DNA of 39,944 nucleotides, taken from a virus. The translations under genes and the position numbers were made by a program. How positions within the stretch are numbered: the stretch's first letter is position 1; each line of letters begins with the position of its first letter. The notes under the pieces were generated by a model that had not been told where the DNA came from, made no database searches, and saw nothing but the letters and a program-made list of their open reading frames with translations. This document shows positions 1 through 39,944 of the stretch, in pieces. The stretch lies in the UHGV virus genome UHGV-0147509, one strand, 5' to 3'.

Positions 1-2
1 TA

Positions 3-1868
3 ATGGCTAAAGCATGGAAAGATGTTATCGCCTCTCCACAGTATCAGGCGTTAACTGAAGAACAGAAAGCACAGGCTCAAGCGCAATATTTTGATGAGGT
101 TGTTGCCCCTAAGGCTGGTGACAAATGGGCTGAAGCAAGAGATCAGTTTTATGCAGCATACCCTCCGCATCAGCAGCAGAAAGAAGAACCATCATTGATG
201 CAACAAGCTGGCGATTGGCTCACAGGTGGTCAAAGTGCAGGGCAAATTGCAGAGCAGGCTGGTCGCGGTCTGGTAAACATACCATTTGACGTATTGCAGG
301 GTGGCGCAAGTCTGATTAATGCAATCAGCCAGGGGCTTGGTGGCCCCAAGGTTTTGGACGATGTCTATCGTCCAGTAGATCGACCAACAGACCCTTATGC
401 GCAAGCTGGAGAAACAATTGGCGGGTATTTAGTTCCAGGAGTTGGAACGGCAGGAAGCATGGCTATTGGATCACTGGCAGAGGCCGCAAATCAGAAAGGC
501 GATTTCGCACAAAATGCAGCTAAAAATGCCGGAGTTAACCTTGCCGCTCAGGGGGTTCTTTCCGCAGCAGCAAAGGGAATAGGGCGTGGAATTACTGCTG
601 TTCGTGGCGAAATATCACCAGCAGATCAGCAATTGCTCAAGCGTGCCGCTGCGGCAGATGTACCAGTTATGACATCGGATGTAGTTCCTCCAAAAACAAA
701 ACTTGGCAATCAACTGCAGGGTTACTCAGAAGGAGTCATAGCTGGTACTGGACCAATGAGAGCCGCACAGCAGGATGCCAGAACCAAGCTTGTTAATCGC
801 TTCACCGAAAAATACGGCGACTACGATCCATCTGTAGTCGTTGATAGTCTAAAGTCAGGCGTTGCAAGGGAAAAATCGTTAGCCAAGTCAAAACTAAACA
901 GCCTGTCAGGAAGAATGGTTGGAAAGCCAGTTGATACAAGTGGCGCCATAAGAGCTATCGACGGAGCAGTAAACGAACTTGGGAAACTTAAAGGTGTTTC
1001 TGACACCCAGACCATTTCTGCGCTTAATGATTATAAGAATGCCATTCAGGAGATAACAAATGGAGATGATGCCTTTGAGTTACTTGATAAGCTGAGAACT
1101 CAGTTCCGCATTGACGTAAAAGGCGATCGTACAGTTCTGCCATCAATGTCGCAAACAATGGTCGACAGGGTCTATAACTCGCTAACCAATAGCCTTAGTA
1201 AATCTATAGCGAAAGGACTTAGCCCAAAAGATGCTTCAGCATGGAGAGCGGGAAAAGCTGATTATGCAAAAATGGCAACACATGCAACTCAAACGCGCCT
1301 TAAAAACGTTCTAAACAAAGGAGATTTAACTCCCGAGGCTGTAAATACCATTGTGTATGGACAATATGGGTCAGATATAGCTCGATTGTACGGGAAACTC
1401 GATCAAAAAGGTAAAGACATGCTAAGGGCGGCATATATCAGCAAAATAGCTGACAAGGTAGGTGACAGCCCTCAGAAAATGATGACCGAGCTTGGCAAGC
1501 TGCAAAAACAAGCAAATGGTCAGGTGTTTAAAACTGTATTTGGTGGGAAGAACGGAAAAGAGATAGAGGGGATGTTATCTATTCTCGATGCTACCAAAAG
1601 AGCATCTGAGGCTAATGTTGTGACGAAGACTGGCATGACACTCGCGCCTTTGGTAAGGGTTATTGGTAACCTAAAAACCGGAGGCGCGCTATTGGCTGGG
1701 GAAACAGGGATTGGCCTTATGTCGAGGGTTTATGAAAGCCCTATGGCCAGGAATGCGCTCTTACGTCTGGCAAACACCAAAGCAGGAACGCTAGCCTATG
1801 AAAGAGCATTAAGTAACGCTGCAAATGCCATCAGACCGCTGCTTGCCACTGAGGCAACACAGCAGTGA
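3..1868 (+). CDS. 16: DNA ejection (injection) protein, P22 gp16-like
   Basis: 621-aa ORF; ATG at 3 overlaps TAA at 1-3 (TAATG junction with the preceding gene); last member of the gp14-gp7-gp20-gp16 syntenic block that wraps around the window ends. Confidence 0.7.
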   Translation: MAKAWKDVIASPQYQALTEEQKAQAQAQYFDEVVAPKAGDKWAEARDQFYAAYPPHQQQKEEPSLMQQAGDWLTGGQSAGQIAEQAGRGLVNIPFDVLQGGASLINAISQGLGGPKVLDDVYRPVDRPTDPYAQAGETIGGYLVPGVGTAGSMAIGSLAEAANQKGDFAQNAAKNAGVNLAAQGVLSAAAKGIGRGITAVRGEISPADQQLLKRAAAADVPVMTSDVVPPKTKLGNQLQGYSEGVIAGTGPMRAAQQDARTKLVNRFTEKYGDYDPSVVVDSLKSGVAREKSLAKSKLNSLSGRMVGKPVDTSGAIRAIDGAVNELGKLKGVSDTQTISALNDYKNAIQEITNGDDAFELLDKLRTQFRIDVKGDRTVLPSMSQTMVDRVYNSLTNSLSKSIAKGLSPKDASAWRAGKADYAKMATHATQTRLKNVLNKGDLTPEAVNTIVYGQYGSDIARLYGKLDQKGKDMLRAAYISKIADKVGDSPQKMMTELGKLQKQANGQVFKTVFGGKNGKEIEGMLSILDATKRASEANVVTKTGMTLAPLVRVIGNLKTGGALLAGETGIGLMSRVYESPMARNALLRLANTKAGTLAYERALSNAANAIRPLLATEATQQ

Positions 1869-1885
1869 CTAAATGCCATGGATGG

Positions 1886-2122
1886 TTATTTCCCTAGCAC
1901 ATGAAACAATGTTTGCTTTAATTCCACCCATACAATTATGACCACTATAGACAGACAAAAGAAACTGAATGCATTGGCATCACGATCGAAACCTTCTCCG
2001 GCACTAAATCCGTAAAAGGTCATAAAAAATATAAAAATTGCGCACTTTGCAACGTTTACAAATTTTTTCTTCACACCAACCTCCTTAGTTTTCCTAGCAG
2101 TGGCACTGAGTGAATGGAACAA
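1886..2122 (-). CDS. hypothetical small membrane protein (two predicted hydrophobic helices)
   Basis: 78-aa ORF with TTG start and no clear SD; hydrophobic stretches AIFIFFMTFYGF and FFCLSIVVIIVWV; AT-rich; last ORF of the minus-strand cassette downstream of mnt. Confidence 0.35.
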   Translation of the reverse strand: MFHSLSATARKTKEVGVKKKFVNVAKCAIFIFFMTFYGFSAGEGFDRDANAFSFFCLSIVVIIVWVELKQTLFHVLGK

Positions 2123-2143
2123 GAAGATAGCTGATGAGGTGAG

Positions 2144-2593
2144 CTAAAATATATATTTAGCTATCCCTAAAAGAGCAAATCCAGTCCCTATGGTCCATAG
2201 TATTTGCTTGTTTACTGCAGTAGAGATCAATGTCTGGACTTCGCTCTTACTCGGTTTTTTTGATAATTTTTCGTCTACATCTACTATTTTTTGCAGGACC
2301 ACCGCAACATCTCTGGATGTATCAGCTGAGATATCACGCAAACGAGAGATGTCAGACCTTGCCTCAGATAGATTGGTCTTAATGTTTTCAACATCTGCCT
2401 CTAACCGTGCAACCCTAGCCTCAAGCATGTTGTTACTCCCAGCTCCACCACCACTTGATTGTAGCATGCCCATATTCATGCCAGACATTCCTGATGACTG
2501 AGAAATTGGATTTGTGTACAAAGATGATGATTTTTCCGCTTGTTCAAGCTTTTCAGTTAGATTTGGAGCTTCGTAATAATCGTGTTTCATCAT
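2144..2593 (-). CDS. hypothetical tail-anchored coiled-coil membrane protein (XhlA-like architecture)
   Basis: 149-aa ORF, ATG start 3 nt after the upstream stop; Gly/Ser/Met-rich low-complexity segment, heptad-like LEARVARLEADVENIKTNL region, C-terminal hydrophobic helix ILWTIGTGFALLGIAKYIF; AT-rich. Confidence 0.6.
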   Translation of the reverse strand: MMKHDYYEAPNLTEKLEQAEKSSSLYTNPISQSSGMSGMNMGMLQSSGGGAGSNNMLEARVARLEADVENIKTNLSEARSDISRLRDISADTSRDVAVVLQKIVDVDEKLSKKPSKSEVQTLISTAVNKQILWTIGTGFALLGIAKYIF

Positions 2594-2596
2594 TGA

Positions 2597-2866
2597 TTAC
2601 GACTCGTTTGTTTTAGCCTTATAATGTTGGTCGCGAATGAAGTCCGCCAATTTAAGCATCAATTCTTCAGGCATTCTAATGGTGGCAATATTGTACTTTA
2701 TGTTTTCAACATCACCGCTTTCATCAACAGGCCATTCAGTTACATTATGAAAAAAAGAAATTGAACCTAATCGCTGGGAACCGTCACCAAATGAAGAGTA
2801 TCCAAATGAGTCAGCATATGCATCGACACAGTTATTTGATTTTTTAACAAGCTCTTTATTACTCAT
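2597..2866 (-). CDS. hypothetical protein
   Basis: ORF 2597..2881; internal ATG at 2866 gives an 8-nt overlap with the mnt stop (ATG at 2881 would overlap mnt by 23 nt); tightly packed with mnt and the downstream ORF. Confidence 0.5.
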   Translation of the reverse strand: MSNKELVKKSNNCVDAYADSFGYSSFGDGSQRLGSISFFHNVTEWPVDESGDVENIKYNIATIRMPEELMLKLADFIRDQHYKAKTNES

Positions 2867-3116
2867 TCTTTTCTTTTCCATAAAGTTTTTTTAAAGTTTC
2901 GAATACCATATTTTTTACGATATCCGAATGTTCATCAGCCAAGCGTTCAGCTTCGTTGCGATAGCCTGCAATCGGTGATGGCTTTGAGAGAGCATCCTGA
3001 ACGATTTGTAATAACTCAGAGTTCATTGACCTTCCGTTAGCCTCGGCTCTTAATTTCAATTTTTCTCTTACTTCCAAAGGCATACGGAAGTTAAAGTGCG
3101 GATCATCTCTAGCCAT
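2859..3116 (-). CDS. mnt: Mnt repressor (ribbon-helix-helix, immI maintenance repressor)
   Basis: 85-aa protein MARDDPHFNFRMPLEVREKLKLRAEANGRSMNSELLQIVQDAL closely matches recalled P22 Mnt; divergent from arc across the Pant/Omnt region. Confidence 0.9.
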   Translation of the reverse strand: MARDDPHFNFRMPLEVREKLKLRAEANGRSMNSELLQIVQDALSKPSPIAGYRNEAERLADEHSDIVKNMVFETLKKLYGKEKNE

Positions 3117-3138
3117 GCCATCACTCCAAGTTAGTGTA

Positions 3139-3190
3139 TTGACATGATAGAAGCACTCTACTATATTCTCAATAGGTCCACGGTGGACCT
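3139..3190. promoter_or_regulatory. Pant promoter with Arc operator and Mnt operator (immI control region)
   Basis: TTGACA at 3139-3144, 17-bp spacer, TATATT at 3162-3167; ATGATAGAAGCACTCTACTAT at 3144-3164 matches the recalled P22 arc operator; perfect palindrome AGGTCCACGGTGGACCT at 3174-3190 matches the recalled mnt operator. Confidence 0.8.
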
Positions 3191-3206
3191 ATATTGTGAG
3201 GTGAAC

Positions 3207-3365
3207 ATGAAAGGAATGAGCAAAATGCCGCAGTTCAATTTGCGGTGGCCTAAAGAAGTATTGGATTTGGTGCGCAAGGTAGCTGAAGAGAACGGGCGAT
3301 CTGTTAACTCTGAGATTTACAAGCGGGTGCTGGACAGCCTGAAGAGAGAGGGGATAACGGTATGA
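3207..3365 (+). CDS. arc: Arc repressor
   Basis: MKGMSKMPQFNLRWPKEVLDLVRKVAEENGRSVNSEIY is near-identical to recalled P22 Arc; the ORF-track start at 3144 lies inside the Pant/operator region and is rejected. Confidence 0.95.
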   Translation: MKGMSKMPQFNLRWPKEVLDLVRKVAEENGRSVNSEIYKRVLDSLKREGITV

Positions 3366-3631
3366 AGGTGTCATTGCTTGATCGTTCTTTACAATTTTTG
3401 TCTGGCGCAATCATTGTAGTTTGCTTGCTCGTGATTTTTACATCGTTAATCAATATGTATCAATCAGGGGAACGATTGACAAAGACGATAGAGGAAAAGA
3501 AATCAGTCTCAAATTACGAGGTATCACATGCACATAACGATTTAGTAGAAAGCCTTGACCGTATTAACAAGAGGCTTGACGAGACAAATATGCTACTTAA
3601 GCAAATTCAAAATGAAGTGGAAAAACGTTGA
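3362..3631 (+). CDS. hypothetical membrane/coiled-coil protein inserted between arc and ant
   Basis: 89-aa ORF; ATG overlaps the arc stop (ATGA); purine-rich SD-like run upstream; N-terminal hydrophobic helix [15 protein letters not shown] followed by a charged coiled-coil-like region; AT-rich. Confidence 0.6.
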
Positions 3632-3661
3632 AGCCCCAACTGCGGGAACAGTCAGGGCTTC
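3630..3661 (-). terminator. stem-loop with U-run on the minus strand (candidate terminator of an antisense sar-like RNA)
   Basis: GAAGCCC at 3630-3636 pairs with GGGCTTC at 3655-3661; on the minus strand the stem is followed by AACGTTTTT; lies just upstream of the ant ribosome-binding site. Confidence 0.35.
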
Positions 3662-3693
3662 GGTATCAACAAATCGGATTAGGAAATATTGAC

Positions 3694-4572
3694 ATGAAAA
3701 GTATAGCAAAGGCACAAAACGATTTCACCATCTTCAAATTCGGCGACAGTGAAATCCGCGTCATCAACAAGTGCGGTGAGCCGTGGTTTGTGGCAAAAGA
3801 TGTTTGTGATGCTTTAACTCTGACTAACTCACGCAAGGCGCTTACTGCACTTGATGACGATGAAAAGGGAGTAACTTTAAGTTACACCCTTGGTGGTGAG
3901 CAGAATCTAAGCATTGTTAGCGAATCAGGTATGTATACATTGGTTCTGCGCTGCCGCGATGCTGTCAATAAAGGTTCAGTCCCGCACAAATTCCGCAAGT
4001 GGGTAACAGCAGAAGTTCTGCCTTCGATTCGCAAACATGGAGAGTATGTGAAAGGCAAGAAAACCACTGTTGAGCAAAGAACACCGCTACGCGATGCAGT
4101 AAACATGCTGGTAGGAAAGAAAGGACTTCGCTATGACGATGCATACAATATGGTTCATCAGCGTTTTGGTATTGACAGCATTGATGAACTTTCAATTGAA
4201 CAAATCCCGCTGGCCGTAGAGTACATCCACAGGGTAGTGCTTGAAGGTGAGTTCATTGGCAAACAAGAGAAGAAAACCAACGAGCTTTCTGCAAAAGAAG
4301 CAAACAGCCTTGTATGGCTATGGGATTATGCTAACCGTTCACAGGCATTATTCCGCGAACTGTATCCGGCATTAAAACAAATTCAATCGAACTATTCCGG
4401 CAGATGCTACGACTACGGTCATGAATTCTCGTATGTTATCGGAATGGCGAGAGACGTTTTAATAAACCACACACGAGATGTTGATATTAATGAGCCAGAC
4501 GGACCAACGAATCTTTCCGCATGGATGAGACTTAAGAATAAAGAATTACCTCCTTCAGTTCATAACTACTGA
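3694..4572 (+). CDS. ant: antirepressor Ant (Bro-N/KilA-N-type N-terminal domain)
   Basis: ATG at 3694 preceded by AGGAAA; [30 protein letters not shown] is a typical Bro-N motif; position after arc; the ORF track extends to a TTG at 3628. Confidence 0.7.
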
Positions 4573-4590
4573 CAGAGAACCAACGCAACG

Positions 4591-4614
4591 ACCCAGCTTC
4601 GGCTGGGTTTTTTT
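4591..4614 (+). terminator. rho-independent terminator after ant
   Basis: ACCCAGC-TTCG-GCTGGGT hairpin followed by TTTTTTT. Confidence 0.8.
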
Positions 4615-4672
4615 ATGCCCAAAATTCACCGTAGCCATGCTGCGGCGATTCCTTGTATCTGGAGCAAATTAA

Positions 4673-6661
4673 ATGACAGACATTACAGCCAATGTTGTAG
4701 TGAGCATGCCTTCGCAACTCTTCACTATGGCTCGTTCTTTTAAAGCTGTAGCTAATGGCAAAATTTATATCGGTAAAATTGACACTGACCCGGTAAATCC
4801 TGAAAACCAGATTCAGGTTTATGTGGAGAACGAAGACGGTTCTCACGTTCCTGTTGCACAGCCAATCATCATTAACGCCGCTGGTTATCCTGTATATAAC
4901 GGACAGATTGCCAAATTCGTTACCGTGCAAGGCCATTCTATGGCTGTTTATGATGCGTATGGGGCGCAGCAGTTCTATTTTCCGAATGTGCTAAAGTATG
5001 ACCCGGATCAGTTAAGAACCGAACTATCTATTAACGGTGGTGCCGGATTAGTTGGCGCAGGAGTTATATCTAGAGGTAATGATAAGTTTTCAATAATGCA
5101 GGGCAGGACATCAGAGTATTTAAATGATGGTCTTACATACGGTATTGGTATCATTATTAATGATTCAATTGTTGGTTCTGTTCCTAATGCAAGCACAGCT
5201 AAAATAAACTATATCATGATTAATGATGACAGAATTAATGCTGTTGATGACCAATCGGCAGGCACAAAAGTTGACGGGTTTTTAGTTCACCATAATTTCG
5301 GATATCAAGAAGCAAAAGGTGGCAGACACGCCGGAGAGTTTGTTTTAACTCACGAAGCAGCCACAAACTTAGAAAATCCTGATAGAAATTATGTTGGTGT
5401 TGTTGGTCTTGCGGTTTCACAAAATGGTGATGGTGGAACGATATCATCATTACCTGGTACATTCAAAGGAGCATATTTTGGCGGAAATATGTATGGACGC
5501 CTGGATTCTGCTGCGGTTGGAGTTTATAACGTTACAGGGTGTGAGTTTAATGTTTCCGCGTTAGTAGGTTCATCTGTATGGTATCGATCAGGTATTCAGA
5601 TTGTCGGTGGTGGTGATGTTCGAGGTACTGCTGTAGATACTGGTATTGCCTTATCAAACCTTTCTACTTCAACCGTTCGCTGGAAAAACGCTATTCGCAT
5701 AGGCAACATGAATGGGGGGCACGCCCTAGGAGGAGATAGTAAAATACTTGTTGCATTTACAGATGTGCCATCCATAACATCAGGATTCGAGATACCAAAA
5801 TGCTCATCAATGATATTGATGTCAGGTGACGTTACTTTACAAAATAGTAAATTGAATATCGCATCTGTTGGCTCATCTATTGAACTTGGTAGTACAACAG
5901 ATTCCGGTGTTTCATATATTGACTTTCACTCAAGCGGAAATAATGTTGATAACGATGGAAGGATTTTCTGTTCTGGTGGTTCTGAAGATTCTGGTGATGG
6001 GACTATTGGATTTAATTCTTCAATCATTCAACTTAACTCAAAAACAGAAATAGTCATGGGGTCTGGCATTAGACCATCTCTTGACAACACCTATGATTAT
6101 GGAACAGCTTCCAAAAGAGGAAGAACAGCGTATTTTGGTACCGGGTCAATTAATACATCTGACTCTCGCCATAAACCAATCAAAGAAAAAATACCAGAAT
6201 ATATTCTTGACGCGTGGTCAGAAGTAGACTGGGGGACATGGTTTAAATTTGATGACGCAATAGCGATAAAAGGAGAAGATGGTGCGAGATGGCACTTTGG
6301 ACTGATTGCGCAGCGTGTTGAAAAAGTTTTTTCATCACATGGAATAGATGGATTTAAGCTTGGCTTGCTATGTTATGACTCATGGGATGACGTTTACGTT
6401 GATGTGCAGACAAATATAGGGGAGGTGGTAAAAAAAACAAGAGAAACGAGCGATGGAAATACAGAAGAATATACTGAACCTGCCCCTGCAAAATTTAAAA
6501 AGGTTCTTGATACACCAGCTGGTGAAAGATACGGAATTCGTTATGAGGAGGCCTTGTCTCTCGAGGCTGCATTACAACGGCGTAACTACTTTCGTTTGCT
6601 GGAGAAACAAAAAGAGTTAGTTATGCGTATTGAGAAAATAGAGGGTATACTTGGAATGTAA
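4673..6661 (+). CDS. tailspike protein (P22 gp9-like head-binding N-terminus, divergent receptor domain, C-terminal intramolecular chaperone-like domain)
   Basis: N-terminus [43 protein letters not shown] closely matches recalled P22 gp9 head-binding domain; C-terminal region with SDSRHK motif resembles peptidase S74 auto-cleaving chaperone domains; SD GGAG upstream. Confidence 0.85.
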
Positions 6662-6795
6662 ATTTTATATATCACAGTATATCTAGACACATTATGTGTC
6701 ACTTACCTATATGAATGGCGTGGCAACAAAAACTGTGGCATATAAGCTTTGCACTGGATTGCAAGGCTTTGTGCTATTCGATAGTTTAAGGTCGC

Positions 6796-7953
6796 TCACT
6801 CTACCTTTTCATCAAGCCAGTCCGCCCACCATTGCATCATTTCTCTGCGTTTATCGAGATACTGAGCATGGTTGTAAATCCCACGCACAGATCCGCCGTT
6901 GGCATGTGCCAGTTGCACTTCAATGGCGTCAGCAGGCCATTCGTGCTCGTTCATAATTGTGCTGAATTCATGCCTGAATCCGTGACCGCTTTCCAGACCC
7001 TCATAGCCGATTTGTTTGATCACAAGCAATACCGCGTTCTCGCAGATTGGCTTCTTCTTATCGTTGCGCCCGGCAAAAACAAACTCTGATACTGGTTTAG
7101 TGATGGAGCTTAGCGTAATGAGAAGTTCAACTACCTGGTCTGACATAGGAACCACATGAATTTTGCGTCCCTTCATCACATTGGCGTCGATGGTGATAAT
7201 CCTGTTTTCAAAATCGACGTTCTTCCATTGCATGGAACGAAGCTCTTTCGTTCTTAGGGCTGTGTAGCGTAAAACTTTGGTCGCAATGAGCGATACGATA
7301 CTTCCTGAAAATGTTGCCAGTGCTTTGTTGAATGCCGGGATCTGGTCTGCAGGAAGAAACGGGAAGTTCTTCTTGCGGTATCCCTTCATGGCGTCAGCAA
7401 GGTCAGGTGCCGGGTTATATTTAGCCCTTCCGGTGACAATAGCGTAACGGAAAACCTCTCCGCATCTTCTGCGTGCTTTGTTGGCTCGCTCCATTGCACC
7501 GCGATCTTCAAATCTGCGGATTACTTCCAGCAGTTGCATCGGCTCAATATCCTGAATTTCAAGGCCGCCGATGATAGGTAAAATGTCGTCATCAAACATT
7601 TTTGCAAGTTCATTTGCATATCCTACTGACCAGACTTGCTTCTTGTGCTCGTACCATTCCTTGTAAATGGCGCTAAAGGAATTGTTGTTAGACGAAGCCT
7701 TTTTCGCCTTTACCGGATCGATGCCGACTGAGATCTCTTTCCTCGCAGTCCATGCTTTATCCCTTGCCTCCTGCAAAGTCATAAGCGGATATTTTCCGAC
7801 GGTCAGGATTTTCTCCTTACCGTCAATCTTGTAGCGAAGCTGCCAGACCTTTTTTCCGGATACAGGGACATAAAGGTACAGGCCATTACCATCGAGAAGG
7901 CGGTATGGTTTTTCTTTCGGCTTTGCTGCTTCAATCTGCTTAACGGTGAGCAT
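6796..7953 (-). CDS. int: tyrosine integrase, P4 family
   Basis: N-terminus MLTVKQIEAAKPKEKPYRLLDGNGLYLYV is a typical P4-type arm-binding region; C-terminal HGFRHEF and RGIYNHAQY catalytic motifs; ATG at 7953 preferred over the upstream GTG at 7989. Confidence 0.9.
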   Translation of the reverse strand: MLTVKQIEAAKPKEKPYRLLDGNGLYLYVPVSGKKVWQLRYKIDGKEKILTVGKYPLMTLQEARDKAWTARKEISVGIDPVKAKKASSNNNSFSAIYKEWYEHKKQVWSVGYANELAKMFDDDILPIIGGLEIQDIEPMQLLEVIRRFEDRGAMERANKARRRCGEVFRYAIVTGRAKYNPAPDLADAMKGYRKKNFPFLPADQIPAFNKALATFSGSIVSLIATKVLRYTALRTKELRSMQWKNVDFENRIITIDANVMKGRKIHVVPMSDQVVELLITLSSITKPVSEFVFAGRNDKKKPICENAVLLVIKQIGYEGLESGHGFRHEFSTIMNEHEWPADAIEVQLAHANGGSVRGIYNHAQYLDKRREMMQWWADWLDEKVE

Positions 7954-8202
7954 GGGTAAAAATCCGGTGGGTAAAATTATTTTATCCACTTTTTACCCGT
8001 CATGGTGTGCGGCTGTCAACGATCTGACGCGAACCATGCCGAACTGTGAATCTACGGAAGGCTTGATATTCAGGGGATTTCGCGGACTGGTACGGATGGG
8101 AGCGAACTGATAAATGGTGTCCCCTGCAGACATCTACTTGACGAGGCAGGGGATTGATTGGAATGGTGTTTTTTAGATGTGAGAAATATTTTACCCGCTA
8201 TT

Positions 8203-8403
8203 TTACCCATTGGCGCGGCTTAAAAGCTTATTCTTGAATTCACAATGGTCACGATATAACCATCTTGCTCGCCCGTGGATAACTTTGGCTTTTGGCAGGT
8301 CGCCGGACTTAATCCGGTCGTAGATGAAGGTTTTACCAAAGCCAGTATCAGCCATGATGAATTTCAAATCAACCAGGGAATCAGGCTGTAGTTCGTGTTG
8401 CAT
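8203..8403 (-). CDS. xis: excisionase / AlpA-like DNA-binding protein
   Basis: 66-aa ORF immediately upstream of int on the same strand; GRARWLYRD-type motif typical of AlpA/Xis family proteins. Confidence 0.65.
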   Translation of the reverse strand: MQHELQPDSLVDLKFIMADTGFGKTFIYDRIKSGDLPKAKVIHGRARWLYRDHCEFKNKLLSRANG

Positions 8404-8422
8404 GAGTGCTATCTCCGAATAG

Positions 8423-8438
8423 GGAATCGAACCTGCAA
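8423..8438 (-). other. tRNA-Arg (argW) T-arm-like 16-mer, candidate attP core or remnant
   Basis: Minus-strand TTGCAGGTTCGATTCC matches the recalled T-stem/loop of E. coli argW; similarity ends after this block, with no acceptor stem or CCA, so not a tRNA gene. Confidence 0.35.
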
Positions 8439-8448
8439 ATCAGGTAAT

Positions 8449-8470
8449 AAAAAAACCGCATTGATGCGGC
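8449..8470 (-). terminator. candidate intrinsic terminator on the minus strand upstream of xis-int
   Basis: CCGCA-TTGA-TGCGG hairpin at 8456-8469 preceded on the plus strand by an A-run (a U-run after the stem on the minus strand). Confidence 0.5.
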
Positions 8471-8528
8471 GATGGTAGGTCTGGATATCTTGAGAAATGA
8501 ACAGTCCTCATCGAGTGTGAGGCTGTGG

Positions 8529-8873
8529 TTAGTCCTTGCGTAACTCGCTAATTCTTCTGTAAGTCTCTGGTGCTTTGTTTCCGTGTATCTTCATTTCAGA
8601 CTTCAACAGAGCAACGAGGGAATCCCATTCGTTGAGGATTCCTTTGAATGCCGGAACGCGCTTTGCAACCTTGTCGAATGAATCTCTTATTTCTGGGATC
8701 TGCTCAACAAGTGAAACGCATCGTCTGAAATCTGCTGCGTCATGGGGAGCGCCGAAGTGATGACCATAGATATTCTTTTTCAGTCCACATGCGATTGAGG
8801 CAAGAGTTGCGCTACTGATGCCGACATCGCCAGTCGATTGCCATTTCAAAATCTTCATAGCCAAATCTGACAT
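8529..8873 (-). CDS. hypothetical early protein
   Basis: 114-aa ORF with ATG start in the leftward early (ea) region. Confidence 0.55.
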   Translation of the reverse strand: MSDLAMKILKWQSTGDVGISSATLASIACGLKKNIYGHHFGAPHDAADFRRCVSLVEQIPEIRDSFDKVAKRVPAFKGILNEWDSLVALLKSEMKIHGNKAPETYRRISELRKD

Positions 8874-9031
8874 TTCTTGTCTCCATAAAACAAAACCCGC
8901 CGTAGCGAGTTCAGATAAAAGAAATCCCCGCGAGTGCGAGGATTGTTATTGTCTTTGCTTCGTGCATTTGTCGCACTTTCTGCACCATCCAGATAGGCAC
9001 ATCCGTCCGCAATTAACACATATAGGCCACA

Positions 9032-9310
9032 TCATTTTTCCTCTTTTGGTTTATGAATCTGAATGGTCATGCCGCTTTGAGTGGTGACTACAACGACAGA
9101 ACCAGGCTGAAGACTGTTAAGATTGAATGCTTCGTAAAACGAATCCAAGGCCAGCGCTTTTTTATTCTTCCGGTTCCACCAACGCCATCCCTTGCTACAG
9201 GCTACACTGACAATCCACTGTCCACTCCTGTAAGCCATATAAAACCAGATGAGCAAAACCTGAAGGAATGCTATCCAGTCAATAATCGTATATTTCGCGA
9301 AGGAGTCCAT
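9032..9310 (-). CDS. hypothetical membrane protein
   Basis: ATG at 9310 overlaps the upstream TGA (ATGA); N-terminal hydrophobic segment WIAFLQVLLIWFYMA. Confidence 0.5.
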   Translation of the reverse strand: MDSFAKYTIIDWIAFLQVLLIWFYMAYRSGQWIVSVACSKGWRWWNRKNKKALALDSFYEAFNLNSLQPGSVVVVTTQSGMTIQIHKPKEEK

Positions 9311-10188
9311 CACTTCACCTCCTGCGGCGGTTCTGGTAGCGGCATCCAGTGTGTGACATTGCTAATCAGACCATATTCATTAGTTTGAGGATGGTTGCCG
9401 TTATCGTCTCCGTATTTAAGACTCTCCATAAAGCCATAATGCTTATTCCCATTAACTCTCACAAAGCCGTAATAAGCAGGTATAACGCCGATCTCACACG
9501 TAACCAGTAAAGGAAAACTAGTTCTCCAATTTAGCTCGCCAATTACAGGCATTCGATCACTACAGCTTATCCAACCATCCGGAGTTACCGGATAGTTGCG
9601 CATTGCGACCTTTAATGCCTCATAGAAGCAACCTTTCAGATTGTTGAACTGACGCCCATTTAGCGGGCCGTGTTCAGTCAGCATGTTGTGTAATTTCCAT
9701 GCCGCGTCGTTTACTTCGCTGGATGACAGGGGAGGCAACTTGTAAGTTTGGCTTACAGGTTCGGCACCATGAAGCATGGCGTCGCTCCGCTCTATGCCAT
9801 CCAGCGCGATTCGCAGTGCCTGAATTGTGGTAGAGCTATCGTTTGGGGCTATTCCATATCGCTCGAATACAGCTAAATGGTTGCGCATAATCTCAGGCGT
9901 AAGCTCTTTGTAAGCATAAGCAAGAGGCTCTGATGCATTATCCGGCACAACCGACGCAGGCGCGGCAGCATAAACAGGAATAACGTCCGCTTGCTCTTTA
10001 TTGCTTTCATCCGTTAAAGCCCAGAATAATTTCCCGGCCGGATGTTTGAAAATATAAGCAACTGGATCTGCTTCCAGCGATGCCAGTGCAATTTCATAAG
10101 CACGGCGCTCAATATTGTCTCGAACGTCCAAGCTGCCTATGCGCTCTTTGATTTCTTTAATCAGTTCTTTGTCGGTAAAAGTGGTCAT
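9310..10188 (-). CDS. phage early protein with C-terminal DUF551-like domain
   Basis: 292-aa ORF; C-terminal tail ending ...THWMPLPEPP is typical of DUF551 proteins found in lambdoid ea regions. Confidence 0.6.
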   Translation of the reverse strand: MTTFTDKELIKEIKERIGSLDVRDNIERRAYEIALASLEADPVAYIFKHPAGKLFWALTDESNKEQADVIPVYAAAPASVVPDNASEPLAYAYKELTPEIMRNHLAVFERYGIAPNDSSTTIQALRIALDGIERSDAMLHGAEPVSQTYKLPPLSSSEVNDAAWKLHNMLTEHGPLNGRQFNNLKGCFYEALKVAMRNYPVTPDGWISCSDRMPVIGELNWRTSFPLLVTCEIGVIPAYYGFVRVNGNKHYGFMESLKYGDDNGNHPQTNEYGLISNVTHWMPLPEPPQEVK

Positions 10189-10700
10189 GCCGCATTTCCT
10201 TCTTGCTTATTAACGATTACACCGTCATATATTTCATTAAGGTGCCCTCTCAACTCCATGCGCCTTAATGCAGATAACATGTAATCGCATTCAACCTGCT
10301 TATTCCCAATAAAAGGTTTATCTTCAGGGTTACCCCAACAGCAATTCCCCTTGGGCCATCCATGTACTTTCCGTACTCTTCCGTTAACAACGTGAAGTAA
10401 TCCCCAGCCGGGAGGTAAATCCTCAACTGAAATAACTCCCGGCTCACTAATAAAGAATCGCCAGTCGCCCATGCCAAGTGAGGGATTTTTACGGAAACGC
10501 TTTTTTCTATCTGCCAACAAGTCAGCACGAGAACACTTCGCCTCTATCAGGCATGATGCTGAATTTCTGAATCCCATAGCATCTGGCTGTTCTCCGGTAC
10601 TGGTTACAGCTATAAAGCGGTCATGAAAACAAACCTTGAACCCGTTGCGCTTAAGGAACTTATACGCAATCTGACAGAGTTCGCTGTGTGTTAACGCCAT
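10185..10700 (-). CDS. putative PD-(D/E)xK nuclease-fold protein
   Basis: ATG at 10700 follows the upstream TGA by 1 nt; PDAMGF ... LIEAKCS arrangement fits a PD-x(n)-(D/E)-x-K signature. Confidence 0.5.
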   Translation of the reverse strand: MALTHSELCQIAYKFLKRNGFKVCFHDRFIAVTSTGEQPDAMGFRNSASCLIEAKCSRADLLADRKKRFRKNPSLGMGDWRFFISEPGVISVEDLPPGWGLLHVVNGRVRKVHGWPKGNCCWGNPEDKPFIGNKQVECDYMLSALRRMELRGHLNEIYDGVIVNKQEGNAA

Positions 10701-10701
10701 A

Positions 10702-11250
10702 TCACTCTCCTTTGATGCGAATGCCTGTTGCAATGCTGTTTATGATGCTGTCAGTGCATTGGGTAGAAAGCTGGGCATCTCCAGCAATTCTCATGACCTC
10801 AACATCTGCATATCGAATACCGAGGTGTATCAGACCGGCTATACCTGACTTAAGCCGAGCATTTTCCATAAACAGATCCTTTGCCCGTTGTTTTTCTGCC
10901 TCAAGCTCAACGCGCAGCTTCCCTACCGTTAGCGCAATATCCTCGTTCTCCTGGTCGCGGGATTTGATGTATTGCTGGTTCCTTTCCCGTTCATCCAGTA
11001 GTGCCAGCGCAACATTTGGATTAAAAGCAGCAATAAATTCAGCGTTTGCATAAGCCTGAACATCTGTTTCAACCAGGCAGTTAACATGACATTCTGCAAT
11101 TACGCCACCGGGTTCTCCTTTCCATTTTTGACAAACAAAAACTCCTGTTATATTCCCATGCTGATTGCCCGATGTATGCCCTACGATGTAGCATCCTTTA
11201 GTTGCTTTCTCTGCTGCTTCACGCAGCGCCTGATAGTTAATTTTGGTCAT
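10702..11250 (-). CDS. Ead/Ea22-like early protein
   Basis: 182-aa ORF; family resemblance recalled from lambda Ea22-type proteins; coiled-coil C-terminal half. Confidence 0.55.
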   Translation of the reverse strand: MTKINYQALREAAEKATKGCYIVGHTSGNQHGNITGVFVCQKWKGEPGGVIAECHVNCLVETDVQAYANAEFIAAFNPNVALALLDERERNQQYIKSRDQENEDIALTVGKLRVELEAEKQRAKDLFMENARLKSGIAGLIHLGIRYADVEVMRIAGDAQLSTQCTDSIINSIATGIRIKGE

Positions 11251-11251
11251 A

Positions 11252-11551
11252 TCACATCACCCTGAAGCCGTTGCATTTACGTAAGAAATCGCAGATATAG
11301 CCCTTCATTTTTTCATGCCAATCTCGATCATTCCCATTGCACCAACCATCAGGTGGAGTCCAGTTTTCTATCAGAGCAGCCATTTTCTTTGCTTTCGCCG
11401 GAGTAGCTGTTGCGGTATCGCAGTAATGACGAGTGTCAACCAACGCATCCATACCATCGATATCAAGTACGCAAAACCATGTGTGATTCGGCATTCCAAC
11501 AGATGGTATTTGTTGCCCACGTCGACGTTTATCAATAAGACATACACTCAC
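11252..11551 (-). CDS. hypothetical protein
   Basis: 99-aa ORF with GTG start overlapping the upstream stop. Confidence 0.4.
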
Positions 11552-11733
11552 TGCTTGCCTCCTTTACGCCACATCGCATTCAGATATTTGTTTTGATTTA
11601 CTGATGGAAAAGAATTTCTCTTAAGCAATTCCTCTCTCGATGGCATTGGCTTTACGCGTTGGCGAATAATCATTTCTGCCGGAAGAATGCCGGGATTGTA
11701 TGCAAGTCCTCTCATGGTAAATTCCTCAGTCAT
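11548..11733 (-). CDS. hypothetical small protein
   Basis: ATG at 11733 chosen so that overlap with the upstream ORF is 8 nt; the longer 11548..11865 reading would overlap it by about 140 nt; no clear SD. Confidence 0.3.
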
Positions 11734-12019
11734 TACTGATAGCGCCATAGCGTGAGCGGTAATTACGCAGGCGCGGGTCAATTTCAGGGAAGTGGGTATA
11801 TGTGGCTTTGCGGAATGGTCGGATTGATGTCTGGTAAATTCTCTCGCGTTCTTCTTTCTCTGCAAGCCATATACAATGGCGAAATTCCTTTTCCTCTTTC
11901 GTTTCCTGCGGTAGAGACATTATCCGGTCGTAGTTTTTCCTGAATTTATCCAGCACCTCCGATACGGAATTGCCGGAACAGCGGCGCGGGTCATCCGCAC
12001 CATACAGAGGCGCTGGCAT
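11726..12019 (-). CDS. hypothetical protein (97 aa, possibly Abc2-like)
   Basis: ATG with AAGGA SD; size and position near erf resemble P22 abc2, but sequence identity not verified. Confidence 0.45.
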
Positions 12020-12042
12020 AATTAAATCCTTATTTTTCTGAA

Positions 12043-12426
12043 TCAGAATGGGATGGAATCGTCGTATACAGGAGTGTTCTGCTGGTTACTACTTTGCTGC
12101 TGCGGGCCATTTCCTGAAGCTGCAAATCCAATCTTTGCATTCAGTAATTCAAGAGTGATTGATTGACCATTTTGCCCCTGATAAACATCAACCCTGATGT
12201 TTTCTCCGGTAATTTCAACAATGCCACCTTCAACAAGAACACTACGGTAGTAATCCACTTGCGCTCCCGGCTTGGCAAATACAACGGCGCTGTAGTTTGT
12301 CCATTCTTTCTTTTTTGTCTGGCGATCGTAATACTGAACGCCAGCACGGATGTTGAATCCGATATTTTCCCCGGCCTGAAACTCTCTTGCGGGCTTGTTT
12401 AGTCTTACAGTAATCGAATGTGCCAT
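12043..12426 (-). CDS. ssb: single-stranded DNA-binding protein-like
   Basis: ATG at 12426 overlapping the erf stop; C-terminal acidic tail ...PVYDDSIPF typical of SSB; the N-terminal OB-fold region is divergent. Confidence 0.6.
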   Translation of the reverse strand: MAHSITVRLNKPAREFQAGENIGFNIRAGVQYYDRQTKKKEWTNYSAVVFAKPGAQVDYYRSVLVEGGIVEITGENIRVDVYQGQNGQSITLELLNAKIGFAASGNGPQQQSSNQQNTPVYDDSIPF

Positions 12427-13031
12427 TAAGCTGCCGCTCCTTCTAATTCGCCTCGTCTGATGTTGTAAACGTCCTGCGCTTTGTGCTGCTCCGGTGTGCC
12501 TTCGAGCATCTTCCACGCTTTGGCGAACGCCTGTTTAAGCTCTTCTACGGTGTTTTTCTGCATTGCTGCGTCAGTGAATGCTTTTAGAACCTGTTCAGAT
12601 GTAGGTGATGGTTTTGATTGCTTTGCTGCTGCGTTCTGCTGATGTTTATGCTCTTCTGTATCTGCATCTTTCGCATCATCAATGCCGAACAAACCATTGA
12701 GGCAATACTTGCGTGCATAAGAGCTTGTAGCTCCCGTAACTTGTGCAGAATCCATTCCTTTCTTGCTTTCTTCCTCTCGTGCTAGTGCGGTTGCCGTATG
12801 ACTGTTTTCGCCATCGGTAATAGTTGCCGTTGCTTTCACGTAATACCGATCACCAATCAACACAACTTCATCGCTGATTGATAAAAACAGGCCATTCAGT
12901 AACGGCTTAACTCCTTCAAGAATGTCTTCGCAGCTTCTGTATTTATATTTACCGAATGAGTTGTACTGATTCTTTGGCGCGTTCAAGTTCTCCTGAATAG
13001 CTGCCAGTCTTGCGTAAAATTCTTTGCTCAT
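12426..13031 (-). CDS. erf: Erf recombinase (essential recombination function)
   Basis: MSKEFYARLAAIQENLNAPKNQYNSFGKYKYRSCEDILEGVKPLL closely matches recalled P22 Erf; start at the internal ATG 13031. Confidence 0.9.
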   Translation of the reverse strand: MSKEFYARLAAIQENLNAPKNQYNSFGKYKYRSCEDILEGVKPLLNGLFLSISDEVVLIGDRYYVKATATITDGENSHTATALAREEESKKGMDSAQVTGATSSYARKYCLNGLFGIDDAKDADTEEHKHQQNAAAKQSKPSPTSEQVLKAFTDAAMQKNTVEELKQAFAKAWKMLEGTPEQHKAQDVYNIRRGELEGAAA

Positions 13032-13120
13032 ATGTTTGTTCTCAGAATGGGCATGGCCCAAGGAAATAACGCTGATTTAATACTTCAGTCTTTGCCGCAT
13101 TTAAAAAGACGCGAACACCT

Positions 13121-13291
13121 TCACGATCTCCCTTCTGGCGATACATTAACGCCTGCTGCGTGTACATGCGTCTCTGTAACTTGCTCTCCTTCACGGTGGT
13201 TGCAAGTGACATGAATATCTCCTTCGTTACCGATTAATTCTTTCATCTGACGAATGAATTCTTCGTCTGACCAGTTATCTGTAAAACTCAT
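13121..13291 (-). CDS. hypothetical small protein at the arf position
   Basis: ATG at 13291 overlapping the kil stop; located between erf and kil as arf is in P22. Confidence 0.4.
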   Translation of the reverse strand: MSFTDNWSDEEFIRQMKELIGNEGDIHVTCNHREGEQVTETHVHAAGVNVSPEGRS

Positions 13292-13440
13292 TTCCTGCGA
13301 TACCATGGAAGGTTGATAGCTGATTTCATCGCTTTATTTGCTTCAAGCCACATTTTGGAATCACCAATAAATCTGGCTATTACTGCTTTGTTTTGTGCAG
13401 CGCGAAGCATCTGGTGATTGATGGCTATTTCATTGCGCAT
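13288..13440 (-). CDS. kil: Kil-like protein
   Basis: 50-aa ORF not in the ORF track; ARFIGDSKMWLEANKAMKSA resembles recalled lambda Kil (FIGDEKM...). Confidence 0.55.
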   Translation of the reverse strand: MRNEIAINHQMLRAAQNKAVIARFIGDSKMWLEANKAMKSAINLPWYRRK

Positions 13441-13556
13441 AATAAGACCTCAACTCTTTTCCATCCGTCACGTAATTTACGGGTGATTCTTTCAAGTAAA
13501 GATTCATTTAGTTGGAAGGCACCCATGCGAGCGCCTCCCGCGATTGCGTAAATCAT
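13425..13556 (-). CDS. cIII: CIII protease inhibitor
   Basis: 43-aa ORF not in the ORF track; ESLLERITRKLRDGWKR matches the conserved core of recalled lambda CIII. Confidence 0.8.
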   Translation of the reverse strand: MIYAIAGGARMGAFQLNESLLERITRKLRDGWKRVEVLLCAMK

Positions 13557-13580
13557 GGGTGGTTCCTTATGTTGGTTTTA

Positions 13581-14549
13581 TTAGTAGGTTATTTTTGTTG
13601 CGAATACTTCGCCTTTTACGATGGCTGTTATGATATTTTTAGCAACATCTTCTGATGCACCAACCTTGATAAGGTCAGCAAGTATTTTGTTATTTACTTC
13701 TTTCCGGTGAGCTTTATCCTTTGCTCTACGCTCTTCTTCTTCCTTGATTCTTTTTTCTTCTGCTATTCTGGCTTGCTCTTTTGCTTCAGCCTCGCGCCGG
13801 ATTCGTTCAGCCTCCTCCTGTGCTTTTCGGCGTTCTGCTTCAATTGCCGCCTGCTTTTCTCTTTCAGCTCGTTCTGCTGCCTCTTTTGCTTCGCTCTGTG
13901 CTCGTTGCTCGGCTTCAATGCGTTCACGCTCTGCACGTTCCGCTGCGGCCTTAGCTTCTGCTTCTCGCCTTGCTGCTGCTTCAATTTCGGCTTTTGCCTT
14001 TGCTTCGGCTTCAGCTCTGGCTTTCTCTTCAGCTTCTTTTTTTAAGCGTTCTTCATGCTCTCGCTTTTCCTGCTCCGCTTTGAGTCTTGCATCTTCTCTT
14101 TGGCGGTCAAATTCGCGATCCATCAAAATCGCTATTTCATGGTCAGACTCAATTTGCCTTGCGAGAGCTTCAGCTGCTGCCTTAGCTTCTTCTTCGGCTT
14201 TAATACGCGCCTGCTCCTCCTCATAATCAGTAAGAGGCTGGCGCGCCTTGGCTTTCAATTCATCAAGGCGATCGCGCACTGTCTTGCGGTTGGCATCAAT
14301 TAGCTTTGGAATTTCCTTCAGTTCAGCAACAAGGTCTTTGCCAAGACCATCGAGATATGTTTTCGTCTGCGCAACTTTATACGCCAGAGAAGCGATCTCC
14401 TTTCTGCCCTTTGCCGTTGTGATATCAGGCACAAAGGACATAACTTCACGTTCAACCTTTTGAAGGATTTCTTCAATCTGGTCGGCAGACTGAAATACAG
14501 TCATTGCATTTGCTTTTTCAATAACAACTAAATCTGTTACTTCACTCAT
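13581..14549 (-). CDS. hypothetical early protein with long Ala/Glu/Lys/Arg-rich charged repeat region
   Basis: 322-aa ORF with strong SD GGAGGA before the ATG at 14549; central ~170 aa is low-complexity AEAKAKAEIEAAARREAEAK-type repeat; globular N- and C-terminal ends. Confidence 0.65.
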   Translation of the reverse strand: MSEVTDLVVIEKANAMTVFQSADQIEEILQKVEREVMSFVPDITTAKGRKEIASLAYKVAQTKTYLDGLGKDLVAELKEIPKLIDANRKTVRDRLDELKAKARQPLTDYEEEQARIKAEEEAKAAAEALARQIESDHEIAILMDREFDRQREDARLKAEQEKREHEERLKKEAEEKARAEAEAKAKAEIEAAARREAEAKAAAERAERERIEAEQRAQSEAKEAAERAEREKQAAIEAERRKAQEEAERIRREAEAKEQARIAEEKRIKEEEERRAKDKAHRKEVNNKILADLIKVGASEDVAKNIITAIVKGEVFATKITY

Positions 14550-14560
14550 ATATCCTCCGT

Positions 14561-14589
14561 CAAAAAATTGCCCTCACATTAGAGGGCAA
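14561..14589 (-). terminator. intrinsic terminator on the minus strand (tL-like) immediately upstream of the 322-aa gene
   Basis: Perfect inverted repeat TTGCCCTC-ACATTA-GAGGGCAA at 14568-14589 with a U-run on the minus-strand side (plus-strand AAAAAA at 14562-14567). Confidence 0.55.
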
Positions 14590-14710
14590 AGAAGATTTCC
14601 AATAATCAGAACAAGTCGGCTCCTGTTTAGTTACGAGCGACATTGCTCCGTGTATTCACTCGTTGGAATGAATACACAGTGCAGTGTTTATTAGTATGCC
14701 TGTCTTTTAA

Positions 14711-15292
<582 letters not shown>

Positions 15293-15380
15293 GTGATATA
15301 GATTTACCTTTAATTTTCTGGCGTCCTCTGCATGTTATGCCGCGTTCGCCAGGCTTGCGGTAGTAAATTCGGTTATTTAT

Positions 15381-15412
15381 GTAATAAAAAACCCGCCTTA
15401 GCGGGTTATTAT
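15381..15412. terminator. bidirectional intrinsic terminator between convergent genes
   Basis: AACCCGC-CTTA-GCGGGTT hairpin flanked by A-run upstream and T-rich run downstream; sits between the stops of the plus gene (15292) and the minus gene (15409). Confidence 0.7.
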
Positions 15413-15852
15413 TTCTTTGGATTTAGCTTTTCCATGTTCTCTGCGATCGTACCTATTCTTGACCTTATTGTTGGAACATCAATTCCTCTCTGTATGTCTA
15501 CATTTAAAGACATAAGCTCTCTGCTCCATCCTGCGATCGCATCGTGAAATTGTCTTGCCCTGCTTGCTTGTCTACGTCTGCTGCTTTCAAGCTCTGTAAG
15601 CATTTGCTTTGCTTCGATCTGAGACTTGCCTTGCCCAACTCCCAATGCATCGATTGCACATTGCTTCATCTCTGCTTTTATCAAAGGGTGAAGATTTTCA
15701 GCGCCAATAAAAATTACCTCGTCTATGCTTTTAAAAAGCAGAAGGCAATCAGTAACAACTTTGGTTCTTTTATCATCACACCTTACCTCTACCGAAGGTA
15801 CGCCGCCATATTGCTTAACTCTCATTGCCGTGTAAACTGTAGCACTCTTCAA
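15409..15852 (-). CDS. hypothetical protein, first gene of the leftward PL operon (occupies the N/gene 24 position but is not N-like)
   Basis: 147-aa ORF with TTG start preceded by strong SD AGGAGG at about 5-6 nt spacing; no Arg-rich N-terminal motif. Confidence 0.55.
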   Translation of the reverse strand: MKSATVYTAMRVKQYGGVPSVEVRCDDKRTKVVTDCLLLFKSIDEVIFIGAENLHPLIKAEMKQCAIDALGVGQGKSQIEAKQMLTELESSRRRQASRARQFHDAIAGWSRELMSLNVDIQRGIDVPTIRSRIGTIAENMEKLNPKK

Positions 15853-16009
15853 ATCAGCCTCCTTTTTCTTTTTCTATATCAAAAAGCTGCTTTGCTTTTT
15901 GTGACTAAAAGCAAAAAAGCCTTCTCGCTAATGAGCAGCATTGCCGTTCATCCTGAACCCGCCGCGCTCCCGACGCATGGTTTAAAGACGCGCCGTTCGT
16001 CTATGGGCT

Positions 16010-16110
16010 TATGATGTACTTAAAGTTCATTAATGTAAAGTACCAATAGTACATTTTATGGATATAAAAAGCTCACTACATCATAAGTTAGTGAACTTTA
16101 AGGAAATTTA
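16010..16110 (-). promoter_or_regulatory. OL/PL operator-promoter region
   Basis: AT-rich region upstream of the first leftward gene carrying operator-like elements sharing the TGAAC/GTTCA half-site: ACTTAAAGTTCAT at 16018-16030 and GTGAACTTTAAGG at 16091-16103. Confidence 0.45.
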
Positions 16111-16113
16111 TTT

Positions 16114-16821
16114 TTATCCGAATCGCTTGTAATCGATTGACTGCCTAATGAGGACTTTGGCTAGAATGTGAAGTTGCTCTTCTTCACCTTCTTCTATGTA
16201 CCATCGATCATAAGCGGCATTGTCAGAGATGACGGCAAGCCTGTTCTTTTGCATTTGCAGGCGCTTAACGTGCATTGTTTTCCCGTATACAAACACATAA
16301 ATGCCATCGCCATCAAAACAGGTTATGGATACATCAACAAAGATCTCATCTCCCGGATTGATGGTTCCCTCCATGCTGTCACCGCGAACCGTGATGACTT
16401 TTACGCTTTCCTGTGGCCTTCCATTAAATAAAATTCTTGCCTGCTCGGTCGTATATTCAATTGCTCTTATCTTTTCTATAAATTCATTGGAAACCATGGT
16501 TCCTGGCCCGGCGCTCGCCTGAACATCCAATACATCAACACGATAATAATCATTTGATCTTGATAGATGATTTACCGTGATACCGTCATCATCAGCATAG
16601 CCATGCAGATATGCAGCAGTAGTTCCCAGCACCGAAGCCAGAGATTCCATCTTGTCTTTTCTTGGTATTGACTCCCCGTTGAACCATTTACTAATGGCTT
16701 TTGGTGTGACCTTAAGCCTGACAGCTAAATCAGCCTGCCTACCATGCAAAGGTAATCCCGCTTTATCACAGGCCAGCGCAAGCCTCTGCGAGAAAGTTTC
16801 ACGCTCTTTCTGTTGAACCAT
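16114..16821 (-). CDS. cI: CI-type prophage repressor (HTH plus LexA/S24-like C-terminal domain)
   Basis: Start at ATG 16821 (the ORF track extends upstream); HTH region LAVRLKVTPKAISKWFNGESIP and S24-type C-terminal domain with VRGDSMEG and KRL motifs; divergent from cro. Confidence 0.9.
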   Translation of the reverse strand: MVQQKERETFSQRLALACDKAGLPLHGRQADLAVRLKVTPKAISKWFNGESIPRKDKMESLASVLGTTAAYLHGYADDDGITVNHLSRSNDYYRVDVLDVQASAGPGTMVSNEFIEKIRAIEYTTEQARILFNGRPQESVKVITVRGDSMEGTINPGDEIFVDVSITCFDGDGIYVFVYGKTMHVKRLQMQKNRLAVISDNAAYDRWYIEEGEEEQLHILAKVLIRQSIDYKRFG

Positions 16822-16885
16822 AAGTTCAACTATATTAGGTATTGACTGTACTATCAGTTCCGTCATAATATGAACCATAAGTTCA
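16814..16885. promoter_or_regulatory. OR operators with PR (and PRM) promoter elements
   Basis: Two identical 15-bp palindromes TGAACCATAAGTTCA at 16814-16828 (overlapping the cI start codon) and 16871-16885; TTGACT at 16842-16847 and CATAAT at 16864-16869 form a PR-like promoter toward cro. Confidence 0.7.
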
Positions 16886-16900
16886 CCACAGGAGAGAAGC

Positions 16901-17131
16901 ATGAACGAAGTTACGTTTGGAGAAGTTATCAAATCCGTTCGAGTTTCTGTTGTGGCTGATGTTTGTGGACTTACGCCAAAAGCCATCTATAAGTGGCTTG
17001 AGCGTGGTTCTCTGCCGCGTACCGAGTTCACTGGTGAAACCGAATATGCGGATAAGATCGCCAAGGCATCAGGCGGCAAGTACTCAGCAGCACAGATTCG
17101 CCGTATCGGTAAACAGCAGTTTGTTATGTAA
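16901..17131 (+). CDS. cro: Cro-like repressor
   Basis: 76-aa ORF with SD GGAGAG, divergent from cI directly downstream of OR; HTH-like segment VCGLTPKAIYKWLERGSLP. Confidence 0.75.
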   Translation: MNEVTFGEVIKSVRVSVVADVCGLTPKAIYKWLERGSLPRTEFTGETEYADKIAKASGGKYSAAQIRRIGKQQFVM

Positions 17132-17252
17132 TAAAAATGTACTTTTAGTACCGAACGGCCCGGTATACGGTCGGGTGCCCGGCGTGGTCAAGGATGACTG
17201 TCAATGGTGCACGATAAAAACCCAAATTATTTACCTATGGAGATTGTAAGAA

Positions 17253-17549
17253 ATGACACAAGCAAGCTACAGCAAGCCAACACAGCGAGAAATTGATCGC
17301 GCTGAAACTGATTTACTCATCAACCTGTCAACGCTTACCCAGCGCGGTCTGGCAAAGATGATTGGCTGTCATGAATCGAAGATAAGCAGAACGGACTGGA
17401 GATTTATTGCTTCGGTCTTGTGTGCTTTCGGAATGGCATCAGACATCAGTCCGATTAGCAGGGCTTTTAAGTATGCGCTTGATGAAATCACAAAGAAAAA
17501 ATCCCCGGCCGCCACCGAGGATTTTAAGCAAATTGATATGCAATTCTGA
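17253..17549 (+). CDS. cII: CII transcriptional activator
   Basis: C-terminus ...[19 protein letters not shown] resembles recalled lambda CII C-terminus (..KKRPAATERSEQIQMEF); position after cro. Confidence 0.8.
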
Positions 17550-17581
17550 GGGAATTACTGGATCAATCCACAGGAGTCATT

Positions 17582-17728
17582 ATGACAAAACAACTCAGTC
17601 CTTACCAGGACAAAATTCACAAACACATACTACGTGATCGCTTCCTGTCCAGCTTCAAGCAGCCTGGTCGATTCCGGGCTGAGTTGGAAAAGGTGAAGCT
17701 GATGCAGAAGGAGAAAGGTCATGAGTAA
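17582..17728 (+). CDS. hypothetical small basic protein between cII and the initiator gene
   Basis: 48-aa ORF not in the ORF track; ATG preceded by AGGAG at good spacing; its stop overlaps the start region of the downstream gene. Confidence 0.4.
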
Positions 17729-18620
17729 CATATCTAATCTAGCCGAAGCCAGAGAGGCCAGAAGGCTACAACAACCGCATCAAAGCAGCGGTAAGGGGTA
17801 TGCCTTGCTGCACCGTAAAATTATGGATGTGCCGTTTTACAAGGACGCAGAAGCTGCGCATCTGTGGGTTCACTTAATCCTCAAAGCAAAGCATACGCCT
17901 GAGTATGTAATGACTGACGCAGGAGAAATTCTGGTAGGCAGAGGGAAGCTACTTGGCGGTAGAAACTCTCTGGCGTTTGAAACAGGACTCAAACCAGATC
18001 GCGTTCAGTACCTGCTTAGAAAGTTCAAAAAACTCGGCATGATTGACTGGGTTTCACACGGTAAATTCTCAGTTTTCTCGGTAGAGAAATATGACGATTA
18101 TCAGTCAAATTTTGTACCAGCAGATTACCAGCAAATTACCACCTCAAAGCCAGCAATACCAATGCCTGTAAGCAATGCTGTACCAGCAGATTACCAGCAA
18201 ATTACCACAGATAAAGAATATAATAATATTATCTCTAATACTGACGTATTAGAGAGTGCCACAGCAGACAAAAAGTCTGACAAGAAAAAACCTTCCGTCA
18301 GCTGTCAGGATGTTGTCGATGCTTACCACGAAATCCTTCCTGAAGCGCCAAGAATCCGCGCACTGAATGACAAGCGTAAAAACCAGATCCGAACGTTCTG
18401 GCGCAAAGCCGGAGTGATAACCCGCCAGCTTGACGGGCATGGGTTCACGATGCAGGACTGGAGAAATTATTTGAGCTACGTAGGCGAAAATTGTCGATGG
18501 ATGTTCGAAGAGCGTCCAAACCATCAACGCGGAACTGTCTGGCACAAAAAGGGATTTGATTTTCTGCTTAACGATAATACCTACCTGAAAGTTCGTGAGG
18601 GTGAACACGATGACCGATAA
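17721..18620 (+). CDS. replication initiator protein (lambda O / P22 gp18-like)
   Basis: 299-aa ORF with SD GGAGAAAGG; contains the in-gene iteron array (repeated [10 protein letters not shown] in the protein), as in lambdoid O genes. Confidence 0.8.
18114..18250. repeat. replication origin iterons plus AT-rich region inside the initiator gene
   Basis: 29-bp direct repeat GTACCAGCAGATTACCAGCAAATTACCAC at 18114-18142 and 18180-18208 (each with two ATTACCA sub-repeats), followed by an AT-rich stretch at 18209-18250. Confidence 0.6.
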
Positions 18621-20046
18621 TTTTTATGCGCCGCCCCATAGCATCGAGGCAGAGCAGGCGGTGATTGGTGGATTGCTTCTGGATGATGACAGCAGTGAGC
18701 GCGTCCAGAAAGTTCTGGCGATGCTGAAGCCCGATTCATTTTACAGCCGACCACACAAAATCCTTTTCGAAGAAATAACCAGAATGCACCGGGAGCAAAA
18801 GCCAGTAGATGGCCTGACGCTTTTCGATGAACTGGAGCGCAAATCGTTAACGGTGTCTGTTGGCGGTTTTGCTTATATCGCTGAGATCGCAAAGAACACG
18901 CCAAGCGCAGCAAACATCGTTGCCTATGCAATGCAGGTTCGTGAAACCGCAATGGAACGCTACGCCATCAACCGCATGACTGAAGCGATGGAATTGCTCT
19001 ATTCCCGCAACGGAATGACTGCAACGCAGAAGTACGAAGCTATTCAGGCTATTTTCACGCAACTGACAGACCATGCAAAAACCGGATCGCGTCGCGGCCT
19101 TCGCTCATTTGGTGAGGTCATGGAAGACTGGGTTAGCGACCTTGAGAAGCGATTTGACCCGTCAGGTGAACAACGAGGAATGAGCACAGGGATCCCATCG
19201 CTGGACAGGATGCTGTCACCGAAAGGTCTGGTGAAAGGCTCTCTGTTTGTCATTGGCGCTCGCCCTAAGATGGGGAAAACGACGCTATACAGCCAGATGG
19301 CAATCAACTGCGCAGTGCATGAGAAAAAGCCCGCTCTGATGTTCAGCCTTGAAATGCCAGGTGACCAGATACTGGAAAAACTGGTGGGACAGAAGTCAGG
19401 TGTTAACCCGAATATTTTTTACCTTCCGGCGACAAATGACGCTGATGACGGCTATCAGGGTGATTACGATGGTGACTTCAACAGGGCGATCGAAACAGCC
19501 AATCGCTTGAGTGAAATCGACCTGCTTTACATCGACGACACGCCGGGATTATCTCTGGCTCAAATCGTCAGCGAAAGCCGTCGAATCAAGCGAGAAAAAG
19601 GATGTGTTGGCATGATTCTGGTCGATTACCTGACACTAATGACTGCTGAGAAGGCCGATCGCAACGATCTTGCTTACGGCATGATCACCAAAGGACTGAA
19701 GAACCTTGCCAAAGAGCTTGATTGCGTTGTTGTGCTTCTGACGCAGCTTAACCGCGCACTGGAAAGCAGAACCAATAAACGCCCATTACCAAGTGACTCA
19801 CGAGATACAGGGCAGATTGAACAGGATTGCGATTATTGGGTCGGGATCCATCGTGAAGGCGCTTTTGATGACAGTGTTCCACCTGGTGAAACTGAACTAA
19901 TCCTTCGTCTCAATCGTCATGGCAATACCGGCACGGTGTATTGCATTCAGGCAAATGGCGCTATTTATGACACAGACCAACAGTCTGCTGAAATGCGCCG
20001 CCGTGAACGCGAGGAACCGCAGTCCAAGAAGAAAGGAGGATTCTGA
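18610..20046 (+). CDS. replicative DNA helicase, DnaB family (P22 gp12-like)
   Basis: DnaB N-terminal motif PHSIEAEQAVIGGLLLD; Walker A GARPKMGKTT; ATG at 18610 preferred over the track start at 18595. Confidence 0.9.
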   Translation: MTDNFYAPPHSIEAEQAVIGGLLLDDDSSERVQKVLAMLKPDSFYSRPHKILFEEITRMHREQKPVDGLTLFDELERKSLTVSVGGFAYIAEIAKNTPSAANIVAYAMQVRETAMERYAINRMTEAMELLYSRNGMTATQKYEAIQAIFTQLTDHAKTGSRRGLRSFGEVMEDWVSDLEKRFDPSGEQRGMSTGIPSLDRMLSPKGLVKGSLFVIGARPKMGKTTLYSQMAINCAVHEKKPALMFSLEMPGDQILEKLVGQKSGVNPNIFYLPATNDADDGYQGDYDGDFNRAIETANRLSEIDLLYIDDTPGLSLAQIVSESRRIKREKGCVGMILVDYLTLMTAEKADRNDLAYGMITKGLKNLAKELDCVVVLLTQLNRALESRTNKRPLPSDSRDTGQIEQDCDYWVGIHREGAFDDSVPPGETELILRLNRHGNTGTVYCIQANGAIYDTDQQSAEMRRREREEPQSKKKGGF

Positions 20047-20315
20047 TGAATAAAAAACAATTAGCCATTCTCGAAAAGGCATGGGATGCACAAATATCAT
20101 GCGCTTTGAAAGAACAGGCACTACCAATAATCCAGACCAAATCGAAAATAGCCAGGCAGTTATGCGATGACGGATTCCTGAACGAAGTTGAGATTACGCA
20201 CCAGATGGTAACGTTCAAAGGGTATGAGATAAATCATCATGGTATAGCAGCGTATTGTTCCCATCTTCCTGATGACGTTGACATTGATGAAATGGAAAGG
20301 GAGATGAAGCAATGA
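20046..20315 (+). CDS. hypothetical nin-region protein
   Basis: 89-aa ORF; ATG overlaps the helicase stop (ATGA). Confidence 0.5.
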   Translation: MNKKQLAILEKAWDAQISCALKEQALPIIQTKSKIARQLCDDGFLNEVEITHQMVTFKGYEINHHGIAAYCSHLPDDVDIDEMEREMKQ

Positions 20316-20387
20316 CCATCTACATCACTGAGCTAATAACAGGCCTGCTGGTAATCGCAGTCCTTTTTATTTGGGGGAGAGTAAATC

Positions 20388-20594
20388 GTGGTTAAGTTTA
20401 TGCTCGTCGCACTCAAATGCGTTGGCGTTGGATGGATTCTTCTGACGTTTTTTATTGTTCTGCATAGCTACATTCGTCTTGTGAATGACGGTAAAGACCC
20501 ATGGTATACGTTGTTTGGCGCTGCATTTGTCTGGGTGATTATCGGTGTTATGCCTGTCGCTGTAGCAAAAATGGCGTGGCGTTTTGTGAATTGA
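20388..20594 (+). CDS. hypothetical small membrane protein (two hydrophobic helices)
   Basis: 68-aa ORF with GTG start preceded by GGGGGAG; hydrophobic helices WILLTFFIVL and AFVWVIIGVMPVAVA. Confidence 0.4.
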   Translation: MVKFMLVALKCVGVGWILLTFFIVLHSYIRLVNDGKDPWYTLFGAAFVWVIIGVMPVAVAKMAWRFVN

Positions 20595-20611
20595 ACTGAG
20601 GGTAAGTATCG

Positions 20612-20878
20612 ATGGACGAATCAAGAAAGCAGTTTGAAGAATGGTTTGAAAATTACACCGGATGTGATCCTAAAAATAAAATATACGCCAATATGGTTGA
20701 GATGTATTGGCAAGCGTGGCAGGCATCGCGAGCAGCTATCGAGATTGAGTGTCCTGGAAAAAGAGAGCGTGAGGCATTTTCTACCGATTTCGAGGATGGG
20801 GTCACATTTGGTTATAACGACGCAATTAGTGAATGCGAAGGACGGATTCGCGCCGCTGGAATCAAAGTGAAGGAGTGA
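20612..20878 (+). CDS. hypothetical nin-region protein
   Basis: 88-aa ORF with ATG start. Confidence 0.5.
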   Translation: MDESRKQFEEWFENYTGCDPKNKIYANMVEMYWQAWQASRAAIEIECPGKREREAFSTDFEDGVTFGYNDAISECEGRIRAAGIKVKE

Positions 20879-20880
20879 GT

Positions 20881-21045
20881 ATGAGCGCATACGAAGAAAT
20901 CATGTTAGCCCTGCGATTCTTTTTCGGTGTGGAAGAAGATGAAAACGTAAATGAGATTATCGGGCAAGACCATGACCCGATAGGGACTATTGCAGCTGCA
21001 CTTGACGATTACAGGAGCGTAAATGGTGAGGAAACTAACGTTTGA
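20881..21045 (+). CDS. hypothetical small protein
   Basis: Internal ATG of ORF 20833..21045, directly after the upstream stop; overlaps the next gene start by 23 nt. Confidence 0.35.
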   Translation: MSAYEEIMLALRFFFGVEEDENVNEIIGQDHDPIGTIAAALDDYRSVNGEETNV

Positions 21046-21613
21046 ACTAAGAAGCCCCATCCATCAGCAAAACGCTATTCACGCAGTACAGCAAATCCTT
21101 CCAGACCCAACCAAACCAATCAATCAAATAACTCAGCAGAGACTAAAAGAAGTCCTTCTCTACGATGAGTTAACAGGGAAATTCACATGGAAAGTAAAGA
21201 AATGCCAGAGAATGAATGCTGGGGATATCGCAGGGCATAAGAGTAGCGAAGGCTACTGGGTAATAAAAGTCGATGGAAAACTTTATAAGGCACACAGGCT
21301 GGCGTGGCTCTATATGAATGGCAGTCTACCAAAAAGTGATATCGACCACATAAATCTCGTTAGGGATGACAATCGTATAGCAAATCTTAGATTGGCAACT
21401 CGATCTCAAAACATCCAAAACGTAAACAAAAAGGCAAATAACAAATCAGGATATAAAGGCGTTTCATGGGATAAGAAATCAAGAAAATGGAGGGCGCAAA
21501 TCGTAATCAACAAGAGGAAAGTTAATCTTGGGTTTTACGATGACCCAAAGGAAGCTCATAAAGTATATGCAAATAAAGCGGATGAATGTTTCGGCGAATT
21601 TGCGAGGTATTAA
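21023..21613 (+). CDS. HNH homing endonuclease with AP2 DNA-binding domain, fused in frame to the N-terminal ~31 codons of ninB
   Basis: N-terminus KLTFELRSPIHQQNAIHAVQQILPDPTKPI matches recalled lambda NinB N-terminus; remainder carries HNH-like (AHRLAWLYMNG ... DHINLVRDDNRIANLRLATRSQN) and AP2-like (YKGVSWDKKSRKWRAQI) motifs. Confidence 0.75.
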   Translation: MVRKLTFELRSPIHQQNAIHAVQQILPDPTKPINQITQQRLKEVLLYDELTGKFTWKVKKCQRMNAGDIAGHKSSEGYWVIKVDGKLYKAHRLAWLYMNGSLPKSDIDHINLVRDDNRIANLRLATRSQNIQNVNKKANNKSGYKGVSWDKKSRKWRAQIVINKRKVNLGFYDDPKEAHKVYANKADECFGEFARY

Positions 21614-21614
21614 A

Positions 21615-22043
21615 ATGAAATGTGTCAAATATCACCTTACTAATGAATCTATAAGATATAACGCCATTCAGTATCTTAGGACATGCGATTTAGACATCAT
21701 TGTCGAGTTTAAGCAACGCAACCGCAGCTTAGACCAAAACAGAAAGCTATGGGCCTGCTTAGGTGACGTCTCGCGTCAGGTTGAATGGCATGGTCGCTGG
21801 CTGGATGCAGAAAGCTGGAAGTGTGTGTTTACCGCAGCATTAAAGCAGCAGGACGTTGTTCCTAACCTTGCCGGGAATGGCTTTGTGGTAATAGGCCAGT
21901 CAACCAGCAGGATGCGTGTAAGCGAATTTGCGGAGCTATTAGAGCTTATACAGGCATTCGGTACAGAGCGTGGCGTTAAGTGGTCAGACGAAGCGCGACT
22001 GGCTCTCGAATGGAAAGCGCGATGGGGAGACAGGGCGGCATGA
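21615..22043 (+). CDS. ninB: NinB recombination protein, C-terminal portion (split gene)
   Basis: ATG at 21615, 2 nt after the HNH stop, with GAGG SD; from ...[37 protein letters not shown] onward matches recalled lambda NinB residues ~32-146; first ~27 aa are unrelated. Confidence 0.75.
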
Positions 22044-22216
22044 GACGACAGCGACGAAGTATCACCGACATCATCTGCGAAAACTGCAAATACCTTCCAA
22101 CGAAACGCTCCAGAAATAAACGCAAGCAAATCCCAAAAGAATCTGACGTAAAAACCTTCAACTACACGGCTCACCTGTGGGATATCCGGTGGCTAAGACA
22201 TCGTGCGAGGAAATGA
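22040..22216 (+). CDS. ninE: NinE
   Basis: [58 protein letters not shown] is near-identical to recalled lambda NinE; ATG overlaps the ninB stop. Confidence 0.8.
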
Positions 22217-22578
22217 CAATGGATTATTCACAGTTAAGTGATTTTGAAATTAACGTGGCGGTATTCGAAGCCATTCATAACGGATCACCGGATTACAAAG
22301 AAGGTGAGAATGGCGATATGGTGTTTGTCTCATTTGAGGGAGACATTGTAAACGGAGACGCAGTTGAAGTAGAAGTTGAGCGCGGATCCTTTAACCCATG
22401 CGCAAACCCAGCAGACGCATGGCCGATTATTGAAAAATACAGGATTAGCATTATCAATCTCGATGAAGACGAGTGGGGTGCACGCGGTGTGGCCTACTGT
22501 AAATCTAAGCGAGCTATACATGAAAATCCCCTCCGCGCCGCCATGATTGTCTTTCTCATGATGCAGAGAATCCAATAA
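22213..22578 (+). CDS. NinX-like (DUF2591-type) protein
   Basis: ATG at 22213 with GAGGAAA SD (track start is an upstream GTG at 22177); family assignment from recalled motif PCxNPxDAWPII, unverified. Confidence 0.45.
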
Positions 22579-22757
22579 TGCTTAGCCCATCCCAATCCAT
22601 TCAATACCAGAAAGAAAGCGTCGAGCGAGCTTTAACGTGCGCTAACTGCGGTCAGAAGCTGCATGTGCTGGAAGTTCACGTGTGTGAGCACTGCTGCGCA
22701 GAACTGATGAGCGATCCGAATAGCTCAATGTACGAGGAAGAAGACGATGGTGATTAG
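22578..22757 (+). CDS. ninF: NinF-like small zinc-binding protein
   Basis: 59-aa ORF not in the ORF track; CANCGQK...CEHCC cysteine pairs; size and position as lambda NinF. Confidence 0.65.
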   Translation: MLSPSQSIQYQKESVERALTCANCGQKLHVLEVHVCEHCCAELMSDPNSSMYEEEDDGD

Positions 22758-23139
22758 CCGATACGGACAAATAACGTTTAAACATTTTCAAGACAATCCA
22801 ACATGGGCTGCTGCGGCTGGATATGACTTTAATTATTTTGATTGTCTGTCAGTCGCATGTATTGCAACTACCAATGTTGCTAACAACATAATCGATGAAT
22901 TCTTGGATTTTCCAGACTGTCAGGTCAGAGAGTTGCCTGCATTTTTTGTGAAAGTATCTGTTGCTACAGCTCTGTTATTTATTTTGTTATTCGCATATCC
23001 ATTGCTTGCCGTATTTGTTTATGTGAGATGCAAGCACTCACAAAAGGAATACAGCGGAGAGCATACCGATATTACCAGCCAAAATATGCGAGTGTGGTTG
23101 AGGAGATGCCAAGAGAAATGGGGGAGAAGTCATGGCTAA
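22747..23139 (+). CDS. hypothetical membrane protein (nin-region moron)
   Basis: 130-aa AT-rich ORF overlapping the ninF end by 11 nt; hydrophobic helix VSVATALLFILLFAYPLLAVFVYV. Confidence 0.45.
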   Translation: MVISRYGQITFKHFQDNPTWAAAAGYDFNYFDCLSVACIATTNVANNIIDEFLDFPDCQVRELPAFFVKVSVATALLFILLFAYPLLAVFVYVRCKHSQKEYSGEHTDITSQNMRVWLRRCQEKWGRSHG

Positions 23140-23422
23140 CCTACGCAAAGAAGCACGCGGCAGAGAATGCCAGGTACGTATTTACGGCGTATGCAATGGC
23201 AATCCTGAAACTACAGTTCTGGCACATTACCGGATGGCTGGAATTTGCGGAACGGGAATGAAGCCTGACGACCTGATCGGCGCATGGGCTTGTAGCGCGT
23301 GTCACGATGAAATCGACCGACGCACCCATAATCTCGACAACAAAGACGCCAGACTTTACCACCTCGAAGGCGTGATCAGGACGCAGGCGATACTGCTGAA
23401 GGAGGGGAAGATTAAGTCATGA
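23132..23422 (+). CDS. YbcO-like (DUF1364) putative nuclease
   Basis: RGRECQVRIYGVCNGNPETTVLAHYR...ACSACHDEIDRR resembles recalled Rac prophage YbcO; directly upstream of rusA as in E. coli prophages. Confidence 0.65.
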   Translation: MANLRKEARGRECQVRIYGVCNGNPETTVLAHYRMAGICGTGMKPDDLIGAWACSACHDEIDRRTHNLDNKDARLYHLEGVIRTQAILLKEGKIKS

Positions 23423-23781
23423 ACGAATATCAGTTTGTGCTTCCTTACCCGCCGTCGGTGAATACCTACTGGCGAAGACGGGGAAGCCAATACTACATCA
23501 GCGATAAAGGCCAGAAATACCGAAAAGACGTTCAGCAAATCATCCGCCAACTCAAGTTAGATATTTTCACCAAATCACGACTCCGTATCAAAGTCATCGC
23601 AGACGTTCCAGACTCCCGCCGCCGCGACCTCGACAACATCCTGAAAGGTTTACTCGACTCCCTTATCCACGCCGGATTTGCGGAAGACGACGAGCAATTC
23701 GATGACATTCGCGTAATTCGTGGCGTGAAAGTACCAGGCGGAAGGCTTGGAATAAAAATCACCGAACTGGAGAGCGTATGA
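23419..23781 (+). CDS. rusA: RusA Holliday junction resolvase
   Basis: 120-aa protein with RusA-family features (YPPSVNTYW N-terminus, DLDNILKGLLDSL); overlapping start/stop with neighbours. Confidence 0.85.
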   Translation: MNEYQFVLPYPPSVNTYWRRRGSQYYISDKGQKYRKDVQQIIRQLKLDIFTKSRLRIKVIADVPDSRRRDLDNILKGLLDSLIHAGFAEDDEQFDDIRVIRGVKVPGGRLGIKITELESV

Positions 23782-23966
23782 ACGCCACAATTCAAACGAT
23801 ACCAGAGCTTCTTATCCAGACACGAGGCAATCAGACCGAAGTGGCGAGGATGCTTTCCTGCGCAAGAGGAACAGTGCTCAAGTACAACCGAGACAGCAAA
23901 GGCGAGCGTCATGTAATAGTTAACGGCGTCCTGATGGTCAAACAGGGCAAGAGGGGAAGACGATGA
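23778..23966 (+). CDS. ninH: NinH-like DNA-binding protein
   Basis: NQTEVARMLSCARGTVLKYNRDSKGERHVIVNGVLMV resembles recalled lambda NinH. Confidence 0.75.
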   Translation: MNATIQTIPELLIQTRGNQTEVARMLSCARGTVLKYNRDSKGERHVIVNGVLMVKQGKRGRR

Positions 23967-24586
23967 GACTCGAAAGCGTAGCTAAATTTCATTCGCCAAA
24001 AAGCCCGATGATGAGCGACTCACCACGGGCTACGGCTTCTGACTCTCTTTCCGGTACTGATGTGATGGCTGCTATGGGGATGGCGCAATCACAAGCCGGA
24101 TTCGGTATGGCTGCATTCTGCGGTAAGCACGAACTCAGCCAGAACGACAAACAAAAGGCTATCAACTATCTGATGCAATTTGCACACAAGGTATCGGGGA
24201 AATACCGTGGTGTGGCAAAGCTCGAAGGAAATACTAAGGCAAAGGTACTGCAAGTGCTCGCAACATTCGCTTATGCTGATTATTGCCGTAGTGCCGCGAC
24301 GCCGGGCGCAAGATGCAGAGATTGCCACGGTACAGGTCGGGCGGTTGATATAGCCAAAACGGAGCAGTGGGGGAGAGTTGTCGAGAAAGAGTGCGGAAGA
24401 TGCAAAGGCGTCGGTTATTCAAGAATGCCAGCAAGCGCCGCATATCGCGCTGTAACGATGCTAATCCCAAACCTTACTCAACCCACCTGGTCACGCACTG
24501 TTAAGCCGCTGTATGACGCTCTGGTGGTGCAATGCCACAAGGAAGAGTCAATTGCAGACAACATTTTGAATGCGGTCACACGTTAG
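23963..24586 (+). CDS. Q: late-gene antiterminator Q (lambda-type)
   Basis: 207-aa protein matching recalled lambda Q over its length (MRLESVAKFHSPKSPMMSDSPRATASDSLSG...); followed by a PR'-like promoter. Confidence 0.9.
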   Translation: MRLESVAKFHSPKSPMMSDSPRATASDSLSGTDVMAAMGMAQSQAGFGMAAFCGKHELSQNDKQKAINYLMQFAHKVSGKYRGVAKLEGNTKAKVLQVLATFAYADYCRSAATPGARCRDCHGTGRAVDIAKTEQWGRVVEKECGRCKGVGYSRMPASAAYRAVTMLIPNLTQPTWSRTVKPLYDALVVQCHKEESIADNILNAVTR

Positions 24587-24628
24587 CAGCATGATTGCCA
24601 CGGATGGCAACATATTAACGGCATAATA

Positions 24629-24657
24629 TTGACTTATTGAATAAAATTGGGTAAATT
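24629..24657 (+). promoter_or_regulatory. late promoter PR' (lambda-like)
   Basis: TTGACT at 24629-24634, 17-bp spacer, TAAATT at 24652-24657; sequence context recalled as lambda PR'. Confidence 0.6.
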
Positions 24658-24663
24658 TGACTC

Positions 24664-24858
24664 AACGATGGGTTAATTCGCTCGTTGTGGTAGTGAGATG
24701 AAAAGAGGCGGCGCTTACTACCGATTCCGCCTAGTTGGTCACTTCGACGTATCGTCTGGAACTCCAACCATCGCAGGCAGAGAGGTCTGCAAAATGCAAC
24801 CACGAAACAGTTCGCAGGTAATAGTTAGAGCCTGCATAACGGTTTCGGGATTTTTTAT
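24664..24858 (+). ncRNA. 6S-like short late leader transcript ending at tR'
   Basis: About 195 nt from the PR' start region to a T6 run at 24851-24856, matching the length of the recalled lambda 6S RNA; no ORF of significance; ends approximate. Confidence 0.4.
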
Positions 24859-25262
24859 ATCTGCAAAACAGGTAAGAGCATTGAGTCGATAATCGTGAAG
24901 AGTCGGCGAGCCTGGTTAGCCAGTGCTCTTTCCGTTGTGCTGAATTAAGCGAATACCGGAAGCAGAACCGGATCACCAAATGCGTACAGGCGTCATCGCC
25001 GCCCAGCAACAGCACAACCCAAACTGAGCCGTAGCCACTGGTTATCCTGAACTCATCAGTGATAGTTATGCTGCGGCCTTCTACATATGACCTTCGTGAA
25101 AGCGGGTGGCAAGAGGCTGCGCTAACAACCTCATGCCGTTTTGCCCGTGCATATCGGTCACGAACAAATCTGATTACTAAACACAGTAGCCTGGATTTGT
25201 TCTATCAGTAATCGACCTTATTCCTAATTAAATAGAGCAAATCCCCTTATTGGGGGTAAGAC

Positions 25263-25586
25263 ATGAAGATGCCAGAAAAACATGACCTGTTAGCCGCCAT
25301 TCTCGCGGCAAAGGAACAAGGCATCGGGGCAATCCTTGCGTTTGCAATGGCGTACCTTCGCGGCAGATATAATGGAGGTGCGTTTACAAAAACAGTAATC
25401 GACGCAACGATGTGCGCCATTATCGCCTGGTTCATTCGTGACCTTCTCGACTTCGCCGGACTAAGTAGCAATCTCGCTTATATAACGAGCGTGTTCATCG
25501 GCTACATCGGTACTGACTCGATTGGTTCGCTTATCAAACGCTTCGCTGCTAAAAAAGCCGGAGTAGAAGATGGTGGAAATCAATAA
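25263..25586 (+). CDS. S: holin/antiholin S (lambda S-type, class I holin)
   Basis: 107-aa protein [36 protein letters not shown] matching recalled lambda S, including the dual-start Met1/Met3 arrangement. Confidence 0.9.
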
Positions 25587-26046
25587 TCAACGTAAGGCGT
25601 TCCTCGATATGCTGGCGTGGTCAGAGGGAACTGATAATGGACGTCAGAAAACCAGGAATCATGGTTATGACGTCATTGTAGGCGGAGAGCTATTCACTGA
25701 TTACTCCGATCACCCTCGCAAACTTGTCACGCTAAACCCCAAACTCAAATCAACAGCAGCCGGACGTTACCAGCTTCTTTCCCGTTGGTGGGATGCCTAT
25801 CGTAAGCAGCTTGGCCTGAAAGACTTCTCTCCGAAAAGCCAGGACGCTGTGGCACTGCAACAGATTAAAGAGCGTGGCGCTTTACCGATGATTGATCGCG
25901 GTGATATCCGTCAGGCAATCGACCGTTGCAGCAATATCTGGGCTTCACTGCCGGGGGCTGGTTACGGTCAGTTCGAGCATAAGGTTGACAGCCTGATTGC
26001 AAAATTCAAAGAAGCTGGCGGAACGGTCAGAGAGATTGAGGTATGA
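25570..26046 (+). CDS. R: endolysin R (lambda-type lytic transglycosylase)
   Basis: 158-aa protein [24 protein letters not shown] matching recalled lambda R; overlaps the S stop. Confidence 0.9.
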
Positions 26047-26480
26047 GCAGAGTCACTGCGATTATCTCCGCTCTGGTTATCTGCATCATCGTCTGCCTGT
26101 CATGGGCTGTTAATCATTACCGTGATAACGCCATGACCTACAAAGAGCAGCGCGATAAAGCCACATCCATCATCGCTGATATGCAGAAGCGGCAACATGA
26201 TGTAGCAGAACTCGACGCCAGATACACAAAGGAGCTTGCTGATGCTAACGCGACTATCGAAAGTCTCCGTGCTGATGTTTCTGCTGGTCGTAAACGCCTG
26301 CAAGTCGCCGCCACCTGTGCAAAGTCAACGACCGGAGCCAGCAGCATGGGCGATGGAGAAAGCCCAAGACTTACAGCAGATGCTGAACTCAATTATTACC
26401 GTCTCCGAAGTGGAATCGACAGGATAACCGCGCAGGTTAACTACTTGCAGGAGTACATCAGGACGCAATGCCTTCGATGA
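26043..26480 (+). CDS. Rz: i-spanin Rz
   Basis: N-terminus [30 protein letters not shown] matches recalled lambda Rz; N-terminal TM plus coiled coil. Confidence 0.85.
26236..26427 (+). CDS. Rz1: o-spanin Rz1 embedded in the +1 frame of Rz
   Basis: 63-aa ORF wholly inside Rz; lipoprotein-like N-terminus with lipobox-type Cys (LVVNAC) and a Pro-rich segment. Confidence 0.75.
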
Positions 26481-26822
26481 TAGCGATAATTTTACTCATC
26501 ATCCTTCACATCTGGCTCTGTAGACAGGGTGATGATCACTTCTGGAGTGAATCCAGATTAAACATCTCATTGCTGATGCTTGATATTGAGCATCTGGCGC
26601 GCGGTAAGGGGCTGCGTTGAGATAAGAGCCAGTCATTACAAACACCAGGATTTAGCCTCGCATTCGCGGGGCTTTTTTATATCTGAATTTCACAGCGCAT
26701 CTCACGCGCATATTAACGAGAGCCTTTCAGTAAGCGAGCCTGAGAAATGCCGTTATAGGTGGCGACCTCTCTCGGGCGGCTTTTCTGTGAGACAGGCTCA
26801 CTTTCTAAAAGGTAAAGACGCT

Positions 26823-27341
26823 ATGAATCATCAATTGGCTAATCTCGATTTCCGGGACATGGTGGTTGTTTCTGGTGATCGCGTGATCACAACCTCCCGC
26901 AAGGTAGCAGCTTACTTCGACAAGCAGCATCACCACATCATTCAGAAAATCGAAAAGCTAGACTGTTCGGATGAATTTCTAACCAGCAACTTTTCGCGGG
27001 TTACCTATGAACACAAGGGTAATCAGTATGTTGAATATGAAATTTCCAAAGACGGTGCGATGTACATCATCATGTCGTTTACCGGCAAAAAAGCTGCCGC
27101 CATCAAAGAGGCGTTTATCAAAGCATTTAATTGGATGCGTGACAGGCTGATGGAGATGGCTCACTCATACCAAAGAGAGCACAACGAGTTAATGCTGGAG
27201 TTCATGAAGGAAAAGGATGTTGCCAGTATGTCAGGACGCTTGCTGAACCGCTGGGGCAGGATCAAAAAACCGCAACTCATAGCAAGAATCAAAAGGCTTG
27301 AGCAGCAGGCGCAAATATCGATCCCCGGACTGCCAAAGTGA
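26823..27341 (+). CDS. Rha-family phage regulatory protein
   Basis: Start at internal ATG 26823 (track ORF 26580..27341 has a non-protein-like leader); VVSGDRVITTSRKVAAYFDKQHHHIIQKIEKL is a typical Rha-domain N-terminus. Confidence 0.65.
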   Translation: MNHQLANLDFRDMVVVSGDRVITTSRKVAAYFDKQHHHIIQKIEKLDCSDEFLTSNFSRVTYEHKGNQYVEYEISKDGAMYIIMSFTGKKAAAIKEAFIKAFNWMRDRLMEMAHSYQREHNELMLEFMKEKDVASMSGRLLNRWGRIKKPQLIARIKRLEQQAQISIPGLPK

Positions 27342-27635
27342 CCATTCCAAAGCCCATCTACGGGTGGGCTTGATAATGAAACCGGAATTTATTCTAGGTA
27401 ACCAGTTACGGCAGTACAGCGAAACAACCCAAGCCAGTAAGTGGGGAAATAACACTGGCAGCCACTGAAAGATGAACCTCCTGCCTTATGGCAAAAAAGA
27501 TTCTTTGTGGTGGCGGACTGATGGAAAGACATCGGTTATTGCAGAGACCATTCAATGAGTGGTCTCGACAATGGCTTATACCCTACACGGGATAACTTAA
27601 CTGATATCCCTTTTAACGGATAAACGGAGCCAACA

Positions 27636-27878
27636 ATGGCAGAGATTATTCCCATGACTGAAGAACAGAAATTCCAGTTAGAGATTTACAAGCTGGTCAT
27701 GAACCAGAACGCAGCCGCAGAGGAAGCATTTCAGTTCATTGGTACTGACGAACTGAAGCTTGAACTGTTCAAAATTCACTTCCAGTCAGGCGGCGCTAAT
27801 TCAGATATCACGATCCGCACATTCGAAGCGGTGCGTAAATCGAAGGAAGCGTTAGACCTGTTCACTACCGGAGCATGA
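27636..27878 (+). CDS. hypothetical protein upstream of terminase
   Basis: 80-aa ORF with ATG start. Confidence 0.5.
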   Translation: MAEIIPMTEEQKFQLEIYKLVMNQNAAAEEAFQFIGTDELKLELFKIHFQSGGANSDITIRTFEAVRKSKEALDLFTTGA

Positions 27879-27879
27879 T

Positions 27880-28071
27880 GTGAGCGGCGTAATCAATTTT
27901 GGTAAGGAGAAGAAATTCCCAATTACTCAAGAGCTATACGAGAGACTCGAAAGCGTCATCCATGATTATGGTGAAATCAGTGTATGTGAGGCGATTGGCA
28001 CACTCGAATTGCTGAAGCAGTCATTGATTGAAAGCATGAAGAGCCAACGACCTGAAATAACAACTAAGTGA
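27880..28071 (+). CDS. hypothetical protein upstream of terminase
   Basis: 63-aa ORF starting 2 nt after the previous stop. Confidence 0.5.
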   Translation: MSGVINFGKEKKFPITQELYERLESVIHDYGEISVCEAIGTLELLKQSLIESMKSQRPEITTK

Positions 28072-28078
28072 GATAAAT

Positions 28079-28501
28079 ATGGCGACTGAACCAAAAGCTG
28101 GTCGCCCCTCTGATTATATGCCGGAGGTGGCTGACGATATCTGCTCGTTGCTTTCTTCTGGCGAAAGTTTGCTGAAAGTATGTAAGCGTCCTGGTATGCC
28201 GGATAAGTCCACTGTTTTCCGCTGGCTGGCAAAGCATGAGGATTTTCGCGACAAGTACGCGAAGGCAACTGAGGCACGAGCTGATTCTATTTTCGAAGAG
28301 ATATTCGAAATTGCTGACACTGCGATTCCAGATGCTGCTGAGGTGGCAAAGGCAAGACTTCGCGTTGATACCCGCAAATGGGCGCTGGCCCGAATGAATC
28401 CCCGTAAGTATGGCGACAAGGTAACTAACGAGCTTGTCGGTAAGGACGGCGGCGCAATCCAGATTGAAACATCACCGATGAGCACTCTGTTCGGAAAATG
28501 A
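28079..28501 (+). CDS. terminase small subunit (Sf6 gp1-like)
   Basis: 140-aa protein MATEPKAGRPSDYMPEVADDICSLL matches recalled Sf6 small terminase; directly upstream of and overlapping the large terminase. Confidence 0.8.
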   Translation: MATEPKAGRPSDYMPEVADDICSLLSSGESLLKVCKRPGMPDKSTVFRWLAKHEDFRDKYAKATEARADSIFEEIFEIADTAIPDAAEVAKARLRVDTRKWALARMNPRKYGDKVTNELVGKDGGAIQIETSPMSTLFGK

Positions 28502-29913
28502 CCTCGATTAATCCTATCTTTGAACCGTTCATTGAGGCGCATCGCTACAAAGTCGCCAAAGGCGGTCGAGGTAGCGGTAAGTCATGGGCAATTGCGAGGC
28601 TGCTTGTTGAAGCGGCGCGTCGGCAGCCTGTGCGTATTCTCTGCGCTCGTGAACTGCAAAACAGTATCAGCGATTCGGTAATCCGGTTGCTTGAAGACAC
28701 CATCGAGCGGGAAGGGTATTCGGCTGAGTTTGAAATTCAGCGTTCAATGATTCGTCATCTCGGAACGAACGCTGAATTCATGTTCTACGGCATCAAAAAC
28801 AACCCGACGAAGATTAAATCGCTCGAAGGCATTGATATCTGCTGGGTGGAAGAAGCGGAAGCGGTAACGAAGGAATCATGGGATATCCTGATTCCAACCA
28901 TCCGCAAGCCATTTTCCGAAATATGGGTGAGCTTCAACCCGAAAAACATCCTCGACGATACCTATCAGCGATTCGTCGTAAATCCTCCCGATGACATTTG
29001 CCTGCTGACGGTGAACTACACCGACAACCCGCACTTTCCTGAAGTCCTCCGTCTGGAGATGGAAGAGTGTAAACGCAGAAATCCGACACTGTATCGTCAT
29101 ATCTGGCTTGGTGAGCCAGTAAGCGCAAGTGATATGGCAATCATCAAACGTGAATGGCTTGAAGCTGCAACTGATGCGCACAAGAAACTCGGATGGAAAG
29201 CGAAAGGCGCTGTTGTTTCTGCGCATGACCCGTCAGATACAGGGCCAGATGCTAAAGGTTACGCATCGCGCCACGGTTCGGTAGTTAAGCGCATTGCCGA
29301 AGGTCTGCTGATGGACATCAACGATGGTGCTGACTGGGCTACTTCGCTGGCGATTGAAGACGGCGCTGACCATTACCTGTGGGATGGTGATGGTGTTGGT
29401 GCCGGGCTACGCAGACAGACAACGGAAGCGTTCTCCGGCAAGAAAATCACCGCCACGATGTTCAAGGGCAGCGAATCGCCATTCGATGAAGATGCGCCGT
29501 ATCAGGCCGGAGCATGGGCTGATGAAGTCGTACAGGGCGACAACGTTCGCACTATTGGTGATGTATTCCGCAATAAGCGAGCGCAATTCTATTACGCGCT
29601 GGCTGACAGACTGTATCTGACATATCGGGCGGTTGTTCACGGTGAGTATGCAGACCCCGACGACATGCTGAGTTTCGACAAAGAAGCGATAGGCGAGAAG
29701 ATGCTGGAGAAGCTGTTTGCAGAACTGACGCAGATTCAGCGCAAATTCAATAACAACGGGAAGCTGGAGCTTATGACTAAGGTCGAAATGAAGCAGAAGC
29801 TCGGTATTCCATCTCCTAACCTGGCTGATGCGCTGATGATGTGTATGCATTGCCCGGAGTCGGCTGCGCAACCCGACTATTCCAGTTACTCAATTCCTTG
29901 TGGTGTAGGTTGA
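28498..29913 (+). CDS. terminase large subunit
   Basis: 471-aa protein with Walker A KGGRGSGKS near the N-terminus and a C-terminal nuclease region; Sf6 gp2-like. Confidence 0.9.
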   Translation: MTSINPIFEPFIEAHRYKVAKGGRGSGKSWAIARLLVEAARRQPVRILCARELQNSISDSVIRLLEDTIEREGYSAEFEIQRSMIRHLGTNAEFMFYGIKNNPTKIKSLEGIDICWVEEAEAVTKESWDILIPTIRKPFSEIWVSFNPKNILDDTYQRFVVNPPDDICLLTVNYTDNPHFPEVLRLEMEECKRRNPTLYRHIWLGEPVSASDMAIIKREWLEAATDAHKKLGWKAKGAVVSAHDPSDTGPDAKGYASRHGSVVKRIAEGLLMDINDGADWATSLAIEDGADHYLWDGDGVGAGLRRQTTEAFSGKKITATMFKGSESPFDEDAPYQAGAWADEVVQGDNVRTIGDVFRNKRAQFYYALADRLYLTYRAVVHGEYADPDDMLSFDKEAIGEKMLEKLFAELTQIQRKFNNNGKLELMTKVEMKQKLGIPSPNLADALMMCMHCPESAAQPDYSSYSIPCGVG

Positions 29914-29914
29914 T

Positions 29915-32113
29915 ATGGCAGAAAAAAAGATGACTGACTGGCATCGCAAGGTGCTGTGCAACTTTGATAATGCCTGGTCAGCAACGCAGGATATGCGTGA
30001 GCAGATTATTGAGGCTCAACGTTTCGTCCGGGTGTCCGGCGCACAGTGGGAAGGCAGCACAAACGCTGGTTACTCATTTGATGAAGGCAGGTTTGAGCAT
30101 TACCCGCGCTTTGAACTGAATAAGATTGCCCGTGAATGTGATCGCATCATTGGCGAGTATCGACAGAATCGCATCAGCGTTAAATTCAGGCCGAAGGACG
30201 ATAAGGCATCGGAAGCGTTAGCCGAAAAGATGAATGGTAAATTCCGCGCTGACTATCAGGAAACATCCGGTGGTGAAGCGTGTGATAACGCATTTGATGA
30301 TGCTGTAACGGGCGGATTCGGTTGTTTCCGCATGTGTGCCGATTACGAAGATGAAATGGATCCGAGTAACGAGCAGCGACGCATCAGCCTTCTTCCTGTT
30401 TACGACCCAGCGACATGCGTCTTCTTCGATCAGGACAGCAAGCAATATGACCGCTCTGATGCTATGTGGGCTATGGAAATGTTCTCCATGACGCCTAAAG
30501 CGTTCGAGGCTGAATACCCTGATTCCATCGCAGCAAGCCTTTCTCGTGATGACACTGGCACTCAATATGACTGGTCAACGCCAGATGCCATCTATGTTGG
30601 GCGCTACTACGAAGTTCGCATAGAGAAGGTGAAGCTCACGGCATGGCGCAACCCTGTTAGCGGAGAAACGGCAATCTATGATGAAGATCAAATCAAAGAT
30701 ATTGTCGATGAGCTAACCGATGGTGCATTCGAACTGATCGGTGAGCGGACGGTGAAGAAACGCAGAGTTTATTGCGGTCTTCTGTCTGGCGCTGAATGGC
30801 TGGAAGAACCTAAGCGTATTCCTGGCGAACATATTCCTCTCATCCCGGTATATGGGCGTCGTTCATTTGTTGATAATCAGGAGCGAATCGAAGGCCACGC
30901 AGCAAAAGCGATGGATGCACAGCGTCTTGAGAACCTGATGGTTTCCATGATTGCAGATAACGCTACTCAGGCTGGCGGTGATGGCATTCCTATCGTGGAT
31001 GTTGATTTCATTCCCGGTCCATTAATGAATCACTGGGCAGAGAGGAATAAGAAAAGACCTGCAGTTCTTCCCATGACCAGCAAGAAGGACAAAAACGGAA
31101 CGGTCATTTCAGAGGCTCAGGTTGCTGGCTGGACACCTCCGACACAAATGCCTCCTGCTCTTGCCGGGCTATTGCAGTACACCGGAACGGCTATTCAGCA
31201 AATTACAGGTGCGTCGCAGCTTGAGAACATGCCGAGCAACGTCGCTACCGATACCGTTGATAGCATCTTTAATCGGATGGACACGCAGTCCTATATCTAC
31301 ATGGACAACATGGCTAAATCCATGCGCCGTGCTGGCGTCGTGTGGCTTTCTATGGCTCGTGAAGTCTATGGCAGCGATACGCCAATGCGCATCGTTAATG
31401 AGGACGGCAGCGATGACGTGGCGCTGATGACTGGTGAAGTGGTTGACCGTCAGACAGGGCAGGTTATCGCGCTTAACGACCTTTCGCAGGGTAACTATGA
31501 AGTGACTGTCGATGTCGGTCAGTCGTTCGCTACTCGCCGTGATGCAACGGTTAAGTCGTTACTTTCCATGCTGGCACTTATCCCACCAGGAACGCCGAAG
31601 CACGACCTTGTATCGTCGATGATTCTCGACAATATGGATGGCGAAGGGATGGACGACCTGAAAGAATACAACCGCAATCAGTTGCTTCTGTCTGGCGTTA
31701 TCAAGCCGAGAACGCCTGAAGAACAGCAGATGGTTGAACAGGCGAAACAACAACAGGCCAGTCAGCCAGATCCGGCTATGGTTGCAGCGCAAGGTCAGCT
31801 TCTTGCTGGTCAGGCTGAATTGCAGAAAGCGCAGAACGAACAGGCAGCCATTCAGGTTAAAGCATTCCAGGCACAGACTGATGCTCAGGTTGCAGCGGCA
31901 AATGTTGTGAAAATACTCGCATCTGCCGATAGCCAGCAGAAATCTGATATCCGCGAGGCTCTGAAACTGCTCGGACAGTTCCAGCAACAGCAAGGAGACA
32001 ATGCCCGTGCTGATGCAGAGCTTGTCCTGAAAAGTCAGGCACAGGGCCATGCGCAGCGCATGGACATCAGCAGCATCCTGCAAAAATCAACCCGGCAACA
32101 ACCACAGCAGTAA
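29915..32113 (+). CDS. portal protein (P22 gp1-like)
   Basis: 732-aa ORF directly after terminase; size, position and Gln-rich C-terminal barrel-like tail consistent with P22-like portal. Confidence 0.9.
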   Translation: MAEKKMTDWHRKVLCNFDNAWSATQDMREQIIEAQRFVRVSGAQWEGSTNAGYSFDEGRFEHYPRFELNKIARECDRIIGEYRQNRISVKFRPKDDKASEALAEKMNGKFRADYQETSGGEACDNAFDDAVTGGFGCFRMCADYEDEMDPSNEQRRISLLPVYDPATCVFFDQDSKQYDRSDAMWAMEMFSMTPKAFEAEYPDSIAASLSRDDTGTQYDWSTPDAIYVGRYYEVRIEKVKLTAWRNPVSGETAIYDEDQIKDIVDELTDGAFELIGERTVKKRRVYCGLLSGAEWLEEPKRIPGEHIPLIPVYGRRSFVDNQERIEGHAAKAMDAQRLENLMVSMIADNATQAGGDGIPIVDVDFIPGPLMNHWAERNKKRPAVLPMTSKKDKNGTVISEAQVAGWTPPTQMPPALAGLLQYTGTAIQQITGASQLENMPSNVATDTVDSIFNRMDTQSYIYMDNMAKSMRRAGVVWLSMAREVYGSDTPMRIVNEDGSDDVALMTGEVVDRQTGQVIALNDLSQGNYEVTVDVGQSFATRRDATVKSLLSMLALIPPGTPKHDLVSSMILDNMDGEGMDDLKEYNRNQLLLSGVIKPRTPEEQQMVEQAKQQQASQPDPAMVAAQGQLLAGQAELQKAQNEQAAIQVKAFQAQTDAQVAAANVVKILASADSQQKSDIREALKLLGQFQQQQGDNARADAELVLKSQAQGHAQRMDISSILQKSTRQQPQQ

Positions 32114-32203
32114 TTAACCCATAACGTGCAATGGCTGTCTTTATGAGGCCTGGCACCCTATTGCCTTCCGATGGGCTGAACATCGAGTAAACAGGGGTAA
32201 CAA

Positions 32204-33097
32204 ATGGACCAGATGGCAGAAAACACACCAGAAGTTGAAATCGAAACCGACGCGTCAGAGCAGATTCCTGATGATGTCGAACTGGCTGAAGAAGTCGAAA
32301 CAGAAGATGGCAGTGAGTCCTCCGGCAATGATGCAGAGGAAGCTACTGAAACTGATGACGACGAATCAGAACAGGAATTCTACTTTGGTGAAGAAAAGCT
32401 GGATTCGCCAACCAGCGAAGATGGCGCAGAGCATGGACTGGTAAAACACCTGCGCAAGACGATTAAAGAGAAAGACCGCGAGCTGAAAGAGCTGATGCGT
32501 CAGTCTCAGAAATCCGTCGAGCAGCAGCCGGTAATCACTCAACCACCGCGAATGCCAAAACTGGACGATGAGGACATCGGTTTCGATGAAGAAATCTACC
32601 AGCAACGCATGGCTAAGTGGGCAGAGGATAACGGCAAGTACCAGCAACAGGAGATGGCTCGCAAGCAGAAGGAGCAGGAGCTTCATGCTGCTTATCAAGA
32701 GCGATTATCCAAATATCAGCAACGTGTTAAGGCTCTCAAGGTTCCTGGCTATCAGGAAGCAGAACAGGCCGTACTCGAGGAAATCCCCATCGAGACACAA
32801 AACGCGATCCTGTTTGAGTCAGAGAAGCCGGAAATCGTTGTTCTGGCGCTTGGTCGCAACGCTGAACTGCGCAAGCAACTGGCAGAAGCTACCAACCCCG
32901 TAGCAATTGGTCGTCTGCTGGAACGTATCGAATCTAAGGCCAGAATCATGCCAAAAGCAAAAACCACGGCAGCCACAACCCCGACAGTTAAGGGGAGCAA
33001 CGGCGCAGTAATCAACAACCTCGACAAATTGAAAGCCAAGGCGCTGGAAACTGGTGACTGGACGCCGTATTTCGCCGCTAAAAAGGCAAAAAAATAA
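32204..33097 (+). CDS. scaffolding protein (P22 gp8-like)
   Basis: 297-aa highly charged, acidic N-terminus, coiled-coil-rich protein between portal and coat. Confidence 0.8.
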   Translation: MDQMAENTPEVEIETDASEQIPDDVELAEEVETEDGSESSGNDAEEATETDDDESEQEFYFGEEKLDSPTSEDGAEHGLVKHLRKTIKEKDRELKELMRQSQKSVEQQPVITQPPRMPKLDDEDIGFDEEIYQQRMAKWAEDNGKYQQQEMARKQKEQELHAAYQERLSKYQQRVKALKVPGYQEAEQAVLEEIPIETQNAILFESEKPEIVVLALGRNAELRKQLAEATNPVAIGRLLERIESKARIMPKAKTTAATTPTVKGSNGAVINNLDKLKAKALETGDWTPYFAAKKAKK

Positions 33098-33115
33098 CCT
33101 ATCGGAGCATTAAGC

Positions 33116-34369
33116 ATGGCTAACCAATTAGCAAAAGACCTTGAAATCATGTTCGAAAACTACGTTGAAGGCTTTGAGGCCGCCTGCGTAGTTTCCCGTA
33201 ACGCTAAAAAATTCCGTCCCGGTGATACAGCAATGCAGCGAGCAGGTGATGTTCTGTATCGTCCGCAGCATTACCACATGAACATTGAGGAAGGCCTAGA
33301 TCTCAGCGGCAAAACGCCAACAGCACTGGTTCAGCGCCTTGTTCCTTCTGTGTTCAAGGAGCCGAAAAACATTCTGTACACTCTGGATGCGCGTGAAATG
33401 CGTGACCCGGAACATAAAACTGAAGCTGGTCGCGCCGCAGGTATGCGCCTTGCTGCACAGATTGACTCTGACCTGATTTCCATGGTCACGCAGCGTGCTA
33501 CTAACGTGATCACAATGGCTGACTCAACCACTGGTTCACAGGGCCGTGATTTGTGGAACTGTGCGGCAGGTATTGATGCCACCATGACGGCGATTGGTGT
33601 ACCACAGGGTATCAACCGTCGCTCTTTCTGGAACCCCTTCAACTACAAAGACCTTGCTGGCGAGCTTGGTCACCGTGCCTACGCTCAGGGCGCAACCCTG
33701 ACAGCATACGAAAAAGCGCAGATCCCTCCGGTTGCTTCCTTTGATAGCTACAAGACCGATATTTCTGGTCGATTACCGAAAGGAAGCGCTGAATCCTTGA
33801 CAGTATCAGGCCAACCTGAACACAAGGTTGAAGCGAAAGATTCAAATGGTATGCCAGTTGATAACCGACAGGGGACTATTACGGTATCTGCATCTGGCTT
33901 GCAGGTTGGTGATGCGTTCACCATTGCCGGTGTGAATTCCGTACACCAGATCACAAAAGATACCACCGGGCAACCGCAGGTATTCCGTGTTCTGGCTGTT
34001 AGCGGAACTACCGTAACAATCTCTCCAAAGATTCTCCCTGTTGAAAATACCGATGTTGCGAGTCGTCCATATGCAAACGTCGATGCCAAACCGGCAGAAT
34101 CAGCAGCAATCACCATTCTCAACAAGAACGCAGCACCTGCTAACCTGTTCTGGGCTGATGGTTCTGTTGAGCTGATGTACGGCAAACTAGCGTTCCCGAC
34201 TGGTCAGGGTCCACAGGTAATGACAGCAACCACCGAGCAGGGCGCTACGCTGATCATGTCTTACGCCTTCGACCACATCAAAGGCGTAACCACTGCTCGT
34301 TTCACCACTCTGTACGGTTGCTCTGTACTTGTTCCTGAATATACGGGCATCGTTATAGCTGGGCAGTAA
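33116..34369 (+). CDS. major coat protein (P22 gp5-like)
   Basis: 417-aa ORF following scaffold, followed by a strong terminator; size and synteny. Confidence 0.85.
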   Translation: MANQLAKDLEIMFENYVEGFEAACVVSRNAKKFRPGDTAMQRAGDVLYRPQHYHMNIEEGLDLSGKTPTALVQRLVPSVFKEPKNILYTLDAREMRDPEHKTEAGRAAGMRLAAQIDSDLISMVTQRATNVITMADSTTGSQGRDLWNCAAGIDATMTAIGVPQGINRRSFWNPFNYKDLAGELGHRAYAQGATLTAYEKAQIPPVASFDSYKTDISGRLPKGSAESLTVSGQPEHKVEAKDSNGMPVDNRQGTITVSASGLQVGDAFTIAGVNSVHQITKDTTGQPQVFRVLAVSGTTVTISPKILPVENTDVASRPYANVDAKPAESAAITILNKNAAPANLFWADGSVELMYGKLAFPTGQGPQVMTATTEQGATLIMSYAFDHIKGVTTARFTTLYGCSVLVPEYTGIVIAGQ

Positions 34370-34374
34370 TTTTG

Positions 34375-34399
34375 GTGGGGCTTCGGCCCCATTTTTATT
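34375..34399 (+). terminator. rho-independent terminator after the coat gene
   Basis: GGGGC-TTCG-GCCCC hairpin at 34377-34390 followed by ATTTTTATT. Confidence 0.8.
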
Positions 34400-34410
34400 G
34401 GGAGAAGACA

Positions 34411-34599
34411 ATGGCACGAACAATGCTCTATAAGCCGGGCAACATGATCACCTGTGGTCAGTTTGCTGTCGATTACATCATTGTTGATGACGAAGAAGTT
34501 AAATCTCACCTGAAAAAAGGCTGGGTAAAAACTCCTGAAGAAACCGCAACGAAGCATAAAGTGGCTAAGGCGGAAGAAGATGGCGAAAACGAAGGGTGA
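34411..34599 (+). CDS. hypothetical small protein
   Basis: ATG at 34411 downstream of the coat terminator (track start 34372 overlaps the terminator hairpin). Confidence 0.4.
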   Translation: MARTMLYKPGNMITCGQFAVDYIIVDDEEVKSHLKKGWVKTPEETATKHKVAKAEEDGENEG

Positions 34600-35041
34600 T
34601 CTCGTTCTTAAGGCTTTACGAAAAGCCGGGCTGTATTCCAATGCCACGTTGACAGATGCTGACCCTCAGGCAATTGAAGATGCCATTAATGACCTCGAAG
34701 ACATGATGGCAGCATGGCAGGCTAAAGGTATCGAGCTTGGGTATCAGTTTGCTGATACAGAAAACGGCATCATGCCGTTACCTGACGATGATTCAGGTAT
34801 CCCTGCATGGGCAAATGATGGCGTAGCTTTGAAACTCGCTGTGCAAGTGTGCATGGATAACGTCATTCAGCCGTCAGACGCTCTCCTTACCGCTGCTGAC
34901 AGTGCATATCAGACAATCTGTATCGCTTTAACCAAAATACCACCACTTGAGCGGCGAAATGACATGCCTCGCGGTAGTGGTAACAAAAGCGCGTTTACGT
35001 GGAATCGGTTTTACATCGAGAAAGATGATCCGAGTACGTGA
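34580..35041 (+). CDS. head completion / tail accessory protein (P22 gp4-like)
   Basis: 153-aa ORF in the gp4 position of the P22-like order 4-10-26-14-7-20-16. Confidence 0.7.
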   Translation: MAKTKGDLVLKALRKAGLYSNATLTDADPQAIEDAINDLEDMMAAWQAKGIELGYQFADTENGIMPLPDDDSGIPAWANDGVALKLAVQVCMDNVIQPSDALLTAADSAYQTICIALTKIPPLERRNDMPRGSGNKSAFTWNRFYIEKDDPST

Positions 35042-35050
35042 GGTGAATAA

Positions 35051-36469
35051 ATGCCGATTCAGCAACTTCCGCTTATGAAAGGTGTCGGCAAAGATTTCAG
35101 AAACGCCGACTATATCGACTATCTGCCAGCGAATATGTTGGCTACACCCAAAGAAATACTCAACAGCAGCGGATATCTTCGCTCATTCCCGGGCATTGCC
35201 AAACGTTCTGACGTGAACGGCGTATCGCGAGGCGTCGAGTACAACATGGCGCAGAATGCTGTATATCGCGTGTGTGGCGGCAAGCTGTACAAAGGAGAAA
35301 GCGAAGTCGGTGACGTCGCCGGAAGTGGTCGCGTATCAATGGCGCATGGTCGAACATCTCAGGCGGTAGGCGTTAATGGTCAACTGGTCGAGTATCGTTA
35401 TGATGGCACGGTTAAAACCGTCTCAAACTGGCCTACAGACAGCGGATTCACGCAGTATGAGTTAGGCTCAGTCCGCGACATTACGCGCTTACGTGGGCGT
35501 TATGCGTGGTCAAAAGACGGTACTGATTCATGGTTTATCACTGACCTTGAAGACGAATCTCATCCTGACCGTTACAGCGCACAATATCGCGCAGAATCGC
35601 AGCCTGACGGCATCATCGGCATCGGAACATGGCGAGACTTCATCGTCTGCTTTGGTTCATCGACGATTGAATATTTTTCCCTGACTGGTGCAACCACCGT
35701 TGGTGCCGCTTTGTATGTCGCACAGCCATCACTGATGGTGCAGAAAGGCATTGCCGGGACTTACTGCAAAACGCCATTCGCTGATTCTTATGCGTTCATC
35801 AGCAATCCGGCAACAGGTGCGCCGTCTGTGTATATCATCGGCTCCGGGCAGGTGTCACCAATCGCCAGCGCGAGCATTGAGAAAATACTACGCTCCTACA
35901 CTGCTGATGAACTGGCTGATGGCGTGATGGAATCGCTGCGGTTTGATGCGCATGAGTTGCTGATTATCCATCTTCCGCGTCACGTCCTCGTGTATGACGC
36001 ATCTTCAAGCGCCAATGGTCCGCAATGGTGTGTGCTGAAAACAGGCCTGTATGACGATGTGTACCGCGCTATCGACTTCATTTACGAAGGCAATCAGATA
36101 ACGTGCGGCGATAAGCTGGAATCGGTGACCGGGAAATTGCAATTCGATATCAGCAGCCAGTACGACAAGCAACAGGAACATCTGCTGTTTACTCCGTTGT
36201 TCAAAGCGGATAACGCCAGAGTTTTCGACCTTGAGGTTGAATCGTCAACTGGCGTTGCGCAGTACGCTGACCGCCTGTTCCTCTCTGCAACCACTGACGG
36301 CATCAATTACGGGCGTGAGCAGATGATTGAGCAGAATGAACCGTTCGTTTACGACAAGCGCGTTTTGTGGAAGCGAGTCGGGCGCATCAGGAAAAATGTT
36401 GGCTTCAAATTGCGCGTTATCACGAAGTCACCTGTAACTCTGTCTGGCTGCCAGATAAGGATTGAGTAA
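35051..36469 (+). CDS. tail hub protein (P22 gp10-like)
   Basis: 472-aa ORF, same length as P22 gp10, in the syntenic position. Confidence 0.75.
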
Positions 36470-37422
36470 TGGCTGATTCGAATCTCAATGAGCCAGTAAT
36501 CATCCAGGCTACGCGGCTCGATACATCAGTCCTTCCACGCAATATCTTCTCTCAGTCGTATCTGCTTTACGTTATTGCACAGGGTACTGATGTTGGTAAT
36601 GTGGCTAACAAGGCCAACGAAGCAGGGAAGGGGGCTTATGATGCACAGGTGAAGAATGATGAGCAGGATGTCACCCTTGCAGACCATGAATCCAGAATTG
36701 AAACTGCTGAAGCAACTCTCATCAATCATGAACATAGAATCTCAGCAGCGGAAAGCACTCTTGCAGATCATGAAACAAGGATTACGGCTGCCGAAACAGA
36801 GCTGGCTGATCACGAGACGCGAATTGCTGCCAATGAATCTGAGTTAGCAAACCATGATGCGCGAATAACTCAGAATACAACCGATATCAACGCACTTGAT
36901 ACCAGGCTCACAGCGGCAGAGGGAAGTATTTCGACGCTACAAAGCACAGTTGGTGATCACTCAACAAGAATATCTGCGCTTGAGTATGCCACCACGCGCA
37001 AGAAATCAGAGGTTGTTTACTCAGGAGTATCGGTAACCATTCCAACAGCGCCGACCAACCTTGTTAGCCTGCTGAAAACGCTCACGCCGTCATCCGGGAC
37101 GTTGGCACCATTCTTCGATACTGATAACAACAAGATGGTTGTTTTCAACGAGAACAAAACCCTGTTCTTCAAGCTGTCGATTGTCGGGACGTGGCCCAGC
37201 GGAACCGCCAACAGGTCAATGCAGCTAACATTCTCCGGTTCTGTTCCTGATACGCTGGTCAGCAGTCGTAATGCGGCGACAACAACCGACAACATCCTGT
37301 TAGCTACGTTCTTCAGCGTGGATAAAGACGGATTTCTTGCCACAAATGGCAGTACGTTAACCATCCAGTCAAATGGTGCGGCGTTTACTGCCACAACCAT
37401 CAAAATCATTGCGGAGCAGTGA
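36469..37422 (+). CDS. tail needle protein (P22 gp26-like) with extended C-terminal domain
   Basis: N-terminus [53 protein letters not shown] closely matches recalled P22 gp26; heptad repeats (ADHETRI...); 317 aa versus about 233 in P22. Confidence 0.85.
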
Positions 37423-37877
37423 TGATTCAGTTCAAACCAACGCGAAACATCGACCTGATCGAAGCAGTCGGAAATCACCCTGACATTATTGCCGGGAGCA
37501 ACAACGGTGATGGATACGACTACAAACATGATTGCCGTTACTTTGAGGTGAACGTGCACGGGCAGTTCGGCGGCATTGTTTACTATCAGGAGATTCAGCC
37601 GCTGACATTCGATTGCCACGCCATGTACCTGCCAGAGGTTCGTGGATTCAGCAAGGAAATCGGGCTGGCGTTCTGGCGATACATTTTGACCAACACCACC
37701 GTTCAGTGCGTCACATCATTTGCTGCACGCAAATTCCGCCACGGTCAGATGTACTGCGCAATGATTGGCCTTAAGCGTGTAGGAACCATCAAGAAATACT
37801 TCAAAGGCGTGGATGACGTGACTTTTTACAGCGCAACACGCGAAGAACTAATCGACTTCCTGAATCACGGGAGATAG
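37419..37877 (+). CDS. virion assembly protein (P22 gp14-like)
   Basis: 152-aa ORF in the gp14 position; overlapping start/stop with neighbours. Confidence 0.6.
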
Positions 37878-37879
37878 CC

Positions 37880-38572
37880 ATGTTATATGCATTTACGCTG
37901 GGCAGAAAACTGCGCGGCGAGGAACCTTATTGCCCTGAAAAAGGCGGGAAAGGTGGCAGCTCTGATAAAAGCGCAAAGTATGCAGCAGAAGCTCAGAAGT
38001 ATGCTGCAGACCTGCAAAATCAGCAGTTCAACACCATCATGAACAACCTGAAGCCGTTTACTCCTCTGGCTGATAAGTATGTCGGCAGCCTCGAGAACTT
38101 ATCGTCTCTGGAAGGGCAAGGTCAGGCACTTAACCAGTATTACAACTCTCAGCAGTACAAAGATCTTGCTGGTCAGTCTCGCTATCAGAGTCTGGCGGCA
38201 GCGGAAGCAACAGGTGGATTGGGTTCCACTGCAACCGGTAATCAGTTAGCAACAATCGCACCAACGCTTGGTCAGCAGTGGCTGTCTGGTCAGATGAACA
38301 ACTACCAGAATCTGGCAAACGTTGGGCTTGGTGCTCTGCAAGGTCAGGCAAACGCAGGGCAGACATATGCCAACAACATGAGTCAGATTTCGCAGCAAAG
38401 TGCGGCTCTTGCAGCGGCAAATGCCAACAGACCATCAGCAATGCAATCTGCTATTGGCGGAGGTGCGTCTGGTGCTATTGCTGGGGCCGGACTTGCGAAA
38501 TTAATTGGTTCATCAACTCCGTGGGGGGCTGCGATCGGCGGCGGTCTTGGTCTGCTTGGCTCGTTGTTTTAA
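37880..38572 (+). CDS. ejection protein (P22 gp7-like)
   Basis: 230-aa ORF (P22 gp7 is about 229 aa) in the syntenic position; Gly/Ala-rich C-terminus. Confidence 0.7.
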   Translation: MLYAFTLGRKLRGEEPYCPEKGGKGGSSDKSAKYAAEAQKYAADLQNQQFNTIMNNLKPFTPLADKYVGSLENLSSLEGQGQALNQYYNSQQYKDLAGQSRYQSLAAAEATGGLGSTATGNQLATIAPTLGQQWLSGQMNNYQNLANVGLGALQGQANAGQTYANNMSQISQQSAALAAANANRPSAMQSAIGGGASGAIAGAGLAKLIGSSTPWGAAIGGGLGLLGSLF

Positions 38573-38582
38573 GGGGTAATCA

Positions 38583-39944
38583 ATGGCTACGTGGCAACAG
38601 GGTATTAATTCTGGTGGTTTTCTGGCTGGCATCGGTACGCAAAATGAGAATGCGCCAAAGGCAAGCGACATTAACGCAACGCTTGGTCTGATCCGCGAAA
38701 ACAATGAACTGGCTCGCTCAGGTGTAAATAACGTTGGCCTGACCGCGTTACGTGGTCTGGCTGGAGTTGCTGATATTTACAATCAGGAACAGCAACAGAA
38801 AGCTATTAGTGCGTTCAATAAGGTTCACGCTGATGCATGGGCTTCTGGTGATCCATCGGGACTATTTAAGTTTGCCAAGGAAAATCCAGCGTTTGTTGCA
38901 CAGGCACAACAGGCGTTTTCCGGTCTTAATGAACAGCAACGCAACGATATGGGCGATTTAGCCATGAGGGCTAACGTCGCTCTTTCTCAGGGACCGGAAG
39001 CCTACAGTAAATTCATTACTGATAACAAGGACAGGTTAAATAGCGTTGGTGCTAATGCTGACTGGATGATTCAGACAGGTATCCAGAATCCAGAGCAGCT
39101 ATCACACATGCTGACTACTATGTCTCTCGGTGCGCTTGGACCAGAAAAGGCGTTTGCTGTTCAGGATAAGATGGCTGGTCGTGAAATTGACCGAGGCAGG
39201 CTGGCAGAGACAATCCGCAGCAATCAGGCTGGCGAGGCGCTAACAGCGCGTGGTCAGAATATCACGATGCGCGGTCAGGATTTATCGATGCAGAGAGCAT
39301 CAATGAAAGGGGCGGTTGGGAATAATGAGCGTACAGTTCAGTTAGCAGATGGCAGAACTGTAACGGTAGGCGGGAAGCTTCACGGCGCTGGGGCTAATGC
39401 GTTCTACGAAGGTATCGACAACGAGGGGAATATGGTTCGCGTTCCTGCTGGCTCTATTGCCGCTCCGGCTACATCGGCAGCAAGTGCGCAGAATTACGCA
39501 ATGAAGAAAGATCTTGATGCAATTTCTGGTGCATCAATTGACGATCTTGGCTTCATGACTGGCATTACAGGCTCTTCAGGTTCTCCTGCTCTTGGTGCAG
39601 ATATTCGTAGCCGTGCATCTGGTGGTGATCAGAGGAAACTATACAACGCTGCACAGCGAATCCAAGGAAAGATGCAGAATCAGGGCATTGCAGCAGCCAG
39701 AGACATGGGGGCATCCGGTATCAACACCGTTGCAGAAGCAAAGATGTATTTTCAAGGTATGCCACAGGTTGATTTCTCAAGCCCTGAAGCACTGCAACAA
39801 TCAATGCGCGACATTCAGCAATATACCGACAATTACAACCAACAATATAACGTTAATGTTGGTAAATCTCAGCGGCAGCAATCTCAACCTACACAGGTAT
39901 CACAGCCAGCAGCCGGCAGTAACTTTTCTTCACTATGGGGTGAT
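38583..39944 (+). CDS. ejection protein (P22 gp20-like), 3' end beyond the window
   Basis: ATG at 38583; open frame runs to the window end with no stop; expected length about 470 aa, so roughly 55 nt are missing; the stop presumably corresponds to the TAA at window positions 1-3. Confidence 0.7.

Follow-up and report, generated by a model that had tools for sequence, protein, structure and literature searches.

P22 and ST104 have a gene order (3-2-1-8-5-4-10-26-14-7-20-16, then the immI genes mnt-arc-sar-ant, then gene 9) that is shared by the DNA analyzed here, a stretch of 39,944 nt considered at its full length ("the window"). The Lederbergvirus phages JEP4, phiv205-1, Kapi1, CUS-3, and HK620 likewise have virion genes in the order seen in the window, and Sf6, for which headful packaging has been established by experiment (PMC5630979), has a recombination module of the same family as that of the window (PMC2951348). 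The results below indicate that the window is, in all likelihood, one whole, exactly closed genome copy of a temperate P22-like (Lederbergvirus, Sf6/HK620/Kapi1-type) Escherichia phage, linearized at an arbitrary point. The features on which this reading is based are as follows (strand in parentheses where assigned; assignments are from PHROGs unless another source is given):

28079..29913 (+), Sf6-type terminase (PHROGs, PDB matches)
28079-28501 (+), terminase small subunit, 140 aa; 139/140 residues identical to Sf6 gp1 (PDB 4dyc)
28498-29913 (+), terminase large subunit, 471 aa; near-identical to Sf6 gp2 (PDB 4idh; 1049 bits)
29915..38572 (+), virion assembly operon: portal, scaffold, coat, gp4, gp10, tail needle with knob (gp26), gp14, gp7
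37419-37877 (+, virion operon), gp14-type head morphogenesis gene
37880-38572 (+, virion operon), gp7 DNA ejection gene
38583..39944 (+), gene 20 (ejection protein), 454 sense codons; stop codon at window 1-3
1..3 (+), TAA stop of gene 20; final A shared with the gene 16 ATG
3..1868 (+), gene 16 (DNA transfer/ejection protein), 621 aa (PHROG 770, E=5e-242)
2859..4572 (mixed), immI region (PHROGs, Rfam, sequence reading)
2859-3116 (-), mnt-like Arc-family gene
within 3144-3365 (+), arc
3362-3631, 89-aa ORF of immI
3626-3692 (-), sar antisense RNA (Rfam RF00262, 67.8 bits vs. a gathering score of 43)
to 4572 (+), ant
4673..6661 (+), tailspike, gene 9 (PHROGs; PDB matches)
12043..13061 (-), early-left recombination genes: ssb, 12043-12516, and erf, 12426-13061 (PHROGs 44 and 155)
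16114..20046, immC and replication region (PHROGs; repeats)
within the immC region (-), cI-like repressor
17253-17549, cII
17721-18620, O; iteron-like repeats at 18108-18208
18595-20046, DnaB-like helicase
23963-24586 (+), late regulator Q
to 26480 (+), lysis cassette: holin, 25263-25586; endolysin, 25570-26046; Rz, 26043-26480

Every P22-like module is present, in one copy each (PHROGs, Rfam). From 28079 across the junction of the window ends to 1868, the virion genes stand in the P22-like (Lederbergvirus) order: terminase small subunit, terminase large subunit, portal, scaffold, coat, gp4, gp10, gp26, gp14, gp7, gp20, gp16. The PHROGs assignments thus agree with the order 14-7-20, then 16, that an earlier note on this DNA had read across the two ends. 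Between gene 16 and the tailspike lie mnt, arc, the sar RNA, and ant, as in a P22-like immI. No tRNA genes were found in the window, and Pfam searches with eight small or unassigned ORFs gave no matches.

The two ends of the window fit together to the base. As the earlier note had stated, the ORF from 38583, for which the PHROGs label is gp20, "released from the phage upon host infection", runs off the 3' end, and the window starts with a TAA (1-3) that overlaps the gene 16 ATG (3-5). The gene 20 ATG is preceded by AAGGGG, and the ORF comprises exactly 1362 nt (454 codons), in frame to base 39944 and with no internal stop. When the end is joined to the start and no base is added, so that TGGGGTGAT at the window end is followed directly by TAATGGCTAAAG at the window start, gene 20 has 454 codons and is terminated by the TAA at 1-3. 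PHROG 917 matches the product end to end (protein 1-454 on profile 1-504/509); a PDB search with gp20 returned no sequence relative.

The joined sequence is a native sequence, free of gap and of overlap. A 570-nt probe spanning end and start is recovered as one 570-nt piece, at 99.5% identity in JEP4 and 99.6% in E. coli prophages; coverage of the probe reaches 80% or more in 39 genomes, matches to it occur in 1095 of 5426 E. coli genomes, and its exact 43-nt core occurs in at least 120 IMG/VR viral contigs. The gene 20/16 junctions of JEP4 and phiv205-1 are 99.1-99.5% identical to that of the window. The gene 20 homologues of JEP4 (gene 12) and the DE17 prophage each comprise 1365 nt with the stop codon, as in the window, and encode proteins 98-99% identical to gp20 over the full length. 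Both homologues show the same 1-nt overlap with gene 16 (at 12001 in JEP4), and both gene 16 homologues are 1866 nt long, equal in length to that of the window. No overlap or repeat longer than 15 nt, of the kind expected for an untrimmed circular assembly or direct terminal repeats, is common to the first and last 3 kb. Judged from these sequences, the window is a full, gapless, non-redundant 39,944-bp circle, with no base missing or duplicated.

The integration module lies inside the window, next to the tailspike, where the earlier note had placed int and xis:

6796..7953 (-), IntS-type tyrosine integrase, 385 aa from ATG 7953 (PHROG 1; Pfam)
8113..8129 (no strand), attP common core AATGGTGTCCCCTGCAG, 17 bp; reverse complement of the tRNA-Arg argW 3' end
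8203..8403 (-), xis, a TorI-like recombination directionality factor, 66 aa (PHROG 66, excisionase)

The longest integrase ORF starts at GTG 7989. The integrase contains the Pfam domains Arm-DNA-bind_3, Phage_int_M, and Phage_integrase; xis has no Pfam match. At the DNA level, the integrase is ~96-97% identical to annotated intS genes and xis is ~96-97% identical to annotated torI, the annotation carried by its homologue in DE17 and FXCREC035. The att core was placed by a three-way alignment of the window attP, SCZE5 attL, and DE17 attR; prophage 19SZHZ803Rt, an IS903-truncated remnant, was left out of the mapping. The core CTGCAGGGGACACCAT(T) occurs between int and xis, is identical to the published 17-bp att site of Kapi1 (PMC8787464), and contains the 16-nt core of KplE1 (PMC2951348). 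The window thus has the argW module of KplE1, HK620, Sf6, and Kapi1, and its int-attP-xis segment matches that of Kapi1; in contrast to P22/ST104, attP is located between int and xis, and argW is its target. The arrangement is that of the excised form. Since attP is intact between int and xis, the expected integration site is the 3' end of argW, and int would come to lie at one end of the prophage and xis at the other.

Three other readings of the window were weighed. According to the reading in the earlier note, the window is a near-complete, permuted genome in which ~55 nt, corresponding to about 16 gene 20 codons, are missing between end and start. Salmonella P22-type gp20 is indeed longer (478 aa, from a 1437-nt gene, in ST104; 81% identity to the 454 aa of the window), and gene 20 varies from ~414 to 488 codons among contigs with the same junction. 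However, the direct join exactly reproduces many independent phages and prophages, the closest homologues are likewise 454 aa in length, and the match to PHROG 917 extends to within 5 positions of the end of the profile. The extra length of ST104 gp20 comes from internal indels, around residues 205-250, and the final nine residues, SNFSSLWGD, are invariant in four homologues, the 478-aa ST104 protein included. The end-to-start join closes gene 20 at exactly 454 codons, not at the ~470 that had been anticipated; that figure came from the Salmonella P22-type protein. A gap of this kind is extremely improbable. The wrap described as "within" gene 20 lies, strictly, between the last sense codon and the stop codon.

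As a further reading, the window could be a prophage in its integrated state, or part of a bacterial chromosome, cut out without host flanks; this is equally improbable. Close relatives are very common at argW, as the number of E. coli genomes with the junction indicates, and the integration module is intact. However, the termini of a prophage with this module would be expected at the att core, with int near one of them and xis near the other; this is the case in DE17 and SCZE5, whose ends are at dsdC and argW. In the window, attP is intact and lies away from the ends, which fall within the virion operon and fit each other to the base, unlike those of a chromosome cut, and no host genes are present at either end. 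Rotation of the window at attP makes it colinear with the E. coli DE17 prophage from dsdC/attR to intS, and a single alignment of 4,621 bp (97.2%) between the two crosses the junction of the window ends. These results uphold the view that the arrangement is vegetative and not that of an att-bounded prophage. It is possible, though on the unlikely side, that the same complete circle comes not from virion DNA but from excised or episomal circles that assembled separately in the assembly of a lysogen. In favor of this origin are P22-like "plasmid" replicons of ~39 kb in which int-attP-torI is contiguous (CP081778 and CP081786, both 39,448 bp) and the first recovery of Kapi1 as a separate replicon (PMC8787464); against it, no matching record was found in the E. 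coli and plasmid collections, and the sequence would be identical for either source, both being the same circle.

For the preferred reading, one whole genome copy opened at an arbitrary point, the terminase suggests how a circle would arise. In contrast to that of P22/ST104, the terminase is Sf6-type (TerS 140 aa, TerL 471 aa). Because TerS is identical to Sf6 gp1 at 139 of 140 positions and TerL is near-identical to gp2, we infer headful packaging, with virion DNA that would be terminally redundant. The pac site is presumed to lie within or close to the small-terminase gene; the pac site of Sf6 is reportedly described in a 2013 paper by Leavitt et al. Virion DNA would be cut from concatemers, starting near the small-terminase gene, and headful cuts would give circularly permuted, terminally redundant molecules, so that the assembly would be a circle without natural ends. 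The window opens between the last sense codon of gene 20, GAT, and its stop codon, TAA. By our estimate, a random cut would fall on a gene boundary with a chance of ~0.16% (~65 gene ends/39,944 positions). The origin was therefore probably chosen by software or a curator. The opening is neither pac nor att, and the ends have no biological meaning; that the codon-exact opening is a real, fixed DNA end and not bookkeeping is very unlikely.

The late half of the window is 95-96% identical to the group of JEP4, phiv205-1, Kapi1, CUS-3, and HK620, over 50-86% of its length, whereas the early region is a different mosaic, with HK022/HK633-like modules, and the receptor-binding part of the tailspike is unrelated to theirs at the DNA level. 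In searches of INPHARED phages, PLSDB plasmids, and complete E. coli genomes, coverage of a 25-kb piece reached 80% only with phiv205-1, in the late half; for the first 25 kb, the best coverage is 39%, by HK022. The alignment with Sf6 extends over only 29% of the first 25 kb, at 96% identity, and in contrast to Sf6 no oac gene and no IS911 were seen in the window. The phage adds a new mosaic member to a group of phages that is well known.

The tailspike consists of a P22/Sf6-type head-binding domain (aa 1-119), which matches the N-termini of the Sf6 gene 14 protein (7sg7, E=4e-65) and the P22 protein (2vky, 8tvr), followed by a rare receptor-binding part. The head-binding domain is thus like that of Sf6, but the specificity is different. 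The receptor-binding module occurs in a single one of 5,426 complete E. coli genomes; among phages, the closest match to it is 58% in protein sequence. A 45-mer taken from the center of the tailspike has no exact occurrence in IMG/VR or in the GTDB representative genomes. Tentatively, and with considerable doubt, the phage could be an undescribed mosaic species whose tailspike may be directed at a surface polysaccharide that no known P22-like phage targets.

The value of the result lies mainly in bookkeeping; it is an ordinary finding, without bearing on open questions. The window can be used as a complete genome record, in which the annotation of gene 20 should span the origin and give a protein of 454 aa, rather than a truncated gene. 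In mosaic phages, gene length in a distant reference, here gp20 of P22/ST104, is a poor guide to missing sequence.

The results at the ends of the window establish that gene 20 and gene 16 meet there. Gene 20 starts with an ATG at 38583, with AAGGGG upstream, and is stop-free for exactly 1362 nt (454 codons), through base 39944; the window starts with TAATGG, in which a TAA occupies bases 1-3 and an ATG at bases 3-5 opens a 621-aa ORF. The genes on the two sides of the junction (window end set directly against window start), with gp14, gp7 and gene 16 assigned by PHROGs, are as follows.

37419-37877: gp14
37880-38572: gp7
38583-39944, + strand: gene 20, P22 gp20-type ejection protein (phrog_917, E=5e-210, protein 1-454 against profile 1-504 of 509)
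3-1868: gene 16, gp16-type DNA transfer protein

Because the gene 20 ORF is in frame to the last base and is met by TAA at bases 1-3, a direct join, with zero added bases, yields a 454-codon gene with its stop, the last A of which is common to the gene 16 start. A 570-nt junction probe (last 270 and first 300 bases of the window) gave one 570-nt alignment with each of two P22-like Escherichia phages, JEP4 (99.5% identity) and phiv205-1 (99.1%), matched several E. coli prophages at 99.6% identity, and was covered over at least 80% of its length in 39 genomes. Independent IMG/VR contigs, at least 120 of them, contain an exact match to a 43-nt string spanning the join. In JEP4, the annotated genes 20 and 16 have 1365 and 1866 nt and overlap by 1 nt, lengths equal to those in the window, and the annotation of the E. 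coli DE17 prophage agrees with this. The gp20 protein has 98-99% full-length identity with the JEP4 and DE17 proteins, and its C-terminus, SNFSSLWGD, is invariant even in the 478-aa protein of Salmonella phage ST104, in which the additional stretch lies in the interior, around residues 205-250, rather than at the C-terminus. Among the listed contigs with the same junction, the upstream ORF has roughly 414-488 codons. The first and last 3 kb of the window share no repeat longer than 15 nt, and therefore no untrimmed overlap is present. We conclude, from sequence comparison, that nothing is missing between base 39944 and base 1. An exact fit of both ends would not result from cutting a piece out of a longer chromosome, and the window therefore is an entire circular or circularly permuted record.

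The earlier note was correct in all its sequence-level statements: that gene 20 starts at 38583 and runs off the 3' end, that the window opens with a TAA overlapping the gene 16 start, and that the gene order is 14-7-20|16. Its estimate of ~55 missing nt, with closure of gene 20 at ~470 codons, is not borne out, since the direct join is the native sequence in the phages, prophages and contigs matched and closes gene 20 at 454 codons; the estimate follows from assuming a P22-type gp20 length. A mosaic boundary precedes the stop codon of gene 20 by ~10 nt (window 39934-39944): the P22-like phages HK620 and CUS-3 match the probe (98-99% identity) only from position 260 on, and so what they have in common with the window is gene 16, without the end of gene 20.

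The genome contains the full set of P22-like temperate phage modules, each one time.

Modules and features of the window phage (PHROGs assignments for the terminase, virion, early-left, immC/replication and late-control/lysis genes)
28079-29913: Sf6-type terminase
After terminase: portal, scaffold, coat, gp4, gp10, tail needle with knob, gp14, gp7, gp20, gp16
1886-2881, - strand: three small ORFs (78, 149 and 94 aa) between gene 16 and mnt, with PHROG matches of unknown function
Between gene 16 and tailspike: immI (mnt, arc, sar antisense RNA, ant)
3626-3692, - strand: sar antisense RNA (Rfam RF00262, 67.8 bits), shortly before the ant ATG (3696)
4673-6661: tailspike
Integration module: integrase, attP, xis
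Early-left region: genes including erf and ssb
immC/replication: cI-like repressor, cII, O (with iteron-like repeats), DnaB-like helicase
Late control and lysis: nin genes, Q, holin, endolysin, Rz

The three ORFs at 1886-2881 have no Pfam match; they lie where P22 has sieA/hkcC and where related prophages have YafO toxin genes, and possibly represent superinfection-exclusion or defence cargo. An 89-aa ORF between arc and ant (within 3362-3692) belongs to a function-unknown class (phrog_27312). The direct repeats inside the O gene (18108-18208; 35-nt units with ACCAGCAGATTACCAGCAAATTACCAC) are probably the origin of replication. The nin region carries, upstream of ninB, an inserted HNH endonuclease ORF (21023-21613; phrog_99, E=1e-74).

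Matches of the int side to E. coli chromosomes end at window 8129, within annotated tRNA-Arg. A three-way alignment of the window, the attL of E. coli SCZE5 and the DE17 attR defines a common core of 17 bp, AATGGTGTCCCCTGCAG, at 8113-8129; left of the core the window tracks attL, and right of it attR. The core is exactly the published att site of Kapi1, a phage whose attP, like those of Sf6, HK620 and KplE1, is flanked by int and xis (PMC8787464), and includes the 16-nt KplE1 core, CTGCAGGGGACACCAT (PMC2951348). In DE17 the integrated order is dsdC, attR, torI ... terminase ... 14-7-20-16 ... tailspike, intS; in SCZE5 and 19SZHZ803Rt a homologous intS adjoins the tRNA-Arg gene argW. By BLAST, the window rotated to begin at the att core is colinear with DE17 from attR to int, and a single 4,621-bp alignment (97.2%) spans the junction. 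The prophage form thus has the window ends in its interior, and the window has attP in its interior, which identifies the arrangement as excised; the earlier note's topology, vegetative rather than integrated, therefore holds. The related argW prophage of 19SZHZ803Rt (NZ_CP080066, 1442-1464 kb) is a decayed remnant in which the entire virion operon is still present; IS903B truncates it inside the terminase gene, and emrK is disrupted at the opposite side.

The small terminase is identical to Sf6 gp1 (PDB 4dyc) at 139 of 140 residues and the large terminase is near-identical to Sf6 gp2 (PDB 4idh, 1049 bits). Sf6 carries out headful packaging with terminal redundancy (PMC5630979), and the same is expected, by analogy, of the window phage: concatemers would be cut starting near the small-terminase gene, heads would be filled with slightly more than one genome, and the resulting permuted, redundant molecules would assemble as a circle. 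A lysogen assembly containing excised circles, rather than virions, could also have supplied the DNA; 39,448-bp "plasmid" records with contiguous int-attP-torI exist, Kapi1 is another example of such circles (PMC8787464), and the sequence, compatible with both sources, does not by itself separate them. The opening point is neither pac nor att: downstream from the terminase genes it is at a distance of ~11.5 kb, and attP is ~8 kb away. It separates, exactly, the last sense codon of gene 20 from its stop, a placement for which a random cut has a chance of roughly 0.16%, and this suggests that the origin was set by a software or curator rule.

The tailspike, the sole mildly unusual item of the genome, is modular. 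Its DNA match to known phages is limited to the head-binding domain (nt 1-345, aa 1-119); beyond this domain the top phage protein match is 58% (EcoPhCCP1), and aa ~422-642, at the C-terminus, resemble an endosialidase-type C-terminal chaperone domain (PDB 3gw6). Among 5,426 complete E. coli genomes, window DNA 5033-6728 is present in one (Z0117EC0117, 99.9%), where it belongs to a different P22-like prophage, integrated between ybhC and ybhB at the lambda attachment site.

Known E. coli phages match the window in patches, typically at 95-97% DNA identity, which is the usual lambdoid mosaicism; of the phage, plasmid and E. coli records searched, phiv205-1 alone, with 86% of the late half of the window, reaches 80% coverage of a 25-kb window piece. 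All defining P22-like features that can be read from sequence are present, headful packaging being an expected one, and the phage belongs to the P22-like group (Lederbergvirus), its terminase being of the Sf6 type and its argW recombination module of the KplE1/HK620 type. A permuted complete phage genome is a routine, ordinary finding; this one is a new mosaic, absent from the collections searched.

Follow-up and report, generated by a model that had tools for sequence, protein, structure and literature searches.

Here we describe two separate add-on units on the prophage repressor transcript of a P22-like phage, in a region that had been read from the letters alone as one three-gene membrane-protein cassette. 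The window, meaning the whole stretch of 39,944 nucleotides of virus genome UHGV-0147509, is a complete P22-like genome in which three AT-rich minus-strand ORFs lie between gene 16 and mnt. Two of these, orfA and orfB, form an unstudied pair whose sequences place it in an uncharacterised family of gene pairs from temperate phages of enterobacteria. The pair is present in many enterobacterial prophages, including Shiga-toxin phages, and is a good candidate for a new anti-phage system. The third ORF, orfC, is independent of the other two. The explanation that we favour, and that comes close to being probable, is that two lysogenic-conversion units sit on the leftward mnt transcript, the first of them a Rex-like exclusion module with swappable sensors.

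The region is bounded on one side by gene 16 (3..1868, plus strand), which encodes the ejection protein, is convergent with the three ORFs and closes the virion gene block on the right. In related loci, the counterpart of this gene is matched by the Pfam family Phage_P22_gp16. On the other side lies mnt (2859..3116, minus strand), the maintenance-of-lysogeny repressor gene and the first gene of the leftward unit. Its product matches Pfam Arc (1.4e-27) and Repressor_Mnt (3e-16) and is 85% identical to P22 Mnt. A consensus scan predicted a Pmnt-like sigma-70 promoter (3144..3172, minus strand; TTGAGA-17-TATCAT) that overlaps a divergent Pant-like promoter (3139-3167, plus strand). The annotated Pmnt and Pant of P22 immI have the same overlapping divergent layout. 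No promoter or terminator was predicted around the orfA/orfB pair in the window, nor in the scan of the spacer between orfB and orfC. The AT-richness first noticed by eye is borne out by composition: GC is 38.4% in the region and 46.7% in the window, and just 0.3% of 996-nt windows fall below the region.

ORF calls, PHROG and PGAP agree that the three co-oriented minus-strand ORFs beside mnt are real. The first, orfA (2597..2866, minus strand), encodes 89 aa; an alternative start gives 2597..2881 and 94 aa. The 89-aa start is backed by PGAP, which calls the same 270-nt CDS, by PHROG 4231 (2.9e-52) and by homologues, and with this start the reported 8-nt overlap of the orfA ATG with the mnt stop (ATGAGTAA) stands. 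Because of this overlap we infer that orfA and orfB are co-transcribed with mnt, and translational coupling of orfA to mnt is supported. The second gene, orfB (2144..2593, minus strand; 149 aa), begins 3 nt past the orfA stop, exactly the gap originally described. The third, orfC (1886..2074, minus strand), encodes 62 aa from a GTG at 2074 that lies 5 nt past a strong ribosome-binding site, TAAGGAGG. An alternative TTG start gives 1886..2122 and 78 aa. The 62-aa start is backed by PHROG 21338 (4.1e-45, exactly 62 positions), by PGAP WP_000726292 and by homologues. The 21-nt gap claimed in front of the small ORF holds with the TTG start but gives way, with the better GTG start, to a spacer of 69 nt (2075..2143, minus strand), which carries the orfC Shine-Dalgarno sequence and is the recombination boundary of the orfC unit.

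The distribution of the genes is what divides the supposed cassette. About 86 of the 90 E. coli genomes with orfC lack orfA and orfB, while the pair is found mostly in lambdoid prophages without orfC and mostly outside P22-like phages. Similarity to phages that have only orfC ends at window position 2092, 18 nt upstream of the orfC GTG, and loci L037-L039 have the same orfB-orfC spacer but upstream of a different gene. orfC adjoins gene 16 in every locus seen, whatever lies upstream, and is confined to P22-like prophages, in one subgroup of which it is the fixed last gene by gene 16. In the window, 17 nt separate its stop from that of the convergent gene 16. Homologues of 62 aa are about 80% identical, and those of Salmonella and Serratia stand in the same place behind unrelated genes. 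The description of the product as a small two-helix membrane protein is confirmed by two hydrophobic segments (predicted transmembrane helices). Calling it holin-like, on the other hand, reflected size and is not supported: orfC has no match in Pfam, NCBIfam or PADLOC, is placed on the mnt strand next to gene 16 with no lysis cassette, and UPF_BP1, a near-identical phage, has a holin annotated as a separate gene.

The orfA/orfB pair has a far wider range. Homologues of orfB form 57 clusters at 90% identity, with 88 representatives at 50% identity (E<1e-10); the exact orfB protein occurs in 739 public contigs and the ECs2992 type in at least 1000. Across 98 related loci a same-strand partner gene (of type c4, c5, c9 or c106) almost always stands immediately before the orfB homologue. 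Of 55 distinct members, 36 (in loci, 69 of 94) have the pair directly downstream of a cI-type repressor or of Mnt, and repressor-linked pairs are divergent from cro and cII/YdaT. The near neighbours in the 98 loci are repressors, cro and cII, or tail-region morons. The window pair follows mnt, not cI. The sequence-only reading had placed all three genes at the sieA position, which is accurate in that they lie between gene 16 and mnt, but for orfA and orfB this location is incidental, as their conserved neighbour is the lysogeny repressor and not gene 16.

In the cI-linked members the pair occupies the slot that holds rexAB in lambda, after cI and before tImm and pL/N. Among the carriers are HK544, a phage of lambda immunity, and the Stx1 prophages of two E. 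coli O157:H7 strains, Sakai and EDL933. The annotated order in HK544 is pRM-cI-c104-c103-tImm-oL/pL-N, and the Stx1 phage VT1-Sakai has cI-(gap)-H0053 and then a feature annotated as 'terminator for pRM transcript'; the O26 prophages have cI, the pair and a tImm-type terminator. HK544c103 is placed in the family by hhalign (probability 99.5%, E 5.6e-23), the alignment covering the conserved coiled-coil part. Of 35 distinct loci linked to cI, 28 have a tImm-like hairpin with a T-run at most about 105 nt past the orfB homologue. HK544, the VT1-Sakai members and, as marked by the hairpin, these 28 loci have a two-gene unit between cI and tImm, and co-transcription with cI is predicted. Published work describes the cI-N interval as a hotspot of mosaicism, home to rexAB and bstA, with high transcription in lysogens (PMC8585504). 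The occurrence of homologous pairs right after cI, within the PRM-tImm unit of HK544 and VT1-Sakai, strengthens the case for the pair as a lysogen-expressed exclusion or abortive-infection candidate, and the window genes are plausibly expressed from the prophage.

The product of orfB (PHROG 3556, 7.9e-59) has a modular build. Residues 1-55 (2429..2593, minus strand) comprise a variable N-terminal peptide (MMKHDYYEAPNL...) and a Gly/Ser/Met-rich linker, of which residues 26-50 are predicted to be disordered (AlphaFold2 pLDDT below 50). Residues 56-113 (2255..2428, minus strand) are the conserved coiled-coil core (MLEARVARLEADVENIKTNLSEAR ... DVAVVLQKIVDVDEKLSKK), modelled as a long single helix at 54-111 (pLDDT 76-87). 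Residues 131-149 (2147..2203, minus strand) make a C-terminal hydrophobic helix or tail anchor, ILWTIGTGFALLGIAKYIF, that reaches the stop codon and falls within a modelled helix at 116-148. In alignments A1 and A2, which have the window orfB as reference sequence, the invariant and near-invariant columns of the family cluster in residues 56-113. The window protein carries the family coiled-coil signature M-L-E-x-R-V-A-x-L-E-x-D-V-x-x-I-K, together with the other features that define the family: an N-terminal peptide, a Gly-rich linker, a coiled coil, a C-terminal hydrophobic helix and a small upstream partner gene.

The C-terminal 19-mer of the window orfB is marginally hydrophobic (Kyte-Doolittle mean 1.57). 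Among 55 family members, 51 have a 19-mer at or above 1.6, at the C-terminus only, and these segments fall into at least five types by sequence. The predicted helices and these family-wide 19-mers uphold the initial description of a 149-aa tail-anchored coiled-coil protein with a Gly/Ser/Met linker. No periplasmic domain is predicted in orfB, and its topology would be N-in. Against an exclusion role, one C-terminal helix of such weak hydrophobicity does not readily suggest a pore former.

The orfB homologue is the constant subunit of the pair. Its partner is drawn from at least four mutually unrelated families of small cytoplasmic proteins of 87-187 aa; hhalign found no relationship between c4 and c5, c9 or c106, and homology between the partner families was rejected on that basis. 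The window orfA is a c4 partner, with nine homologues that are 60-77% identical and have 30 invariant columns. AlphaFold2 (pLDDT 78) models it with three long beta strands and a helix at the C-terminus, and it has no hydrophobic segment, in keeping with the soluble protein of about 89 aa first proposed. The c9 partners have four invariant cysteines (CxxC...CxxC). An N-terminal hydrophobic signal sequence is absent from the partners examined, which argues for a cytoplasmic location.

The partner gene always comes first, and the distance to orfB is -56 to +20 nt in nearly all loci. The coiled-coil stalk of the orfB homologues varies in length (93-295 aa). The type of their N-terminal peptide tracks the type of partner, each partner family occurring with its own kind of peptide and no other, and the type of anchor assorts independently. 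The O26 lambdoid prophages of E. coli have only orfA and the orfB N-terminus in common with the window, at 84% nucleotide identity (megablast, 2421-2892).

These features can be drawn together in a model in which orfA/orfB and orfC would be the first and second of two conversion units stacked on the mnt transcript of the P22-like prophage. The usual home of the family is directly after the lysogeny repressor, where lambda has rexAB and BTP1 has bstA. The small cytoplasmic protein may dock on the N-terminal peptide of orfB and serve as the specificity or sensor subunit, the membrane-anchored coiled coil would be the effector or the platform, and the sensor could be replaced by recombination within the conserved coiled-coil core. 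The pair would then act as a lysogen-expressed, Rex-like phage exclusion system of the abortive-infection type. Gene structure, membership of the family, modularity and the linkage to repressors and terminators are shown. We infer expression in lysogens, binding of the partner to the peptide and anti-phage activity; position and the pattern of variation are what make the pair a candidate for defence. The broader proposal, that orfA/orfB is a new and widespread exclusion or Abi family with swappable sensors that has repeatedly entered the rexAB slot and was recruited to the mnt operon, is possible and is put forward tentatively.

Lambda RexAB excludes T4 rII and other phages with membrane depolarisation. 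RexB is a four-helix polytopic, channel-like protein, and a structure of RexA reportedly exists. Both lambda and the present family have a two-gene unit with one soluble and one membrane protein, the soluble gene first, and in both the pair is presumably expressed in the lysogen from the promoter of the repressor (for transcription of the slot, PMC8585504). There is no detectable homology, with no Pfam, NCBIfam or PADLOC match at threshold and no sequence relative in the PDB; the orfA-type partner is much smaller and comes from multiple unrelated families; and the orfB family is not polytopic, having one hydrophobic helix, at the C-terminus, and a long coiled coil. BstA of prophage BTP1 occupies the same repressor-downstream hotspot in temperate phages of Salmonella and E. 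coli, and the linkage of bstA to the repressor locus is strikingly conserved (PMC8585504). BstA, however, is one large soluble protein, associated with DNA and accompanied by an aba self-immunity element, and neither homology nor a common architecture connects it with the pair.

Database searches give these genes no other name. Nothing at threshold was found for orfA, orfB, orfC, orf89 or the alternative partners in Pfam, NCBIfam and PADLOC, and a PHROGs scan of the same proteins returned only families of unknown function and sub-threshold coiled-coil matches. Sequence-profile searches of the PDB with all four alignments gave nothing significant. In the literature, no functional study was found of these loci, of UPF_BP1, of HK544 or of tail-anchored phage-defence proteins.

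Two points count against a defence role: the repressor-downstream slot also holds non-defence cargo, and lambda RexA has a part in the lysis-lysogeny switch. The pair might likewise bias that switch or induction, or it might be a stress or tethering factor of the ElaB/YqjD kind. Its operon is common with the repressor that controls the switch, and a tail-anchored cytoplasmic helix with a stalk of 93-295 aa suggests a tether or spacer. ElaB, YqjD and YgaM (DUF883) resemble orfB in having a cytoplasmic helical domain and a C-terminal anchor, the few last residues often basic, but they are tail-anchored inner-membrane proteins of the chromosomal stress response without a partner gene or a Gly-linker/peptide module. 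Pfam finds no DUF883 match in orfB and its relatives and none to any regulator, and the fold matches are marginal. Unrelated, interchangeable partners and hypervariable docking peptides fit an arms-race sensor better, and we regard a regulatory or physiological accessory role as unlikely.

P22 SieA is an inner-membrane blocker of DNA injection, and its gene in the P22-like genome lies, like the three genes here, between gene 16 and mnt/gene 9. The cassette could on these grounds stand in functionally for sieA and, by interfering with the gp16/gp20 conduit, block the delivery of DNA from P22-like phages at the inner membrane, although this is quite improbable. In its favour, sieA is carried by only 22 of 66 P22-like phages (PMC10883804). 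In the window the region does lie between the homologues of gene 16 and gene 9, and the likeness extends to a prophage-side membrane protein, but position alone does not define a family. SieA is a multi-helix protein of roughly 160 aa with the motif FxRYPxEAxxFNK and its own promoter and shows specificity towards P22-like phages (PMC10883804).

The early impression that none of the three proteins is like SieA is well founded. No similarity to P22 SieA or to P22 orf59a was found in orfA, orfB or orfC (BLASTP against SieA, best E 0.5), and the motif that is present in SieA is absent from all three. Topology differs as well: SieA of types A-C is polytopic and about 160-200 aa long, whereas orfA has no hydrophobic segment, orfB one marginal segment and orfC two in 62 aa. 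The orfA/orfB family, moreover, is found mostly beside cI in lambdoid and other non-P22 prophages, orfB has no predicted periplasmic domain and the partners look cytoplasmic. orfC, as a small two-helix membrane protein restricted to P22-like phages and always by gene 16, is by its location the stronger candidate for a role that is P22-specific and SieA-like or Imm-like, its likeness to SieA being one of location and size. A 161-aa gene upstream of orfC in Salmonella prophages was considered as a sieA and rejected, as it encodes a lipoprotein without similarity to SieA.

An addiction pair is very unlikely. In such a pair orfB would be a membrane toxin restrained by its cognate small protein, and the prophage would be stabilised. 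The tight coupling of the two genes with the partner in front, and the combination of a membrane-active component with a small cognate protein, would suit it, but no toxin-antitoxin family was matched in the Pfam, NCBIfam and PADLOC scans, the pairs lie at repressors and not at typical toxin-antitoxin sites, and the conserved part is the coiled coil rather than the hydrophobic segment. The addiction reading also overlaps with abortive infection and is not exclusive of it.

The comparison of orfB with XhlA that was made at the outset is apt for its architecture. XhlA of the Bacillus PBSX-type lysis cassettes is likewise small, with its coiled coil at the N-terminus and one membrane helix at the C-terminus. 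At the level of sequence the comparison fails for the window orfB, which has no XhlA match at E<=1. XhlA (PF10779) appears below the Pfam threshold in 11 of 38 close relatives (best E 0.008) and in 16 of 103 distant ones (best E 1e-4), and generic coiled coils (FlaC, Lpp) match orfB relatives as well or better. XhlA differs further in having neither a Gly-rich linker nor a variable N-terminal peptide, and its gene lies beside those of a holin and an endolysin and is expressed late, whereas the orfB family lies beside repressors. The window orfB also matches PHROG 937 'hemolysin' (E 0.002). DUF2730 (PF10805) is sub-threshold in 6 of 38 members (best E 0.0023), with similar sub-threshold matches in the distant set. 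The DUF2730 releasin gp25 of Mu has an N-terminal transmembrane domain and an N-out, C-in topology and is encoded within five genes of the endolysin (PMC9239132). A releasin assignment for orfB was rejected because of the opposite layout (a C-terminal helix here), the non-lysis context and the sub-threshold match. An accessory role in lysis, like that of XhlA, a holin or a releasin, at the end of the lytic cycle might be argued from these matches and from the holin-like size of orfC, but is highly improbable given that no lysis cassette neighbours the family in any of the 98 loci, that UPF_BP1 encodes its own holin, endolysin and spanin elsewhere, and that the genes share the strand and the transcript of the repressor.

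Should the pair be an exclusion system, prophage immunity would gain a mechanistically distinct family, a coiled coil anchored by a single helix and fitted with plug-in sensors, in the location most classical for genes of this kind. Its carriers include the medically important Stx1 and O26 prophages as well as common P22-like prophages of Salmonella and E. coli, and the pair may help to account for the two thirds of P22-like phages without sieA. It offers a tractable test case for the exchange of sensor specificity through recombination within a conserved core. The splitting of the cassette also sets orfC apart as a small membrane protein specific to the P22 lineage and a candidate for an injection block. 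Even without an anti-phage phenotype, the pair would be a conserved, repressor-linked lysogen function.

Against the Rex-like reading, the remaining 19 of the 55 members have no adjacent repressor. Their neighbours are tail or baseplate genes, as in Photorhabdus and in Salmonella phage 29485. An assignment of the Photorhabdus copies to the P2 Z/fun defence hotspot was rejected; their neighbours are Mu-type tape-measure and baseplate genes, which points to moron insertion.

The window, 39,944 nt long, spans the whole genome of a P22-like phage (Lederbergvirus). Gene 16 (3-1868, plus strand) is followed by three minus-strand ORFs (orfC, orfB and orfA), mnt (2859-3116, minus strand), arc, an extra 89-aa ORF, the sar RNA, ant and the tailspike gene. 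From 1800 to 3200 it shares 98.9% identity with Salmonella phage UPF_BP1 and 99.8% with prophages of E. coli genomes. The sequence-only reading had placed an AT-rich group of three ORFs between gene 16 and mnt, and they are present there, the sole correction being the start codon of orfC. The region has 38.4% GC vs 46.7% for the whole window, which is below 99.7% of equal-sized windows.

The start of orfA (2597-2866, minus strand; 89 aa) is backed by PGAP, the phage protein family PHROG 4231 and nine homologues. The 8-nt overlap with mnt is real, the orfA ATG overlapping the mnt stop (ATGAGTAA), and orfB (2144-2593, minus strand; 149 aa) starts 3 nt past the orfA stop. The minus-strand orfC begins with a GTG at 2074, 5 nt downstream of TAAGGAGG. 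Its 62 aa are exactly the length of PHROG 21338, and agree with the PGAP call and with 62-aa homologues (approximately 80% identity) in Salmonella and Serratia. The 21-nt gap once given upstream of this ORF requires a TTG start (78 aa) and is lost with the better-supported GTG; because orfC starts at 2074, the spacer after orfB is truly 69 nt.

As proposed, orfA is soluble, with no hydrophobic segment, and orfC has the two hydrophobic segments of a two-helix membrane protein. In its AlphaFold2 model, orfB opens with a short helix; a disordered Gly/Ser/Met stretch (26-50) follows, then a single long helix (54-111) and a last helix at the C-terminus (116-148). The suggested tail anchor of orfB is marginal in the window, where the last 19 residues have a Kyte-Doolittle mean of 1.57 against the usual cut-off of 1.6 for a hydrophobic segment, but 51 of 55 relatives exceed 1.6 and do so solely at the C-terminus.

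The three ORFs were first described as a single cassette, which is contradicted by the finding of orfC and of orfA/orfB apart from each other. In the Escherichia phages JEP4 and phiv205-1, gene 16 is directly followed by DNA that matches orfC only, at 99-100% identity, and the match stops 18 nt upstream of the orfC GTG. Among 5,426 complete E. coli genomes orfC is found in 90, with orfB adjoining in just four, and the orfA/orfB pair is found without orfC in lambdoid prophages. Homologues of orfC (approximately 81% identity) always adjoin a convergent gene 16, and the genes upstream are quite different. These encode a 161-aa lipoprotein (MKKSLLIIPLLLAGC...) in Salmonella P22-like prophages (L118-L121:3483-3968), a Rap1a-like (PF18602) periplasmic protein with a signal peptide in Serratia-type P22-like prophages (L122:3644-3991, L123:3644-3991, L124:3643-3999), a secreted 129-aa protein in L037-L039 (approximately 6520-6909) and a C2-like repressor in JEP4 (L004:4266-4835); in E. 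coli 730V1 the upstream gene is a truncated arc. Because each unit occurs without the other and orfC lies behind varied genes, orfC belongs to one P22-like sublineage as an operon-terminal gene in its own right, and orfA/orfB are a separate mobile pair. Envelope-directed morons have a hotspot between gene 16 and mnt, where orfC is the constant last gene.

In JEP4 the C2-like repressor is directly upstream of orfC, so that orfC is again downstream of a repressor gene. The JEP4 immI region is rebuilt, with Rha- and KilA-type genes coming next on the opposite strand and with mnt displaced beside the tailspike gene. The Rap1a-like family is known for type VI secretion immunity proteins, and the Serratia-type prophages may therefore carry an orphan immunity gene of this kind.

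The pair is a two-gene unit whose constant subunit, orfB, has a conserved coiled coil and a single C-terminal hydrophobic helix. There are 57 relatives of orfB among 90%-identity clusters, mostly from Enterobacterales, all annotated 'hypothetical' and none with a Pfam domain. At E<1e-10 an exhaustive HMMER profile search with orfB reaches 88 representatives, counted as 50%-identity clusters. In alignments an N-terminal segment of 25-75 residues varies freely, and a Gly-rich linker (GGGNGGGGD-like) leads from it to a core that is strikingly conserved (MLEARVAKLEADVENIKTNLSEAR ... DVAVILQK.VDIDEKLSKKPS). The hydrophobic helix at the C-terminus comes in at least five sequence types, which are unrelated to one another. 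Varying coiled-coil length gives proteins of 93 to 295 aa; in some Photorhabdus homologues the coiled coil is far longer and is built of 11-residue repeats, the protein reaching as much as 295 aa.

The small partners are swappable, unrelated and co-vary with the N-terminal peptide of orfB. Across 98 loci drawn from collections of genomes and of viruses, a small same-strand gene almost always precedes the orfB homologue, with gaps of -56 to +20 nt nearly throughout. An apparently partnerless locus (L050) was rejected as an exception, its partner having been missed by the ORF filter; it belongs to family c9. The partner families are c4 (orfA; 87-113 aa), c5 (132-187 aa, beta-rich), c9 (109-132 aa, four invariant Cys as CxxC...CxxC) and c106 (93-97 aa, as in phage HK544). 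Profile-profile comparison finds no kinship among these four, and none has a match in Pfam, PADLOC or PDB sequences. The orfB peptide is MKHDYYEAPNL... in every c4 pair and ...NV(V/I)PF... in many c9 pairs, and the anchor type sorts independently of the partner. The nucleotide match of the window to E. coli O26 prophages covers orfA and the first approximately 57 codons of orfB, ending at the conserved core, as expected if recombination within the core swaps partner and peptide as a unit. An E. coli protein of 134 aa (P0012) is a natural in-frame fusion or deletion product made of the N-terminal approximately 64 residues of orfA and the C-terminal approximately 84 of orfB, probably a deletion derivative of the pair.

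The pair is physically linked to lysogeny repressors and their terminators. In 36 of 55 distinct family members (69 of 94 loci) the gene directly upstream of the pair encodes a repressor, either Mnt or one of cI type (S24 or short HTH), and cro and a cII/YdaT-type gene then usually run divergently from the pair. The annotated order in the HK544 immunity region is pRM, cI, HK544c104 (93 aa), HK544c103 (183 aa), tImm, oL/pL and N, and the orfB profile matches HK544c103 with a probability of 99.5% (E 5.6e-23). The Stx1 phage VT1-Sakai encodes the same protein (H0053 = ECs2992), followed by an annotated 'terminator for pRM transcript'. A tImm-like hairpin (CCCGGCC...GCCGGG and a T-run) occurs within approximately 105 nt after the orfB homologue at 28 of 35 distinct cI-linked loci and at none of four mnt-linked loci. 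The window pair is behind mnt, and no terminator is predicted around it. Mnt is the immI maintenance repressor, and sieA at the mnt locus is expressed from the P22 prophage (PMC10883804). The slot of the cI-linked pair is that of rexA-rexB in lambda and bstA in BTP1. This repressor-downstream slot has been described as a mosaic hotspot whose promoter is among the most active in prophages (PMC8585504).

The remaining members are inserted amid genes for tail or baseplate, accompanied by other moron-like genes, such as those for Ant-like proteins and lipoproteins. Photorhabdus c5-type pairs (L013, L020, L025, L026; approximately 5400-6400), with a small signal-peptide protein ahead, are inserted in Mu-type tail genes after a gp44-like gene and before gp45/46/47-like baseplate genes. 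Salmonella phage 29485 (L116:2408-4622; also S107, S135, S137) has a c9-type pair in a siphovirus moron cluster between the tail-chaperone and tape-measure genes, with an Ant-like protein, a lipoprotein and a small secreted protein.

The pair is very probably a repressor-linked accessory pair of temperate phages that is expressed in lysogeny. Beyond this, a Rex-like role in phage exclusion or abortive infection is the leading reading, at a little under even chances. The pair would be produced in lysogens. The orfB protein would be tail-anchored and largely cytoplasmic, because it has no signal sequence or other hydrophobic segment and the partners, including the Zn-ribbon type, look cytoplasmic. 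The partner may dock on the N-terminal peptide through the flexible linker, and the complex would serve as sensor and membrane effector in aborting or excluding a superinfecting phage. A conserved core with a hypervariable specificity end is the pattern that arms-race sensors show. RexAB shares with the pair its slot and its soluble-plus-membrane logic, but there is no homology and the membrane subunit is very different; BstA occupies the same hotspot and is an unrelated protein.

A role in the switch, induction or physiology, either RexA-like or as an ElaB/YqjD-like tether, is unlikely. A SieA-like injection block is, overall, rather less probable still; it would apply mainly to orfC, which alone is specific to the P22 lineage and always adjoins gene 16. 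The three proteins bear no resemblance to P22 SieA, as first noted, or to orf59a. The likeness to SieA is in position only, as all three fail the sequence, motif and topology tests, the SieA motif (as defined in PMC10883804) being absent from each. That the pair is a toxin and its antidote is improbable, and a lysis accessory is the least credible reading. The gross layout of orfB is indeed that of XhlA, as had been suggested, but the window orfB has no XhlA match at E<=1, its relatives match XhlA only below threshold and match FlaC, Lpp or further coiled coils at least as well, and the genomic context of XhlA is unlike that of the family. Identity with DUF2730/releasin was rejected on the opposite topology and the lysis context of releasin.

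A prophage moron pair in a repressor operon with a likely exclusion function is of a well-known kind. We know of no prior description of the orfB-family architecture and its plug-in partner design. Literature searches by locus tag, accession number and keyword found no functional study of any member, and public records call them 'hypothetical protein' or 'membrane protein'. The pair is common, it occupies a classical locus in prophages of medical relevance, and the function inferred here can be tested directly.

The extra 89-aa ORF (3362-3631, plus strand; PHROG 27312) lies between arc and sar/ant, and its protein has a hydrophobic helix at the N-terminus as well as a coiled coil. The ORF overlaps the arc stop at its start and reaches into the sar terminator at its end. 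Like arc and ant, it would be transcribed from Pant and so be on the lytic side. P22 and UPF_BP1 lack it and have an arc-ant gap of approximately 68 nt; an E. coli prophage carries it. A Salmonella prophage without orfA/orfB has an 89-aa gene without a Pfam match in this position, the likeness being one of length and position. The sar antisense RNA (3626-3692, minus strand; Rfam RF00262, 67.8 bits, E 7e-13) fits a predicted minus-strand promoter (3728-3700) and a 14-bp terminator hairpin (3661-3630), with overlap at the ant start (3694).

Follow-up and report, generated by a model that had tools for sequence, protein, structure and literature searches.

ORF89, a gene for a small predicted membrane protein, occupies an exchangeable slot between arc and sar in a P22-like immI region

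The junction between arc and sar in P22-like immI regions is, judged from sequence comparison, a cargo slot that is described here for the first time, and ORF89 is one allele among at least five unrelated small open reading frames that occupy it. ORF89 itself is, as far as its sequence and conservation can tell, a real, conserved and uncharacterised gene encoding a small membrane protein. It was found in the viral genome UHGV-0147509, the whole of which (39,944 nucleotides) is called the window here; its features are collected in Table 1. P22 immI is a textbook circuit in which two ribbon-helix-helix repressors work with an antisense RNA and an antirepressor, and it is usually drawn with two cistrons. 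We favour, with a probability of about 0.5, the reading that the Pant operon has a genuine third cistron in ORF89, a slot cargo outside the control of ant, and that the product of ORF89 acts as an envelope effector during the infection burst.

The locus was compared with P22 immI of Sauer et al. (1983) as annotated in BK000583. It encodes the ribbon-helix-helix repressors Arc and Mnt divergently, with overlapping Pant and Pmnt promoters and their operators. Nucleotide identity to P22 amounted to about 92% over the 5' end of mnt, the promoter/operator region and most of arc; Pant, Pmnt and both operators are identical, and the stretch from the promoter to the ATG differs at two bases, both located outside the annotated operators. 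The close match to P22 that an earlier note on this DNA had claimed for Pant, the operators, arc and mnt applies to mnt, Pant, the operators and arc codons 1-40, but the last approximately 12 arc codons are unlike those of P22 (MESFKKEGRIGA in the alignment) and belong to the inserted module according to an empty-site alignment. Further features shared with P22 are sar and its terminator, Psar within the start of ant, the terminator after ant, and the location of the region between gene 16 and the tailspike gene. Unlike P22, the window carries an extra coupled cistron between arc and sar, its arc does not end in ESFKKEGRIGA, and a sieA homologue is absent. Moreover, the N-terminal domain of Ant is Bro-N instead of P22_AR_N and P22_AR_C matches, so that Ant is not of the P22 type; the description of the region as otherwise P22-type therefore fits Arc, Mnt, the operators and sar, but not the N-terminal part of Ant. 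Ants with a P22_AR_N domain are present at other ORF89 loci.

Table 1. Features of the immI region, of the slot and of the ORF89 product in the window
Feature	Position	Strand	Evidence or remark
mnt repressor gene, 85 aa	2859-3116	-	Pfam Arc 95.8 bits, Repressor_Mnt 59.2 bits
Divergent promoter/operator block as a whole	3139-3190		
Pant (TTGACA-17-TATATT)	3139-3167	+	Promoter scan
Pmnt	3172-3144	-	Promoter scan; diverges from Pant
Arc operator	3144-3164		Sequence as annotated in P22 BK000583
Mnt operator	3168-3190		Sequence as annotated in P22 BK000583
arc repressor gene, 52 aa	3207-3365	+	Pfam Arc 91.9 bits
Left junction of slot, ~33 nt	3333-3365	+	arc 3' end (DSLKREGxxV, stop), SD-like GAGAGGGG, overlapping ATGA
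ORF89, 89 aa, third cistron of Pant operon	3362-3631	+	
Predicted transmembrane helix, residues 12-30	3395-3451	+	Summed Hessa energy -3.25 kcal/mol; mean Kyte-Doolittle 2.79; helical in AF2
Juxtamembrane motif SGERLTxTIE, residues 35-46	3464-3499	+	S35, G36, R38, L39, I43 and E44 invariant down to 44% identity
Predicted C-terminal coiled-coil region, ~residues 58-88	3533-3625	+	Heptad a/d enriched in L/I/V/M; pLDDT 89-94
Right junction of slot	3620-3641		A-tract = sar terminator U-run on the other strand; cargo stop = TGA within TTGAAGCCCC
sar antisense RNA gene	3626-3692	-	Rfam RF00262, full length, 67.8 bits (gathering cut-off 43 bits), E = 2e-13; terminator hairpin 3630-3661
ant antirepressor gene, 292 aa	3694-4572	+	Pfam P22_AR_C 103.5 bits, Bro-N 72.2 bits; phrog_245
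Psar-like promoter (GTGAAA-17-TATACT, extended TG)	3728-3700	-	Promoter scan; within first ant codons; position of annotated P22 Psar
Intrinsic terminator after ant	4590-4609	+	8-bp GC-rich stem, then TTTTTTT; position as P22 ant terminator

On the minus strand, the hairpin between ORF89 and ant has a stem of 14 bp without any mismatch and then AACGUUUUUC (-30.6 kcal/mol, z = -5.8), whereas the plus-strand fold is weaker and unremarkable (z = -1.5). This asymmetry is as expected for a minus-strand terminator, and together with the Rfam match it bears out the earlier proposal that the stem-loop is the terminator of a sar-like RNA. As in other P22-type immI regions, sar is convergent with ant; its end lies 1 nt ahead of the ant ATG, and it covers the ant ribosome-binding site. 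Four other ORF89-bearing loci were also found to contain sar. Mnt represses arc and ant, and sar blocks ant mRNA (PMC11016777). The arc stop codon does not directly abut the sar terminator; 267 nt of coding sequence lie between them.

This coding sequence is ORF89, for which both the coordinates and the ATGA overlap with the arc stop had been given correctly in the earlier note. Its ATG overlaps the arc TGA by 4 nt, the SD-like GAGAGGGG within the last arc codons ends 8-9 nt upstream of this ATG, and its TGA belongs to the base of the hairpin that terminates sar. A run of 89 stop-free codons at the given composition would be expected by chance with a probability of about 8e-4. Homologues of 44-54% identity were detected in P22-like prophages of E. 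coli, Salmonella and Serratia at the same site and with the same 4-nt overlap; five further contexts, including one in Serratia marcescens, always showed the order arc-(4-nt overlap)-ORF-sar-ant. Homologues down to 44% identity keep the frame open, and an in-frame indel of 7 codons leaves it intact. At a dS of about 0.7 and in three genera, the frame, the overlapping start, the SD and the stop are all retained, with the SD-like G-run present in all lineages. The dN/dS of ORF89 was about 0.3 (overall range 0.29-0.56; 0.26-0.33 in the informative comparisons; 0.29 for the window against L011), and codons 1-45 proved to be the most conserved part (0.26-0.29 between the 89-aa and 83-aa length types); the close pair L014 and L015 gave a value of about 1 from 10 changes only. 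An internal start at Met32, leading to a soluble 58-aa product, was rejected because of the conservation of codons 1-45. Two minus-strand open reading frames (3304-3453 and 3189-3410) are unsupported; conservation follows the plus frame.

ORF89 matched the profile of PHROG 27312, a family of unknown function, over its entire length (E = 6.5e-61, residues 1-89 on profile positions 1-89). It corresponds to RefSeq WP_001555392, a hypothetical protein, and a 100% identical coding sequence is annotated in E. coli 503440. A literature search retrieved no paper with WP_001555392 and no characterisation of ORF89; of the conserved, characterised immI component that the earlier note had considered, the first half therefore applies, as the gene is conserved and catalogued, and the second does not. 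Scans of ORF89 and two homologues against Pfam, NCBIfam and PADLOC yielded nothing above threshold. PADLOC assigned none of its families to three family members and blastp gave no match to P22 SieA, which says nothing on function because exclusion proteins are very diverse. The GC content of ORF89 is 36% as compared to 46.7% for the window. The gene is rare: tblastn (E ≤ 0.01) found it in two of 50,697 phage records, namely as near-identical copies in the isolated phage EC.P3 and in S.Kent 1-2-1, and it occurs in 14 of 5,426 complete E. coli genomes, i.e. in 1.4% of those bearing immI. The family comprises about 12 clusters, all located in immI, in word-indexed searches of 5.8 billion proteins and an exhaustive HMMER search of 1.84 billion representatives, and a scan of one genome per species returned no member. 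It was found together with at least three arc types and four ant types. In assemblies, 60-aa variants frameshifted at an A-run occur, suggesting that ORF89 is dispensable or decaying.

An N-terminal transmembrane helix and a charged coiled coil had been proposed from the sequence, and Hessa energies, heptad analysis and AlphaFold2 predictions agree with this proposal. One predicted helix of at least about 19 residues with favourable insertion energy would make the product a bitopic inner-membrane protein; in homologues, the summed Hessa energy ranged from -3.98 to 0.0 kcal/mol. All five aligned variants share the motif LSGAIIV without a change. Within the C-terminal 45 residues, L, I, V or M fill 62-73% of the heptad a/d positions versus 27-32% overall. 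The coiled coil showed a dN/dS of 0.9-1.2 between the 89-aa and 83-aa types and of 0.27 within the 83-aa type. AlphaFold2 predicted one continuous helix of residues 5-88 with a mean pLDDT of 80. A Foldseek search of this model against the PDB gave no matches and a PDB profile search returned designed coiled coils only; given such generic matches and a single helix, the structure provides no functional lead. Inspection led us to reject a lipoprotein or a cleavable signal peptide, since Cys21 lacks conservation, being replaced by Ser in P0009 and P0011, a lipobox or AxA site is missing and the hydrophobic stretch is too long. The numbers of K and R residues around the transmembrane helix are 2-3 in the N flank and 2 in the C flank.

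The slot is defined by its two junctions. The left one is kept in 11 representative loci with at least four arc types and six cargo types, and in these loci identity collapses right after the (A/G)TGA. LKREG..V followed by the arc stop, together with the 4-nt overlap, was present in 43 of 43 cargo-bearing contexts. At the right junction, the A-tract supplies the final codons of every cargo; all cargos end with K[S/R/I], and their stop codon lies at one offset from the hairpin, again in 43 of 43 contexts. With these identical junctions, the unrelated occupants are AT-rich and 174 to 270 nt long. From the ORF89 stop to ant there are 62 nt in the window, and each of the nine filled loci has 62-63 nt between cargo and ant. 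The empty-site alignment placed the borders of the module inside the 3' end of arc and at TTGAAGCCCC. The insertion had been thought to sit exactly between arc and the control region of ant; indeed, it ends at the sar terminator, but it begins about 33 nt before the arc stop. Likewise, ORF89 is extra in the sense that P22 and about 1,000 otherwise matching E. coli immI loci lack it, but it is one of several slot alleles and not a one-off.

The commonest cargo is a 67-aa Cys-rich open reading frame present in 373 E. coli genomes and unannotated in UTI89 and CUS-3. Its AlphaFold2 model (pLDDT 41) was too poor for a fold search, and weak sequence evidence hints at a ClpX-type zinc finger. The other slot cargos look soluble. 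In an IMG/VR sample in which loci were picked by a 16-nt terminator pattern, a third cistron was present in about 30% of 101 loci with this sar-terminator motif; the 101 include a few chance hits that lie outside immI and were not considered further. The window and this census show that a sizeable minority of natural immI regions carries a third cistron, translationally coupled and always at the same position, with an exchangeable occupant. The SieA paper does not discuss the arc-sar slot.

The promoter scan identified Pant as the sole promoter-like site on the plus strand upstream of ORF89. The gene has neither a promoter nor a terminator of its own, as its start overlaps the arc stop and no plus-strand terminator follows. 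Compared with morons as defined by Juhala and Hendrix, ORF89 is an extra gene of atypical composition in some relatives, but it lacks the individual promoter and terminator. Transcription would hence start at Pant, and translation would be coupled to that of arc via the ATGA overlap and the SD within the last arc codons. ORF89 should be made whenever Arc is made, i.e. in a short burst after DNA entry until Arc shuts Pant off, and probably also late in infection by read-through of the late operon towards the tailspike gene; a lysogen repressed by Mnt should contain none. The sar RNA does not cover the predicted ribosome-binding site of ORF89, which, unlike ant, would not be silenced by it. ORF89 would thus be interchangeable cargo outside the control logic of ant, and the two junctions would keep the geometry of ant control constant whatever the cargo. 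The small product is predicted to be bitopic in the inner membrane, its short N-terminus being followed by a single transmembrane helix, the juxtamembrane motif and a C-terminal coiled coil of about 30 residues that probably oligomerises. The flank charges favour an N-in/C-out orientation, a guess from charge bias under which the coiled coil would lie in the periplasm.

The least certain step, which we infer, is that ORF89 has a trans-acting role at the cell envelope while the infection burst lasts. The likeliest role may be to exclude superinfecting phages early or to block incoming DNA, which would resemble T4 Imm and T5 Llp in timing and P22 SieA in genomic neighbourhood. T4 Imm and T5 Llp, which act in early exclusion, and the bitopic divisome inhibitor SPO1 gp56 share size class, membrane anchoring and early expression with ORF89; as a lipoprotein, Llp differs from ORF89, and so does Imm with its two membrane segments. 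No homology of ORF89 to these three proteins was found. Three observations lend slight support to exclusion: the putative periplasmic domain changes rapidly from lineage to lineage with the membrane part being conserved, the phage has no sieA homologue (blastp), and ORF89 is AT-rich like acquired accessory genes. On the other side, expression from Pant means that no protein would be present in an established lysogen, where classical exclusion genes such as sieA act, and the soluble appearance of the other cargos means that the slot itself does not point to the envelope. The rarity of the family, the frameshifted variants and the lack of a characterised homologue were also counted against the envelope effector.

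The small size and the position of ORF89 resemble those of another immunity region. P1 Icd, a protein of 73 aa encoded in the c4-icd-ant operon, blocks Z-ring formation by binding FtsZ and hence acts on a host protein rather than on a repressor (PMC11897509, PMC8198154). Like P1 and P7 immI, the locus has a small open reading frame immediately upstream of an antirepressor gene restrained by an antisense RNA. This RNA lies upstream in the same transcript in P1, but is convergent in P22-type immI; furthermore, icd was reported to influence ant expression in P1. Unlike Icd, ORF89 has a predicted transmembrane helix, and the two proteins lack detectable sequence similarity.

On this analogy, ORF89 could be a transient inhibitor of cell division or envelope growth, an analogue of P1 Icd or similar to SPO1 gp56, that buys time for the lysis-lysogeny decision. 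The P1-like operon logic of regulator, small open reading frame and RNA-controlled antirepressor agrees with this idea, as does the timing of the Pant burst, and an N-terminal transmembrane helix plus a coiled coil in about 85 aa is the architecture of FtsB/FtsL-class divisome proteins. The conserved part of ORF89 is the transmembrane helix with the juxtamembrane motif. The coiled coil, however, is near-neutral between lineages and contains a 7-residue indel, which is unexpected for a partner of the conserved FtsB/FtsL zipper; tblastn against 50,697 phage records, a collection assumed to include P1, revealed no similarity of ORF89 to Icd, and Icd is reported to bind FtsZ directly, with no mention of 'transmembrane' found in PMC11897509. 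We regard a division block as rather unlikely. A role in cis appears improbable: in that case the protein would be incidental, and ant translation and sar pairing would be tuned either by coupled translation up to the sar hairpin or by the 267 bp that are added between Pant and Psar, two convergent promoters. The fixed geometry speaks for it, as every cargo has an (A/G)TGA start and a stop at the TGA of TTGAAGCCCC, the arc of Kapi1 ends at the same TGA, that of P22 stops 2 nt ahead of TTGAAGCCCC, and the slot accepts unrelated cargos. A mere spacer would, however, hardly be under purifying selection at the protein level (dN/dS ~0.3, with LSGAIIV and SGxRL invariant at 44% identity), the different cargo lengths imply no fixed spacing, and immI exists in P22 and about 1,000 E. 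coli prophages without a cargo ORF.

It is very improbable that ORF89 is a lysis-related membrane protein of the i-spanin, holin/antiholin or XhlA kind, made late by read-through. Late transcripts do traverse the region (PMC2629481), a type II membrane anchor with a periplasmic coiled coil is the layout of an i-spanin, and sub-threshold similarities were obtained to the Rz-like spanin phrog_214 (E = 0.048), DUF948 (E = 0.015) and DUF1664 (E = 0.009). These all fall far under the family cut-offs, with 16.5 bits for DUF1664 (cut-off 34.6) and 15.9 bits for DUF948 (cut-off 37.2), which leaves ORF89 outside the XhlA/DUF948/DUF1664 group; Pfam PF03245 did not match, as it should for an Rz-type i-spanin. 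Furthermore, the phage possesses its own Rz in the position of the lysis genes (26043-26480, Pfam Phage_lysis 124 bits), and ORF89 was never located in a lysis cassette, all contexts being arc-ORF-sar-ant. Least probable of all is that ORF89 is a spurious frame or a decaying hitch-hiker under no selection, even if its rarity among immI-bearing E. coli genomes, the 60-aa frameshift variants and the one close pair with its few changes would fit. Retention of frame, start overlap, SD and stop in three genera, the low dN/dS of the informative comparisons and the small likelihood of a chance frame all stand against it.

We tentatively suggest, as a minority option, that the slot is dedicated to coupling translation of its occupant to that of arc, and that it delivers unrelated, swappable small effectors in the Arc/Ant burst, when phages of Escherichia, Salmonella and Serratia decide between lysis and lysogeny. 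ORF89 and the Cys-rich cargos, which resemble a ClpX zinc finger, may then be host-directed counterparts of P1 Icd, aimed at the envelope or divisome or at ClpX, that shape the outcome of infection and are neither passengers nor conversion genes. If these small proteins act on the host in the post-infection burst, as P1 Icd does, they would constitute untapped phage effectors whose expression context is known and easy to manipulate. If they have no measurable effect, the junctions would be a clean example of recombination at constrained boundary sequences that shuffles genes within an operon. The stakes for ORF89 itself, a rare accessory protein predicted to reside in the membrane, are modest.

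The interval between genes 16 and 9, the 'ant moron', is subject to rapid gene flux, holds sieA in P22, and is passed by late transcription towards the tailspike gene (PMC2629481). Like the genes of this interval in P22-like phages (Villafane et al. 2008, PMC2629481), ORF89 is an AT-rich, variable accessory gene located between genes 16 and 9 and exchanged between phages of different hosts. sieA in the same interval codes for an inner-membrane exclusion protein; unlike sieA, which is expressed by the prophage, ORF89 is embedded in the arc-ant operon and expected to be off in lysogens, and the two are not similar. The short conserved flanks around exchangeable modules also resemble lambdoid boundary sequences (bsq1/bsq2 in CUS-3, CP000711), but here the flanks can be explained functionally, the left one by the C-terminus of arc together with the SD and the coupled start, the right one by the sar terminator. 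The 'bsq2' feature of CUS-3 corresponds exactly to the arc-cargo-sar interval and contains the coding sequences of arc and of the 67-aa open reading frame, both unannotated in its record.

ORF89, the small ORF between arc and ant, lies in the genome of a P22-like (Lederbergvirus-type) prophage or phage. The region is flanked by genes for a gene-16-type ejection protein (3-1868) and the tailspike (4673-6661); the interval between gene 16 and tailspike was named 'ant moron' by Villafane et al. (PMC2629481). The earlier note had called the locus otherwise P22-type. By its repressors, operators and sar, the antisense RNA gene, it is a P22-type immI region, and two base differences to P22 in the promoter/operator block are both located outside the operators. 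It departs from the P22 type in three ways, namely the extra cistron, the C-terminus of arc and a Bro-N ant. The Ant protein carries an N-terminal Bro-N domain and P22AR_C, as compared to P22_AR_N in P22 Ant.

Coordinates of the immI features and of the 67-aa cargo ORF in compared loci
Feature	Locus	Position	Strand	Remark
mnt	window	2859-3116	-	
Pant	window	3139-3167		divergent from Pmnt, overlapping, with Arc and Mnt operators
Pmnt	window	3172-3144		overlaps Pant
arc	window	3207-3365		
ORF89	window	3362-3631		89 codons
hairpin	window	3630-3661		
ant	window	3694-4572		
terminator after ant	window	4590-4609		
67-aa cargo	L039	3495-3698	-	
67-aa cargo	L152 (UTI89)	2001-2204		
67-aa cargo	L151 (CUS-3)	2501-2701		

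The ATG of ORF89 overlaps the TGA of arc as ATGA, as the earlier note had proposed. A G-rich SD-like element, GAGAGGGG, is located within the last arc codons and ends 8-9 nt 5' of this ATG; the ORF89 stop is the TGA inside TTGAAGCCCC, at which the hairpin has its foot. The minus-strand RNA folds into a stem of 14 bp with perfect pairing, and AACGUUUUUC follows it (-30.6 kcal/mol, z = -5.8); in the plus-strand RNA the G-U pairs are lost and the structure is unremarkable (z = -1.5). The Rfam sar model matched 3626-3692(-) end-to-end with 67.8 bits (gathering score 43), and a Psar-like promoter was found at 3728-3700(-) within the first ant codons; both positions agree with P22. The hairpin is thus the sar terminator, as had been suspected, and the observation in the earlier note was borne out in all its details. 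It seems to be general in these regions that an ORF upstream of the sar-target hairpin stops at its foot.

An ORF of 89 stop-free codons is expected by chance at this composition with a probability of about 8e-4. ORF89 matches PHROG 27312 over its full length (E = 6.5e-61) and is annotated in E. coli prophages by the NCBI pipeline as hypothetical protein WP_001555392; the gene is therefore already known in databases. This gene family is small: among 50,697 phage records, near-identical copies occur in two, those of Escherichia phage EC.P3 and Salmonella phage S.Kent 1-2-1, and others were present in 14 of 5,426 complete E. coli genomes and in 13 IMG/VR contigs; one variant has 91% identity (database protein P0003). 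An exhaustive HMMER search and a profile search added 83-aa homologues with 44-54% identity, one of them in Serratia marcescens. All copies and homologues are located between an arc gene and sar/ant, the arc overlap is 4 nt in each (ATGA, or GTGA at locus L017), and each stops at the TGA of TTGAAGCCCC. ORF89 is thus a conserved immI component with syntenic homologues, although its family is one of unknown function.

The window and the 91% variant differ by seven synonymous and eight mostly conservative non-synonymous changes (dN/dS 0.29). Between the 89-aa and 83-aa types, codons 1-45 gave a dN/dS of 0.26-0.29, and the frame stays open across a 7-codon indel; this substitution pattern fits a protein under selection. 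Frameshifted 60-aa versions occur in assemblies at an A-run, so ORF89 can be lost or truncated. This A-rich run, GAGGAAAAGAAATC, lies at window position 3494-3506 (about 4133-4146 in locus L006); the 60-residue variants P0005, P0007 and P0008 end in EEKNQSQITKYHMHITI, and in APEC O2-211 a synonymous change extends the run to A8. These frameshifts could reflect sequencing error, decay or slippage-prone expression. Two further database proteins, P0004 (94 aa, an unrelated acidic N-terminus joined to ORF89 residues 29-89) and P0013 (112 aa, an Arc domain fused in one frame to the 67-aa cargo), are probably frameshift or assembly artefacts.

The predicted product agrees with the transmembrane helix and coiled coil anticipated earlier. 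Residues 12-30 form a hydrophobic helix of 19 aa with favourable predicted insertion energy, and a heptad pattern marks the C-terminal ~30 residues, for which the PDB matches were designed coiled coils only. LSGAIIV and the juxtamembrane motif SG(E/D)RL..IE are invariant in five aligned variants. AlphaFold2 predicted a single continuous helix (pLDDT 80), for which Foldseek returned no match. The C-terminal half is near neutral between the 89-aa and 83-aa types (dN/dS 0.9-1.2) and constrained within the 83-aa type (dN/dS 0.27). Searches of Pfam, NCBIfam and PADLOC gave no match for ORF89, which also lacks similarity to P22 SieA. The product has the look of a single-pass inner-membrane protein that oligomerises; its N flank is slightly the more positive, which weakly favours an N-in/C-out orientation.

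Loci with a cargo, i.e. a small ORF between arc and sar, were aligned to loci without one, namely P22, Kapi1 and two E. coli prophages with an ant near-identical to that of the window; ORF89 is absent in all four. The insertion had been placed exactly between arc and the ant control region. Its right border is indeed the sar terminator, exactly, but on the left it begins within arc: starting at about codon 41, filled loci encode the Arc C-terminus DSLKREG(V/I)xV as compared to ESFKKEGRIGA or other endings in empty loci. EC.P3 and S.Kent 1-2-1 carry a very different arc (MEKEISKILVRMPQS...), yet the same arc C-terminus and the same ORF89. ORF89 is paired with at least three arc types and four ant types; immI matches were obtained in about 1,000 complete E. 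coli genomes, with ORF89 in only 14. In Kapi1 (L002, 2346-2510), arc stops at the same TGA in TTGAAGCCCC that ends every cargo, and the TAA of P22 arc lies 2 nt upstream of TTGAAGCCCC. Loci with ORF89 show at least four different ant N-termini downstream of the same sar terminator, with a constant distance of 62-63 nt from cargo stop to ant ATG.

A scan of IMG/VR for the sar-terminator sequence TTGAAGCCCCAACTGC returned at least 120 loci, and the ORF ending at the terminator was sought for each. Among the matches listed, 101 loci were analysable, a few of them chance matches outside immI; this ORF was arc in roughly two thirds of the 101 and another small ORF in 31: a 67-aa CxxC...CxxC protein (19 loci), ORF89 (5), a 74-aa Cys-rich relative (3), an unrelated 80-aa protein (2), a 63-aa Cys-rich relative (1) and an unrelated 57-aa protein (1). 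ORF89 is thus one of the rarer occupants. Over all loci examined, 43 distinct cargo-bearing sequence contexts were obtained; in all 43, LKREG..V forms the Arc C-terminus, cargo and arc overlap by 4 nt up to the end of the arc stop, and the cargo stop is the same TGA. The left ~33 nt, GAYAGCYTGAAG.G.GA.GGGG....GGT(A/G)TGA, are kept over all arc and cargo types, and identity is lost right after the overlap. The right conserved block opens with an A-tract, the terminator U-run on the opposite strand, which is why the two last residues of every cargo are K-S, K-R or K-I. The cargos are all rich in AT (36-40% GC as compared to 46.7% for the window); one arc type occurs with different cargos and one cargo with different arc types. 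Conserved junctions with interchangeable occupants indicate a slot with two functionally constrained boundary sequences. In three IMG/VR contexts (L073, L094 and L119) the 67-aa cargo is interrupted by an early frameshift (MSKECCFLRH, then stop), so cargo decay also occurs.

We found the 67-aa ORF, the commonest cargo, in 373 of 5,426 complete E. coli genomes. The UTI89 RefSeq record has no CDS annotation for it, and the CUS-3 record labels the whole arc-cargo-sar interval 'bsq2; boundary sequence', which is probably why CUS-3 was remarked to seem to lack arc (PMC2629481). A profile of the 67-, 63- and 74-aa Cys-rich cargos gave the ClpX N-terminal zinc finger as best PDB match (E = 0.004) and sub-threshold matches to Pfam zf-C4_ClpX; the AF2 model of the 67-aa protein (pLDDT 41) was too poor for a fold test. 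What appears new is this conserved, translationally coupled slot, with ORF89 as one allele and an unannotated commonest allele; we found no description of it in the literature, our coverage of which is incomplete.

A promoter scan found no promoter-like site between Pant and the ORF89 start, and no plus-strand terminator was found between ORF89 and ant; the ribosome-binding site and start lie inside arc. Lacking its own promoter and terminator, ORF89 differs from a classical moron. In P22, Mnt represses Pant, which Arc shuts off once an early burst has passed; the ant mRNA is blocked by sar, and late transcription continues through to the tailspike gene (PMC11016777, PMC2629481). Judged from P22 biology, ORF89 would be made together with Arc early post-infection, probably late again, and would be off in the lysogen. 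It should escape sar control, as sar covers only its last two codons.

A role of the cargo in ant control is unlikely, since the same junctions accept unrelated cargos and P22 functions without one; the fixed junctions would instead keep the geometry of the ant control region regardless of the insert. Protein-level conservation of ORF89 argues for a trans-acting product. We tentatively suggest early superinfection exclusion or another envelope-protecting function (probability about 0.3), because the putative periplasmic domain is fast-evolving and the membrane part conserved, ORF89 lies near ejection-protein genes in the stretch where P22 has sieA, and this phage lacks sieA: tblastn (E ≤ 10) yielded only noise for sieA and orf59a across the whole window. 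The main rival, a transient division block, draws on P1 Icd, an FtsZ-binding protein with the equivalent place in the immI operon of P1 (PMC11897509, PMC8198154); by this analogy ORF89 might block division likewise, which we regard as somewhat less probable. Homology of ORF89 was found neither to Icd, SieA and Rz nor to the defence proteins tested.

Three small ORFs at 1886-2881(-), downstream of mnt, take the position held by sieA/orf59a in P22. They encode 94 aa (phrog_4231, overlapping the mnt 3' end), 149 aa (phrog_3556, a coiled coil and a C-terminal hydrophobic helix with weak hemolysin/XhlA-like echoes) and a hydrophobic protein of 62-78 aa. Probably expressed in the prophage from Pmnt, they could be the lysogen-expressed exclusion genes of this phage. 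Furthermore, the tailspike joins the P22 head-binding domain (residues 1-113) to an endosialidase-type intramolecular-chaperone domain, Peptidase_S74, at its C-terminus (residues 496-557).

Follow-up and report, generated by a model that had tools for sequence, protein, structure and literature searches.

Non-coding junction where the tailspike and integrase genes of UHGV-0147509 converge, and an attP core located between int and xis

Two questions are raised by the short stretch of DNA that separates the tailspike and integrase genes of the virus genome UHGV-0147509: whether it takes part in integration, and whether its lack of O-antigen modification genes is out of the ordinary. The whole stretch of DNA analyzed here, referred to as the window, is 39,944 nucleotides long. 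In phages lambda and P22, attP is found beyond the 3' end of int. The original prediction regarded the spacer as this conventional attP location, in competition with an argW-like fragment upstream of xis, and described it as a gene-free interval of about 134 bp containing one hairpin. The reading favored here, with a probability of about 0.8, is that the spacer is a junction of two convergent units and of two joined modules, with a predicted int terminator and an empty conversion-gene slot, and that integration takes place at positions 8109–8129. The spacer would then be the non-coding meeting point of two convergent transcription units, namely, the late operon ending in the tailspike gene, and int. 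The features at and around the spacer are the following.

4673–6661, plus strand: tailspike gene, 662 amino acids, identified by Pfam and PDB matches
6662–6728: spacer half linked to the tailspike gene, a non-coding, AT-rich 3' flank, delimited by genome and phage searches
6686–6700: small hairpin GACACA-TTA-TGTGTC with a 6-bp stem and a 3-nt loop, located by an exact position check
6729–6795, minus strand: spacer half linked to intS, which is the conserved untranslated 3' flank of the IntS module, identified by homology
6736–6776: imperfect palindrome, a predicted terminator, with inner stem 6744–6753/6760–6769 and loop CTGGAT
6796–7953, minus strand: integrase gene intS, 385 amino acids, identified by identity to K-12 IntS and by Pfam domains

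The tailspike–int spacer occupies 6662–6795 and is non-coding, with convergent genes on either side. It is bounded by the tailspike stop codon (TAA, 6659–6661) and by the integrase stop codon (TGA, minus strand, 6796–6798), so that the predicted length of about 134 bp is exact, and no credible ORF is present. Three mechanical ORFs of 30–86 amino acids (6586–6702, 6707–6799, and 6696–6956) were rejected as genes, as all extend into the flanking genes and none has a Pfam match.

The protein encoded on the left contains a P22-type head-binding domain (Pfam Head_binding, E = 3e-67) and, at its C-terminus, an endosialidase-type Peptidase_S74 intramolecular chaperone (E = 2e-10, residues 496–557). 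Its PDB matches are to the N-terminal domains of the Sf6 and P22 proteins and to the endosialidase chaperone 3GW6. The tailspike couples a P22 head-binding domain and an endosialidase-type chaperone around a receptor-binding domain without assigned specificity. Its nearest phage relative is that of EcoPhCCP1 (58% identical), and the allele is rare, being found in one of 5426 complete E. coli genomes.

The small hairpin had been placed at 6685–6699. Its sequence is indeed present, but the coordinates were off by one position, 6686–6700 being correct. Its folding energy is −6.6 kcal/mol. Perfect 6-bp stems with loops of 3–8 nt occur 92 times in the window, i.e., about 0.31 per 134 nt, and when the spacer is shuffled with its dinucleotides preserved, one or more comparable perfect 6-bp hairpins turn up in 22% of cases. 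The small hairpin is therefore no more than is expected by chance. It has no adjacent U-tract on either strand, and it is without demonstrable role.

The location of attP was examined with the features that lie on the other side of int, listed below.

7954–7998: arm-type repeats GGGTAAAA, three exact copies and one near match, forming the P' arm and overlapping the int promoter region
8109–8129, minus strand: attP common core GATAAATGGTGTCCCCTGCAG, defined by attP/attL/attR identity and genome breakpoints
8189–8208: arm-type repeats GGGTAAAA, two copies, forming the P arm and overlapping the 3' end of xis
8203–8403, minus strand: gene for the excisionase (recombination directionality factor, RDF) TorI, 66 amino acids, 66/66 identical to annotated TorI
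8423–8438, minus strand: second argW-like fragment TTGCAGGTTCGATTCC, an exact 16-mer match to argW nt 46–61

When the window is aligned with K-12 attL (the argW–intS side) and with an attR (the torI side), the three are identical only over GATAAATGGTGTCCCCTGCAG, at 8109–8129. The reverse complement of this core corresponds to the last 15 nt of argW (nt 61–75) followed by 6 nt of downstream DNA, and 10-mer matching places the last 15 nt of argW (CTGCAGGGGACACCA) at 8115–8129 on the minus strand. Matches to 7850–8450 in about 1900 E. coli genomes are interrupted at query positions 259–266, i.e., window 8108–8115, and the unbroken attP form is found in only 17 E. coli records. Among 80 IMG/VR loci, the attL form, with the argW T-arm before the core, is seen in 66 and the attP form, with the phage arm as in the window, in 6, while 4 loci start exactly at the core. 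HK620 and Sf6 also annotate an "attP core" at the equivalent of 8109–8129, and the attP of Kapi1 has been placed between int and xis (bioRxiv 10.1101/2021.04.09.439263).

Prophages that carry the same spacer are available for comparison. An exact look-up of the tailspike protein retrieved three NCBI assemblies (L094, L095, and L097) with an identical tailspike, in which the order is tailspike, spacer (0/134 mismatches), int, complete argW, yfdC, and mlaA; the complete argW lies 162 nt upstream of int in all three. A 39.9-kb metagenomic scaffold (L096) has the attP form, as does the window. The comparison of prophage junctions that had been proposed as a check therefore places the argW junction at the core and leaves the spacer contiguous inside the prophage. 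Since the spacer is internal to the integrated prophage, it cannot hold the crossover; the crossover core that was sought there lies at 8109–8129 instead.

The repeats point to the same site. The window contains GGGTAAAA six times as an exact copy; five of these, at 7954–7998 and 8189–8208, flank the core, and the attP repeats of HK620 are annotated at equivalent positions, including HK620 1441–1463. The proposed search for arm-type repeats within 6662–6795 returned none, even with one mismatch allowed, and the spacer contains no argW match of 10 nt or longer. The full argW 3' end (as a 23-mer with up to three mismatches) has no match in the window, only the last 15 nt being common, and ARAGORN detects no tRNA in the window.

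Thus, the proposal that the spacer is or contains attP, with the hairpin in the core or in an Int/IHF region, retains practically no probability. It has in its favor the usual lambda/P22 position of attP and a relative that shares tailspike and spacer and carries a lambda-type core, GCTTTTTTATACTAA; this core lies outside the spacer, about 210 bp beyond an 84-bp intS relic. The proposal is refuted by the prophages integrated at argW, in which the spacer is identical at 134 of 134 positions and contiguous between tailspike and int, and neither an GGGTAAAA repeat nor an argW match was found in it at the thresholds given above. All junction evidence points to 8109–8129. It is concluded with very high confidence that attP is the 21-bp core at 8109–8129, between int and xis/torI, and that the spacer has no part in integration. 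The core recombines with the tRNA gene argW at its 3' end. Because attP is located between int and xis, these two genes come to lie at opposite ends of the prophage. The attP annotation thus belongs at 8109–8129, 1.3 kb from the spacer, and the prophage boundaries split int from xis.

The proteins encoded next to the core agree with this assignment. The integrase is identical to K-12 IntS (prophage KplE1/CPS-53) at 380 of 385 residues, with ATG 7953 as its start, and contains the Pfam domains Arm-DNA-bind_3, Phage_int_M, and Phage_integrase. The same start codon, giving 385 residues, is used in homologues and in gene calls, including those of L093–L097. The mechanical ORF begins at GTG 7989 and encodes 397 residues; its extra 36 nt (7954–7989) were rejected as coding DNA, being occupied by arm-type repeats and the promoter region instead. 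The torI gene is annotated in E. coli genomes. Given the IntS (380/385) and TorI (100%) identities, the window carries the IntS/TorI recombination module of the KplE1/HK620/Sf6/CUS-3 type, as published. Indeed, the integrase is of the IntS type with an arm-binding N-terminal domain, the RDF is of the TorI type, and an argW-end core, CTGCAGGGGACACCAT, lies between int and xis, which are at opposite prophage ends. TAAA-type arm repeats, putative sites recognized from their sequence, flank the core and overlap the int promoter. The core of KplE1 is CTGCAGGGGACACCAT, and the module is common to HK620, Sf6, and CUS-3 (PMC2951348; PMC3509656). The P' arm sites have a TAAA motif in common, and int in the KplE1-type module is subject to autoregulation from a promoter within attL (PMC2951348).

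The argW-like fragment upstream of xis had also been considered as an att candidate. An argW-derived core does exist, but it is located downstream of xis and upstream of int. The fragment itself, at 8423–8438, lies upstream of xis, inside the cII-dependent pI promoter region predicted/annotated in HK620. It was rejected as the crossover, since in an integrated prophage the phage DNA continues through it (8109–8897 compared with L003, 96%). In argW numbering, TTGCAGGTTCGATTCC (46–61) abuts the piece present in the core (61–75), an arrangement that appears as if argW 46–75 had been split by a segment of about 294 bp containing xis. By a rough estimate, a chance match of this 16-mer is expected about 1e-3 times per window. 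At the right edge of the recombination module, a terminator-like hairpin, GCCGCATCAATGCGGT, followed by TTTTTTT is present on the minus strand at 8455–8470, and it is at 8470, coinciding with this hairpin, that homology to HK620 and Sf6 stops.

The spacer itself consists of two mosaic module ends joined near 6725–6729, because in many phages and in 2296 E. coli genomes the homology to intS-downstream DNA starts at 6725–6729, and the left half occurs exclusively with this tailspike. Of 5426 complete E. coli genomes, a single one contains positions 6655–6735, at 100% identity and beside the same tailspike; phage records have no match, a distant blastn search of the left half included. The left half is identical in L093–L097 and always adjoins the same tailspike. 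On the right, the match to HK620 apparently starts at 6750, which is the origin of the circular HK620 record.

A further arrangement of this DNA is seen in prophages (L002, positions 5663–6105, and L092) in which the spacer together with an 84-bp relic of the intS 3' end (6796–6879) adjoins the lambda-type att core GCTTTTTTATACTAA. These prophages are integrated at att-lambda, beside ybhB and bioA, and the relic is also present in phages JEP4, Gally, and 434. The combination of spacer and relic looks like the scar of an IntS module replaced by a lambda-type int module.

With regard to gene content, it had been claimed that no O-antigen modification genes separate tailspike and int, and this is borne out: the 134 bp contain no ORF and gave no tblastn match. 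Indeed, no gtrABC, oac, or HK620-type O-antigen gene was detected in the whole window (tblastn, best E = 0.09) with K-12 yfdGHI (YfdG/H/I, GtrA/B/C-like), HF4s GtrC, Sf6 Oac, and the HK620 O-antigen modification protein as queries. The accompanying statement that relatives often carry cargo at this position is also correct. Examples are the O-antigen modification gene of HK620, oac of Sf6, gtrABC of HF4s, neuO of CUS-3, and yfdGHI of K-12 KplE1. This position is where lysogenic-conversion cargo (gtrABC, oac, neuO) is usually inserted, and in this genome the slot is empty.

To place this empty slot among its relatives, 80 IMG/VR loci with an IntS at least 98% identical were surveyed, of which 48 have a convergent P22-type tailspike downstream. 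The gap between stop codons is short (63–231 bp) in 35 of these 48. A cargo-free tailspike–int junction is the majority state among the sampled IntS-linked P22-type tailspike loci. Thus, the missing gtr/oac genes are neither unusual nor informative on the integration site.

The possibility that the spacer is a deletion scar, in which an ancestral gtrABC/oac-like cargo was lost and the left half is its remnant, is considered unlikely. Relatives with the same int module do have cargo at this position, one of them (L021) keeps only part of gtrA between int and tailspike, and the tiny ORF that Kapi1 has here is acyltransferase-like according to its authors (bioRxiv 10.1101/2021.04.09.439263). Yet, tblastn reveals no remnant of GtrA/B/C, Oac, or the HK620 protein in or near the spacer, and the left half matches nothing but the flank of the same tailspike. 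Short gaps, moreover, are the majority state with many different tailspikes, which fits an empty slot as well as it fits repeated loss. The empty slot is thus retained as the preferred reading.

The dominant structure of the spacer is the palindrome at 6736–6776, which the original prediction did not include. Its folding energy is −20.6 kcal/mol on the plus strand (tailspike sense) and −11.1 kcal/mol on the minus strand (int sense), and an equally good local fold is found in 0.3% of shuffles. The palindrome is kept downstream of intS in HK620, K-12 KplE1, and about 50 other loci. In relatives whose int–tailspike gap is only 63–92 bp, it is essentially the sole element between the convergent genes. 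At the homologous site, the HK620 record has the label "terminator for prophage excision transcript", which is itself a prediction.

The same fold has a bearing on the proposal that the spacer encodes a small regulatory RNA or a micro-protein, as a tiny moron replacing the conversion genes. The plus strand folds better than its shuffles (z = −3.1) and the slot is a known moron position, but this fold signal derives wholly from the conserved int-flank palindrome. No Rfam match was obtained at E ≤ 1 for 6400–8600, and a consensus scan detected no promoter-like site inside the spacer; the sole promoter-like match nearby is weak and is directed out of the spacer, antisense to the tailspike gene. 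None of the small ORFs matches a known family, and all overlap the flanking genes. This proposal is accordingly judged very unlikely, and the palindrome is interpreted below as part of a convergent junction.

In an alignment of 52 distinct relatives, the palindrome helix, specified manually, is paired in 85% of cells, in comparison to 21–50% in slid-partner controls. Covariation among these relatives is not above that of shuffled controls and individual pairs are broken in 14–17 of the 52, so that structure-based selection on the palindrome is not demonstrated. No consensus structure was obtained for the int-flank element with RNAalifold. A consensus scan for canonical intrinsic terminators, i.e., a G+C-rich stem with a U-run within 0–2 nt, found none in the spacer on either strand. 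Of these elements, the stem is present in the palindrome, whereas the U-rich stretch is displaced or interrupted. In the int sense, a U-run (CAGUUUUUGUUG) begins about 10 nt past the palindrome stem, and UGUCUCAGUUUUGUCU comes after the int-sense hairpin in relatives.

Two C-to-T transitions distinguish the palindrome from its K-12 and HK620 counterparts. They are located at window positions 6741 and 6743, in the outer arm, and change CACACAAA to CATATAAG on the plus strand. G·U pairing is kept in the tailspike-sense RNA, whereas C·A mismatches arise in the int-sense RNA, with the loss of two pairs, which weakens the palindrome in that sense. The same variant is also present in the other copies of this tailspike module.

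These features suggest that the palindrome most likely stops int transcription. It probably also stops read-through from the tailspike gene, as the two transitions leave G·U pairs in place of G-C pairs in the tailspike sense. A terminator function is a reasonable interpretation of the sequence, held with moderate confidence. A more elaborate possibility is that the two transitions have re-tuned the palindrome so that it folds strongly only in the tailspike-sense RNA. It would then act mainly as a late-operon terminator that shields int from antisense read-through, i.e., a strand-selective switch of a shared terminator after cargo loss; or else the private 67-bp left half might contain an unrecognized small regulatory element. 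We regard this as quite improbable. The reading of the palindrome as a terminator of int transcripts within an ordinary convergent junction is kept.

Collectively, the junction is ordinary and matches what has been published on the IntS/TorI module, and is in this respect already known. Its importance is limited to correct annotation, and an empty conversion slot is common in argW-integrating P22-like phages.

Comparison with known systems places the locus more precisely. In the lambda prophage, attP separates sib from int, which results in retroregulation. Like lambda tI/sib, the palindrome of UHGV-0147509 is a hairpin directly downstream of int and is expected to end int transcripts. Unlike sib, it is linked to int in both states, so that no sib-type switch is possible; sib-like retroregulation was rejected, as attP is not between int and the hairpin. 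Compared with the conversion slot of P22, Sf6, and HK620, the spacer is found at the same place in the genome, where the tailspike and int genes converge, but it is empty. The junction of Kapi1 is similar in that this phage is P22-like, integrates at argW, and has a tailspike–int gap of about 170 bp without recognizable gtr/oac genes; it is reported to modify the O-antigen although known conversion genes are lacking. Yet, the two spacers are non-homologous, homology beginning only inside int (window 6802), the Kapi1 spacer is annotated with a 35-residue ORF, and the tailspike is a different one. Close, too, is the relationship to the recombination module of KplE1 (CPS-53), HK620, Sf6, CUS-3, and Kapi1: IntS and TorI are 99% and 100% identical to the K-12/E. 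coli proteins, respectively, and the core, the position of attP between int and xis, and the placement of the arm repeats are the same. The differences from the KplE1/HK620-type module are the two transitions in the outer stem of the palindrome and the absence of cargo after int. HK620 and K-12 have the same DNA flanking int on its 3' side, palindrome included.

Follow-up and report, generated by a model that had tools for sequence, protein, structure and literature searches.

Among lambdoid phages, HK022 is the classic example of one that has no N protein. The put RNAs it encodes, of about 70 nt each (boundaries A3-C72, ending at about nt 74), fold co-transcriptionally into two stem-loops and bind the β′ zinc-binding domain (PMC9378689), and RNA polymerase with a bound put RNA resists both intrinsic and Rho-dependent terminators over at least 10 kb with no phage protein (PMC9378689; PMC8632103). 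O276, a lambda/HK022 hybrid in which only nun, cI, cro and cII derive from HK022, is viable (PMC6256539).

The window analyzed here, the whole 39,944-nt stretch of the UHGV virus genome UHGV-0147509, presents an apparent paradox: a lambdoid early operon that contains terminators but no N. The best explanation, to which we assign a probability of roughly 0.88, is that the prophage uses HK022-type put RNA antitermination, which needs no N, and that the first gene of its PL operon, encoding a 147-residue protein (p147), is an accessory gene in the slot of nun. No new mechanism is needed, since the textbook exception of HK022-type, RNA-only antitermination resolves the paradox. Judged by its sequence, the window is a P22-like prophage with an HK022 immunity region, in which putL and putR are exact HK022 copies. 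The mechanism is one already known: the prophage is P22-like and has the HK022 system, and an orphan early gene has taken the place of nun.

The HK022-type immunity region and its put elements

The immunity region and the two put elements comprise the following features:

17253-17549, plus strand: cII (Pfam Phage_CII, E 4e-33)
17152-17213, plus strand: putR antiterminator RNA, between cro and cII (coordinates from the HK75 annotation)
16901-17131, plus strand: cro, HK022 type
16114-16821, minus strand: cI repressor of the HK022 immunity type, with a LexA-like HTH plus an S24 peptidase (Pfam HTH_3 and Peptidase_S24)
16011-16075, minus strand: OL operators and PL promoter (promoter scan; positions via alignment to X16093 and the HK75 annotations)
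16034-16039, 16011-16016 and about 16004, minus strand: PL elements, namely -35 TTTACA, -10 CATCAT and +1, respectively
15931-16004, minus strand: putL antiterminator RNA, two stem-loops, with A3 at 16002 and C72 at 15933 in the cryo-EM numbering

The block from cI through cro to cII has about 99.5% nucleotide identity to HK022 and about 96% to HK75 (megablast against phage genomes); the limits of the cI coding sequence were transferred from the annotation of an identical prophage in E. coli strain 317. Positions 15872-16120, which take in the last part of cI, OL and PL as well as roughly 130 nt at the start of the PL transcript, differ from HK022 by a single mismatch. Within this segment, putL is 100% identical to both HK022 and HK75, and the putL annotated in HK75 maps, without differences, to approximately 15933-15995. 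The second copy, putR, follows cro in the PR operon and matches its HK022 counterpart with 100% identity. putL lies directly downstream of PL and upstream of both leftward terminators (15390-15407 and 14568-14589, described below). An earlier note on this DNA had proposed folding the PL leader and comparing it with HK022 putL; this comparison yielded the two stems and the complete identity reported here. The limits which that note had given for the leader, 15853-15960, proved too short, as the transcript starts at about 16004 and these limits bisect putL.

The minimum free energy (MFE) fold of putL contains two stems. For putL alone, the MFE z-score is not significant because the RNA is G+C-rich, and the relevant evidence is provided by identity and covariation. 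A pattern of 27 core positions of putL occurs once in the window, where 0 chance matches are expected; in its degenerate form, this pattern misses putR, which carries a one-base insertion. The Rfam search of the window returned no put element, a silence that is uninformative because Rfam has no put family. As a separate observation, the sole Rfam match in the window is the sar RNA at 3626-3692 (minus strand; 67.8 bits, E 4e-12), and the prophage carries a P22-type immI (ant/arc/mnt) region besides its HK022-type immC. The virion genes are P22-like and resemble those of phiv205-1, CUS-3 and Sf6.

Put leaders are common among viral genomes. The putL core was found in 76 IMG/VR contigs, whose 76-nt putL segments fall into 27 distinct versions that hardly differ in the core, and its distribution reaches Erwinia: in Erwinia phage phiEt88, about 70 nt of putL are nearly unchanged, whereas both flanks have diverged beyond recognition. 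Across 16 distinct variants, 97% of the cells at paired positions can pair, compared with 19-57% when the partners are slid. Compensatory changes occur at four pairs, located in the 5′ helix and in stem II, and include U-A/A-U swaps in the 5′ helix (A3-G7 with C15-U19), a helix revealed by the cryo-EM structure of HK022 put RNA (PMC9378689). These patterns of conservation and covariation indicate that put is a selected element across phages.

Because putL and putR are exact copies of RNA-only antiterminators and occupy the same positions as in HK022, we infer with high confidence that the same put mechanism operates in this prophage, where an N protein would be dispensable.

Terminators, the N remnant and the left arm

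Leftward of p147, four features are relevant to the fate of the PL transcript:

15390-15407, bidirectional: first PL intrinsic terminator, AACCCGC-N4-GCGGGTT plus a T-run, directly past the p147 stop codon
15285-15377, minus strand: dead 3′ remnant of a lambda-type N gene (translation, tblastn, PGAP pseudogene)
14789-15292, plus strand: convergent 167-aa gene between both terminators, phrog_1244 (no assigned function)
14568-14589, minus strand: second PL intrinsic terminator, with an 8-bp stem and T6, common to HK022 and HK75

The terminator scan describes the first of these terminators as a 7-bp stem with 5 G-C pairs, and HK75 carries an annotated terminator at the place homologous to the second. 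The genes cIII, kil, erf and abc2 lie beyond both, in agreement with the view expressed earlier that two leftward terminators precede kil, cIII and erf.

The search for an N gene was extended to the whole window by tblastn with Nun and three N types, and only a 30-residue C-terminal remnant of N was recovered. With HK446 N as the query, residues 78-107 matched at 15288-15377 on the minus strand (E 1.6e-13), and in the E. coli strain 317 prophage, which is 100% identical, PGAP labels this stretch “antitermination protein N, incomplete.” This remnant of ~30 codons has neither a start codon nor an Arg-rich motif and is situated beyond the first terminator. The earlier statement that no other candidate N open reading frame lies between cI and the leftward terminators therefore needs to be qualified: it stands with respect to a functional N, and it had overlooked a small, dead N fragment at 15285-15377.

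Mosaic mapping divides the region into an HK446-like part (14555-15362), the p147 module (15363-15871) and, from 15872 onward, HK022. The first of these blocks is shared with HK446 at 99% and holds both the N 3′ end and the convergent 167-aa gene, which PL transcription must cross in antisense. The N remnant is a scar left behind when recombination brought in the p147 module.

Two neighboring genes deserve a separate description. The 167-aa gene, whose product has a zinc-ribbon-like C-terminus rich in Cys, looks like a moron and is found in HK446 and HK620-type phages. The first gene past the second terminator (13581-14549, minus strand) encodes a 322-aa protein of phrog_1376, a family with no assigned function, with a very long, coiled-coil-like central region rich in Glu, Ala, Lys and Arg.

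The p147 gene and the third hairpin

Between putL and the first terminator, the following features were identified:

15881-15924 (approximate), minus strand: third hairpin, just 3′ of putL stem II (fold)
15858-15863, minus strand: Shine-Dalgarno sequence of p147, AGGAGG (direct reading)
15409-15852, minus strand: p147 gene, with a TTG start at 15850-15852, 147 aa, orphan family phrog_13686

Both the listing of open reading frames and direct reading give 147 codons on the minus strand, which agrees with the earlier description of the first PL gene as one of 147 aa with a TTG start and a strong AGGAGG Shine-Dalgarno sequence. That description also held the product to be unrelated to N and to lack an N-type Arg-rich motif, and our results are in line with both points. 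Searches of Pfam, NCBIfam and PADLOC with p147 identified no family; the sole PHROGs match was phrog_13686, a family without an assigned function; and a profile-profile comparison (hhalign) of p147 with the N/Nun alignment gave a probability of 0.07%, that is, no relation. The Arg-rich stretch of p147, SSRRRQASRARQ, is internal (residues 90-101), within a predicted long helix, and not N-terminal as in the N type. A sequence profile search of the PDB returned nothing, and Foldseek against the PDB and BFVD gave no match with E <0.001; dsRNA-binding-domain entries cluster among its matches, although at non-significant values (E 0.5-2) that are too weak to use. The profile and structure comparisons that had been proposed for this protein thus revealed neither N-family homology nor a significant fold match.

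The p147 family is small, with 15 clusters at 90% identity among 5.8 billion proteins and 4 representatives at 50% identity in a profile search of 1.8 billion representative proteins, which recovered its own family only. Its members are confined to (pro)phages of enterobacteria or Erwinia. A confident AlphaFold2 model built from the family alignment (pLDDT 84) predicts a four-stranded beta sheet (residues 5-49) followed by helices at 56-72, 76-121 and 126-142, and the protein ends in ...EKLNPKK. Values of dN are 0.06-0.34 with saturated dS, and dN/dS of about 0.04-0.1 where computable. The low dN/dS, the lack of frameshifts in full-length homologues and the preserved strong Shine-Dalgarno sequence show p147 to be a real gene under purifying selection.

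A non-ATG start (TTG or GTG) combined with a strong Shine-Dalgarno sequence occurs in 9 of the 12 sampled p147 genes (the window and homologues from L095-L120), a pattern that suggests deliberately limited or regulated translation. In addition, the sequence TGATATAGA at 15872-15880 (minus strand), at the exact end of the HK022 identity, resembles a weak extended -10 element, and it might be a minor promoter, a candidate one, for the first PL gene.

To place p147 in a wider context, an unbiased search of IMG/VR for p147 genes was performed, and it yielded 34 loci. An N gene ends directly upstream of p147 in 17 of them, with three N types represented, and putL is directly upstream in the remaining 17, one of which has a Nun-like gene in between (L054/L105). 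Annotated examples of the first arrangement are MG40 and Flyfo Tbat2_3, while Erwinia phage phiEt88 exemplifies the second. A G+C-rich hairpin followed by a T-run is found no more than 45 nt past the p147 stop codon in about 31 of the 34 loci, as it is in the window. The gene consequently always lies downstream of an early-left antitermination device, either N or putL, and upstream of the first PL terminator. It is found alongside N as well as Nun and so stands in for neither, and the idea that p147 substitutes for either protein was rejected on these grounds.

The unit formed by putL, the hairpin, p147 and the terminator (approximately 15352-16011) also exists, next to another repressor, in O111 STEC prophages and in Wanchaivirus PDP110P2. 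In E. coli SD134209 and other O111 STEC genomes (L009), the unit is 98.9% identical to the window and is joined to an XRE-type repressor, with an IS1203 insertion downstream.

The gene that comes first behind putL is hypervariable across the 76 putL contigs. Its slot is occupied by an HNH/AP2 endonuclease-like family in 18 loci, p147 in 15, Nun in 8, a 75-aa protein in 5, a zinc-finger-like protein in 5 and many singletons. Members of the commonest group are HNH_3/AP2 endonuclease-like proteins of about 177-196 aa (contigs L011-L086). This variety suggests that the post-putL slot, which swaps its cargo, is a cargo-exchange hotspot, perhaps driven by homing endonucleases; nun is just one of its many cargos. 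In contig L042, the first open reading frame after putL encodes 290 aa of unrelated sequence with a Nun-like arrest tail, ...AVNHAHRRDPRKKWS, and this protein may combine the Nun C-terminal module with a different targeting domain.

The inverted repeat to which the earlier note drew attention, TTGCTTTT...AAAAGCAA, forms an imperfect hairpin of 18 bp with a U-run behind it and is identical in HK022 and HK75. In GenBank X16093 (Oberto et al., 1989), it received the provisional label “put. nutL equivalent,” which predates the discovery of put. Of 46 distinct 62-nt segments located 3′ of putL, 42 fold significantly better than their dinucleotide shuffles (z < -2, median z -3.7), despite belonging to at least seven unrelated sequence families (L011-L086). 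In nearly all of the 76 collected put leaders, the structure of this third hairpin is conserved and its sequence is not.

We presume that the third hairpin (15881-15924) is probably an RNase III processing site. According to Sloan et al. (2007), RNase III reportedly cleaves just 3′ of putL and frees the put RNA without loss of antitermination. For the hairpin described here, the assignment represents a lead and not a result. The structural study of put cites Sloan et al. 2007 for the independence of antitermination from tethering (PMC9378689).

Competing explanations and comparison with known systems

According to the put-based reading, PL (+1 at about 16004) would transcribe putL first, and PR would transcribe putR after cro. 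By analogy with HK022, each put RNA would bind the β′ zinc-binding domain and travel with RNA polymerase, and the modified polymerase would pass the terminators at 15390-15407 and 14568-14589 to reach cIII, kil, erf and the integration genes. Cleavage at the third hairpin, if it is an RNase III site, would separate the put RNA from the mRNA. Because p147 lies upstream of the first PL terminator, it would be an immediate-early product, made from every PL transcript with or without antitermination.

Four other explanations were weighed against this reading. That p147 is a new protein antiterminator replacing N would fit its place as the first PL gene, where N normally sits, its conserved Arg-rich helical segment (residues 90-101) and the fact that it invariably comes after the antitermination device and before the first terminator; nevertheless, an N gene already precedes it in half of the 34 loci, the other half have putL, which needs no phage protein, and neither its lack of N/Nun homology nor the exact HK022 copies of putL and putR leave this idea with any but the slightest credibility. 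It is also highly improbable that the inverted repeat at 15881-15924 is itself a nut- or put-like antiterminator. The PL leader does form a stable hairpin there, one that carries the 1989 label and has a counterpart at this position in 42 of the 46 distinct put leaders, but the seven or more unrelated sequences found there differ from the nearly invariant putL that adjoins them, boxA/boxB-like conservation was not found, and cryo-EM and mutational data place the limit of put at about nt 74, upstream of the hairpin (PMC9378689). The earlier proposal of a nut- or put-like structure was therefore right about the presence of an RNA element in the PL leader and about the hairpin being real, and wrong in the hairpin it chose, as the antiterminator is putL, immediately upstream at 15931-16004. 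Very unlikely, too, is that the downstream terminators are weak and antitermination is unneeded. The interruption of the minus-strand T-run after the 15390-15407 hairpin (TTTTATT) speaks for this idea; against it, both terminators are canonical G+C-rich hairpins with T-runs, the second is shared by HK022 and HK75 and annotated as a terminator, a terminator is kept after p147 in most of its loci, and the put elements are under strong selection.

We consider it rather unlikely that p147 is a Nun-like superinfection-exclusion or defence protein expressed by the repressed prophage, even though it stands precisely where nun would be, behind a leader that otherwise equals that of HK022, and the hypervariability of this slot fits arms-race cargo. 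The ~120-nt HK022 segment just upstream of nun, where King et al. (2000) reportedly placed the constitutive P-Nun promoter, is absent here; only about 20 nt, the Shine-Dalgarno sequence included, separate the shared leader from the p147 start, and a simple promoter scan finds only PL on that strand. Furthermore, p147 occurs together with a Nun-like gene in L054/L105, and PADLOC gave no match.

Under the preferred, put-based reading, p147 is a portable accessory gene. Our best guess is that its immediate-early product targets the host, rival phages or defences as soon as infection or induction begins and is not part of the antitermination machinery. An immediate-early action on transcription elongation, termination or the leader RNA, for instance as a Nun-like arrest or exclusion factor against other phages or as a binder of the leader hairpin, is unlikely, although the fixed position of the gene, its conserved non-ATG start and its invariant Arg-rich helix would fit it. 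As a strongly selected orphan that is always first after the antitermination device, p147 is a reasonable candidate for a screen of early phage functions.

The comparison with lambda and P22 places the locus outside the N family. The problem is the same as in lambda N/nut, with early operons interrupted by terminators, and p147 homologues elsewhere directly follow N; here, only the 30-codon N remnant is present and antitermination is predicted to be RNA-only. The PL leader contains no nut site (boxA plus boxB), being the put leader of HK022, and p147 has neither the N-terminal Arg-rich motif nor the family homology that would place it with lambda N or P22 gp24. The third hairpin recalls the RNase III-sensitive hairpin of the lambda N leader, which is likewise a long imperfect hairpin between the antitermination site and the first ribosome-binding site. 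Compared with the RNase III site reported 3′ of HK022 putL, the sequences at this position differ completely between put lineages.

Relative to HK022 Nun, p147 holds the same slot, as the first gene after putL, yet shows no homology (tblastn, hhalign), lacks both the N-terminal Arg-rich motif and the C-terminal HxH...KKW tail, has no nun-proximal promoter region and stands beside a Nun-like gene in one locus. Relative to HK022 as a whole, p147 and its own terminator replace nun and the region upstream of nun, the left arm beyond the p147 module is HK446-like, and the virion genes are P22-like and not HK97-like. The two phages nevertheless share the same cI, cro, cII, OL/PL and second leftward terminator, are likewise without an N gene, and carry identical put elements in the same positions, with putL at +1 to +74 of the PL transcript and putR between cro and cII.

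Follow-up and report, generated by a model that had tools for sequence, protein, structure and literature searches.

orf48 (DUF2740), a conserved 48-codon gene of lambdoid phages whose end overlaps the replication initiator gene

What is a 48-codon reading frame doing between cII and the replication initiator gene of a lambdoid phage, in a slot that phage lambda leaves empty? The question arises from a stretch of 39,944 nucleotides of the virus genome UHGV-0147509 (hereafter, the window), for which an original prediction, drawn from the letters alone, proposed an unannotated small basic frame with a strong Shine-Dalgarno (SD) sequence in the cII-O interval. The answer given below has two parts: the frame is a gene that has been on record for decades, and its most plausible role, to which we assign a probability of roughly 0.3 to 0.4, would be that of the opening cistron in the replication block, coupled to the initiator and encoding a dispensable accessory of the replication module that acts on a target common to different initiators.

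A catalogued gene between cII and the initiator

The region belongs to the lambdoid immunity and replication type, with a leftward repressor, cro, cII, the small frame, an O-like initiator and a helicase in that order (Table 1), and a 12-kb comparison with phage HK022 gives about 97% identity over 65% of the length. The description of the frame in the original prediction stands up well: its coordinates are exact from ATG to TAA, the AGGAG motif lies 5 nt ahead of the ATG, the product (5.8 kDa) is indeed basic, with a pI of 10.1 and 12 lysines and arginines against 6 aspartates and glutamates, and the interval is bounded by cII and the O-like initiator. Lambda has no gene there, as was also claimed, since in alignment lambda O opens at the homologous ATG; the absence of orf48 between oop and O in lambda had already been stated by Hayes et al. 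(2012).

Table 1. Features of the orf48 region, with positions in the window
Feature	Position	Strand	Basis or remark
cro	16901-17131		
cII, upstream neighbour	17253-17549	+	Pfam Phage_CII, 113.9 bits
oop-like antisense RNA, ~78 nt	17494-17571	-	alignment to lambda, P22 and HK97; ends inferred by homology
orf48 Shine-Dalgarno AGGAG	17572-17576	+	sequence; within block common to the lambda O initiation region
pO -10 hexamer CATAAT	17579-17584	-	homology; spans the start codon of orf48 (opposite strand)
orf48/hkaW CDS (DUF2740); basic 48-aa product, predicted hairpin of two helices	17582-17728	+	ORF listing and sequence; ATG start, 48 codons, TAA stop
pO -35 hexamer TGGTAA	17602-17607	-	homology to annotated P22 pO; orf48 codons 7-9
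CGUGAUC (R18-D19-R20), candidate arm of occluding stem	17633-17639	+	predicted pairing with GGUCAUG 17717-17723
Initiator Shine-Dalgarno AAGGAG	17708-17713	+	orf48 codons 43-44; 7 nt before ATG 17721
ATGAGTAA stop/start overlap, 8 nt	17721-17728	+	initiator start over the last orf48 codons and stop
HK022-type O initiator gene	17721-18620	+	ORF; 99% identical to HK630/HK620 O
DnaB-like helicase gene	18595-20046		

The encoded protein is identical in amino-acid sequence (100%) to orf48 of HK022 and to HkaW of HK620 and HK630, and it shares 85% identity with orf48 of P22 and 58% with ORF62 of Erwinia phage Midgardsormr38. It matches the Pfam family DUF2740 (PF10872) at 99.4 bits over all 43 of the 43 profile positions, the curated gathering cut-off being 27 bits, and even P0057 and P0062, two distant members, reach 62 and 93 bits; every residue of the family core, H-K-x-I-[LI]-R-D-[RQ]-x-L ... 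R-[FL]-R-x-E-[LW]-[ED]-x-[VW]-K, is found in the window protein, which also matches the PHROG 1913 HMM (98.7 bits, E = 2.7e-28). Of 5,426 complete E. coli genomes, 400 (~7%) carry the DNA of the gene at an identity of at least 95%, with the product named 'DUF2740 family protein' by RefSeq, and the window copy lies a single synonymous base from the commonest allele (AAG for AAA at codon 37). The HK022/P22 orf48 and the HK620/HK630 hkaW are thus the same gene and differ in nothing of substance from the window copy; the gene order (cII/c1 - oop - orf48 - O/18) agrees as well, and so does the extent of the overlap with the initiator, 8 nt. There is very little doubt that the frame is the known orf48/DUF2740 gene and encodes a real protein.

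It is accordingly not a new gene, having been catalogued for decades as orf48 of HK022 and P22, and the term 'unannotated' holds only in part: it is correct for the list of open reading frames from which the original prediction was made and for some database records, such as those of Stx2 II (NC_004914) and the HK022 RefSeq entry (NC_002166), from which orf48 is left out, but not for HK022 U02466 and P22 BK000583, which annotate it as orf48, for HK620 and HK630, which annotate it as hkaW, or for the RefSeq E. coli genomes. The U02466 entry reads 'sequence well conserved in phage p22; orf48 gene product; unknown', and within the searchable literature, queries that extended to the peptide sequence itself returned no functional study of orf48 or DUF2740, the name hkaW bringing up unrelated text only.

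The size of the frame carries no significance by itself, given the 95 frames of 25 aa or longer to be counted across the surrounding 7 kb; orf48 rises above chance because it is conserved. Conservation in related phages, which the original prediction had named as a check, is borne out by the homologues in HK022, HK620 and P22 and extends to 17 distinct nucleotide sequences diverging by up to 33% of their bases, throughout which the orf48 frame is the only one free of stops. Pairwise dN/dS values fall at about 0.15-0.45; 12 residues are invariant in all 17 sequences, and at five of these (I16, L22, R30, R32 and V38) the distant members L092, L098 and L099 use different codons. On this comparative evidence orf48 is a true coding gene, and the pattern of substitution indicates that its amino-acid sequence is under purifying selection. 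The family is nonetheless narrow: it comprises 55 clusters when grouped at 90% identity and, among 1.84 billion proteins, 17 representatives when grouped at 50%, all from Enterobacterales and their phages, and an HMM search of the whole library returned 17 cluster representatives, all of this one family, together with fragments and repeat noise, yielding no distant functional clue.

Members of the family have a length of about 46-48 codons, which the window copy fits. The order cII - DUF2740 - initiator recurs in P22, HK022, HK630, SEN22, Midgardsormr38 and Klebsiella prophages, and at every locus the gene occupies this early-operon position between cII and O, which lends no support to a virion tail component. 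A 'tail protein' label derived from PHROG 1913 is carried by the RefSeq records NC_002371, NC_008464, NC_019708 and NC_070949; for a 48-aa gene of the early operon it is almost certainly a propagated misannotation.

Nucleic-acid constraint at the two ends of orf48

Both ends of orf48 are shared with other elements. At the 5' end, a 33-nt block (ACTGGATC.ATC.ACAGGAGTCATTATGACAAA) that contains the SD, the spacer and the ATG differs at 2 positions from the initiation region of lambda O, and this near identity implies that orf48 uses a ribosome-binding site already known to work. Lambda O and orf48 thus have SD, spacer, ATG and the first two codons in common by homology, and the oop promoter and RNA lie in the same place, the difference being that the lambda start opens O whereas the one in the window begins a separate cistron of 48 codons, with the start of O following 139 nt on. 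The idea that orf48 is a piece split off from O was rejected, inasmuch as the alignment of P22 gp18 with lambda O begins at the N-terminus of each.

The opposite strand of the same segment carries the promoter of oop (pO), which we placed from the P22 annotation, a five-phage alignment and the lambda numbering (PMC3349717). In the P22 annotation the initial 26 nt of orf48 are covered, on the opposite strand, by the oop promoter, and the terminator of oop lies in the 3' end of c1. By homology the oop transcript of the window would have its +1 near 17571, a single base away from the SD of orf48, and would overlap the last ~55 nt of cII; it is predicted to fold into two hairpins (z = -3.4), with a terminator-like hairpin and T run at 17525-17498. 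A sigma-70 consensus scan missed the promoter, whose -35 is weak, and an Rfam scan of 16500-18500 returned a match at chance level only (E = 0.84), with no family detecting oop or the region. The -35 hexamer lies within an inverted repeat, GTCCT-TACC-AGGAC at 17598-17611, which a terminator scan flagged on the minus strand; P22 has GTCCTG-AC-CAGGAC at this place, and the repeat is not kept in HK97.

How far the promoter dictates the 5' codons can be read from HK97, whose gp53 (53 aa; 2221-2382 of locus L096) is the other small frame found in the cII-O slot. The two frames share the SD, the ATG and an 'MTK' start block, both have bases of the oop promoter inside them, and gp53 likewise overlaps the start of its initiator gene, by 14 nt as opposed to 8 for orf48; their relatedness is confined to the promoter-constrained first codons, gp53 belongs to no Pfam family, and homology between the two proteins was rejected on an hhalign probability of 0.5%. 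In the -35 region TCCTGGTA is kept even in HK97, whose small frame is unrelated, and the bases TACCAGGA, which read Y-Q-D in the window and Y-Q-D/E when HK97 is included, are conserved in the same way; their retention in HK97 argues that the first ten codons of orf48 are constrained by the promoter and not by the protein. The residues 'MTK' and 'YQ(D/E)' common to both frames coincide with the -10 and -35 of the opposite-strand oop promoter, and the pair is a clear case of promoter-imposed codons.

At the 3' end, the last 21 nt of orf48 (codons 43-48) hold both the SD and the start of the initiator gene. With 26 nt at one end belonging to the oop promoter and 21 nt at the other to the initiator region, both under nucleic-acid constraint, one may ask whether the DNA is conserved merely as a promoter plus a recombination linker and is no gene at all, or else whether the PHROG 1913 description, 'tail protein', is right after all. 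Either proposal is scarcely credible. In the middle 100 nt synonymous change exceeds non-synonymous change, the frame is intact in all members and codons are exchanged at invariant residues, all of which speaks against mere DNA conservation; the product of an early pR operon gene lying between cII and O makes a poor candidate for a tail protein, and the label itself seems to be an annotation that has been propagated.

Linkage to the initiator gene

DUF2740 overlaps the initiator by 8 nt (-8) in 91 of 94 loci, the three others being accounted for by one truncated contig, one chimeric record and one artefact of start calling, and the distant members show either ATGGATAA (-8) or a 4-nt ATGA overlap (-4). 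Called initiator starts lying 52 nt past DUF2740 in SEN22 (L094, 3140-3200) and in L103 (4137-4197) look mis-called; we rejected these two as genuine exceptions with a 52-nt gap, the initiator frame being open from an ATG that overlaps the DUF2740 stop. An in-frame fusion of DUF2740 with a DUF4752 protein occurs in Salmonella phage PSP2-22 (L093; ON886116, 'UNVERIFIED_ORG'), where T7-like ligase and RNA polymerase genes stand beside early genes of the lambdoid type; the record looks like a chimeric assembly.

That the gene keeps company with the initiator, and not with its upstream neighbours, is illustrated by the prophage L099 (GCA_004343195.1, 2917-4004), in which a 249-aa frame parts cII and oop from DUF2740 and the DUF2740-initiator overlap stays. 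The insert consists of this 249-aa frame, which has no Pfam match and overlaps DUF2740 by ATGA, and of a 30-aa frame. Since the overlap is conserved and is kept in L099, orf48 travels with the initiator gene and not with cII or oop. DUF2740 is also found upstream in all 80 of the viral contigs with an HK022-type O N-domain, a count to which the near identity of the contigs lends little independent weight.

The nature of the initiator, on the other hand, varies. Initiators of two families with no relation to each other are found behind an identical protein of 48 aa: the Phage_rep_O (PF04492) type, represented by P22 gp18 or by an O of 286 aa with a Toprim primase-helicase after it, and the HK022 type, for which Pfam gave no match; the same protein occurs with DnaB-like or Toprim-primase helicases and with at least four cII types. 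Judged from these combinations, orf48 is indifferent to which initiator follows it. Lambda, moreover, replicates without orf48, from which it follows that the gene is not a core replication function.

Possible roles of orf48

These observations can be assembled into the mechanism that we favour. As an early gene of the pR operon, orf48 would be translated from the ribosome-binding region that lambda uses for O; ribosomes ending orf48 would be delivered to the initiator start at ATGAGTAA by translational coupling, and the frame would, most likely, tune the amount of initiator made, while the conserved peptide would act as a dispensable accessory of the replication module on a target common to different initiators. 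Sequence comparison establishes the identity of the gene, its coding status, the gene order, the overlap and the linkage to the initiator; translation, coupling and any activity of the protein are what we infer here, and the initiator's own strong SD (AAGGAG, with 7-nt spacing) would also permit independent initiation. As to the peptide, AlphaFold2 with the family alignment predicts two helices (residues 7-23 and 28-44; mean pLDDT 79) joined by a conserved Q-P-G turn. Comparison of this hairpin with known structures gave no informative match, Rop included, NCBIfam holds no model that matches the protein, and no relationship to a Pfam family other than DUF2740 was detected; for want of any informative structural or sequence relative, an activity assigned to the protein is a guess.

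The indifference to initiator type would suit a role unrelated to replication equally well. In that case orf48 might be a host-directed or anti-defence early protein, comparable to a 'moron', lodged in a slot between conserved recombination linkers. In its favour, an identical protein stands beside unrelated initiators, helicases and cII types with no co-varying phage partner, the flanking conserved blocks are common to different phages, and the slot is without orf48 in lambda and filled by an unrelated 53-aa frame in HK97, which is what an accessory slot open to exchange would show. Against it, the overlap with the initiator persists even away from cII and oop, the search of NCBIfam returned no match, and no specific host target is indicated; taken together, these points leave a host-directed role fairly unlikely, if worth keeping in view.

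Coupling by way of the overlap raises the converse possibility that orf48 is a purely cis-acting leader, in which the act of translation unmasks or feeds the initiator start and the peptide has no function. The minimum free energy fold of 17560-17770 pairs the initiator SD and AUG with 17633-17644 (orf48 codons 16-22; z = -2.8), and in a 14-sequence consensus the sole long-range stem to survive is the 7-bp CGUGAUC/GGUCAUG, the latter arm including the initiator start codon; the stem is invariant and so offers no covariation. The R18 codon within it is CGT in 17 of 17 sequences, at variance with the other invariant arginines, whose codons vary. The native initiator region is predicted to be less accessible than synonymous recodings in 10 of 11 lineages by codon-usage sampling and, in the same direction, in 8 of 9 by composition-preserving codon permutation, 5 or 6 lineages lying at or below the 6% tail, the lineages being few, related and not independent; the window sequence itself, at a fraction of 0.24-0.26, is not significant. 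The structure predictions are thus suggestive of an initiator start occluded by the native orf48 mRNA, which would bear on the favoured coupling as much as on a pure leader. Another hairpin, CAGCC...GGCUG in the GRFRAE codons, was dropped as a conserved RNA element because neither L098 nor L099 keeps it.

A leader without a functional peptide would accord with this predicted long-range pairing and with the trend toward an occluded start, with a stop/start overlap conserved in essentially all loci, and with the overlap that the unrelated HK97 gp53 also makes with its initiator gene. Against it stand the purifying selection (dN/dS 0.15-0.45) and the 12 residues that remain invariant in 17 sequences despite codon changes, where the peptide of a pure leader would be free to vary, as well as the lack of covariation backing for the structure; we consider it unlikely that orf48 is such a leader.

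Plasmids offer a precedent for leaders of this kind. Leader peptides take part in plasmid replication control in R1, with tap-repA and the antisense RNA CopA, and in the IncI/IncB plasmids, with repY-repZ and Inc RNA. By analogy, the arrangement described here would resemble these systems in that a short frame precedes and overlaps the initiator gene, whose start is predicted to be base-paired, and in that an antisense RNA would end beside the ribosome-binding site of the leader; it departs from them in that the tap and repY peptides are not known to be conserved as proteins, in contrast to DUF2740.

A further possibility is that orf48 is at once leader and protein, its translation gating the initiator through the stem that masks the start codon and its basic hairpin peptide acting in trans. 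The trans target would be a component common to unrelated initiators, for instance the nascent origin complex or a replication factor of the host, and the OOP antisense RNA, which appears to end one base from the orf48 ribosome-binding site, would belong to the same scheme. This combination strikes us as improbable; were it true, lambdoid phages would possess a counterpart of plasmid leader-peptide and antisense copy-number control that the model phage lambda lacks.

The neighbourhood of cII and of the oop promoter, which orf48 adjoins, together with the small, basic and predicted helical hairpin, might instead suggest a modulator of the lysis-lysogeny decision, one that protects CII in the manner of the FtsH inhibitor CIII or that binds the OOP-cII duplex as Rop binds the ColE1 RNAs. 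By eye, an 'LRD...QPG' likeness to lambda CIII can be made out. Homology to CIII was, however, rejected on an hhalign probability of 0.9%, and so was membership of Pfam Lambda_CIII (PF02061), with no match up to E = 10; the same phages already carry cIII, the predicted structure has no match to Rop, and the gene of L099 lies beside the initiator, apart from cII and oop. A function in the lysis-lysogeny decision is on these grounds quite improbable.

As a discovery, orf48 carries low weight, for it is a long-recorded gene with a Pfam family of its own and its absence from lambda had already been noted. It is, nevertheless, a known unknown within one of the best-studied regulatory regions, Shiga-toxin phages are among its carriers, and several reference phage annotations omit it while others mislabel it as 'tail protein'. 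For any genetic approach to the locus it should be borne in mind that mutating the orf48 start codon would also strike the -10 element of the oop promoter.

Some features of the surrounding region deserve mention in their own right. Direct repeats of ACCAGCAGATTACCAGCAAATTACCAC-type units lie at 18108-18208, within the O gene, and are presumably the origin iterons of the HK022-type replicon. The cI-like repressor frame at 16114-16986 (minus strand) is called at 290 aa and runs through the operator region into cro; its true start is presumably an internal ATG. Farther upstream, a 322-aa frame at 13581-14549 (minus strand) contains a long, highly charged segment of low complexity rich in E, A, K and R, and in the related phage mEp234 'TolA' is annotated in the matching region.

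Follow-up and report, generated by a model that had tools for sequence, protein, structure and literature searches.

An HNH-AP2 endonuclease gene and a replacement 5' segment inserted together into a lambda-type ninB gene

In the stretch of phage DNA analysed here (UHGV virus genome UHGV-0147509; 39,944 nucleotides, referred to below as the window), the coding sequence of a lambda-type ninB gene is interrupted by an open reading frame (ORF) for an HNH-AP2 endonuclease. Does such a locus still encode an intact NinB and, if so, from which parts is the protein assembled? A preliminary description proposed either that a free-standing homing endonuclease had split ninB into two separately translated parts or that a group I intron carrying the endonuclease is spliced out to restore the protein. 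The central observation, a homing-endonuclease gene (HEG) inside ninB, holds; the view of ninB as a split or intron-interrupted gene does not.

The ninB locus and its empty site

The locus comprises the following features, given in positions of the window.

20881–21045, + strand: small upstream gene of 54 amino acids (context; gene call in L008/L009, the same phage)
21013–21017, + strand: Shine-Dalgarno (SD) sequence AGGAG of the original ninB start, now serving the endonuclease fusion ORF (read from sequence)
21023–21613, + strand: fusion ORF of 196 amino acids, ninB remnant plus HNH endonuclease (ORF, alignments, Pfam)
21023–21121, + strand: resident lambda/HK022-type ninB remnant, first 33 codons (alignments to JEP4, HK022 and MB06231 ninB)
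21122–21716, + strand: inserted cassette, 595 bp (junction comparison of insert-bearing and insert-free loci)
21122–21613, + strand: coding part of the HNH-AP2 endonuclease, fusion residues 34–196 plus stop codon TAA at 21611–21613 (tblastn, AF2)
21284–21412, + strand: HNH_3 nuclease motif, fusion residues 88–130 (Pfam PF13392, Foldseek)
21446–21568, + strand: AP2-type DNA-binding domain, fusion residues 142–182 (Pfam PF00847, structure match)
21604–21607, + strand: SD sequence GAGG for the chimeric ninB, within the 3' end of the endonuclease gene (read from sequence)
21615–21716, + strand: foreign ninB 5' replacement segment, 34 codons (profile match to distant NinB N-termini)
21717–22043, + strand: resident lambda-type ninB body, chimera codons 35–142 plus stop (nucleotide identity)
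21615–22043, + strand: chimeric NinB/Orf gene, full length, 142 amino acids (Pfam NinB, AF2, Foldseek)
22040–22216, + strand: ninE (context; Pfam NinE, 143.7 bits)

The small upstream gene, of which the empty-site prophage L022 has a 100% identical copy, overlaps the ninB start with its stop codon. A spacing of 5 nt separates AGGAG from the ATG at 21023, from which the fusion ORF runs without a stop from 33 NinB-type codons (MVRKLTFELRSPIHQQNAIHAVQQILPDPTKPI) into an HNH_3 plus AP2 protein. The NinB-like start of this ORF had been recognised before at about 31 codons; alignments identify 33 codons of lambda/HK022-type NinB, which match Pfam NinB positions 2–31 with 17.2 bits and contain no stop or frameshift in any of the 14 copies. 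As also described earlier, the remainder of NinB lies in the next ORF, in another frame and behind its own SD sequence and start codon: GAGG is 7 nt before the ATG at 21615, and the ORF ends with its stop at 22043. A single nucleotide separates the endonuclease stop from this ATG (TAA-A-ATG), and the ninE start in turn overlaps the ninB stop (ATGA). A promoter and terminator scan found no signal above chance within the cassette.

Comparison with relatives that lack the insert revealed a clean empty site. The 595 bp at 21122–21716 stand in place of 18 bp (GTAGTAACCATTCAGGAA) of uninterrupted ninB, a net gain of 577 bp and close to the initial estimate of roughly 580 bp, and displace resident ninB codons 34–39. 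Cassette length and junction are identical in 13/13 insert-bearing loci, and the 18 bp are present at this place in 118/118 insert-free loci. At the insertion point (marked here by a slash), insert-free lambda-type ninB reads ...CCAACCAAACCAATC/GTAGTAACCATTCAGGAACGCAACCGC..., and the region from -24 to +38 around it, a candidate target, is almost invariant in 142 empty sites. In L022, 219 bp upstream are 100% identical, with the alleles switching within about 52 nt of the junction; together with the 118 empty sites, this prophage shows that genomes which are otherwise homologous differ in whether the cassette is present at this one exact site. The three-piece BLAST matches that suggested a methylase insert at the same place of ninB in other phages were set aside, as annotation puts the methylase downstream of ninB.

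The cassette consists of 492 nt of endonuclease ORF, a 1-nt spacer and 102 nt of ninB coding sequence, so that 594 of its 595 bases are coding. Its two parts, the endonuclease and the variant NinB N-terminus, always co-occur; neither was seen without the other. The cassette is a complete HNH-AP2 HEG followed by a foreign 34-codon ninB 5' segment with its own SD sequence and ATG.

The endonuclease part corresponds to an entire enzyme. By tblastn, residues 1–3 to 163 align with the whole length of free-standing phage HNH endonucleases of about 161–172 amino acids at approximately 50% identity, and these homologues begin at fusion residue 34–36. This whole-length match bears out the earlier proposal of a free-standing HNH-AP2 HEG lodged inside ninB. 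HNH_3 (PF13392) scores 60.8 bits against a cut-off of 24.8. D108, H109, N117, N121, and N133 are invariant across 65 homologues, and the HNH motif aligns with that of I-HmuI, to which the predicted structure is matched by Foldseek (1u3e_M; probability 1.00, 96 columns). AP2 (PF00847) scores 29.4 bits, under its cut-off of 33.3, and the AP2 part of the model matches the AP2 domain structures 7et5 and 1gcc (probability 1.00, rmsd 1.3–2.0). AF2 assigns pLDDT values of 91–98 to blocks spanning fusion residues 41–196 and 61–79 to the remnant, which in the predicted structure is a low-confidence appendage of the endonuclease. The remnant supplies the sole canonical start codon of the ORF, and it is solely because no other is present that we infer use of the ninB ATG by the endonuclease. 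In the three annotated prophages read (of eight found), PGAP called the 33-codon remnant an "HNH endonuclease pseudogene" and started the enzyme at ATA or ATC. Two scans of IMG/VR for a free-standing copy of the endonuclease outside ninB found none and returned the same 12 ninB-embedded loci.

A full-length chimeric NinB

The first ~27 codons of the downstream ORF had been taken as unrelated to NinB. They belong to a diverged but genuine NinB N-terminus: against a profile of 19 distant NinB N-termini the variant segment scores 28.5 bits, versus a maximum of 8.3 in 2000 shuffles, and the lambda NinB N-terminus scores 26.9 bits on the same profile. The variant N-terminus aligns in register with many distant NinBs and lacks the same four residues as many of them; the chimera is 142 amino acids long versus 146. 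Because these codons are NinB sequence, lambda-type DNA homology resumes only at 21717 (CGCAACCGC, codon R37). Of the two breakpoints proposed earlier, the left one, after ...PTKPI, was thus placed correctly and the right one, at IVEF, was not.

The ORF at 21615–22043 matches PF05772 over profile positions 4–131 of 131 with 157.3 bits (cut-off 23.8), a score to which the N-terminal 34 residues contribute 15.6 bits (141.7 without them). AF2 models the 142-residue protein with a pLDDT of 90.6, the N-terminal blocks (residues 1–30) reaching 91, 97, and 93, and Foldseek aligns the model with lambda Orf (1PC6, 1pc6_A) over 141 columns (E 6.8e-17, TM 0.58). From the resumption of homology onward, the ninB body shares about 97–99% nucleotide identity with the ninB genes of JEP4, HK022, and MB06231. 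Residues of lambda Orf that have been probed by mutagenesis are Q45, K48, W50, R103, V106, and W137 (PMC4118853); in the alignment, all six positions fall in this nearly unchanged lambda-type body. The downstream ORF alone is a full-length chimeric NinB, and the 33 upstream codons are a redundant duplicate. Since NinB is complete with its replacement N-terminus and its own SD sequence and ATG, splicing is unnecessary.

Distribution of the cassette and a second cassette at the 3' end

The cassette was found in 8 of 5426 complete E. coli genomes, about 1233 of which match ninB, in 12 IMG/VR contigs and in 0 of 50,697 phage records; the exact chimeric NinB protein occurs on 284 contigs from E. 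coli and Salmonella. The element is rare, at a frequency that is low for efficient drive and counts against homing. The sequence context of the cassette varies, with at least 10 distinct versions upstream and 7 downstream, and the remnant beside it may be lambda-type, HK022-type or chimeric. Polymorphisms comprise six synonymous and one non-synonymous change in the HEG and three synonymous and no non-synonymous changes in the variant N-terminus; judged from these counts, the endonuclease is under purifying selection. The same layout, with the remnant in frame, recurs at locus L171 in a copy of 69% protein identity (P0285), whose diverged variant N-terminus reads MKTIRYHLIDE. Chimeric left arms occur also in 3–4 of 18 insert-free HK022-type loci, so the allele switch beside the junction is compatible with ordinary recombination. 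For this reason we dropped co-conversion as proof of homing, with which it is merely consistent.

Analysis of related (Stx) phages revealed a second cassette that mirrors the first. It consists of a foreign ninB body and a second HNH gene (HEG2, of NUMOD4-HNH type) fused to the last nine codons of ninB. HEG2 is unrelated to the first HNH gene and sits at the opposite end of ninB in the same design; at loci L012 and L165–L170, the two cassettes together replace the entire gene. All four combinations of ninB N-terminus and body were found, which points to frequent exchange at the RNRS patch, and at L171 and L012 the type of the remnant differs from that of the ninB body. The arrangement at L012 (HEG1-foreign ninB-HEG2) may represent the ancestral donor form, although the type II body is also paired with a lambda-type N-terminus (P0183), and the affinities of the variant N-terminus do not discriminate (14/27 identical residues with P0189; 13/31 or 15/34 with P0047, depending on the alignment).

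It is tempting to speculate that both ends of lambdoid ninB have been colonised by natural "home-and-rescue" elements, which would each combine a HEG with a diverged, cleavage-immune replacement for the displaced segment and with recycled translation signals; we give this view about an even chance. At the 5' end these signals would be the start codon and SD sequence; at the 3' end they would be the stop codon together with the coupling to ninE.

Proposed homing, competing explanations and known systems

We consider it likely that a homing-endonuclease cassette that compensates for its own insertion has invaded a lambda-type ninB at this locus. The anatomy, the homologies, the full-length NinB, the population distribution and, from the polymorphism counts, purifying selection are the established parts of this model. 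The cassette would have brought a complete endonuclease gene minus its own start codon, followed by the foreign copy of the ninB 5' end. The resident 33 codons would thereby provide the endonuclease with a ribosome-binding site, a start codon and an N-terminal tag, and the foreign 5' segment would join the resident body to yield the complete 142-residue NinB, which is probably translationally coupled to the endonuclease. Lambda-type ninB without the insert would be cut by the endonuclease in or close to the strongly conserved sequence of the junction, and the insert-bearing allele would act as template for repair of the break. Homology arms would be provided by the 99-bp remnant and the 327-bp ninB body, both of them common to every lambda-type ninB, regardless of its mosaic flanks. 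The insert-bearing allele would be immune to its own endonuclease because the 18 bp are absent and the replacement segment is only about 50% identical in DNA, a divergence that would also prevent loss of the cassette by recombination between repeats. We infer the nuclease activity, target site and homing of the HNH-AP2 protein; the conserved candidate target, the spread into many backgrounds and purifying selection point indirectly to homing.

A less favoured and, in our judgement, unlikely explanation is that the cassette is a passive module of the mosaic nin region, moved about by recombination of the general or the Red/Erf type. In that case the HNH protein would be inert, or a recombination or packaging accessory that works with NinB, and not a homing enzyme. 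Its nearest relatives argue otherwise, being free-standing endonucleases found at differing sites across lytic phages, and the combination of HNH and AP2 marks a recognised homing-endonuclease family (PMC10448857). Passive shuffling would accommodate the low frequency of the element, the recombinant ninB 5' haplotypes that exist without the insert and the four combinations of N-terminus and body with their frequent exchange at the RNRS patch. It also draws support from the varied roles of HNH genes in lambdoid phages, which the literature advances as a caution (PMC12315714). Set against these points are the precise presence or absence of the cassette at one conserved site, the location of the replacement segment exactly where target immunity is required, the second, unrelated HNH gene of the same design at the other end of ninB, and purifying selection on the endonuclease.

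Instead of being foreign, the variant N-terminus might have arisen by tandem duplication of the resident ninB 5' end, with rapid divergence after insertion. Selection against repeat recombination and self-cleavage would favour such divergence, and searches beyond the cassette recovered no donor gene with the variant N-terminus, N-terminal identities reaching about 40–50% at best. Among phages, the only tblastn match was a weak one, to the beginning of NinB in Citrobacter phage Omnitron; when 40 amino acids were used as query in a word-indexed protein search, only truncated copies of the same cassette came back; and a scan of genome contigs recovered lambda-type ninB only. A duplicate nevertheless seems quite improbable, as the variant N-terminus shares 8/34 residues with the lambda-type and 13/31 to 14/27 with other NinB clades (P0047, Omnitron, P0189) and lacks the same four residues as many distant NinBs. 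Moreover, only synonymous polymorphisms are seen in it today, a pattern that gives no hint of rapid change in the protein.

That NinB is assembled from a 33-residue N-terminal piece within the fusion and a separate C-terminal piece is very unlikely. Phage Aeh1, whose nrdA is split by mobE, would serve as the precedent. A precedent for phage genes split by endonucleases is cited in the literature (PMC10448857), and this, together with the lambda-type N-terminal codons that stay in frame in all copies, lends some appeal to this earlier proposal. By Pfam, AF2, and Foldseek, however, the downstream ORF already has the whole NinB N-terminus; its 142-residue model folds confidently as a single chain, the remnant is modelled with the low pLDDT given above, and at L171 and L012 remnant and body are of differing types.

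Hardly credible is a group I intron or intein whose removal would restore a lambda-type NinB: although a conserved gene is hit, the upstream "exon" runs in frame into the endonuclease and the joining of ...PTKP to the downstream part would give a lambda-like protein length, a scan of 20700–22300 with Rfam 15 at E ≤ 10 detected no Intron_gpI or other ribozyme (its sole match being a chance CRISPR-DR57, E 0.6), the insert codes in two ORFs over all but one of its bases and so leaves no room for a ribozyme core, its 3' part is a genuine NinB N-terminus with its own SD sequence and ATG, kept even in the 69% copy, and the fusion ORF cannot be an intein because it stops at the TAA at 21611–21613, with the downstream part in another frame.

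A search of the accessible literature found no paper describing the ninB-HNH arrangement of the cassette. In the intronless homing of T4-like phages (SegF/SegG, MobE), a free-standing endonuclease lies beside or within a conserved gene, the flank of which is co-converted, and the endonuclease-bearing allele differs at the target. Unlike these cases, ninB is neither merely polymorphic at its target nor split; its N-terminal segment is duplicated, with the foreign copy functional and the native copy recycled. The enzyme itself resembles the free-standing phage HNH-AP2 endonucleases (ICP1 gp59/gp209-type, Felixounavirus, T1-like) in domain order, in approximately 50% whole-length identity, in the invariant catalytic residues and in the I-HmuI and AP2 folds. 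Phage endonucleases lie in or next to conserved genes of DNA metabolism and are polymorphic in presence or absence (PMC10448857), as is the ninB HEG. It differs from the free-standing enzymes in having no start of its own, being read as a 33-residue fusion from the invaded gene, and in that its cassette carries a replacement piece of that gene.

A similar design is that of the mobile-ORF hybrids of fungal mitochondria, in which an endonuclease ORF arrives with a foreign, diverged end of the host gene. The gene stays intact, and the native end is left as a remnant, sometimes in phase with the mobile ORF (PMC3630166). Examples are atp6 of Allomyces macrogynus (Paquin et al. 1994) and atp6, atp9, cox2, and nad3 of Glomus (PMC3630166). 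The 5' ninB cassette shares this design in mirror image, with the N-terminal end replaced, and the 3' cassette of the Stx phages has exactly the fungal layout and orientation. In contrast to the fungal hybrids, the 5' ninB remnant lies upstream and provides the signals for initiating translation, the element resides in a bacteriophage, and its enzyme is of the HNH kind, not one of the fungal elements' endonuclease types. Judged from its sequence, the enzyme belongs to the HNH_3-AP2 phage family, and the resemblance is one of design, not ancestry.

Two further cases share features with the cassette. The methylase gene of actinophage ShiLan contains a "hidden" out-of-frame HNH insertion that is neither an intron nor an intein (PMC11855218) and, like the present insert, lies inside a phage gene and was recognised by the same kind of negative tests. 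In ShiLan, the insert is read through as part of the methylase gene in a different frame, whereas the ninB insert ends the upstream frame and restarts the gene with a spare N-terminus. In DUF968 proteins, an entire Orf domain is followed by a zinc-finger HNH at the C-terminus, and each protein is regarded as one functional nuclease (PMC4118853). They too carry NinB/Orf-like sequence and an HNH motif on one polypeptide; in the fusion described here, insertion has, as a side effect, joined only 33 NinB residues to the N-terminus of an unrelated HNH_3-AP2 enzyme. We rejected the "Orf fused to HNH" of that report, which belongs to the unrelated DUF968 family, as an instance of the same arrangement.

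Our analysis corrects the reading of this locus, in which NinB is intact and neither RNA nor protein splicing need be invoked, and exposes a recurrent mis-annotation of the remnant and endonuclease. If homing is real, a phage endonuclease has been made harmless by carrying a spare part of its target gene and borrowing the target's start codon, a spare-part design previously described for fungal mitochondrial mobile ORFs. The same design has been re-invented in synthetic rescue-type gene drives. The ninB-cassette system is experimentally tractable in E. coli. The 3' cassette of the Stx2 phages suggests that one origin of within-gene mosaicism in lambdoid phages is the replacement of part of a gene, driven by an endonuclease. 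Should the two-ended "home-and-rescue" view be true, it would add a third route to harmless gene insertion beside introns and inteins and would provide a direct mechanism for the intragenic mosaic joints of lambdoid phages.

The ninB locus and its insert

The genome is that of a metagenome-derived, P22-like lambdoid phage; an ENA scaffold of 39.9 kb that bears the same 196-aa protein carries Sf6-type terminase and P22 portal genes. The features of the ninB locus are as follows.

21023–21613, + strand: fusion ORF, 196 aa, nin region
Fusion residues 88–130: HNH_3 (Pfam, 60.8 bits)
Fusion residues 142–182: AP2 (Pfam, 29.4 bits, slightly below cut-off)
21615–22043, + strand: NinB ORF, 142 aa, beginning one base past the fusion ORF (Pfam NinB, 157.3 bits, profile positions 4–131 of 131)
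Overlapping the stop of the NinB ORF: ninE

Codons 1–33 of the fusion ORF are of lambda/HK022-type NinB, aligning to residues 1–32 of JEP4 and HK022 NinB, and the DNA of this remnant is near-identical to the HK022-type allele of L022, an insert-free prophage of E. coli MB06231. The Pfam matches, these alignments and the L022 DNA confirm the preliminary description of a NinB-like start on the HNH ORF with NinB in the next ORF. Comparison of 13 insert-bearing and 118 insert-free loci from IMG/VR, E. coli genomes and phages revealed that the insert is exactly 595 bp (window 21122–21716) in every insert-bearing locus and stands in place of 18 bp, GTAGTAACCATTCAGGAA. It forms a cassette of three parts.

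Part 1: endonuclease coding sequence, 492 nt including stop
Part 2: spacer, one base
Part 3: replacement N-terminus, 102 nt, preceded by GAGG inside the 3' end of the endonuclease gene

Elsewhere in the window (22747–23139), a 130-aa ORF with a hydrophobic stretch, ATALLFILLFAYPLLAVFVYV, is flanked by ninF on one side and a YbcO-family gene on the other; the matching loci L008 and L009 have no Pfam family on record for it.

Completeness of the downstream NinB

The 142-aa protein aligns over its full length with lambda-type NinB (146 aa). Its variant N-terminus (the first 34 residues) shares only 8 of 34 residues with the lambda type, and these codons had been taken as unrelated to NinB. That claim fails on several counts. 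Removing the 34 residues lowers the Pfam NinB score from 157.3 to 141.7 bits, a loss about equal to the 17.2 bits that lambda's own N-terminus scores alone. An exhaustive search through 1.84 billion representatives brought up numerous distant NinBs (40–60% identical) that are in register with the 142-aa query from residue 4–8 on. Against a profile made from 19 distant NinBs, N-terminal columns only, the variant N-terminus scores 28.5 bits and that of lambda 26.9, with a maximum of 8.3 bits among 2000 shuffles. An AlphaFold model from a 78-sequence alignment has a mean pLDDT of 90.6 (91/97/93 over residues 1–30), and Foldseek aligns it with lambda Orf (1pc6_A) over 141 columns (E 7e-17). By sequence comparison, other NinB clades have similar N-termini, as in Citrobacter phage Omnitron (FHLVNESVKQNAINYIRQ) and protein P0189 (YLLRNESIRTNAINHLRN). 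The first 34 residues thus form a true NinB N-terminus. Contrary to the split proposed earlier, the 142-aa ORF by itself encodes a whole NinB, and ninB is not in two parts.

An intein is ruled out, as the fusion ORF stops at TAA and the downstream part lies in a different frame. The preliminary description also allowed for a group I intron. An Rfam 15 E-value scan of 20700–22300 detected neither a group I intron nor a ribozyme of another kind, its sole match being a chance CRISPR-repeat (E 0.6). Because the whole insert is coding except for one base, there is no space for a ribozyme core, and this possibility is likewise ruled out. What stands of the earlier interpretation is the free-standing homing endonuclease.

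The endonuclease and its distribution

The endonuclease part aligns, from residue 1–3 to its end and at about 50% identity, with complete free-standing HNH endonucleases (~161–172 aa) of Felixounavirus, T1-like and Klebsiella phages. In a 65-sequence alignment these homologues start at fusion residue 34–36, so that the junction falls where the enzyme would naturally begin; all that it lacks is a start codon. The catalytic D-H...N...N residues are invariant among the homologues. Together with the HNH_3 and AP2 domains, the end-to-end homology identifies the insert as a free-standing homing endonuclease, for which nuclease activity and homing are predicted. The enzyme belongs to HNH-AP2, a known family of free-standing phage homing endonucleases (PMC10448857). 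The fusion ORF sequence contains no canonical in-frame start ahead of M64 beyond that of ninB, and no SD is present near the cassette junction; we therefore infer that translation begins at the ninB start and that 33 NinB residues are fused to the enzyme. A structural model of the fusion gives the enzyme block pLDDT values of 91–98 from about residue 41 and matches structures of I-HmuI and of AP2 domains; the remnant, with one helix, is a flexible appendage (pLDDT 61–79).

At three loci (L004:2500-3087, L005:2465-3052 and L006:2501-3088), RefSeq/PGAP labels the 33-codon remnant an incomplete 'HNH endonuclease' pseudogene and places the beginning of the endonuclease CDS at ATA or ATC; despite this annotation, the endonuclease frame is unbroken from the ninB ATG or GTG.

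Occurrence of the cassette and its NinB
Complete E. coli genomes: cassette in 8 of 5426
IMG/VR contigs: cassette in 12
Phage records: cassette in 0 of 50,697
All contigs: exact 142-aa NinB on 284 contigs, E. coli and Salmonella

The endonuclease and the variant N-terminus always co-occur and are never separate. Upstream of the cassette at least 10 different contexts occur, downstream 7, and the remnant in front of it is lambda-type, HK022-type or chimeric. Across 14 copies, polymorphic sites are 6 synonymous and 1 non-synonymous in the endonuclease and 3 synonymous and 0 non-synonymous in the replacement segment; both are under purifying selection. The remnant is in frame in 14/14. A much older relative exists on locus L171 (3001-3614), a diverged copy of the whole arrangement in which a diverged NinB-type remnant, MRKQTFEIRTPLVQQNAIRTIQQLYPDLGKE, is in frame with a 69% identical endonuclease (P0285), followed by TGA-A and a diverged replacement N-terminus (MKTIRYHLIDE...). 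This shared design indicates that the layout is conserved and no recent accident. The L171 contig runs only 35 nt past the stop, leaving the remaining ninB beyond its end.

Right-arm SNPs at 50, 66 and 68 nt past the resume motif (window 21767–21785) are common to 4 of 13 insert-bearing loci and occur in 0 of 118 insert-free loci, and NinB ends in ...ARFGDAA at several insert-bearing loci (L010, L011, L013, L020); these could be traces of a donor allele or a lineage effect. Lambda-type ninB at L143–L163 lies on contigs of ~48.4–48.5 kb or on very short low-coverage ones, in assemblies of unrelated organisms (Pseudomonas, Oceanobacillus, Shewanella, Bradyrhizobium, Nocardioides, Veillonella, Paenibacillus and others) and is most likely contaminating phage-lambda control DNA.

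Proposed homing and a mirror-image 3' cassette

L022 and the window are 100% identical over 219 bp upstream (20851–21069). Past 21069, in the last ~52 nt up to the junction, five positions in L022 are HK022-type and differ from the window, which at these shares its alleles with most other cassette copies. This switch looks like co-conversion; because similar chimeric arms occur in 3–4 of 18 insert-free HK022-type loci, we count it only as consistent with homing. The stretch from −24 to +38 is almost invariant across 142 empty sites, which makes it a plausible recognition site. The anatomy of the cassette, its unity and distribution, and the completeness of NinB are established. In the homing that we propose, the enzyme would cut or nick insert-free lambda-type ninB near the junction, and repair would copy the cassette across, with homology arms provided by the 99-bp remnant and the 327-bp ninB body; all lambda-type alleles have both, however mosaic the flanking DNA may be. 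An allele that already carries the insert would be immune, since it lacks the 18 bp and its replacement segment has only ~50% DNA identity to the remnant; so low an identity would also guard the cassette against loss through recombination between repeats.

In related phages, a second cassette occupies the 3' side of ninB (L164:2501-3512; L012:2488-3487, − strand; L165–L170). L012 and six further loci (L165–L170) have three elements in a row; the exact P0182 protein was read on 22 contigs.

First: remnant-endonuclease fusion
Second: 134-aa NinB, the same variant N-terminus with a very different 'type II' body
Third: 200-aa NUMOD4-HNH_3 endonuclease, ending in nine codons (KARWGDRVA) and a stop that make up the 3' end of lambda-type ninB

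The type II body and second endonuclease also follow a lambda-type N-terminus (P0183, locus L164). There, the lambda-type 5' end (41 codons) joins the foreign body; homology to lambda-type ninB ends at ...CGCAACCGCAGC and returns ~30 nt ahead of the ninB stop. The 3' cassette is found in 77 of 5426 E. coli genomes and in 63 phage records; most of these are of Stx2a phages, and Stx2 phage 86, P27 and Lahn2 are among them. Some loci have both cassettes, and the whole ninB is thereby replaced. All four combinations of N-terminus and body exist, joined at a short conserved RNRS patch that appears to be the recombination joint of the 5' and 3' modules. At window 21717–21728, the codons R-N-R-S, there CGCAACCGCAGC, are the only ninB sequence common to all four.

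The ninB cassette differs from endonuclease-split genes, from the ShiLan out-of-frame insertion (PMC11855218) and from DUF968 Orf-HNH fusion proteins (PMC4118853). It resembles the mobile-ORF gene hybrids of fungal mitochondria (Allomyces atp6; Glomus atp6/atp9/cox2/nad3; PMC3630166), in which an endonuclease accompanies a foreign duplicate of one gene end and the native end persists as a remnant; their orientation mirrors that of the window cassette and is the same as that of the 3' cassette. No description of the ninB-endonuclease arrangement was found in the literature searched. We regard the cassette, whose anatomy is well supported and whose nuclease activity and homing are putative, as a variation on an established type of selfish element.

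Follow-up and report, generated by a model that had tools for sequence, protein, structure and literature searches.

What lies between the lysis genes and the DNA-packaging genes of the virus genome UHGV-0147509, and are the stem-loops and the non-coding gap found there incidental? The stretch analysed, hereafter the window, comprises 39,944 nucleotides, and the interval in question spans positions 26,481 to 28,078. The window is that of a Lederbergvirus (Sf6/HK620/P22-like), that is, a temperate P22-like phage, and the interval is probably the accessory segment of a P22-like (Sf6/HK620-type) late operon that extends from the lysis cassette to the packaging genes, for which we propose a mechanism below. 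The features are listed in Table 1.

On its + strand, the window encodes a Q antiterminator, holin, lysozyme, Rz, large terminase and portal, and a promoter-like site is located there as well. The late operon begins at the promoter-like site just downstream of the Q-family gene (23963-24586), and every gene of the interval is co-oriented with it. The order in the interval is gene-65-like ORF, terminator T, leader L, rha, hairpin Ha, module X, hairpin Hb, leader P, the DUF2560 gene, a 63-aa gene and the small terminase gene. With phages Gally and APC_JM3.2, the interval shares 97-99% identity, and it is syntenic with Sf6 genes 65-68, HK620 hkbK-hkbN and P22 rha-orf25-orf80-orf59c. The Sf6, HK620, P22 and Gally (GALLYPH_52-55) regions occupy the same position from Rz to the small terminase gene with the same gene order, share the pair formed by DUF2560 and the 59-63-aa gene, and show DNA identities of 93-99% block by block. 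Compared with these Lederbergvirus relatives, only the combination of cargo differs: here, an Rha of the phi80/Gally type resides in slot A and slot B is empty.

Pieces of the interval are present in 2717 of 5426 complete E. coli genomes, about half, and the finding as such is therefore ordinary and already known. A swappable accessory segment between the lysis and DNA-packaging genes of P22-like phages is well known, and the genes, in the order in which an earlier sequence-only reading had listed them, are already annotated in P22, HK620 and Sf6 and near-identical in published phages. Every feature of that reading is present in the window, with only small corrections to the coordinates, and the homology searches of Rha and the two small ORFs confirmed the Rha family and matched DUF2560 and PHROG 3546. 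That reading missed the gene-65-like ORF, leader L and hairpin Hb. The search for tRNA and tmRNA genes found none, and a PADLOC search for anti-phage defence with the four proteins gave no significant match, that of Rha being only marginal (E=0.005, 14 bits).

Table 1. Features of the interval and its two flanking genes in the window
Feature	Position	Strand	Remarks
Rz spanin gene (context)	26043..26480	+	Rz1 embedded at 26242-26427
50-aa ORF, Sf6 gene 65 equivalent	26468..26620	+	PHROG 11822, E=5.5e-38; coding status uncertain
Intrinsic terminator-like hairpin T	26654..26679	+	8-bp stem, then T6
Structured leader L	26683..26822	+	140 nt, conserved; core three-tier hairpin 26736-26799
rha	26823..27341	+	172 aa from ATG; 184 aa from in-frame GTG at 26787, as in the phi80 annotation
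Cassette-terminal hairpin Ha	27340..27382	+	CAUUCCA-stem-GAUAAUG; covariance-model score 57.4 bits; covariation
Non-coding module X	27379..27534	+	156 bp, conserved, predicted strongly structured
Hairpin Hb, Ha family	27534..27577	+	covariance-model score 66.3 bits
Proximal leader P of DUF2560	27574..27635	+	small hairpin GGGAUA/UAUCCC; GGAG 8 nt before ATG
DUF2560 gene, 80 aa	27636..27878	+	equivalent to Sf6 gp67, HK620 hkbM, P22 orf80
63-aa gene	27880..28071	+	starts with GTG, 1 nt past the DUF2560 stop; equivalent to Sf6 gp68, HK620 hkbN, P22 orf59c
Sf6-type small terminase gene (context)	28079..28501	+	PF20901, 151 bits

The gene-65-like ORF, the start of which overlaps the Rz stop by 13 nt, is annotated in Sf6, epsilon34, Gally and Kapi1. 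Its 26 alleles contain 8 synonymous and 18 non-synonymous variant codons and one stop, a near-neutral pattern indicative of weak constraint. Farther downstream lies the hairpin with a terminal T-run that had been noticed after Rz near 26655-26680. The stem of this hairpin, T, at 26654-26673 consists of 8 pairs, 6 of them G-C, with a 4-nt loop, and is directly adjoined by T6 at 26674-26679; in its G+C-rich stem and adjoining U-tract, T fits an intrinsic (Rho-independent) terminator, with the activity being predicted. A scan of 4 kb shows no excess of terminator-like sites (5 found vs 3.6 expected), but T is conserved across 20 diverse phages, and 3 of 6 pairs have changed in a compensatory manner; the records of epsilon34 and phi80 mark the corresponding hairpin as a terminator.

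Between T and rha lies the conserved leader L. In the alignment, 97% of its cells are paired (36-46% in slid controls) and compensatory changes affect 8 pairs, figures to be read with the proviso that the structure was derived from the same alignment that was later used to score it and that kinship can inflate covariation controls. The CCUUUCAG block of L (26723-26730), in which CUUUCAG is invariant in 20 aligned phages, is predicted to be able to pair with the Shine-Dalgarno region CUAAAAGG at 26805-26812, so that the fold of L appears to sequester the rha ribosome-binding site; this helix is contained in the single-sequence fold and absent from the RNAalifold consensus, the alignment being ragged near the ribosome-binding site. 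L precedes not only Rha genes but also KilA-N and GIY-YIG genes in phages of E. coli, Salmonella, Klebsiella, Hafnia and Shimwellia. Over positions 24000-29000, comparison with Rfam 15 gave no match to L, Ha, Hb or X at an E-value of 1 or below, the one hit being to a snoRNA, by chance and beyond the interval; at the gathering threshold, sar RNA at 3626-3692 was all that the entire window yielded. No published description of the structured leader or of a cassette-bounding hairpin was found.

The Rha-family gene that had been placed after the T hairpin is borne out by scores above the curated Pfam and NCBIfam cut-offs: 84.1 bits vs a cut-off of 29.9 for PF09669 (Phage_pRha) and 76 bits vs 45.95 for TIGR02681, along with 84 bits for PF10549 and a match to PHROG 518, 'Rha-like transcriptional regulator' (E=1e-79). 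No PDB relative of Rha was found by sequence. The rha module of phi80 has the same layout of terminator, leader, rha and hairpin, its T and L being 94% identical to those of the window, and a hairpin of the Ha/Hb family lies 4 nt past its rha stop (33.9 bits); the differences are that phi80 has another allele of the Rha coding sequence and that it is a siphovirus with other flanking modules. The gene owes its name to a phenotype, inhibition of phage growth in IHF-deficient hosts, for which the evidence here is the phi80 record, where Rha is labelled 'DNA synthesis inhibition in IHF- hosts'. This annotation reportedly originates from the work of Henthorn & Friedman in J Bacteriol in 1995 (177:3185). 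The IHF consensus (WATCAANNNNTTR) does not occur in the T-L segment of the window; there are only two one-mismatch matches, both inside rha. A literature search on DUF2560, the boundary sequences and rha/IHF found nothing specific besides the Gally paper (PMC9928086).

The hairpins that follow the cargo genes form a family with the consensus CAUUACA-stem-GAUAAUG. Ha is the stem-loop that the sequence-only reading had described as AAGCCCA-N7-TGGGCTT at 27350-27370, which stands except that the arms (27350-27356 and 27365-27371) are separated by 8 nt rather than 7 and the end accordingly is 27371; it folds into 9 pairs with a 4-nt loop, plus an outer helix, CAUU/AAUG, across 27343-27378. Within the family, 12 of 18 base pairs show compensatory changes vs 1-4 in slid controls, and 95% of cells are paired vs 31-51%, although such controls can be inflated by the relatedness of the sequences. 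The invariant elements are one U.G pair and a C-A/G-A internal loop, combined with a covarying stem of 10 bp. The family is confined to a particular place: 126 of the 128 covariance-model hits are independent + strand matches, all within the interval, and of the remaining two, one echoes a + hit on the reverse strand and one is clipped by a locus end. The model found no member in lambda and, elsewhere in the window, only a chance-level match at 16969-17010 (E=0.07). Ha and Hb do not qualify as intrinsic terminators because they have no U-tract. The + strand hairpins fold 3.8-12.9 kcal/mol more stably than their complements, an asymmetry that fits RNA and single-stranded DNA alike. Operators bound by a dimer in duplex DNA were considered for these hairpins and rejected: the half-site spacing varies by hairpin type (35-39 nt including the conserved flanks), and the covarying inner arms also contradict such a role.

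The ~290-bp non-coding spacer noted earlier exists as a gap of 294 bp (27342-27635) but is not a mere spacer: it is a conserved module that contains two structured hairpins and recurs in HK97, HK022 and P22. The folding stability of 27335-27640 corresponds to z = -5.15. At an indel site within X (27392-27400), Sf6, HK620 and Gally have an insert of 67-80 bp, Y, which the window lacks. P overlaps Hb because its first four bases (27574-27577) are the 3' end of the Hb covariance-model match; it is constant in all architectures and is also found upstream of HK97 gp74. That the gap instead encodes small proteins is very unlikely. The candidates are a 28-aa ORF at 27473 (MNLLPYGKK...), a 35-aa ORF at 27488-27595 (MAKKILCGGG...) and a 30-aa ORF from the ATG in GATAATG (27376), which are intact in most relatives and pieces of which are annotated in several records (P22 orf25, ST64T orf-118, Huey CDS0065 and a 24-aa CDS in Sf101), although the epsilon34 record calls the stretch only 'similar to the N-terminus of ST64T orf118'. 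Against this reading, the 28-aa and 35-aa ORFs have no convincing Shine-Dalgarno sequence upstream, the variable columns of the ORFs by codon position (2/5/5, 0/3/3 and 8/10/9) show no third-position excess, the C-termini shift with whatever sits at 27534, and the 30-aa ORF has only 3 codons in Sf6. Without codon periodicity and with unstable ends, these ORFs were rejected as genes.

The two small ORFs of 80 and 63 aa seen before the small terminase gene are a different matter. The 80-aa protein matches DUF2560 (PF10834) with 143.3 bits vs a cut-off of 25 over profile positions 1-72 of 72, and the 63-aa protein belongs to PHROG 3546; the former is ~60% identical in Serratia prophages and the latter gene ~67% in Hafnia. 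The variable sites of DUF2560 fall 5/2/34 by codon position, and in the comparison with HK620 and epsilon34, 10 differences are synonymous and 2 are non-synonymous. Given this conservation and the synonymous bias of DUF2560, it is unlikely that these ORFs are untranslated, and we infer from the sequence comparison that both are translated, conserved small helical proteins of the packaging-proximal block. The view that they are variable cargo is not supported; they are fixed, conserved genes of that block. AlphaFold yields a four-helix model of DUF2560 (pLDDT 74.5) and a two-helix model of the 63-aa protein (pLDDT 73.5). Neither protein has a PDB sequence match or an NCBIfam or PADLOC hit bearing on function, and the earlier remark that they have no recognisable function holds across the PDB, NCBIfam, PADLOC, AlphaFold and profile searches. 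The profile search of 1.84 billion cluster representatives recovered only 61 DUF2560 relatives. A few longer relatives from this search look like chimeric gene calls.

The modular nature of the interval emerges from the comparison of 53 related loci (48 distinct sequences), in which its length ranges from 144 to 1479 bp and a combinatorial arrangement of cassettes with two cargo slots is recovered. One slot, A, holds Rha, KilA-N, GIY-YIG/T5orf172 or Tad2-like genes, with three Rha types among the cargo of these loci, and the other holds Sf6 gp66, DUF551 and others. Sf6 and the 286-bp loci, which comprise seven distinct sequences of 286-287 bp, have nothing in slot A; elsewhere, it is occupied by other genes. 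Hb marks the empty second slot, and in Sf6, Huey and others it is replaced at 27534/27535 by a gene together with hairpin Hc; Ha, Hb and Hc are each able to abut P. The mosaic junctions fall at about 26642, 26680, 26827, 27342 and 27534, and two loci (L042 and L045) have hybrid hairpins, in which the 5' arm is of one type and the 3' arm or the flank of a second type. The cargo of epsilon34-type loci meets X at ~27408 without Ha, and some junctions thus lie off the hairpins.

These features suggest how the segment could work. T would stop unmodified transcription, whereas Q-modified RNA polymerase would read through it, and the genes of the interval would therefore be made late in lytic growth. 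The CUUUCAG block of L would pair with the rha ribosome-binding site, damping or gating the translation of potentially harmful cargo. The CAUUACA-stem-GAUAAUG hairpins would fold in the sense RNA and might act as 3'-end protection or processing sites, whereas at the DNA level, the hairpins and the adjoining conserved blocks could provide short homologies for the exchange of cargo among lambdoid phages. The polycistronic mRNAs of phage T7 carry intergenic RNase III hairpins, which offer a functional analogy, being likewise intergenic stem-loops on a long phage transcript with a conserved internal loop and a sense-strand fold. In contrast to the T7 hairpins, to which they have no sequence relationship, those described here have shorter stems (4-8 + 10 bp).

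Accessory genes in such positions are often discussed as morons, a concept that reportedly arose from the comparison of the HK97 and HK022 genomes by Juhala et al. in 2000, and the interval had been described as one that commonly hosts morons and regulators. It is indeed a hot spot for accessory genes and regulators, as the 53 loci attest, but Rha is not a moron in the strict sense. We consider it improbable that T-L-rha-Ha is a classical autonomous moron with its own promoter in L, expressed from the prophage and insulated by T and Ha. Like lambdoid morons, which are extra genes between conserved neighbours, hairpin-flanked and polymorphic among relatives, the unit is flanked by hairpins and is present or absent between otherwise colinear genomes, and a weak TTCACA-16-TATTAA match can be picked out by eye at ~26677-26704. 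However, Ha has no U-tract, the -10-like bases vary among 20 leaders (CATATTA, CGTAACA, CATTTCG, CAAACCA), and a consensus scan of the + strand over 25000-29000, which can miss weak or unusual promoters, found no sigma-70-like site, including upstream of rha and DUF2560. Unlike in lambdoid morons, there is thus no detectable promoter of its own, the terminator lies upstream rather than downstream, and the closest relative shows no expression in the lysogen. In RNA-seq of the Gally prophage, which is 97% identical, no gene but the repressor rose at least 5-fold above background, rha expression was unaffected in macrophages, and Gally was called 'devoid of any moron' (PMC9928086); judged solely by this proxy, the unit is not transcribed from a repressed prophage.

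Even less probable is the possibility that the hairpins are not RNA elements but single-stranded-DNA sites of dedicated cassette exchange, comparable to attC or Y1/HUH targets. Integron cassettes carry attC sites with R''/R' cores (RYYYAAC ... GTTRRRY) and depend on the IntI integrase and a Pc/attI platform. As in integrons, there is one imperfect palindrome behind each gene, the outer sequence is conserved whereas the inner stem is variable yet complementary, and one strand folds better than the other; furthermore, some hairpins are hybrids, and copies of a repeat, CATTACAAA, stand on both sides of the rha cassette. Unlike attC sites, the hairpins have no GTTRRRY core, their flanks being CAUUACA and GAUAAUG, and there is no Pc/attI platform. 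Among the genes of the window and of the loci examined, no IntI or other integrase adjoins the interval, and no recombinase of the integron or HUH type turned up in the region or in these loci. Some mosaic junctions, moreover, are not at a hairpin. Ordinary recombination, homologous or by short homology, between the 35-47-nt hairpins and their conserved flanks would suffice.

We tentatively suggest a rather speculative possibility, namely, that the hairpin and L are the specific recognition elements of an undescribed "plug-and-play" cassette system, in which the hairpin would serve as a processing or recombination signal at the 3' end of every cargo gene and L as a portable translational gate for toxic cargo. 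Such a system may be common to lambdoid phages of Escherichia, Shigella, Salmonella, Klebsiella, Serratia and Shimwellia, and the cargo marked by the hairpin may include anti-defence genes of the Tad2 and Acb2/Tad1 types.

The gap and the stem-loops are, then, not incidental but a conserved, structured, modular scaffold for accessory genes, including candidate anti-defence genes, and this scaffold is a defined place to seek new phage counter-defence genes. DUF2560 and the 63-aa protein stand out as conserved small proteins encoded immediately upstream of the terminase genes. The hairpin and the leader make up a defined pair of cis-elements that bears on the exchange and control of accessory genes in lambdoid phages and, if the cassette system is real, would be a concrete example of the "linker sequence" model of modular phage evolution.

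The DNA between the lysis and packaging modules of this P22-like phage genome is a two-slot cassette site. Upstream of it, after a putative promoter that is likely the late promoter, lie genes for a lambda-type holin, lysozyme and Rz with Rz1 embedded, and downstream those for an Sf6-type small terminase, large terminase and P22-type portal, all on the + strand. No tRNA genes were found in the ~600-bp stretch ahead of the holin gene in the window, in contrast to Sf6 and Kapi1, which have tRNA-Thr there. By megablast, 26481-28078 matches 224 phage records, with Escherichia phage Gally at the top (97.0% identity, 98% coverage) and Escherichia phage APC_JM3.2 (99.1%, 87%) alongside, followed by HK620, Sf101, Sf6, CUS-3 and epsilon34. 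Among 5426 complete E. coli genomes, 2717 have some portion of the interval, and in 63 a single place holds 80% or more of it. Counterparts annotated in relatives are Sf6 genes 65-68, HK620 hkbK-hkbN, P22 rha, orf25, orf80 and orf59c, and Gally genes 52-55. Given these annotations and its frequency in phages and E. coli, the region is long annotated and very common, and the feature as listed in the sequence-only reading is already known and ordinary.

Features of the interval and its genomic setting
Feature	Position	Strand	Evidence or remark
sar antisense RNA of the P22-type immI region	3626-3692	-	Rfam RF00262, 67.8 bits (gathering score 43)
Q-family antiterminator gene	23963-24586	+	PF03589
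Promoter-like site TTGACT-17-TAAATT	24629-24657	+	just after the antiterminator gene
50-aa ORF, Sf6 gene 65 equivalent	26468-26620	+	PHROG 11822
T, T-run hairpin	26654-26673, then T6	+	hairpin scan
rha	26823-27341	+	PF09669 84.1 bits, PF10549 84 bits, TIGR02681 76 bits
80-aa ORF (DUF2560)	27636-27878	+	
63-aa ORF	27880-28071	+	GTG start 1 base past the preceding stop

All features of that reading are present in the window, including the ~290-bp spacer (294 bp, 27342-27635). The stem-loop AAGCCCA/TGGGCTT also exists, with arms (27350-27356 and 27365-27371) spaced 8 rather than 7 nt apart, and folds with 9 pairs plus an outer helix spanning 27343-27378. Missed were the 50-aa ORF, a second palindrome (27538-27572) and a structured leader upstream of rha. 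The accompanying interpretation is partly supported: the interval does host accessory genes, as the varied cargo across 53 loci attests, but the two small ORFs are not part of that cargo.

Eighty IMG/VR loci, all encoding the same DUF2560 protein, were fetched, and the DNA from gene 65 to DUF2560 was extracted from the 53 loci with a gene 65 anchor (IMG/VR, GenBank relatives and the window). The interval ranges from 144 to 1479 bp, with 48 distinct sequences among the 53 loci, and all share the layout gene 65 - (T - (L) - cargo A) - Ha - (Y) - X - (Hb, or cargo B - Hc) - P - DUF2560, where L is the leader, Ha, Hb and Hc are hairpins, X is a module between Ha and Hb, Y an insert near its start and P the proximal leader of DUF2560. 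The window carries a single cargo gene, rha, in slot A. This slot is empty in Sf6 and in loci with 286-287-bp intervals and elsewhere is occupied by one of three Rha types or three KilA-N proteins, by a GIY-YIG/T5orf172 protein, or by a protein whose domain is Tad2-like (Thoeris anti-defence; PF11195, E=3.9e-26; among the loci listed, Kapi1 (L008) 1722-2243 and Huey (L005) 1722-2222). Slot B is empty in the window and elsewhere contains Sf6 gp66 (PF13876), DUF551, or 23-, 61- or 80-aa ORFs. In P22 (L090, BK000583), a reverse-strand ORF (2067-2381, -) between orf25 and orf80 (segment 2031-2381), 86 aa from an ATG preceded by AAGGAG, adjoins the hairpin GCCGCTTACTTAGCGGC; it has no CDS feature in the record examined and resembles a genuine moron, in reverse orientation, in slot B.

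The 80-aa product matches DUF2560 over its full length (143 bits) and the 63-aa product is PHROG 3546; on sequence grounds both ORFs are fixed genes rather than variable cargo. Their homologues reach down to ~60% identity in Serratia and ~67% in Hafnia, respectively, with many invariant columns. Variable sites of DUF2560 number 5/2/34 by codon position, and 10 synonymous and 2 non-synonymous differences separate it from HK620 and epsilon34, the GenBank comparisons being the unbiased ones, as the IMG/VR loci were chosen by protein identity. DUF2560 keeps its position ahead of 3 small-terminase types (Sf6-type, P22 gp3-type and Serratia GP3-like), unlike the one or more genes that separate it from the small terminase gene, which differ among phages. 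The gene 65-like ORF has a hydrophobic N-terminus and, across 26 alleles, a near-neutral pattern (8 synonymous and 18 non-synonymous variant codons, plus 1 stop); constraint on it may be weak, or it may go untranslated.

Ha, the stem-loop after rha, and Hb (27534-27577) form one family: CAUUACA, a 10-bp stem, a variable loop and GAUAAUG, with the CAUU/AAUG helix split from the stem by a conserved C-A/G-A internal loop. Hc, 3' of slot-B cargo, is a third type. A covariance model made from the three finds the motif 4 nt past the phi80 rha stop, 1 nt past a Klebsiella phage cargo gene and, in a Serratia prophage, 20 nt upstream of DUF2560 and 2 nt past the stop of the gene before it; in lambda there is no match. 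The 128 matches in 81 loci all fall within the interval, 126 of them independent and on the + strand, the others being a reverse-strand echo of a + match and one clipped at a locus end. A weak match in the immunity region (16969-17010, +; 18.8 bits, E=0.07) is probably due to chance.

Among nine representative variants, pairing holds in 95% of cells, against 31-51% with the partner slid, two-sided changes occur in 12 of 18 pairs (slid controls give 1-4, shuffles 4.3 +/- 1.5), and one U.G pair is invariant. The + strand folds more stably than its complement by 3.8-12.9 kcal/mol. There is thus good evidence that selection acts on the single-stranded fold of the sense strand. As the late transcript passes through the hairpins, the simplest reading is that they act as RNA; the same evidence might also reflect selection as single-stranded DNA. 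Lacking a U-tract, they are not canonical terminators.

At 90-99% identity, the Ha-X-Hb-P block recurs in 206 phage records, including the siphoviruses HK97, HK022 and the mEp series, and in P22 comes after rha. Cos-type HK97 (L089, 1799-2095) has the whole block, 93.6% identical, upstream of gp74; with HK022 and the mEp phages, this makes the module independent of packaging type. Its predicted structure is unusually strong (z = -5.15), and its 3' half is nearly invariant in 63 distinct copies. Short ORFs in the spacer lack codon periodicity, with ends that shift with neighbouring insertions, and were rejected as genes; X is regarded as non-coding. At 27392-27400, Sf6, HK620, Gally and APC_JM3.2 have 67-80 extra hairpin-rich bases (Y), absent from the window, Huey and Kapi1.

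Pairwise comparison places junctions at about 26642, 26680, 26827, 27342 and 27534. P can directly follow Ha, Hb or Hc; where slot A is empty, Ha lies directly 3' of gene 65; the rha cassette is flanked by CATTACAAA (26634-26642) and CATTCCAAA (27343-27351); and in two loci the 5' arm of a hairpin is of one type and the 3' arm or flank of another. Such a pattern fits recombination in the hairpins or next to them as the route of cargo exchange. Other junctions lie away from them, as where epsilon34-type cargo meets X near 27408.

The 190-bp stretch running from T to the rha ATG is 68-99% identical across 174 phage records, among them phi80 (where it precedes rha), Stx2a phages and phages of Klebsiella and Hafnia; a Shimwellia prophage has it as well. 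The same leader precedes Rha, KilA-N and GIY-YIG genes, with the junction lying precisely at the start codon. The structure predicted by RNAalifold comprises T, a small GCGC hairpin and a hairpin of three tiers (26736-26799), with pairing in 97% of cells (36-46% in slid controls) and 8 compensatory pairs; when a single sequence is folded, the Shine-Dalgarno region (26805-26812) is paired with CUUUCAG, an invariant block lying within 26723-26730. Since its -10-like bases are not conserved and no promoter was detected in it, L is read as a 5' leader inside the late transcript, which would limit translation of potentially harmful cargo. An in-frame GTG lying 36 nt before the rha ATG (26787-26822) would add MRQAHFLKGKDA; the phi80 record starts rha there and, because the cargo junction is the ATG, the same extension would reach the KilA-N and GIY-YIG genes.

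In a published transcriptome of the Gally prophage, a 97% identical proxy, the repressor is the only gene reported at least 5-fold over prophage background, rha expression is unaffected in macrophages, and the authors call the phage devoid of morons (PMC9928086). Together with the lack of a detected promoter, this speaks for expression of rha and the small genes within the Q-dependent late operon and not as lysogenic-conversion morons. Neither the cassette-terminal hairpin nor the leader is in Rfam, and no description was found in the literature searched. What the analysis adds is the precise anatomy and these two conserved structured cis elements, with hypothetical roles; and, as the first slot holds Tad2-like cargo in related phages and, in a Serratia prophage (L099, 3371-3652), an Acb2/Tad1-type gene (Acb2/Tad1-hairpin, PF24729), the site is worth searching for anti-defence genes.
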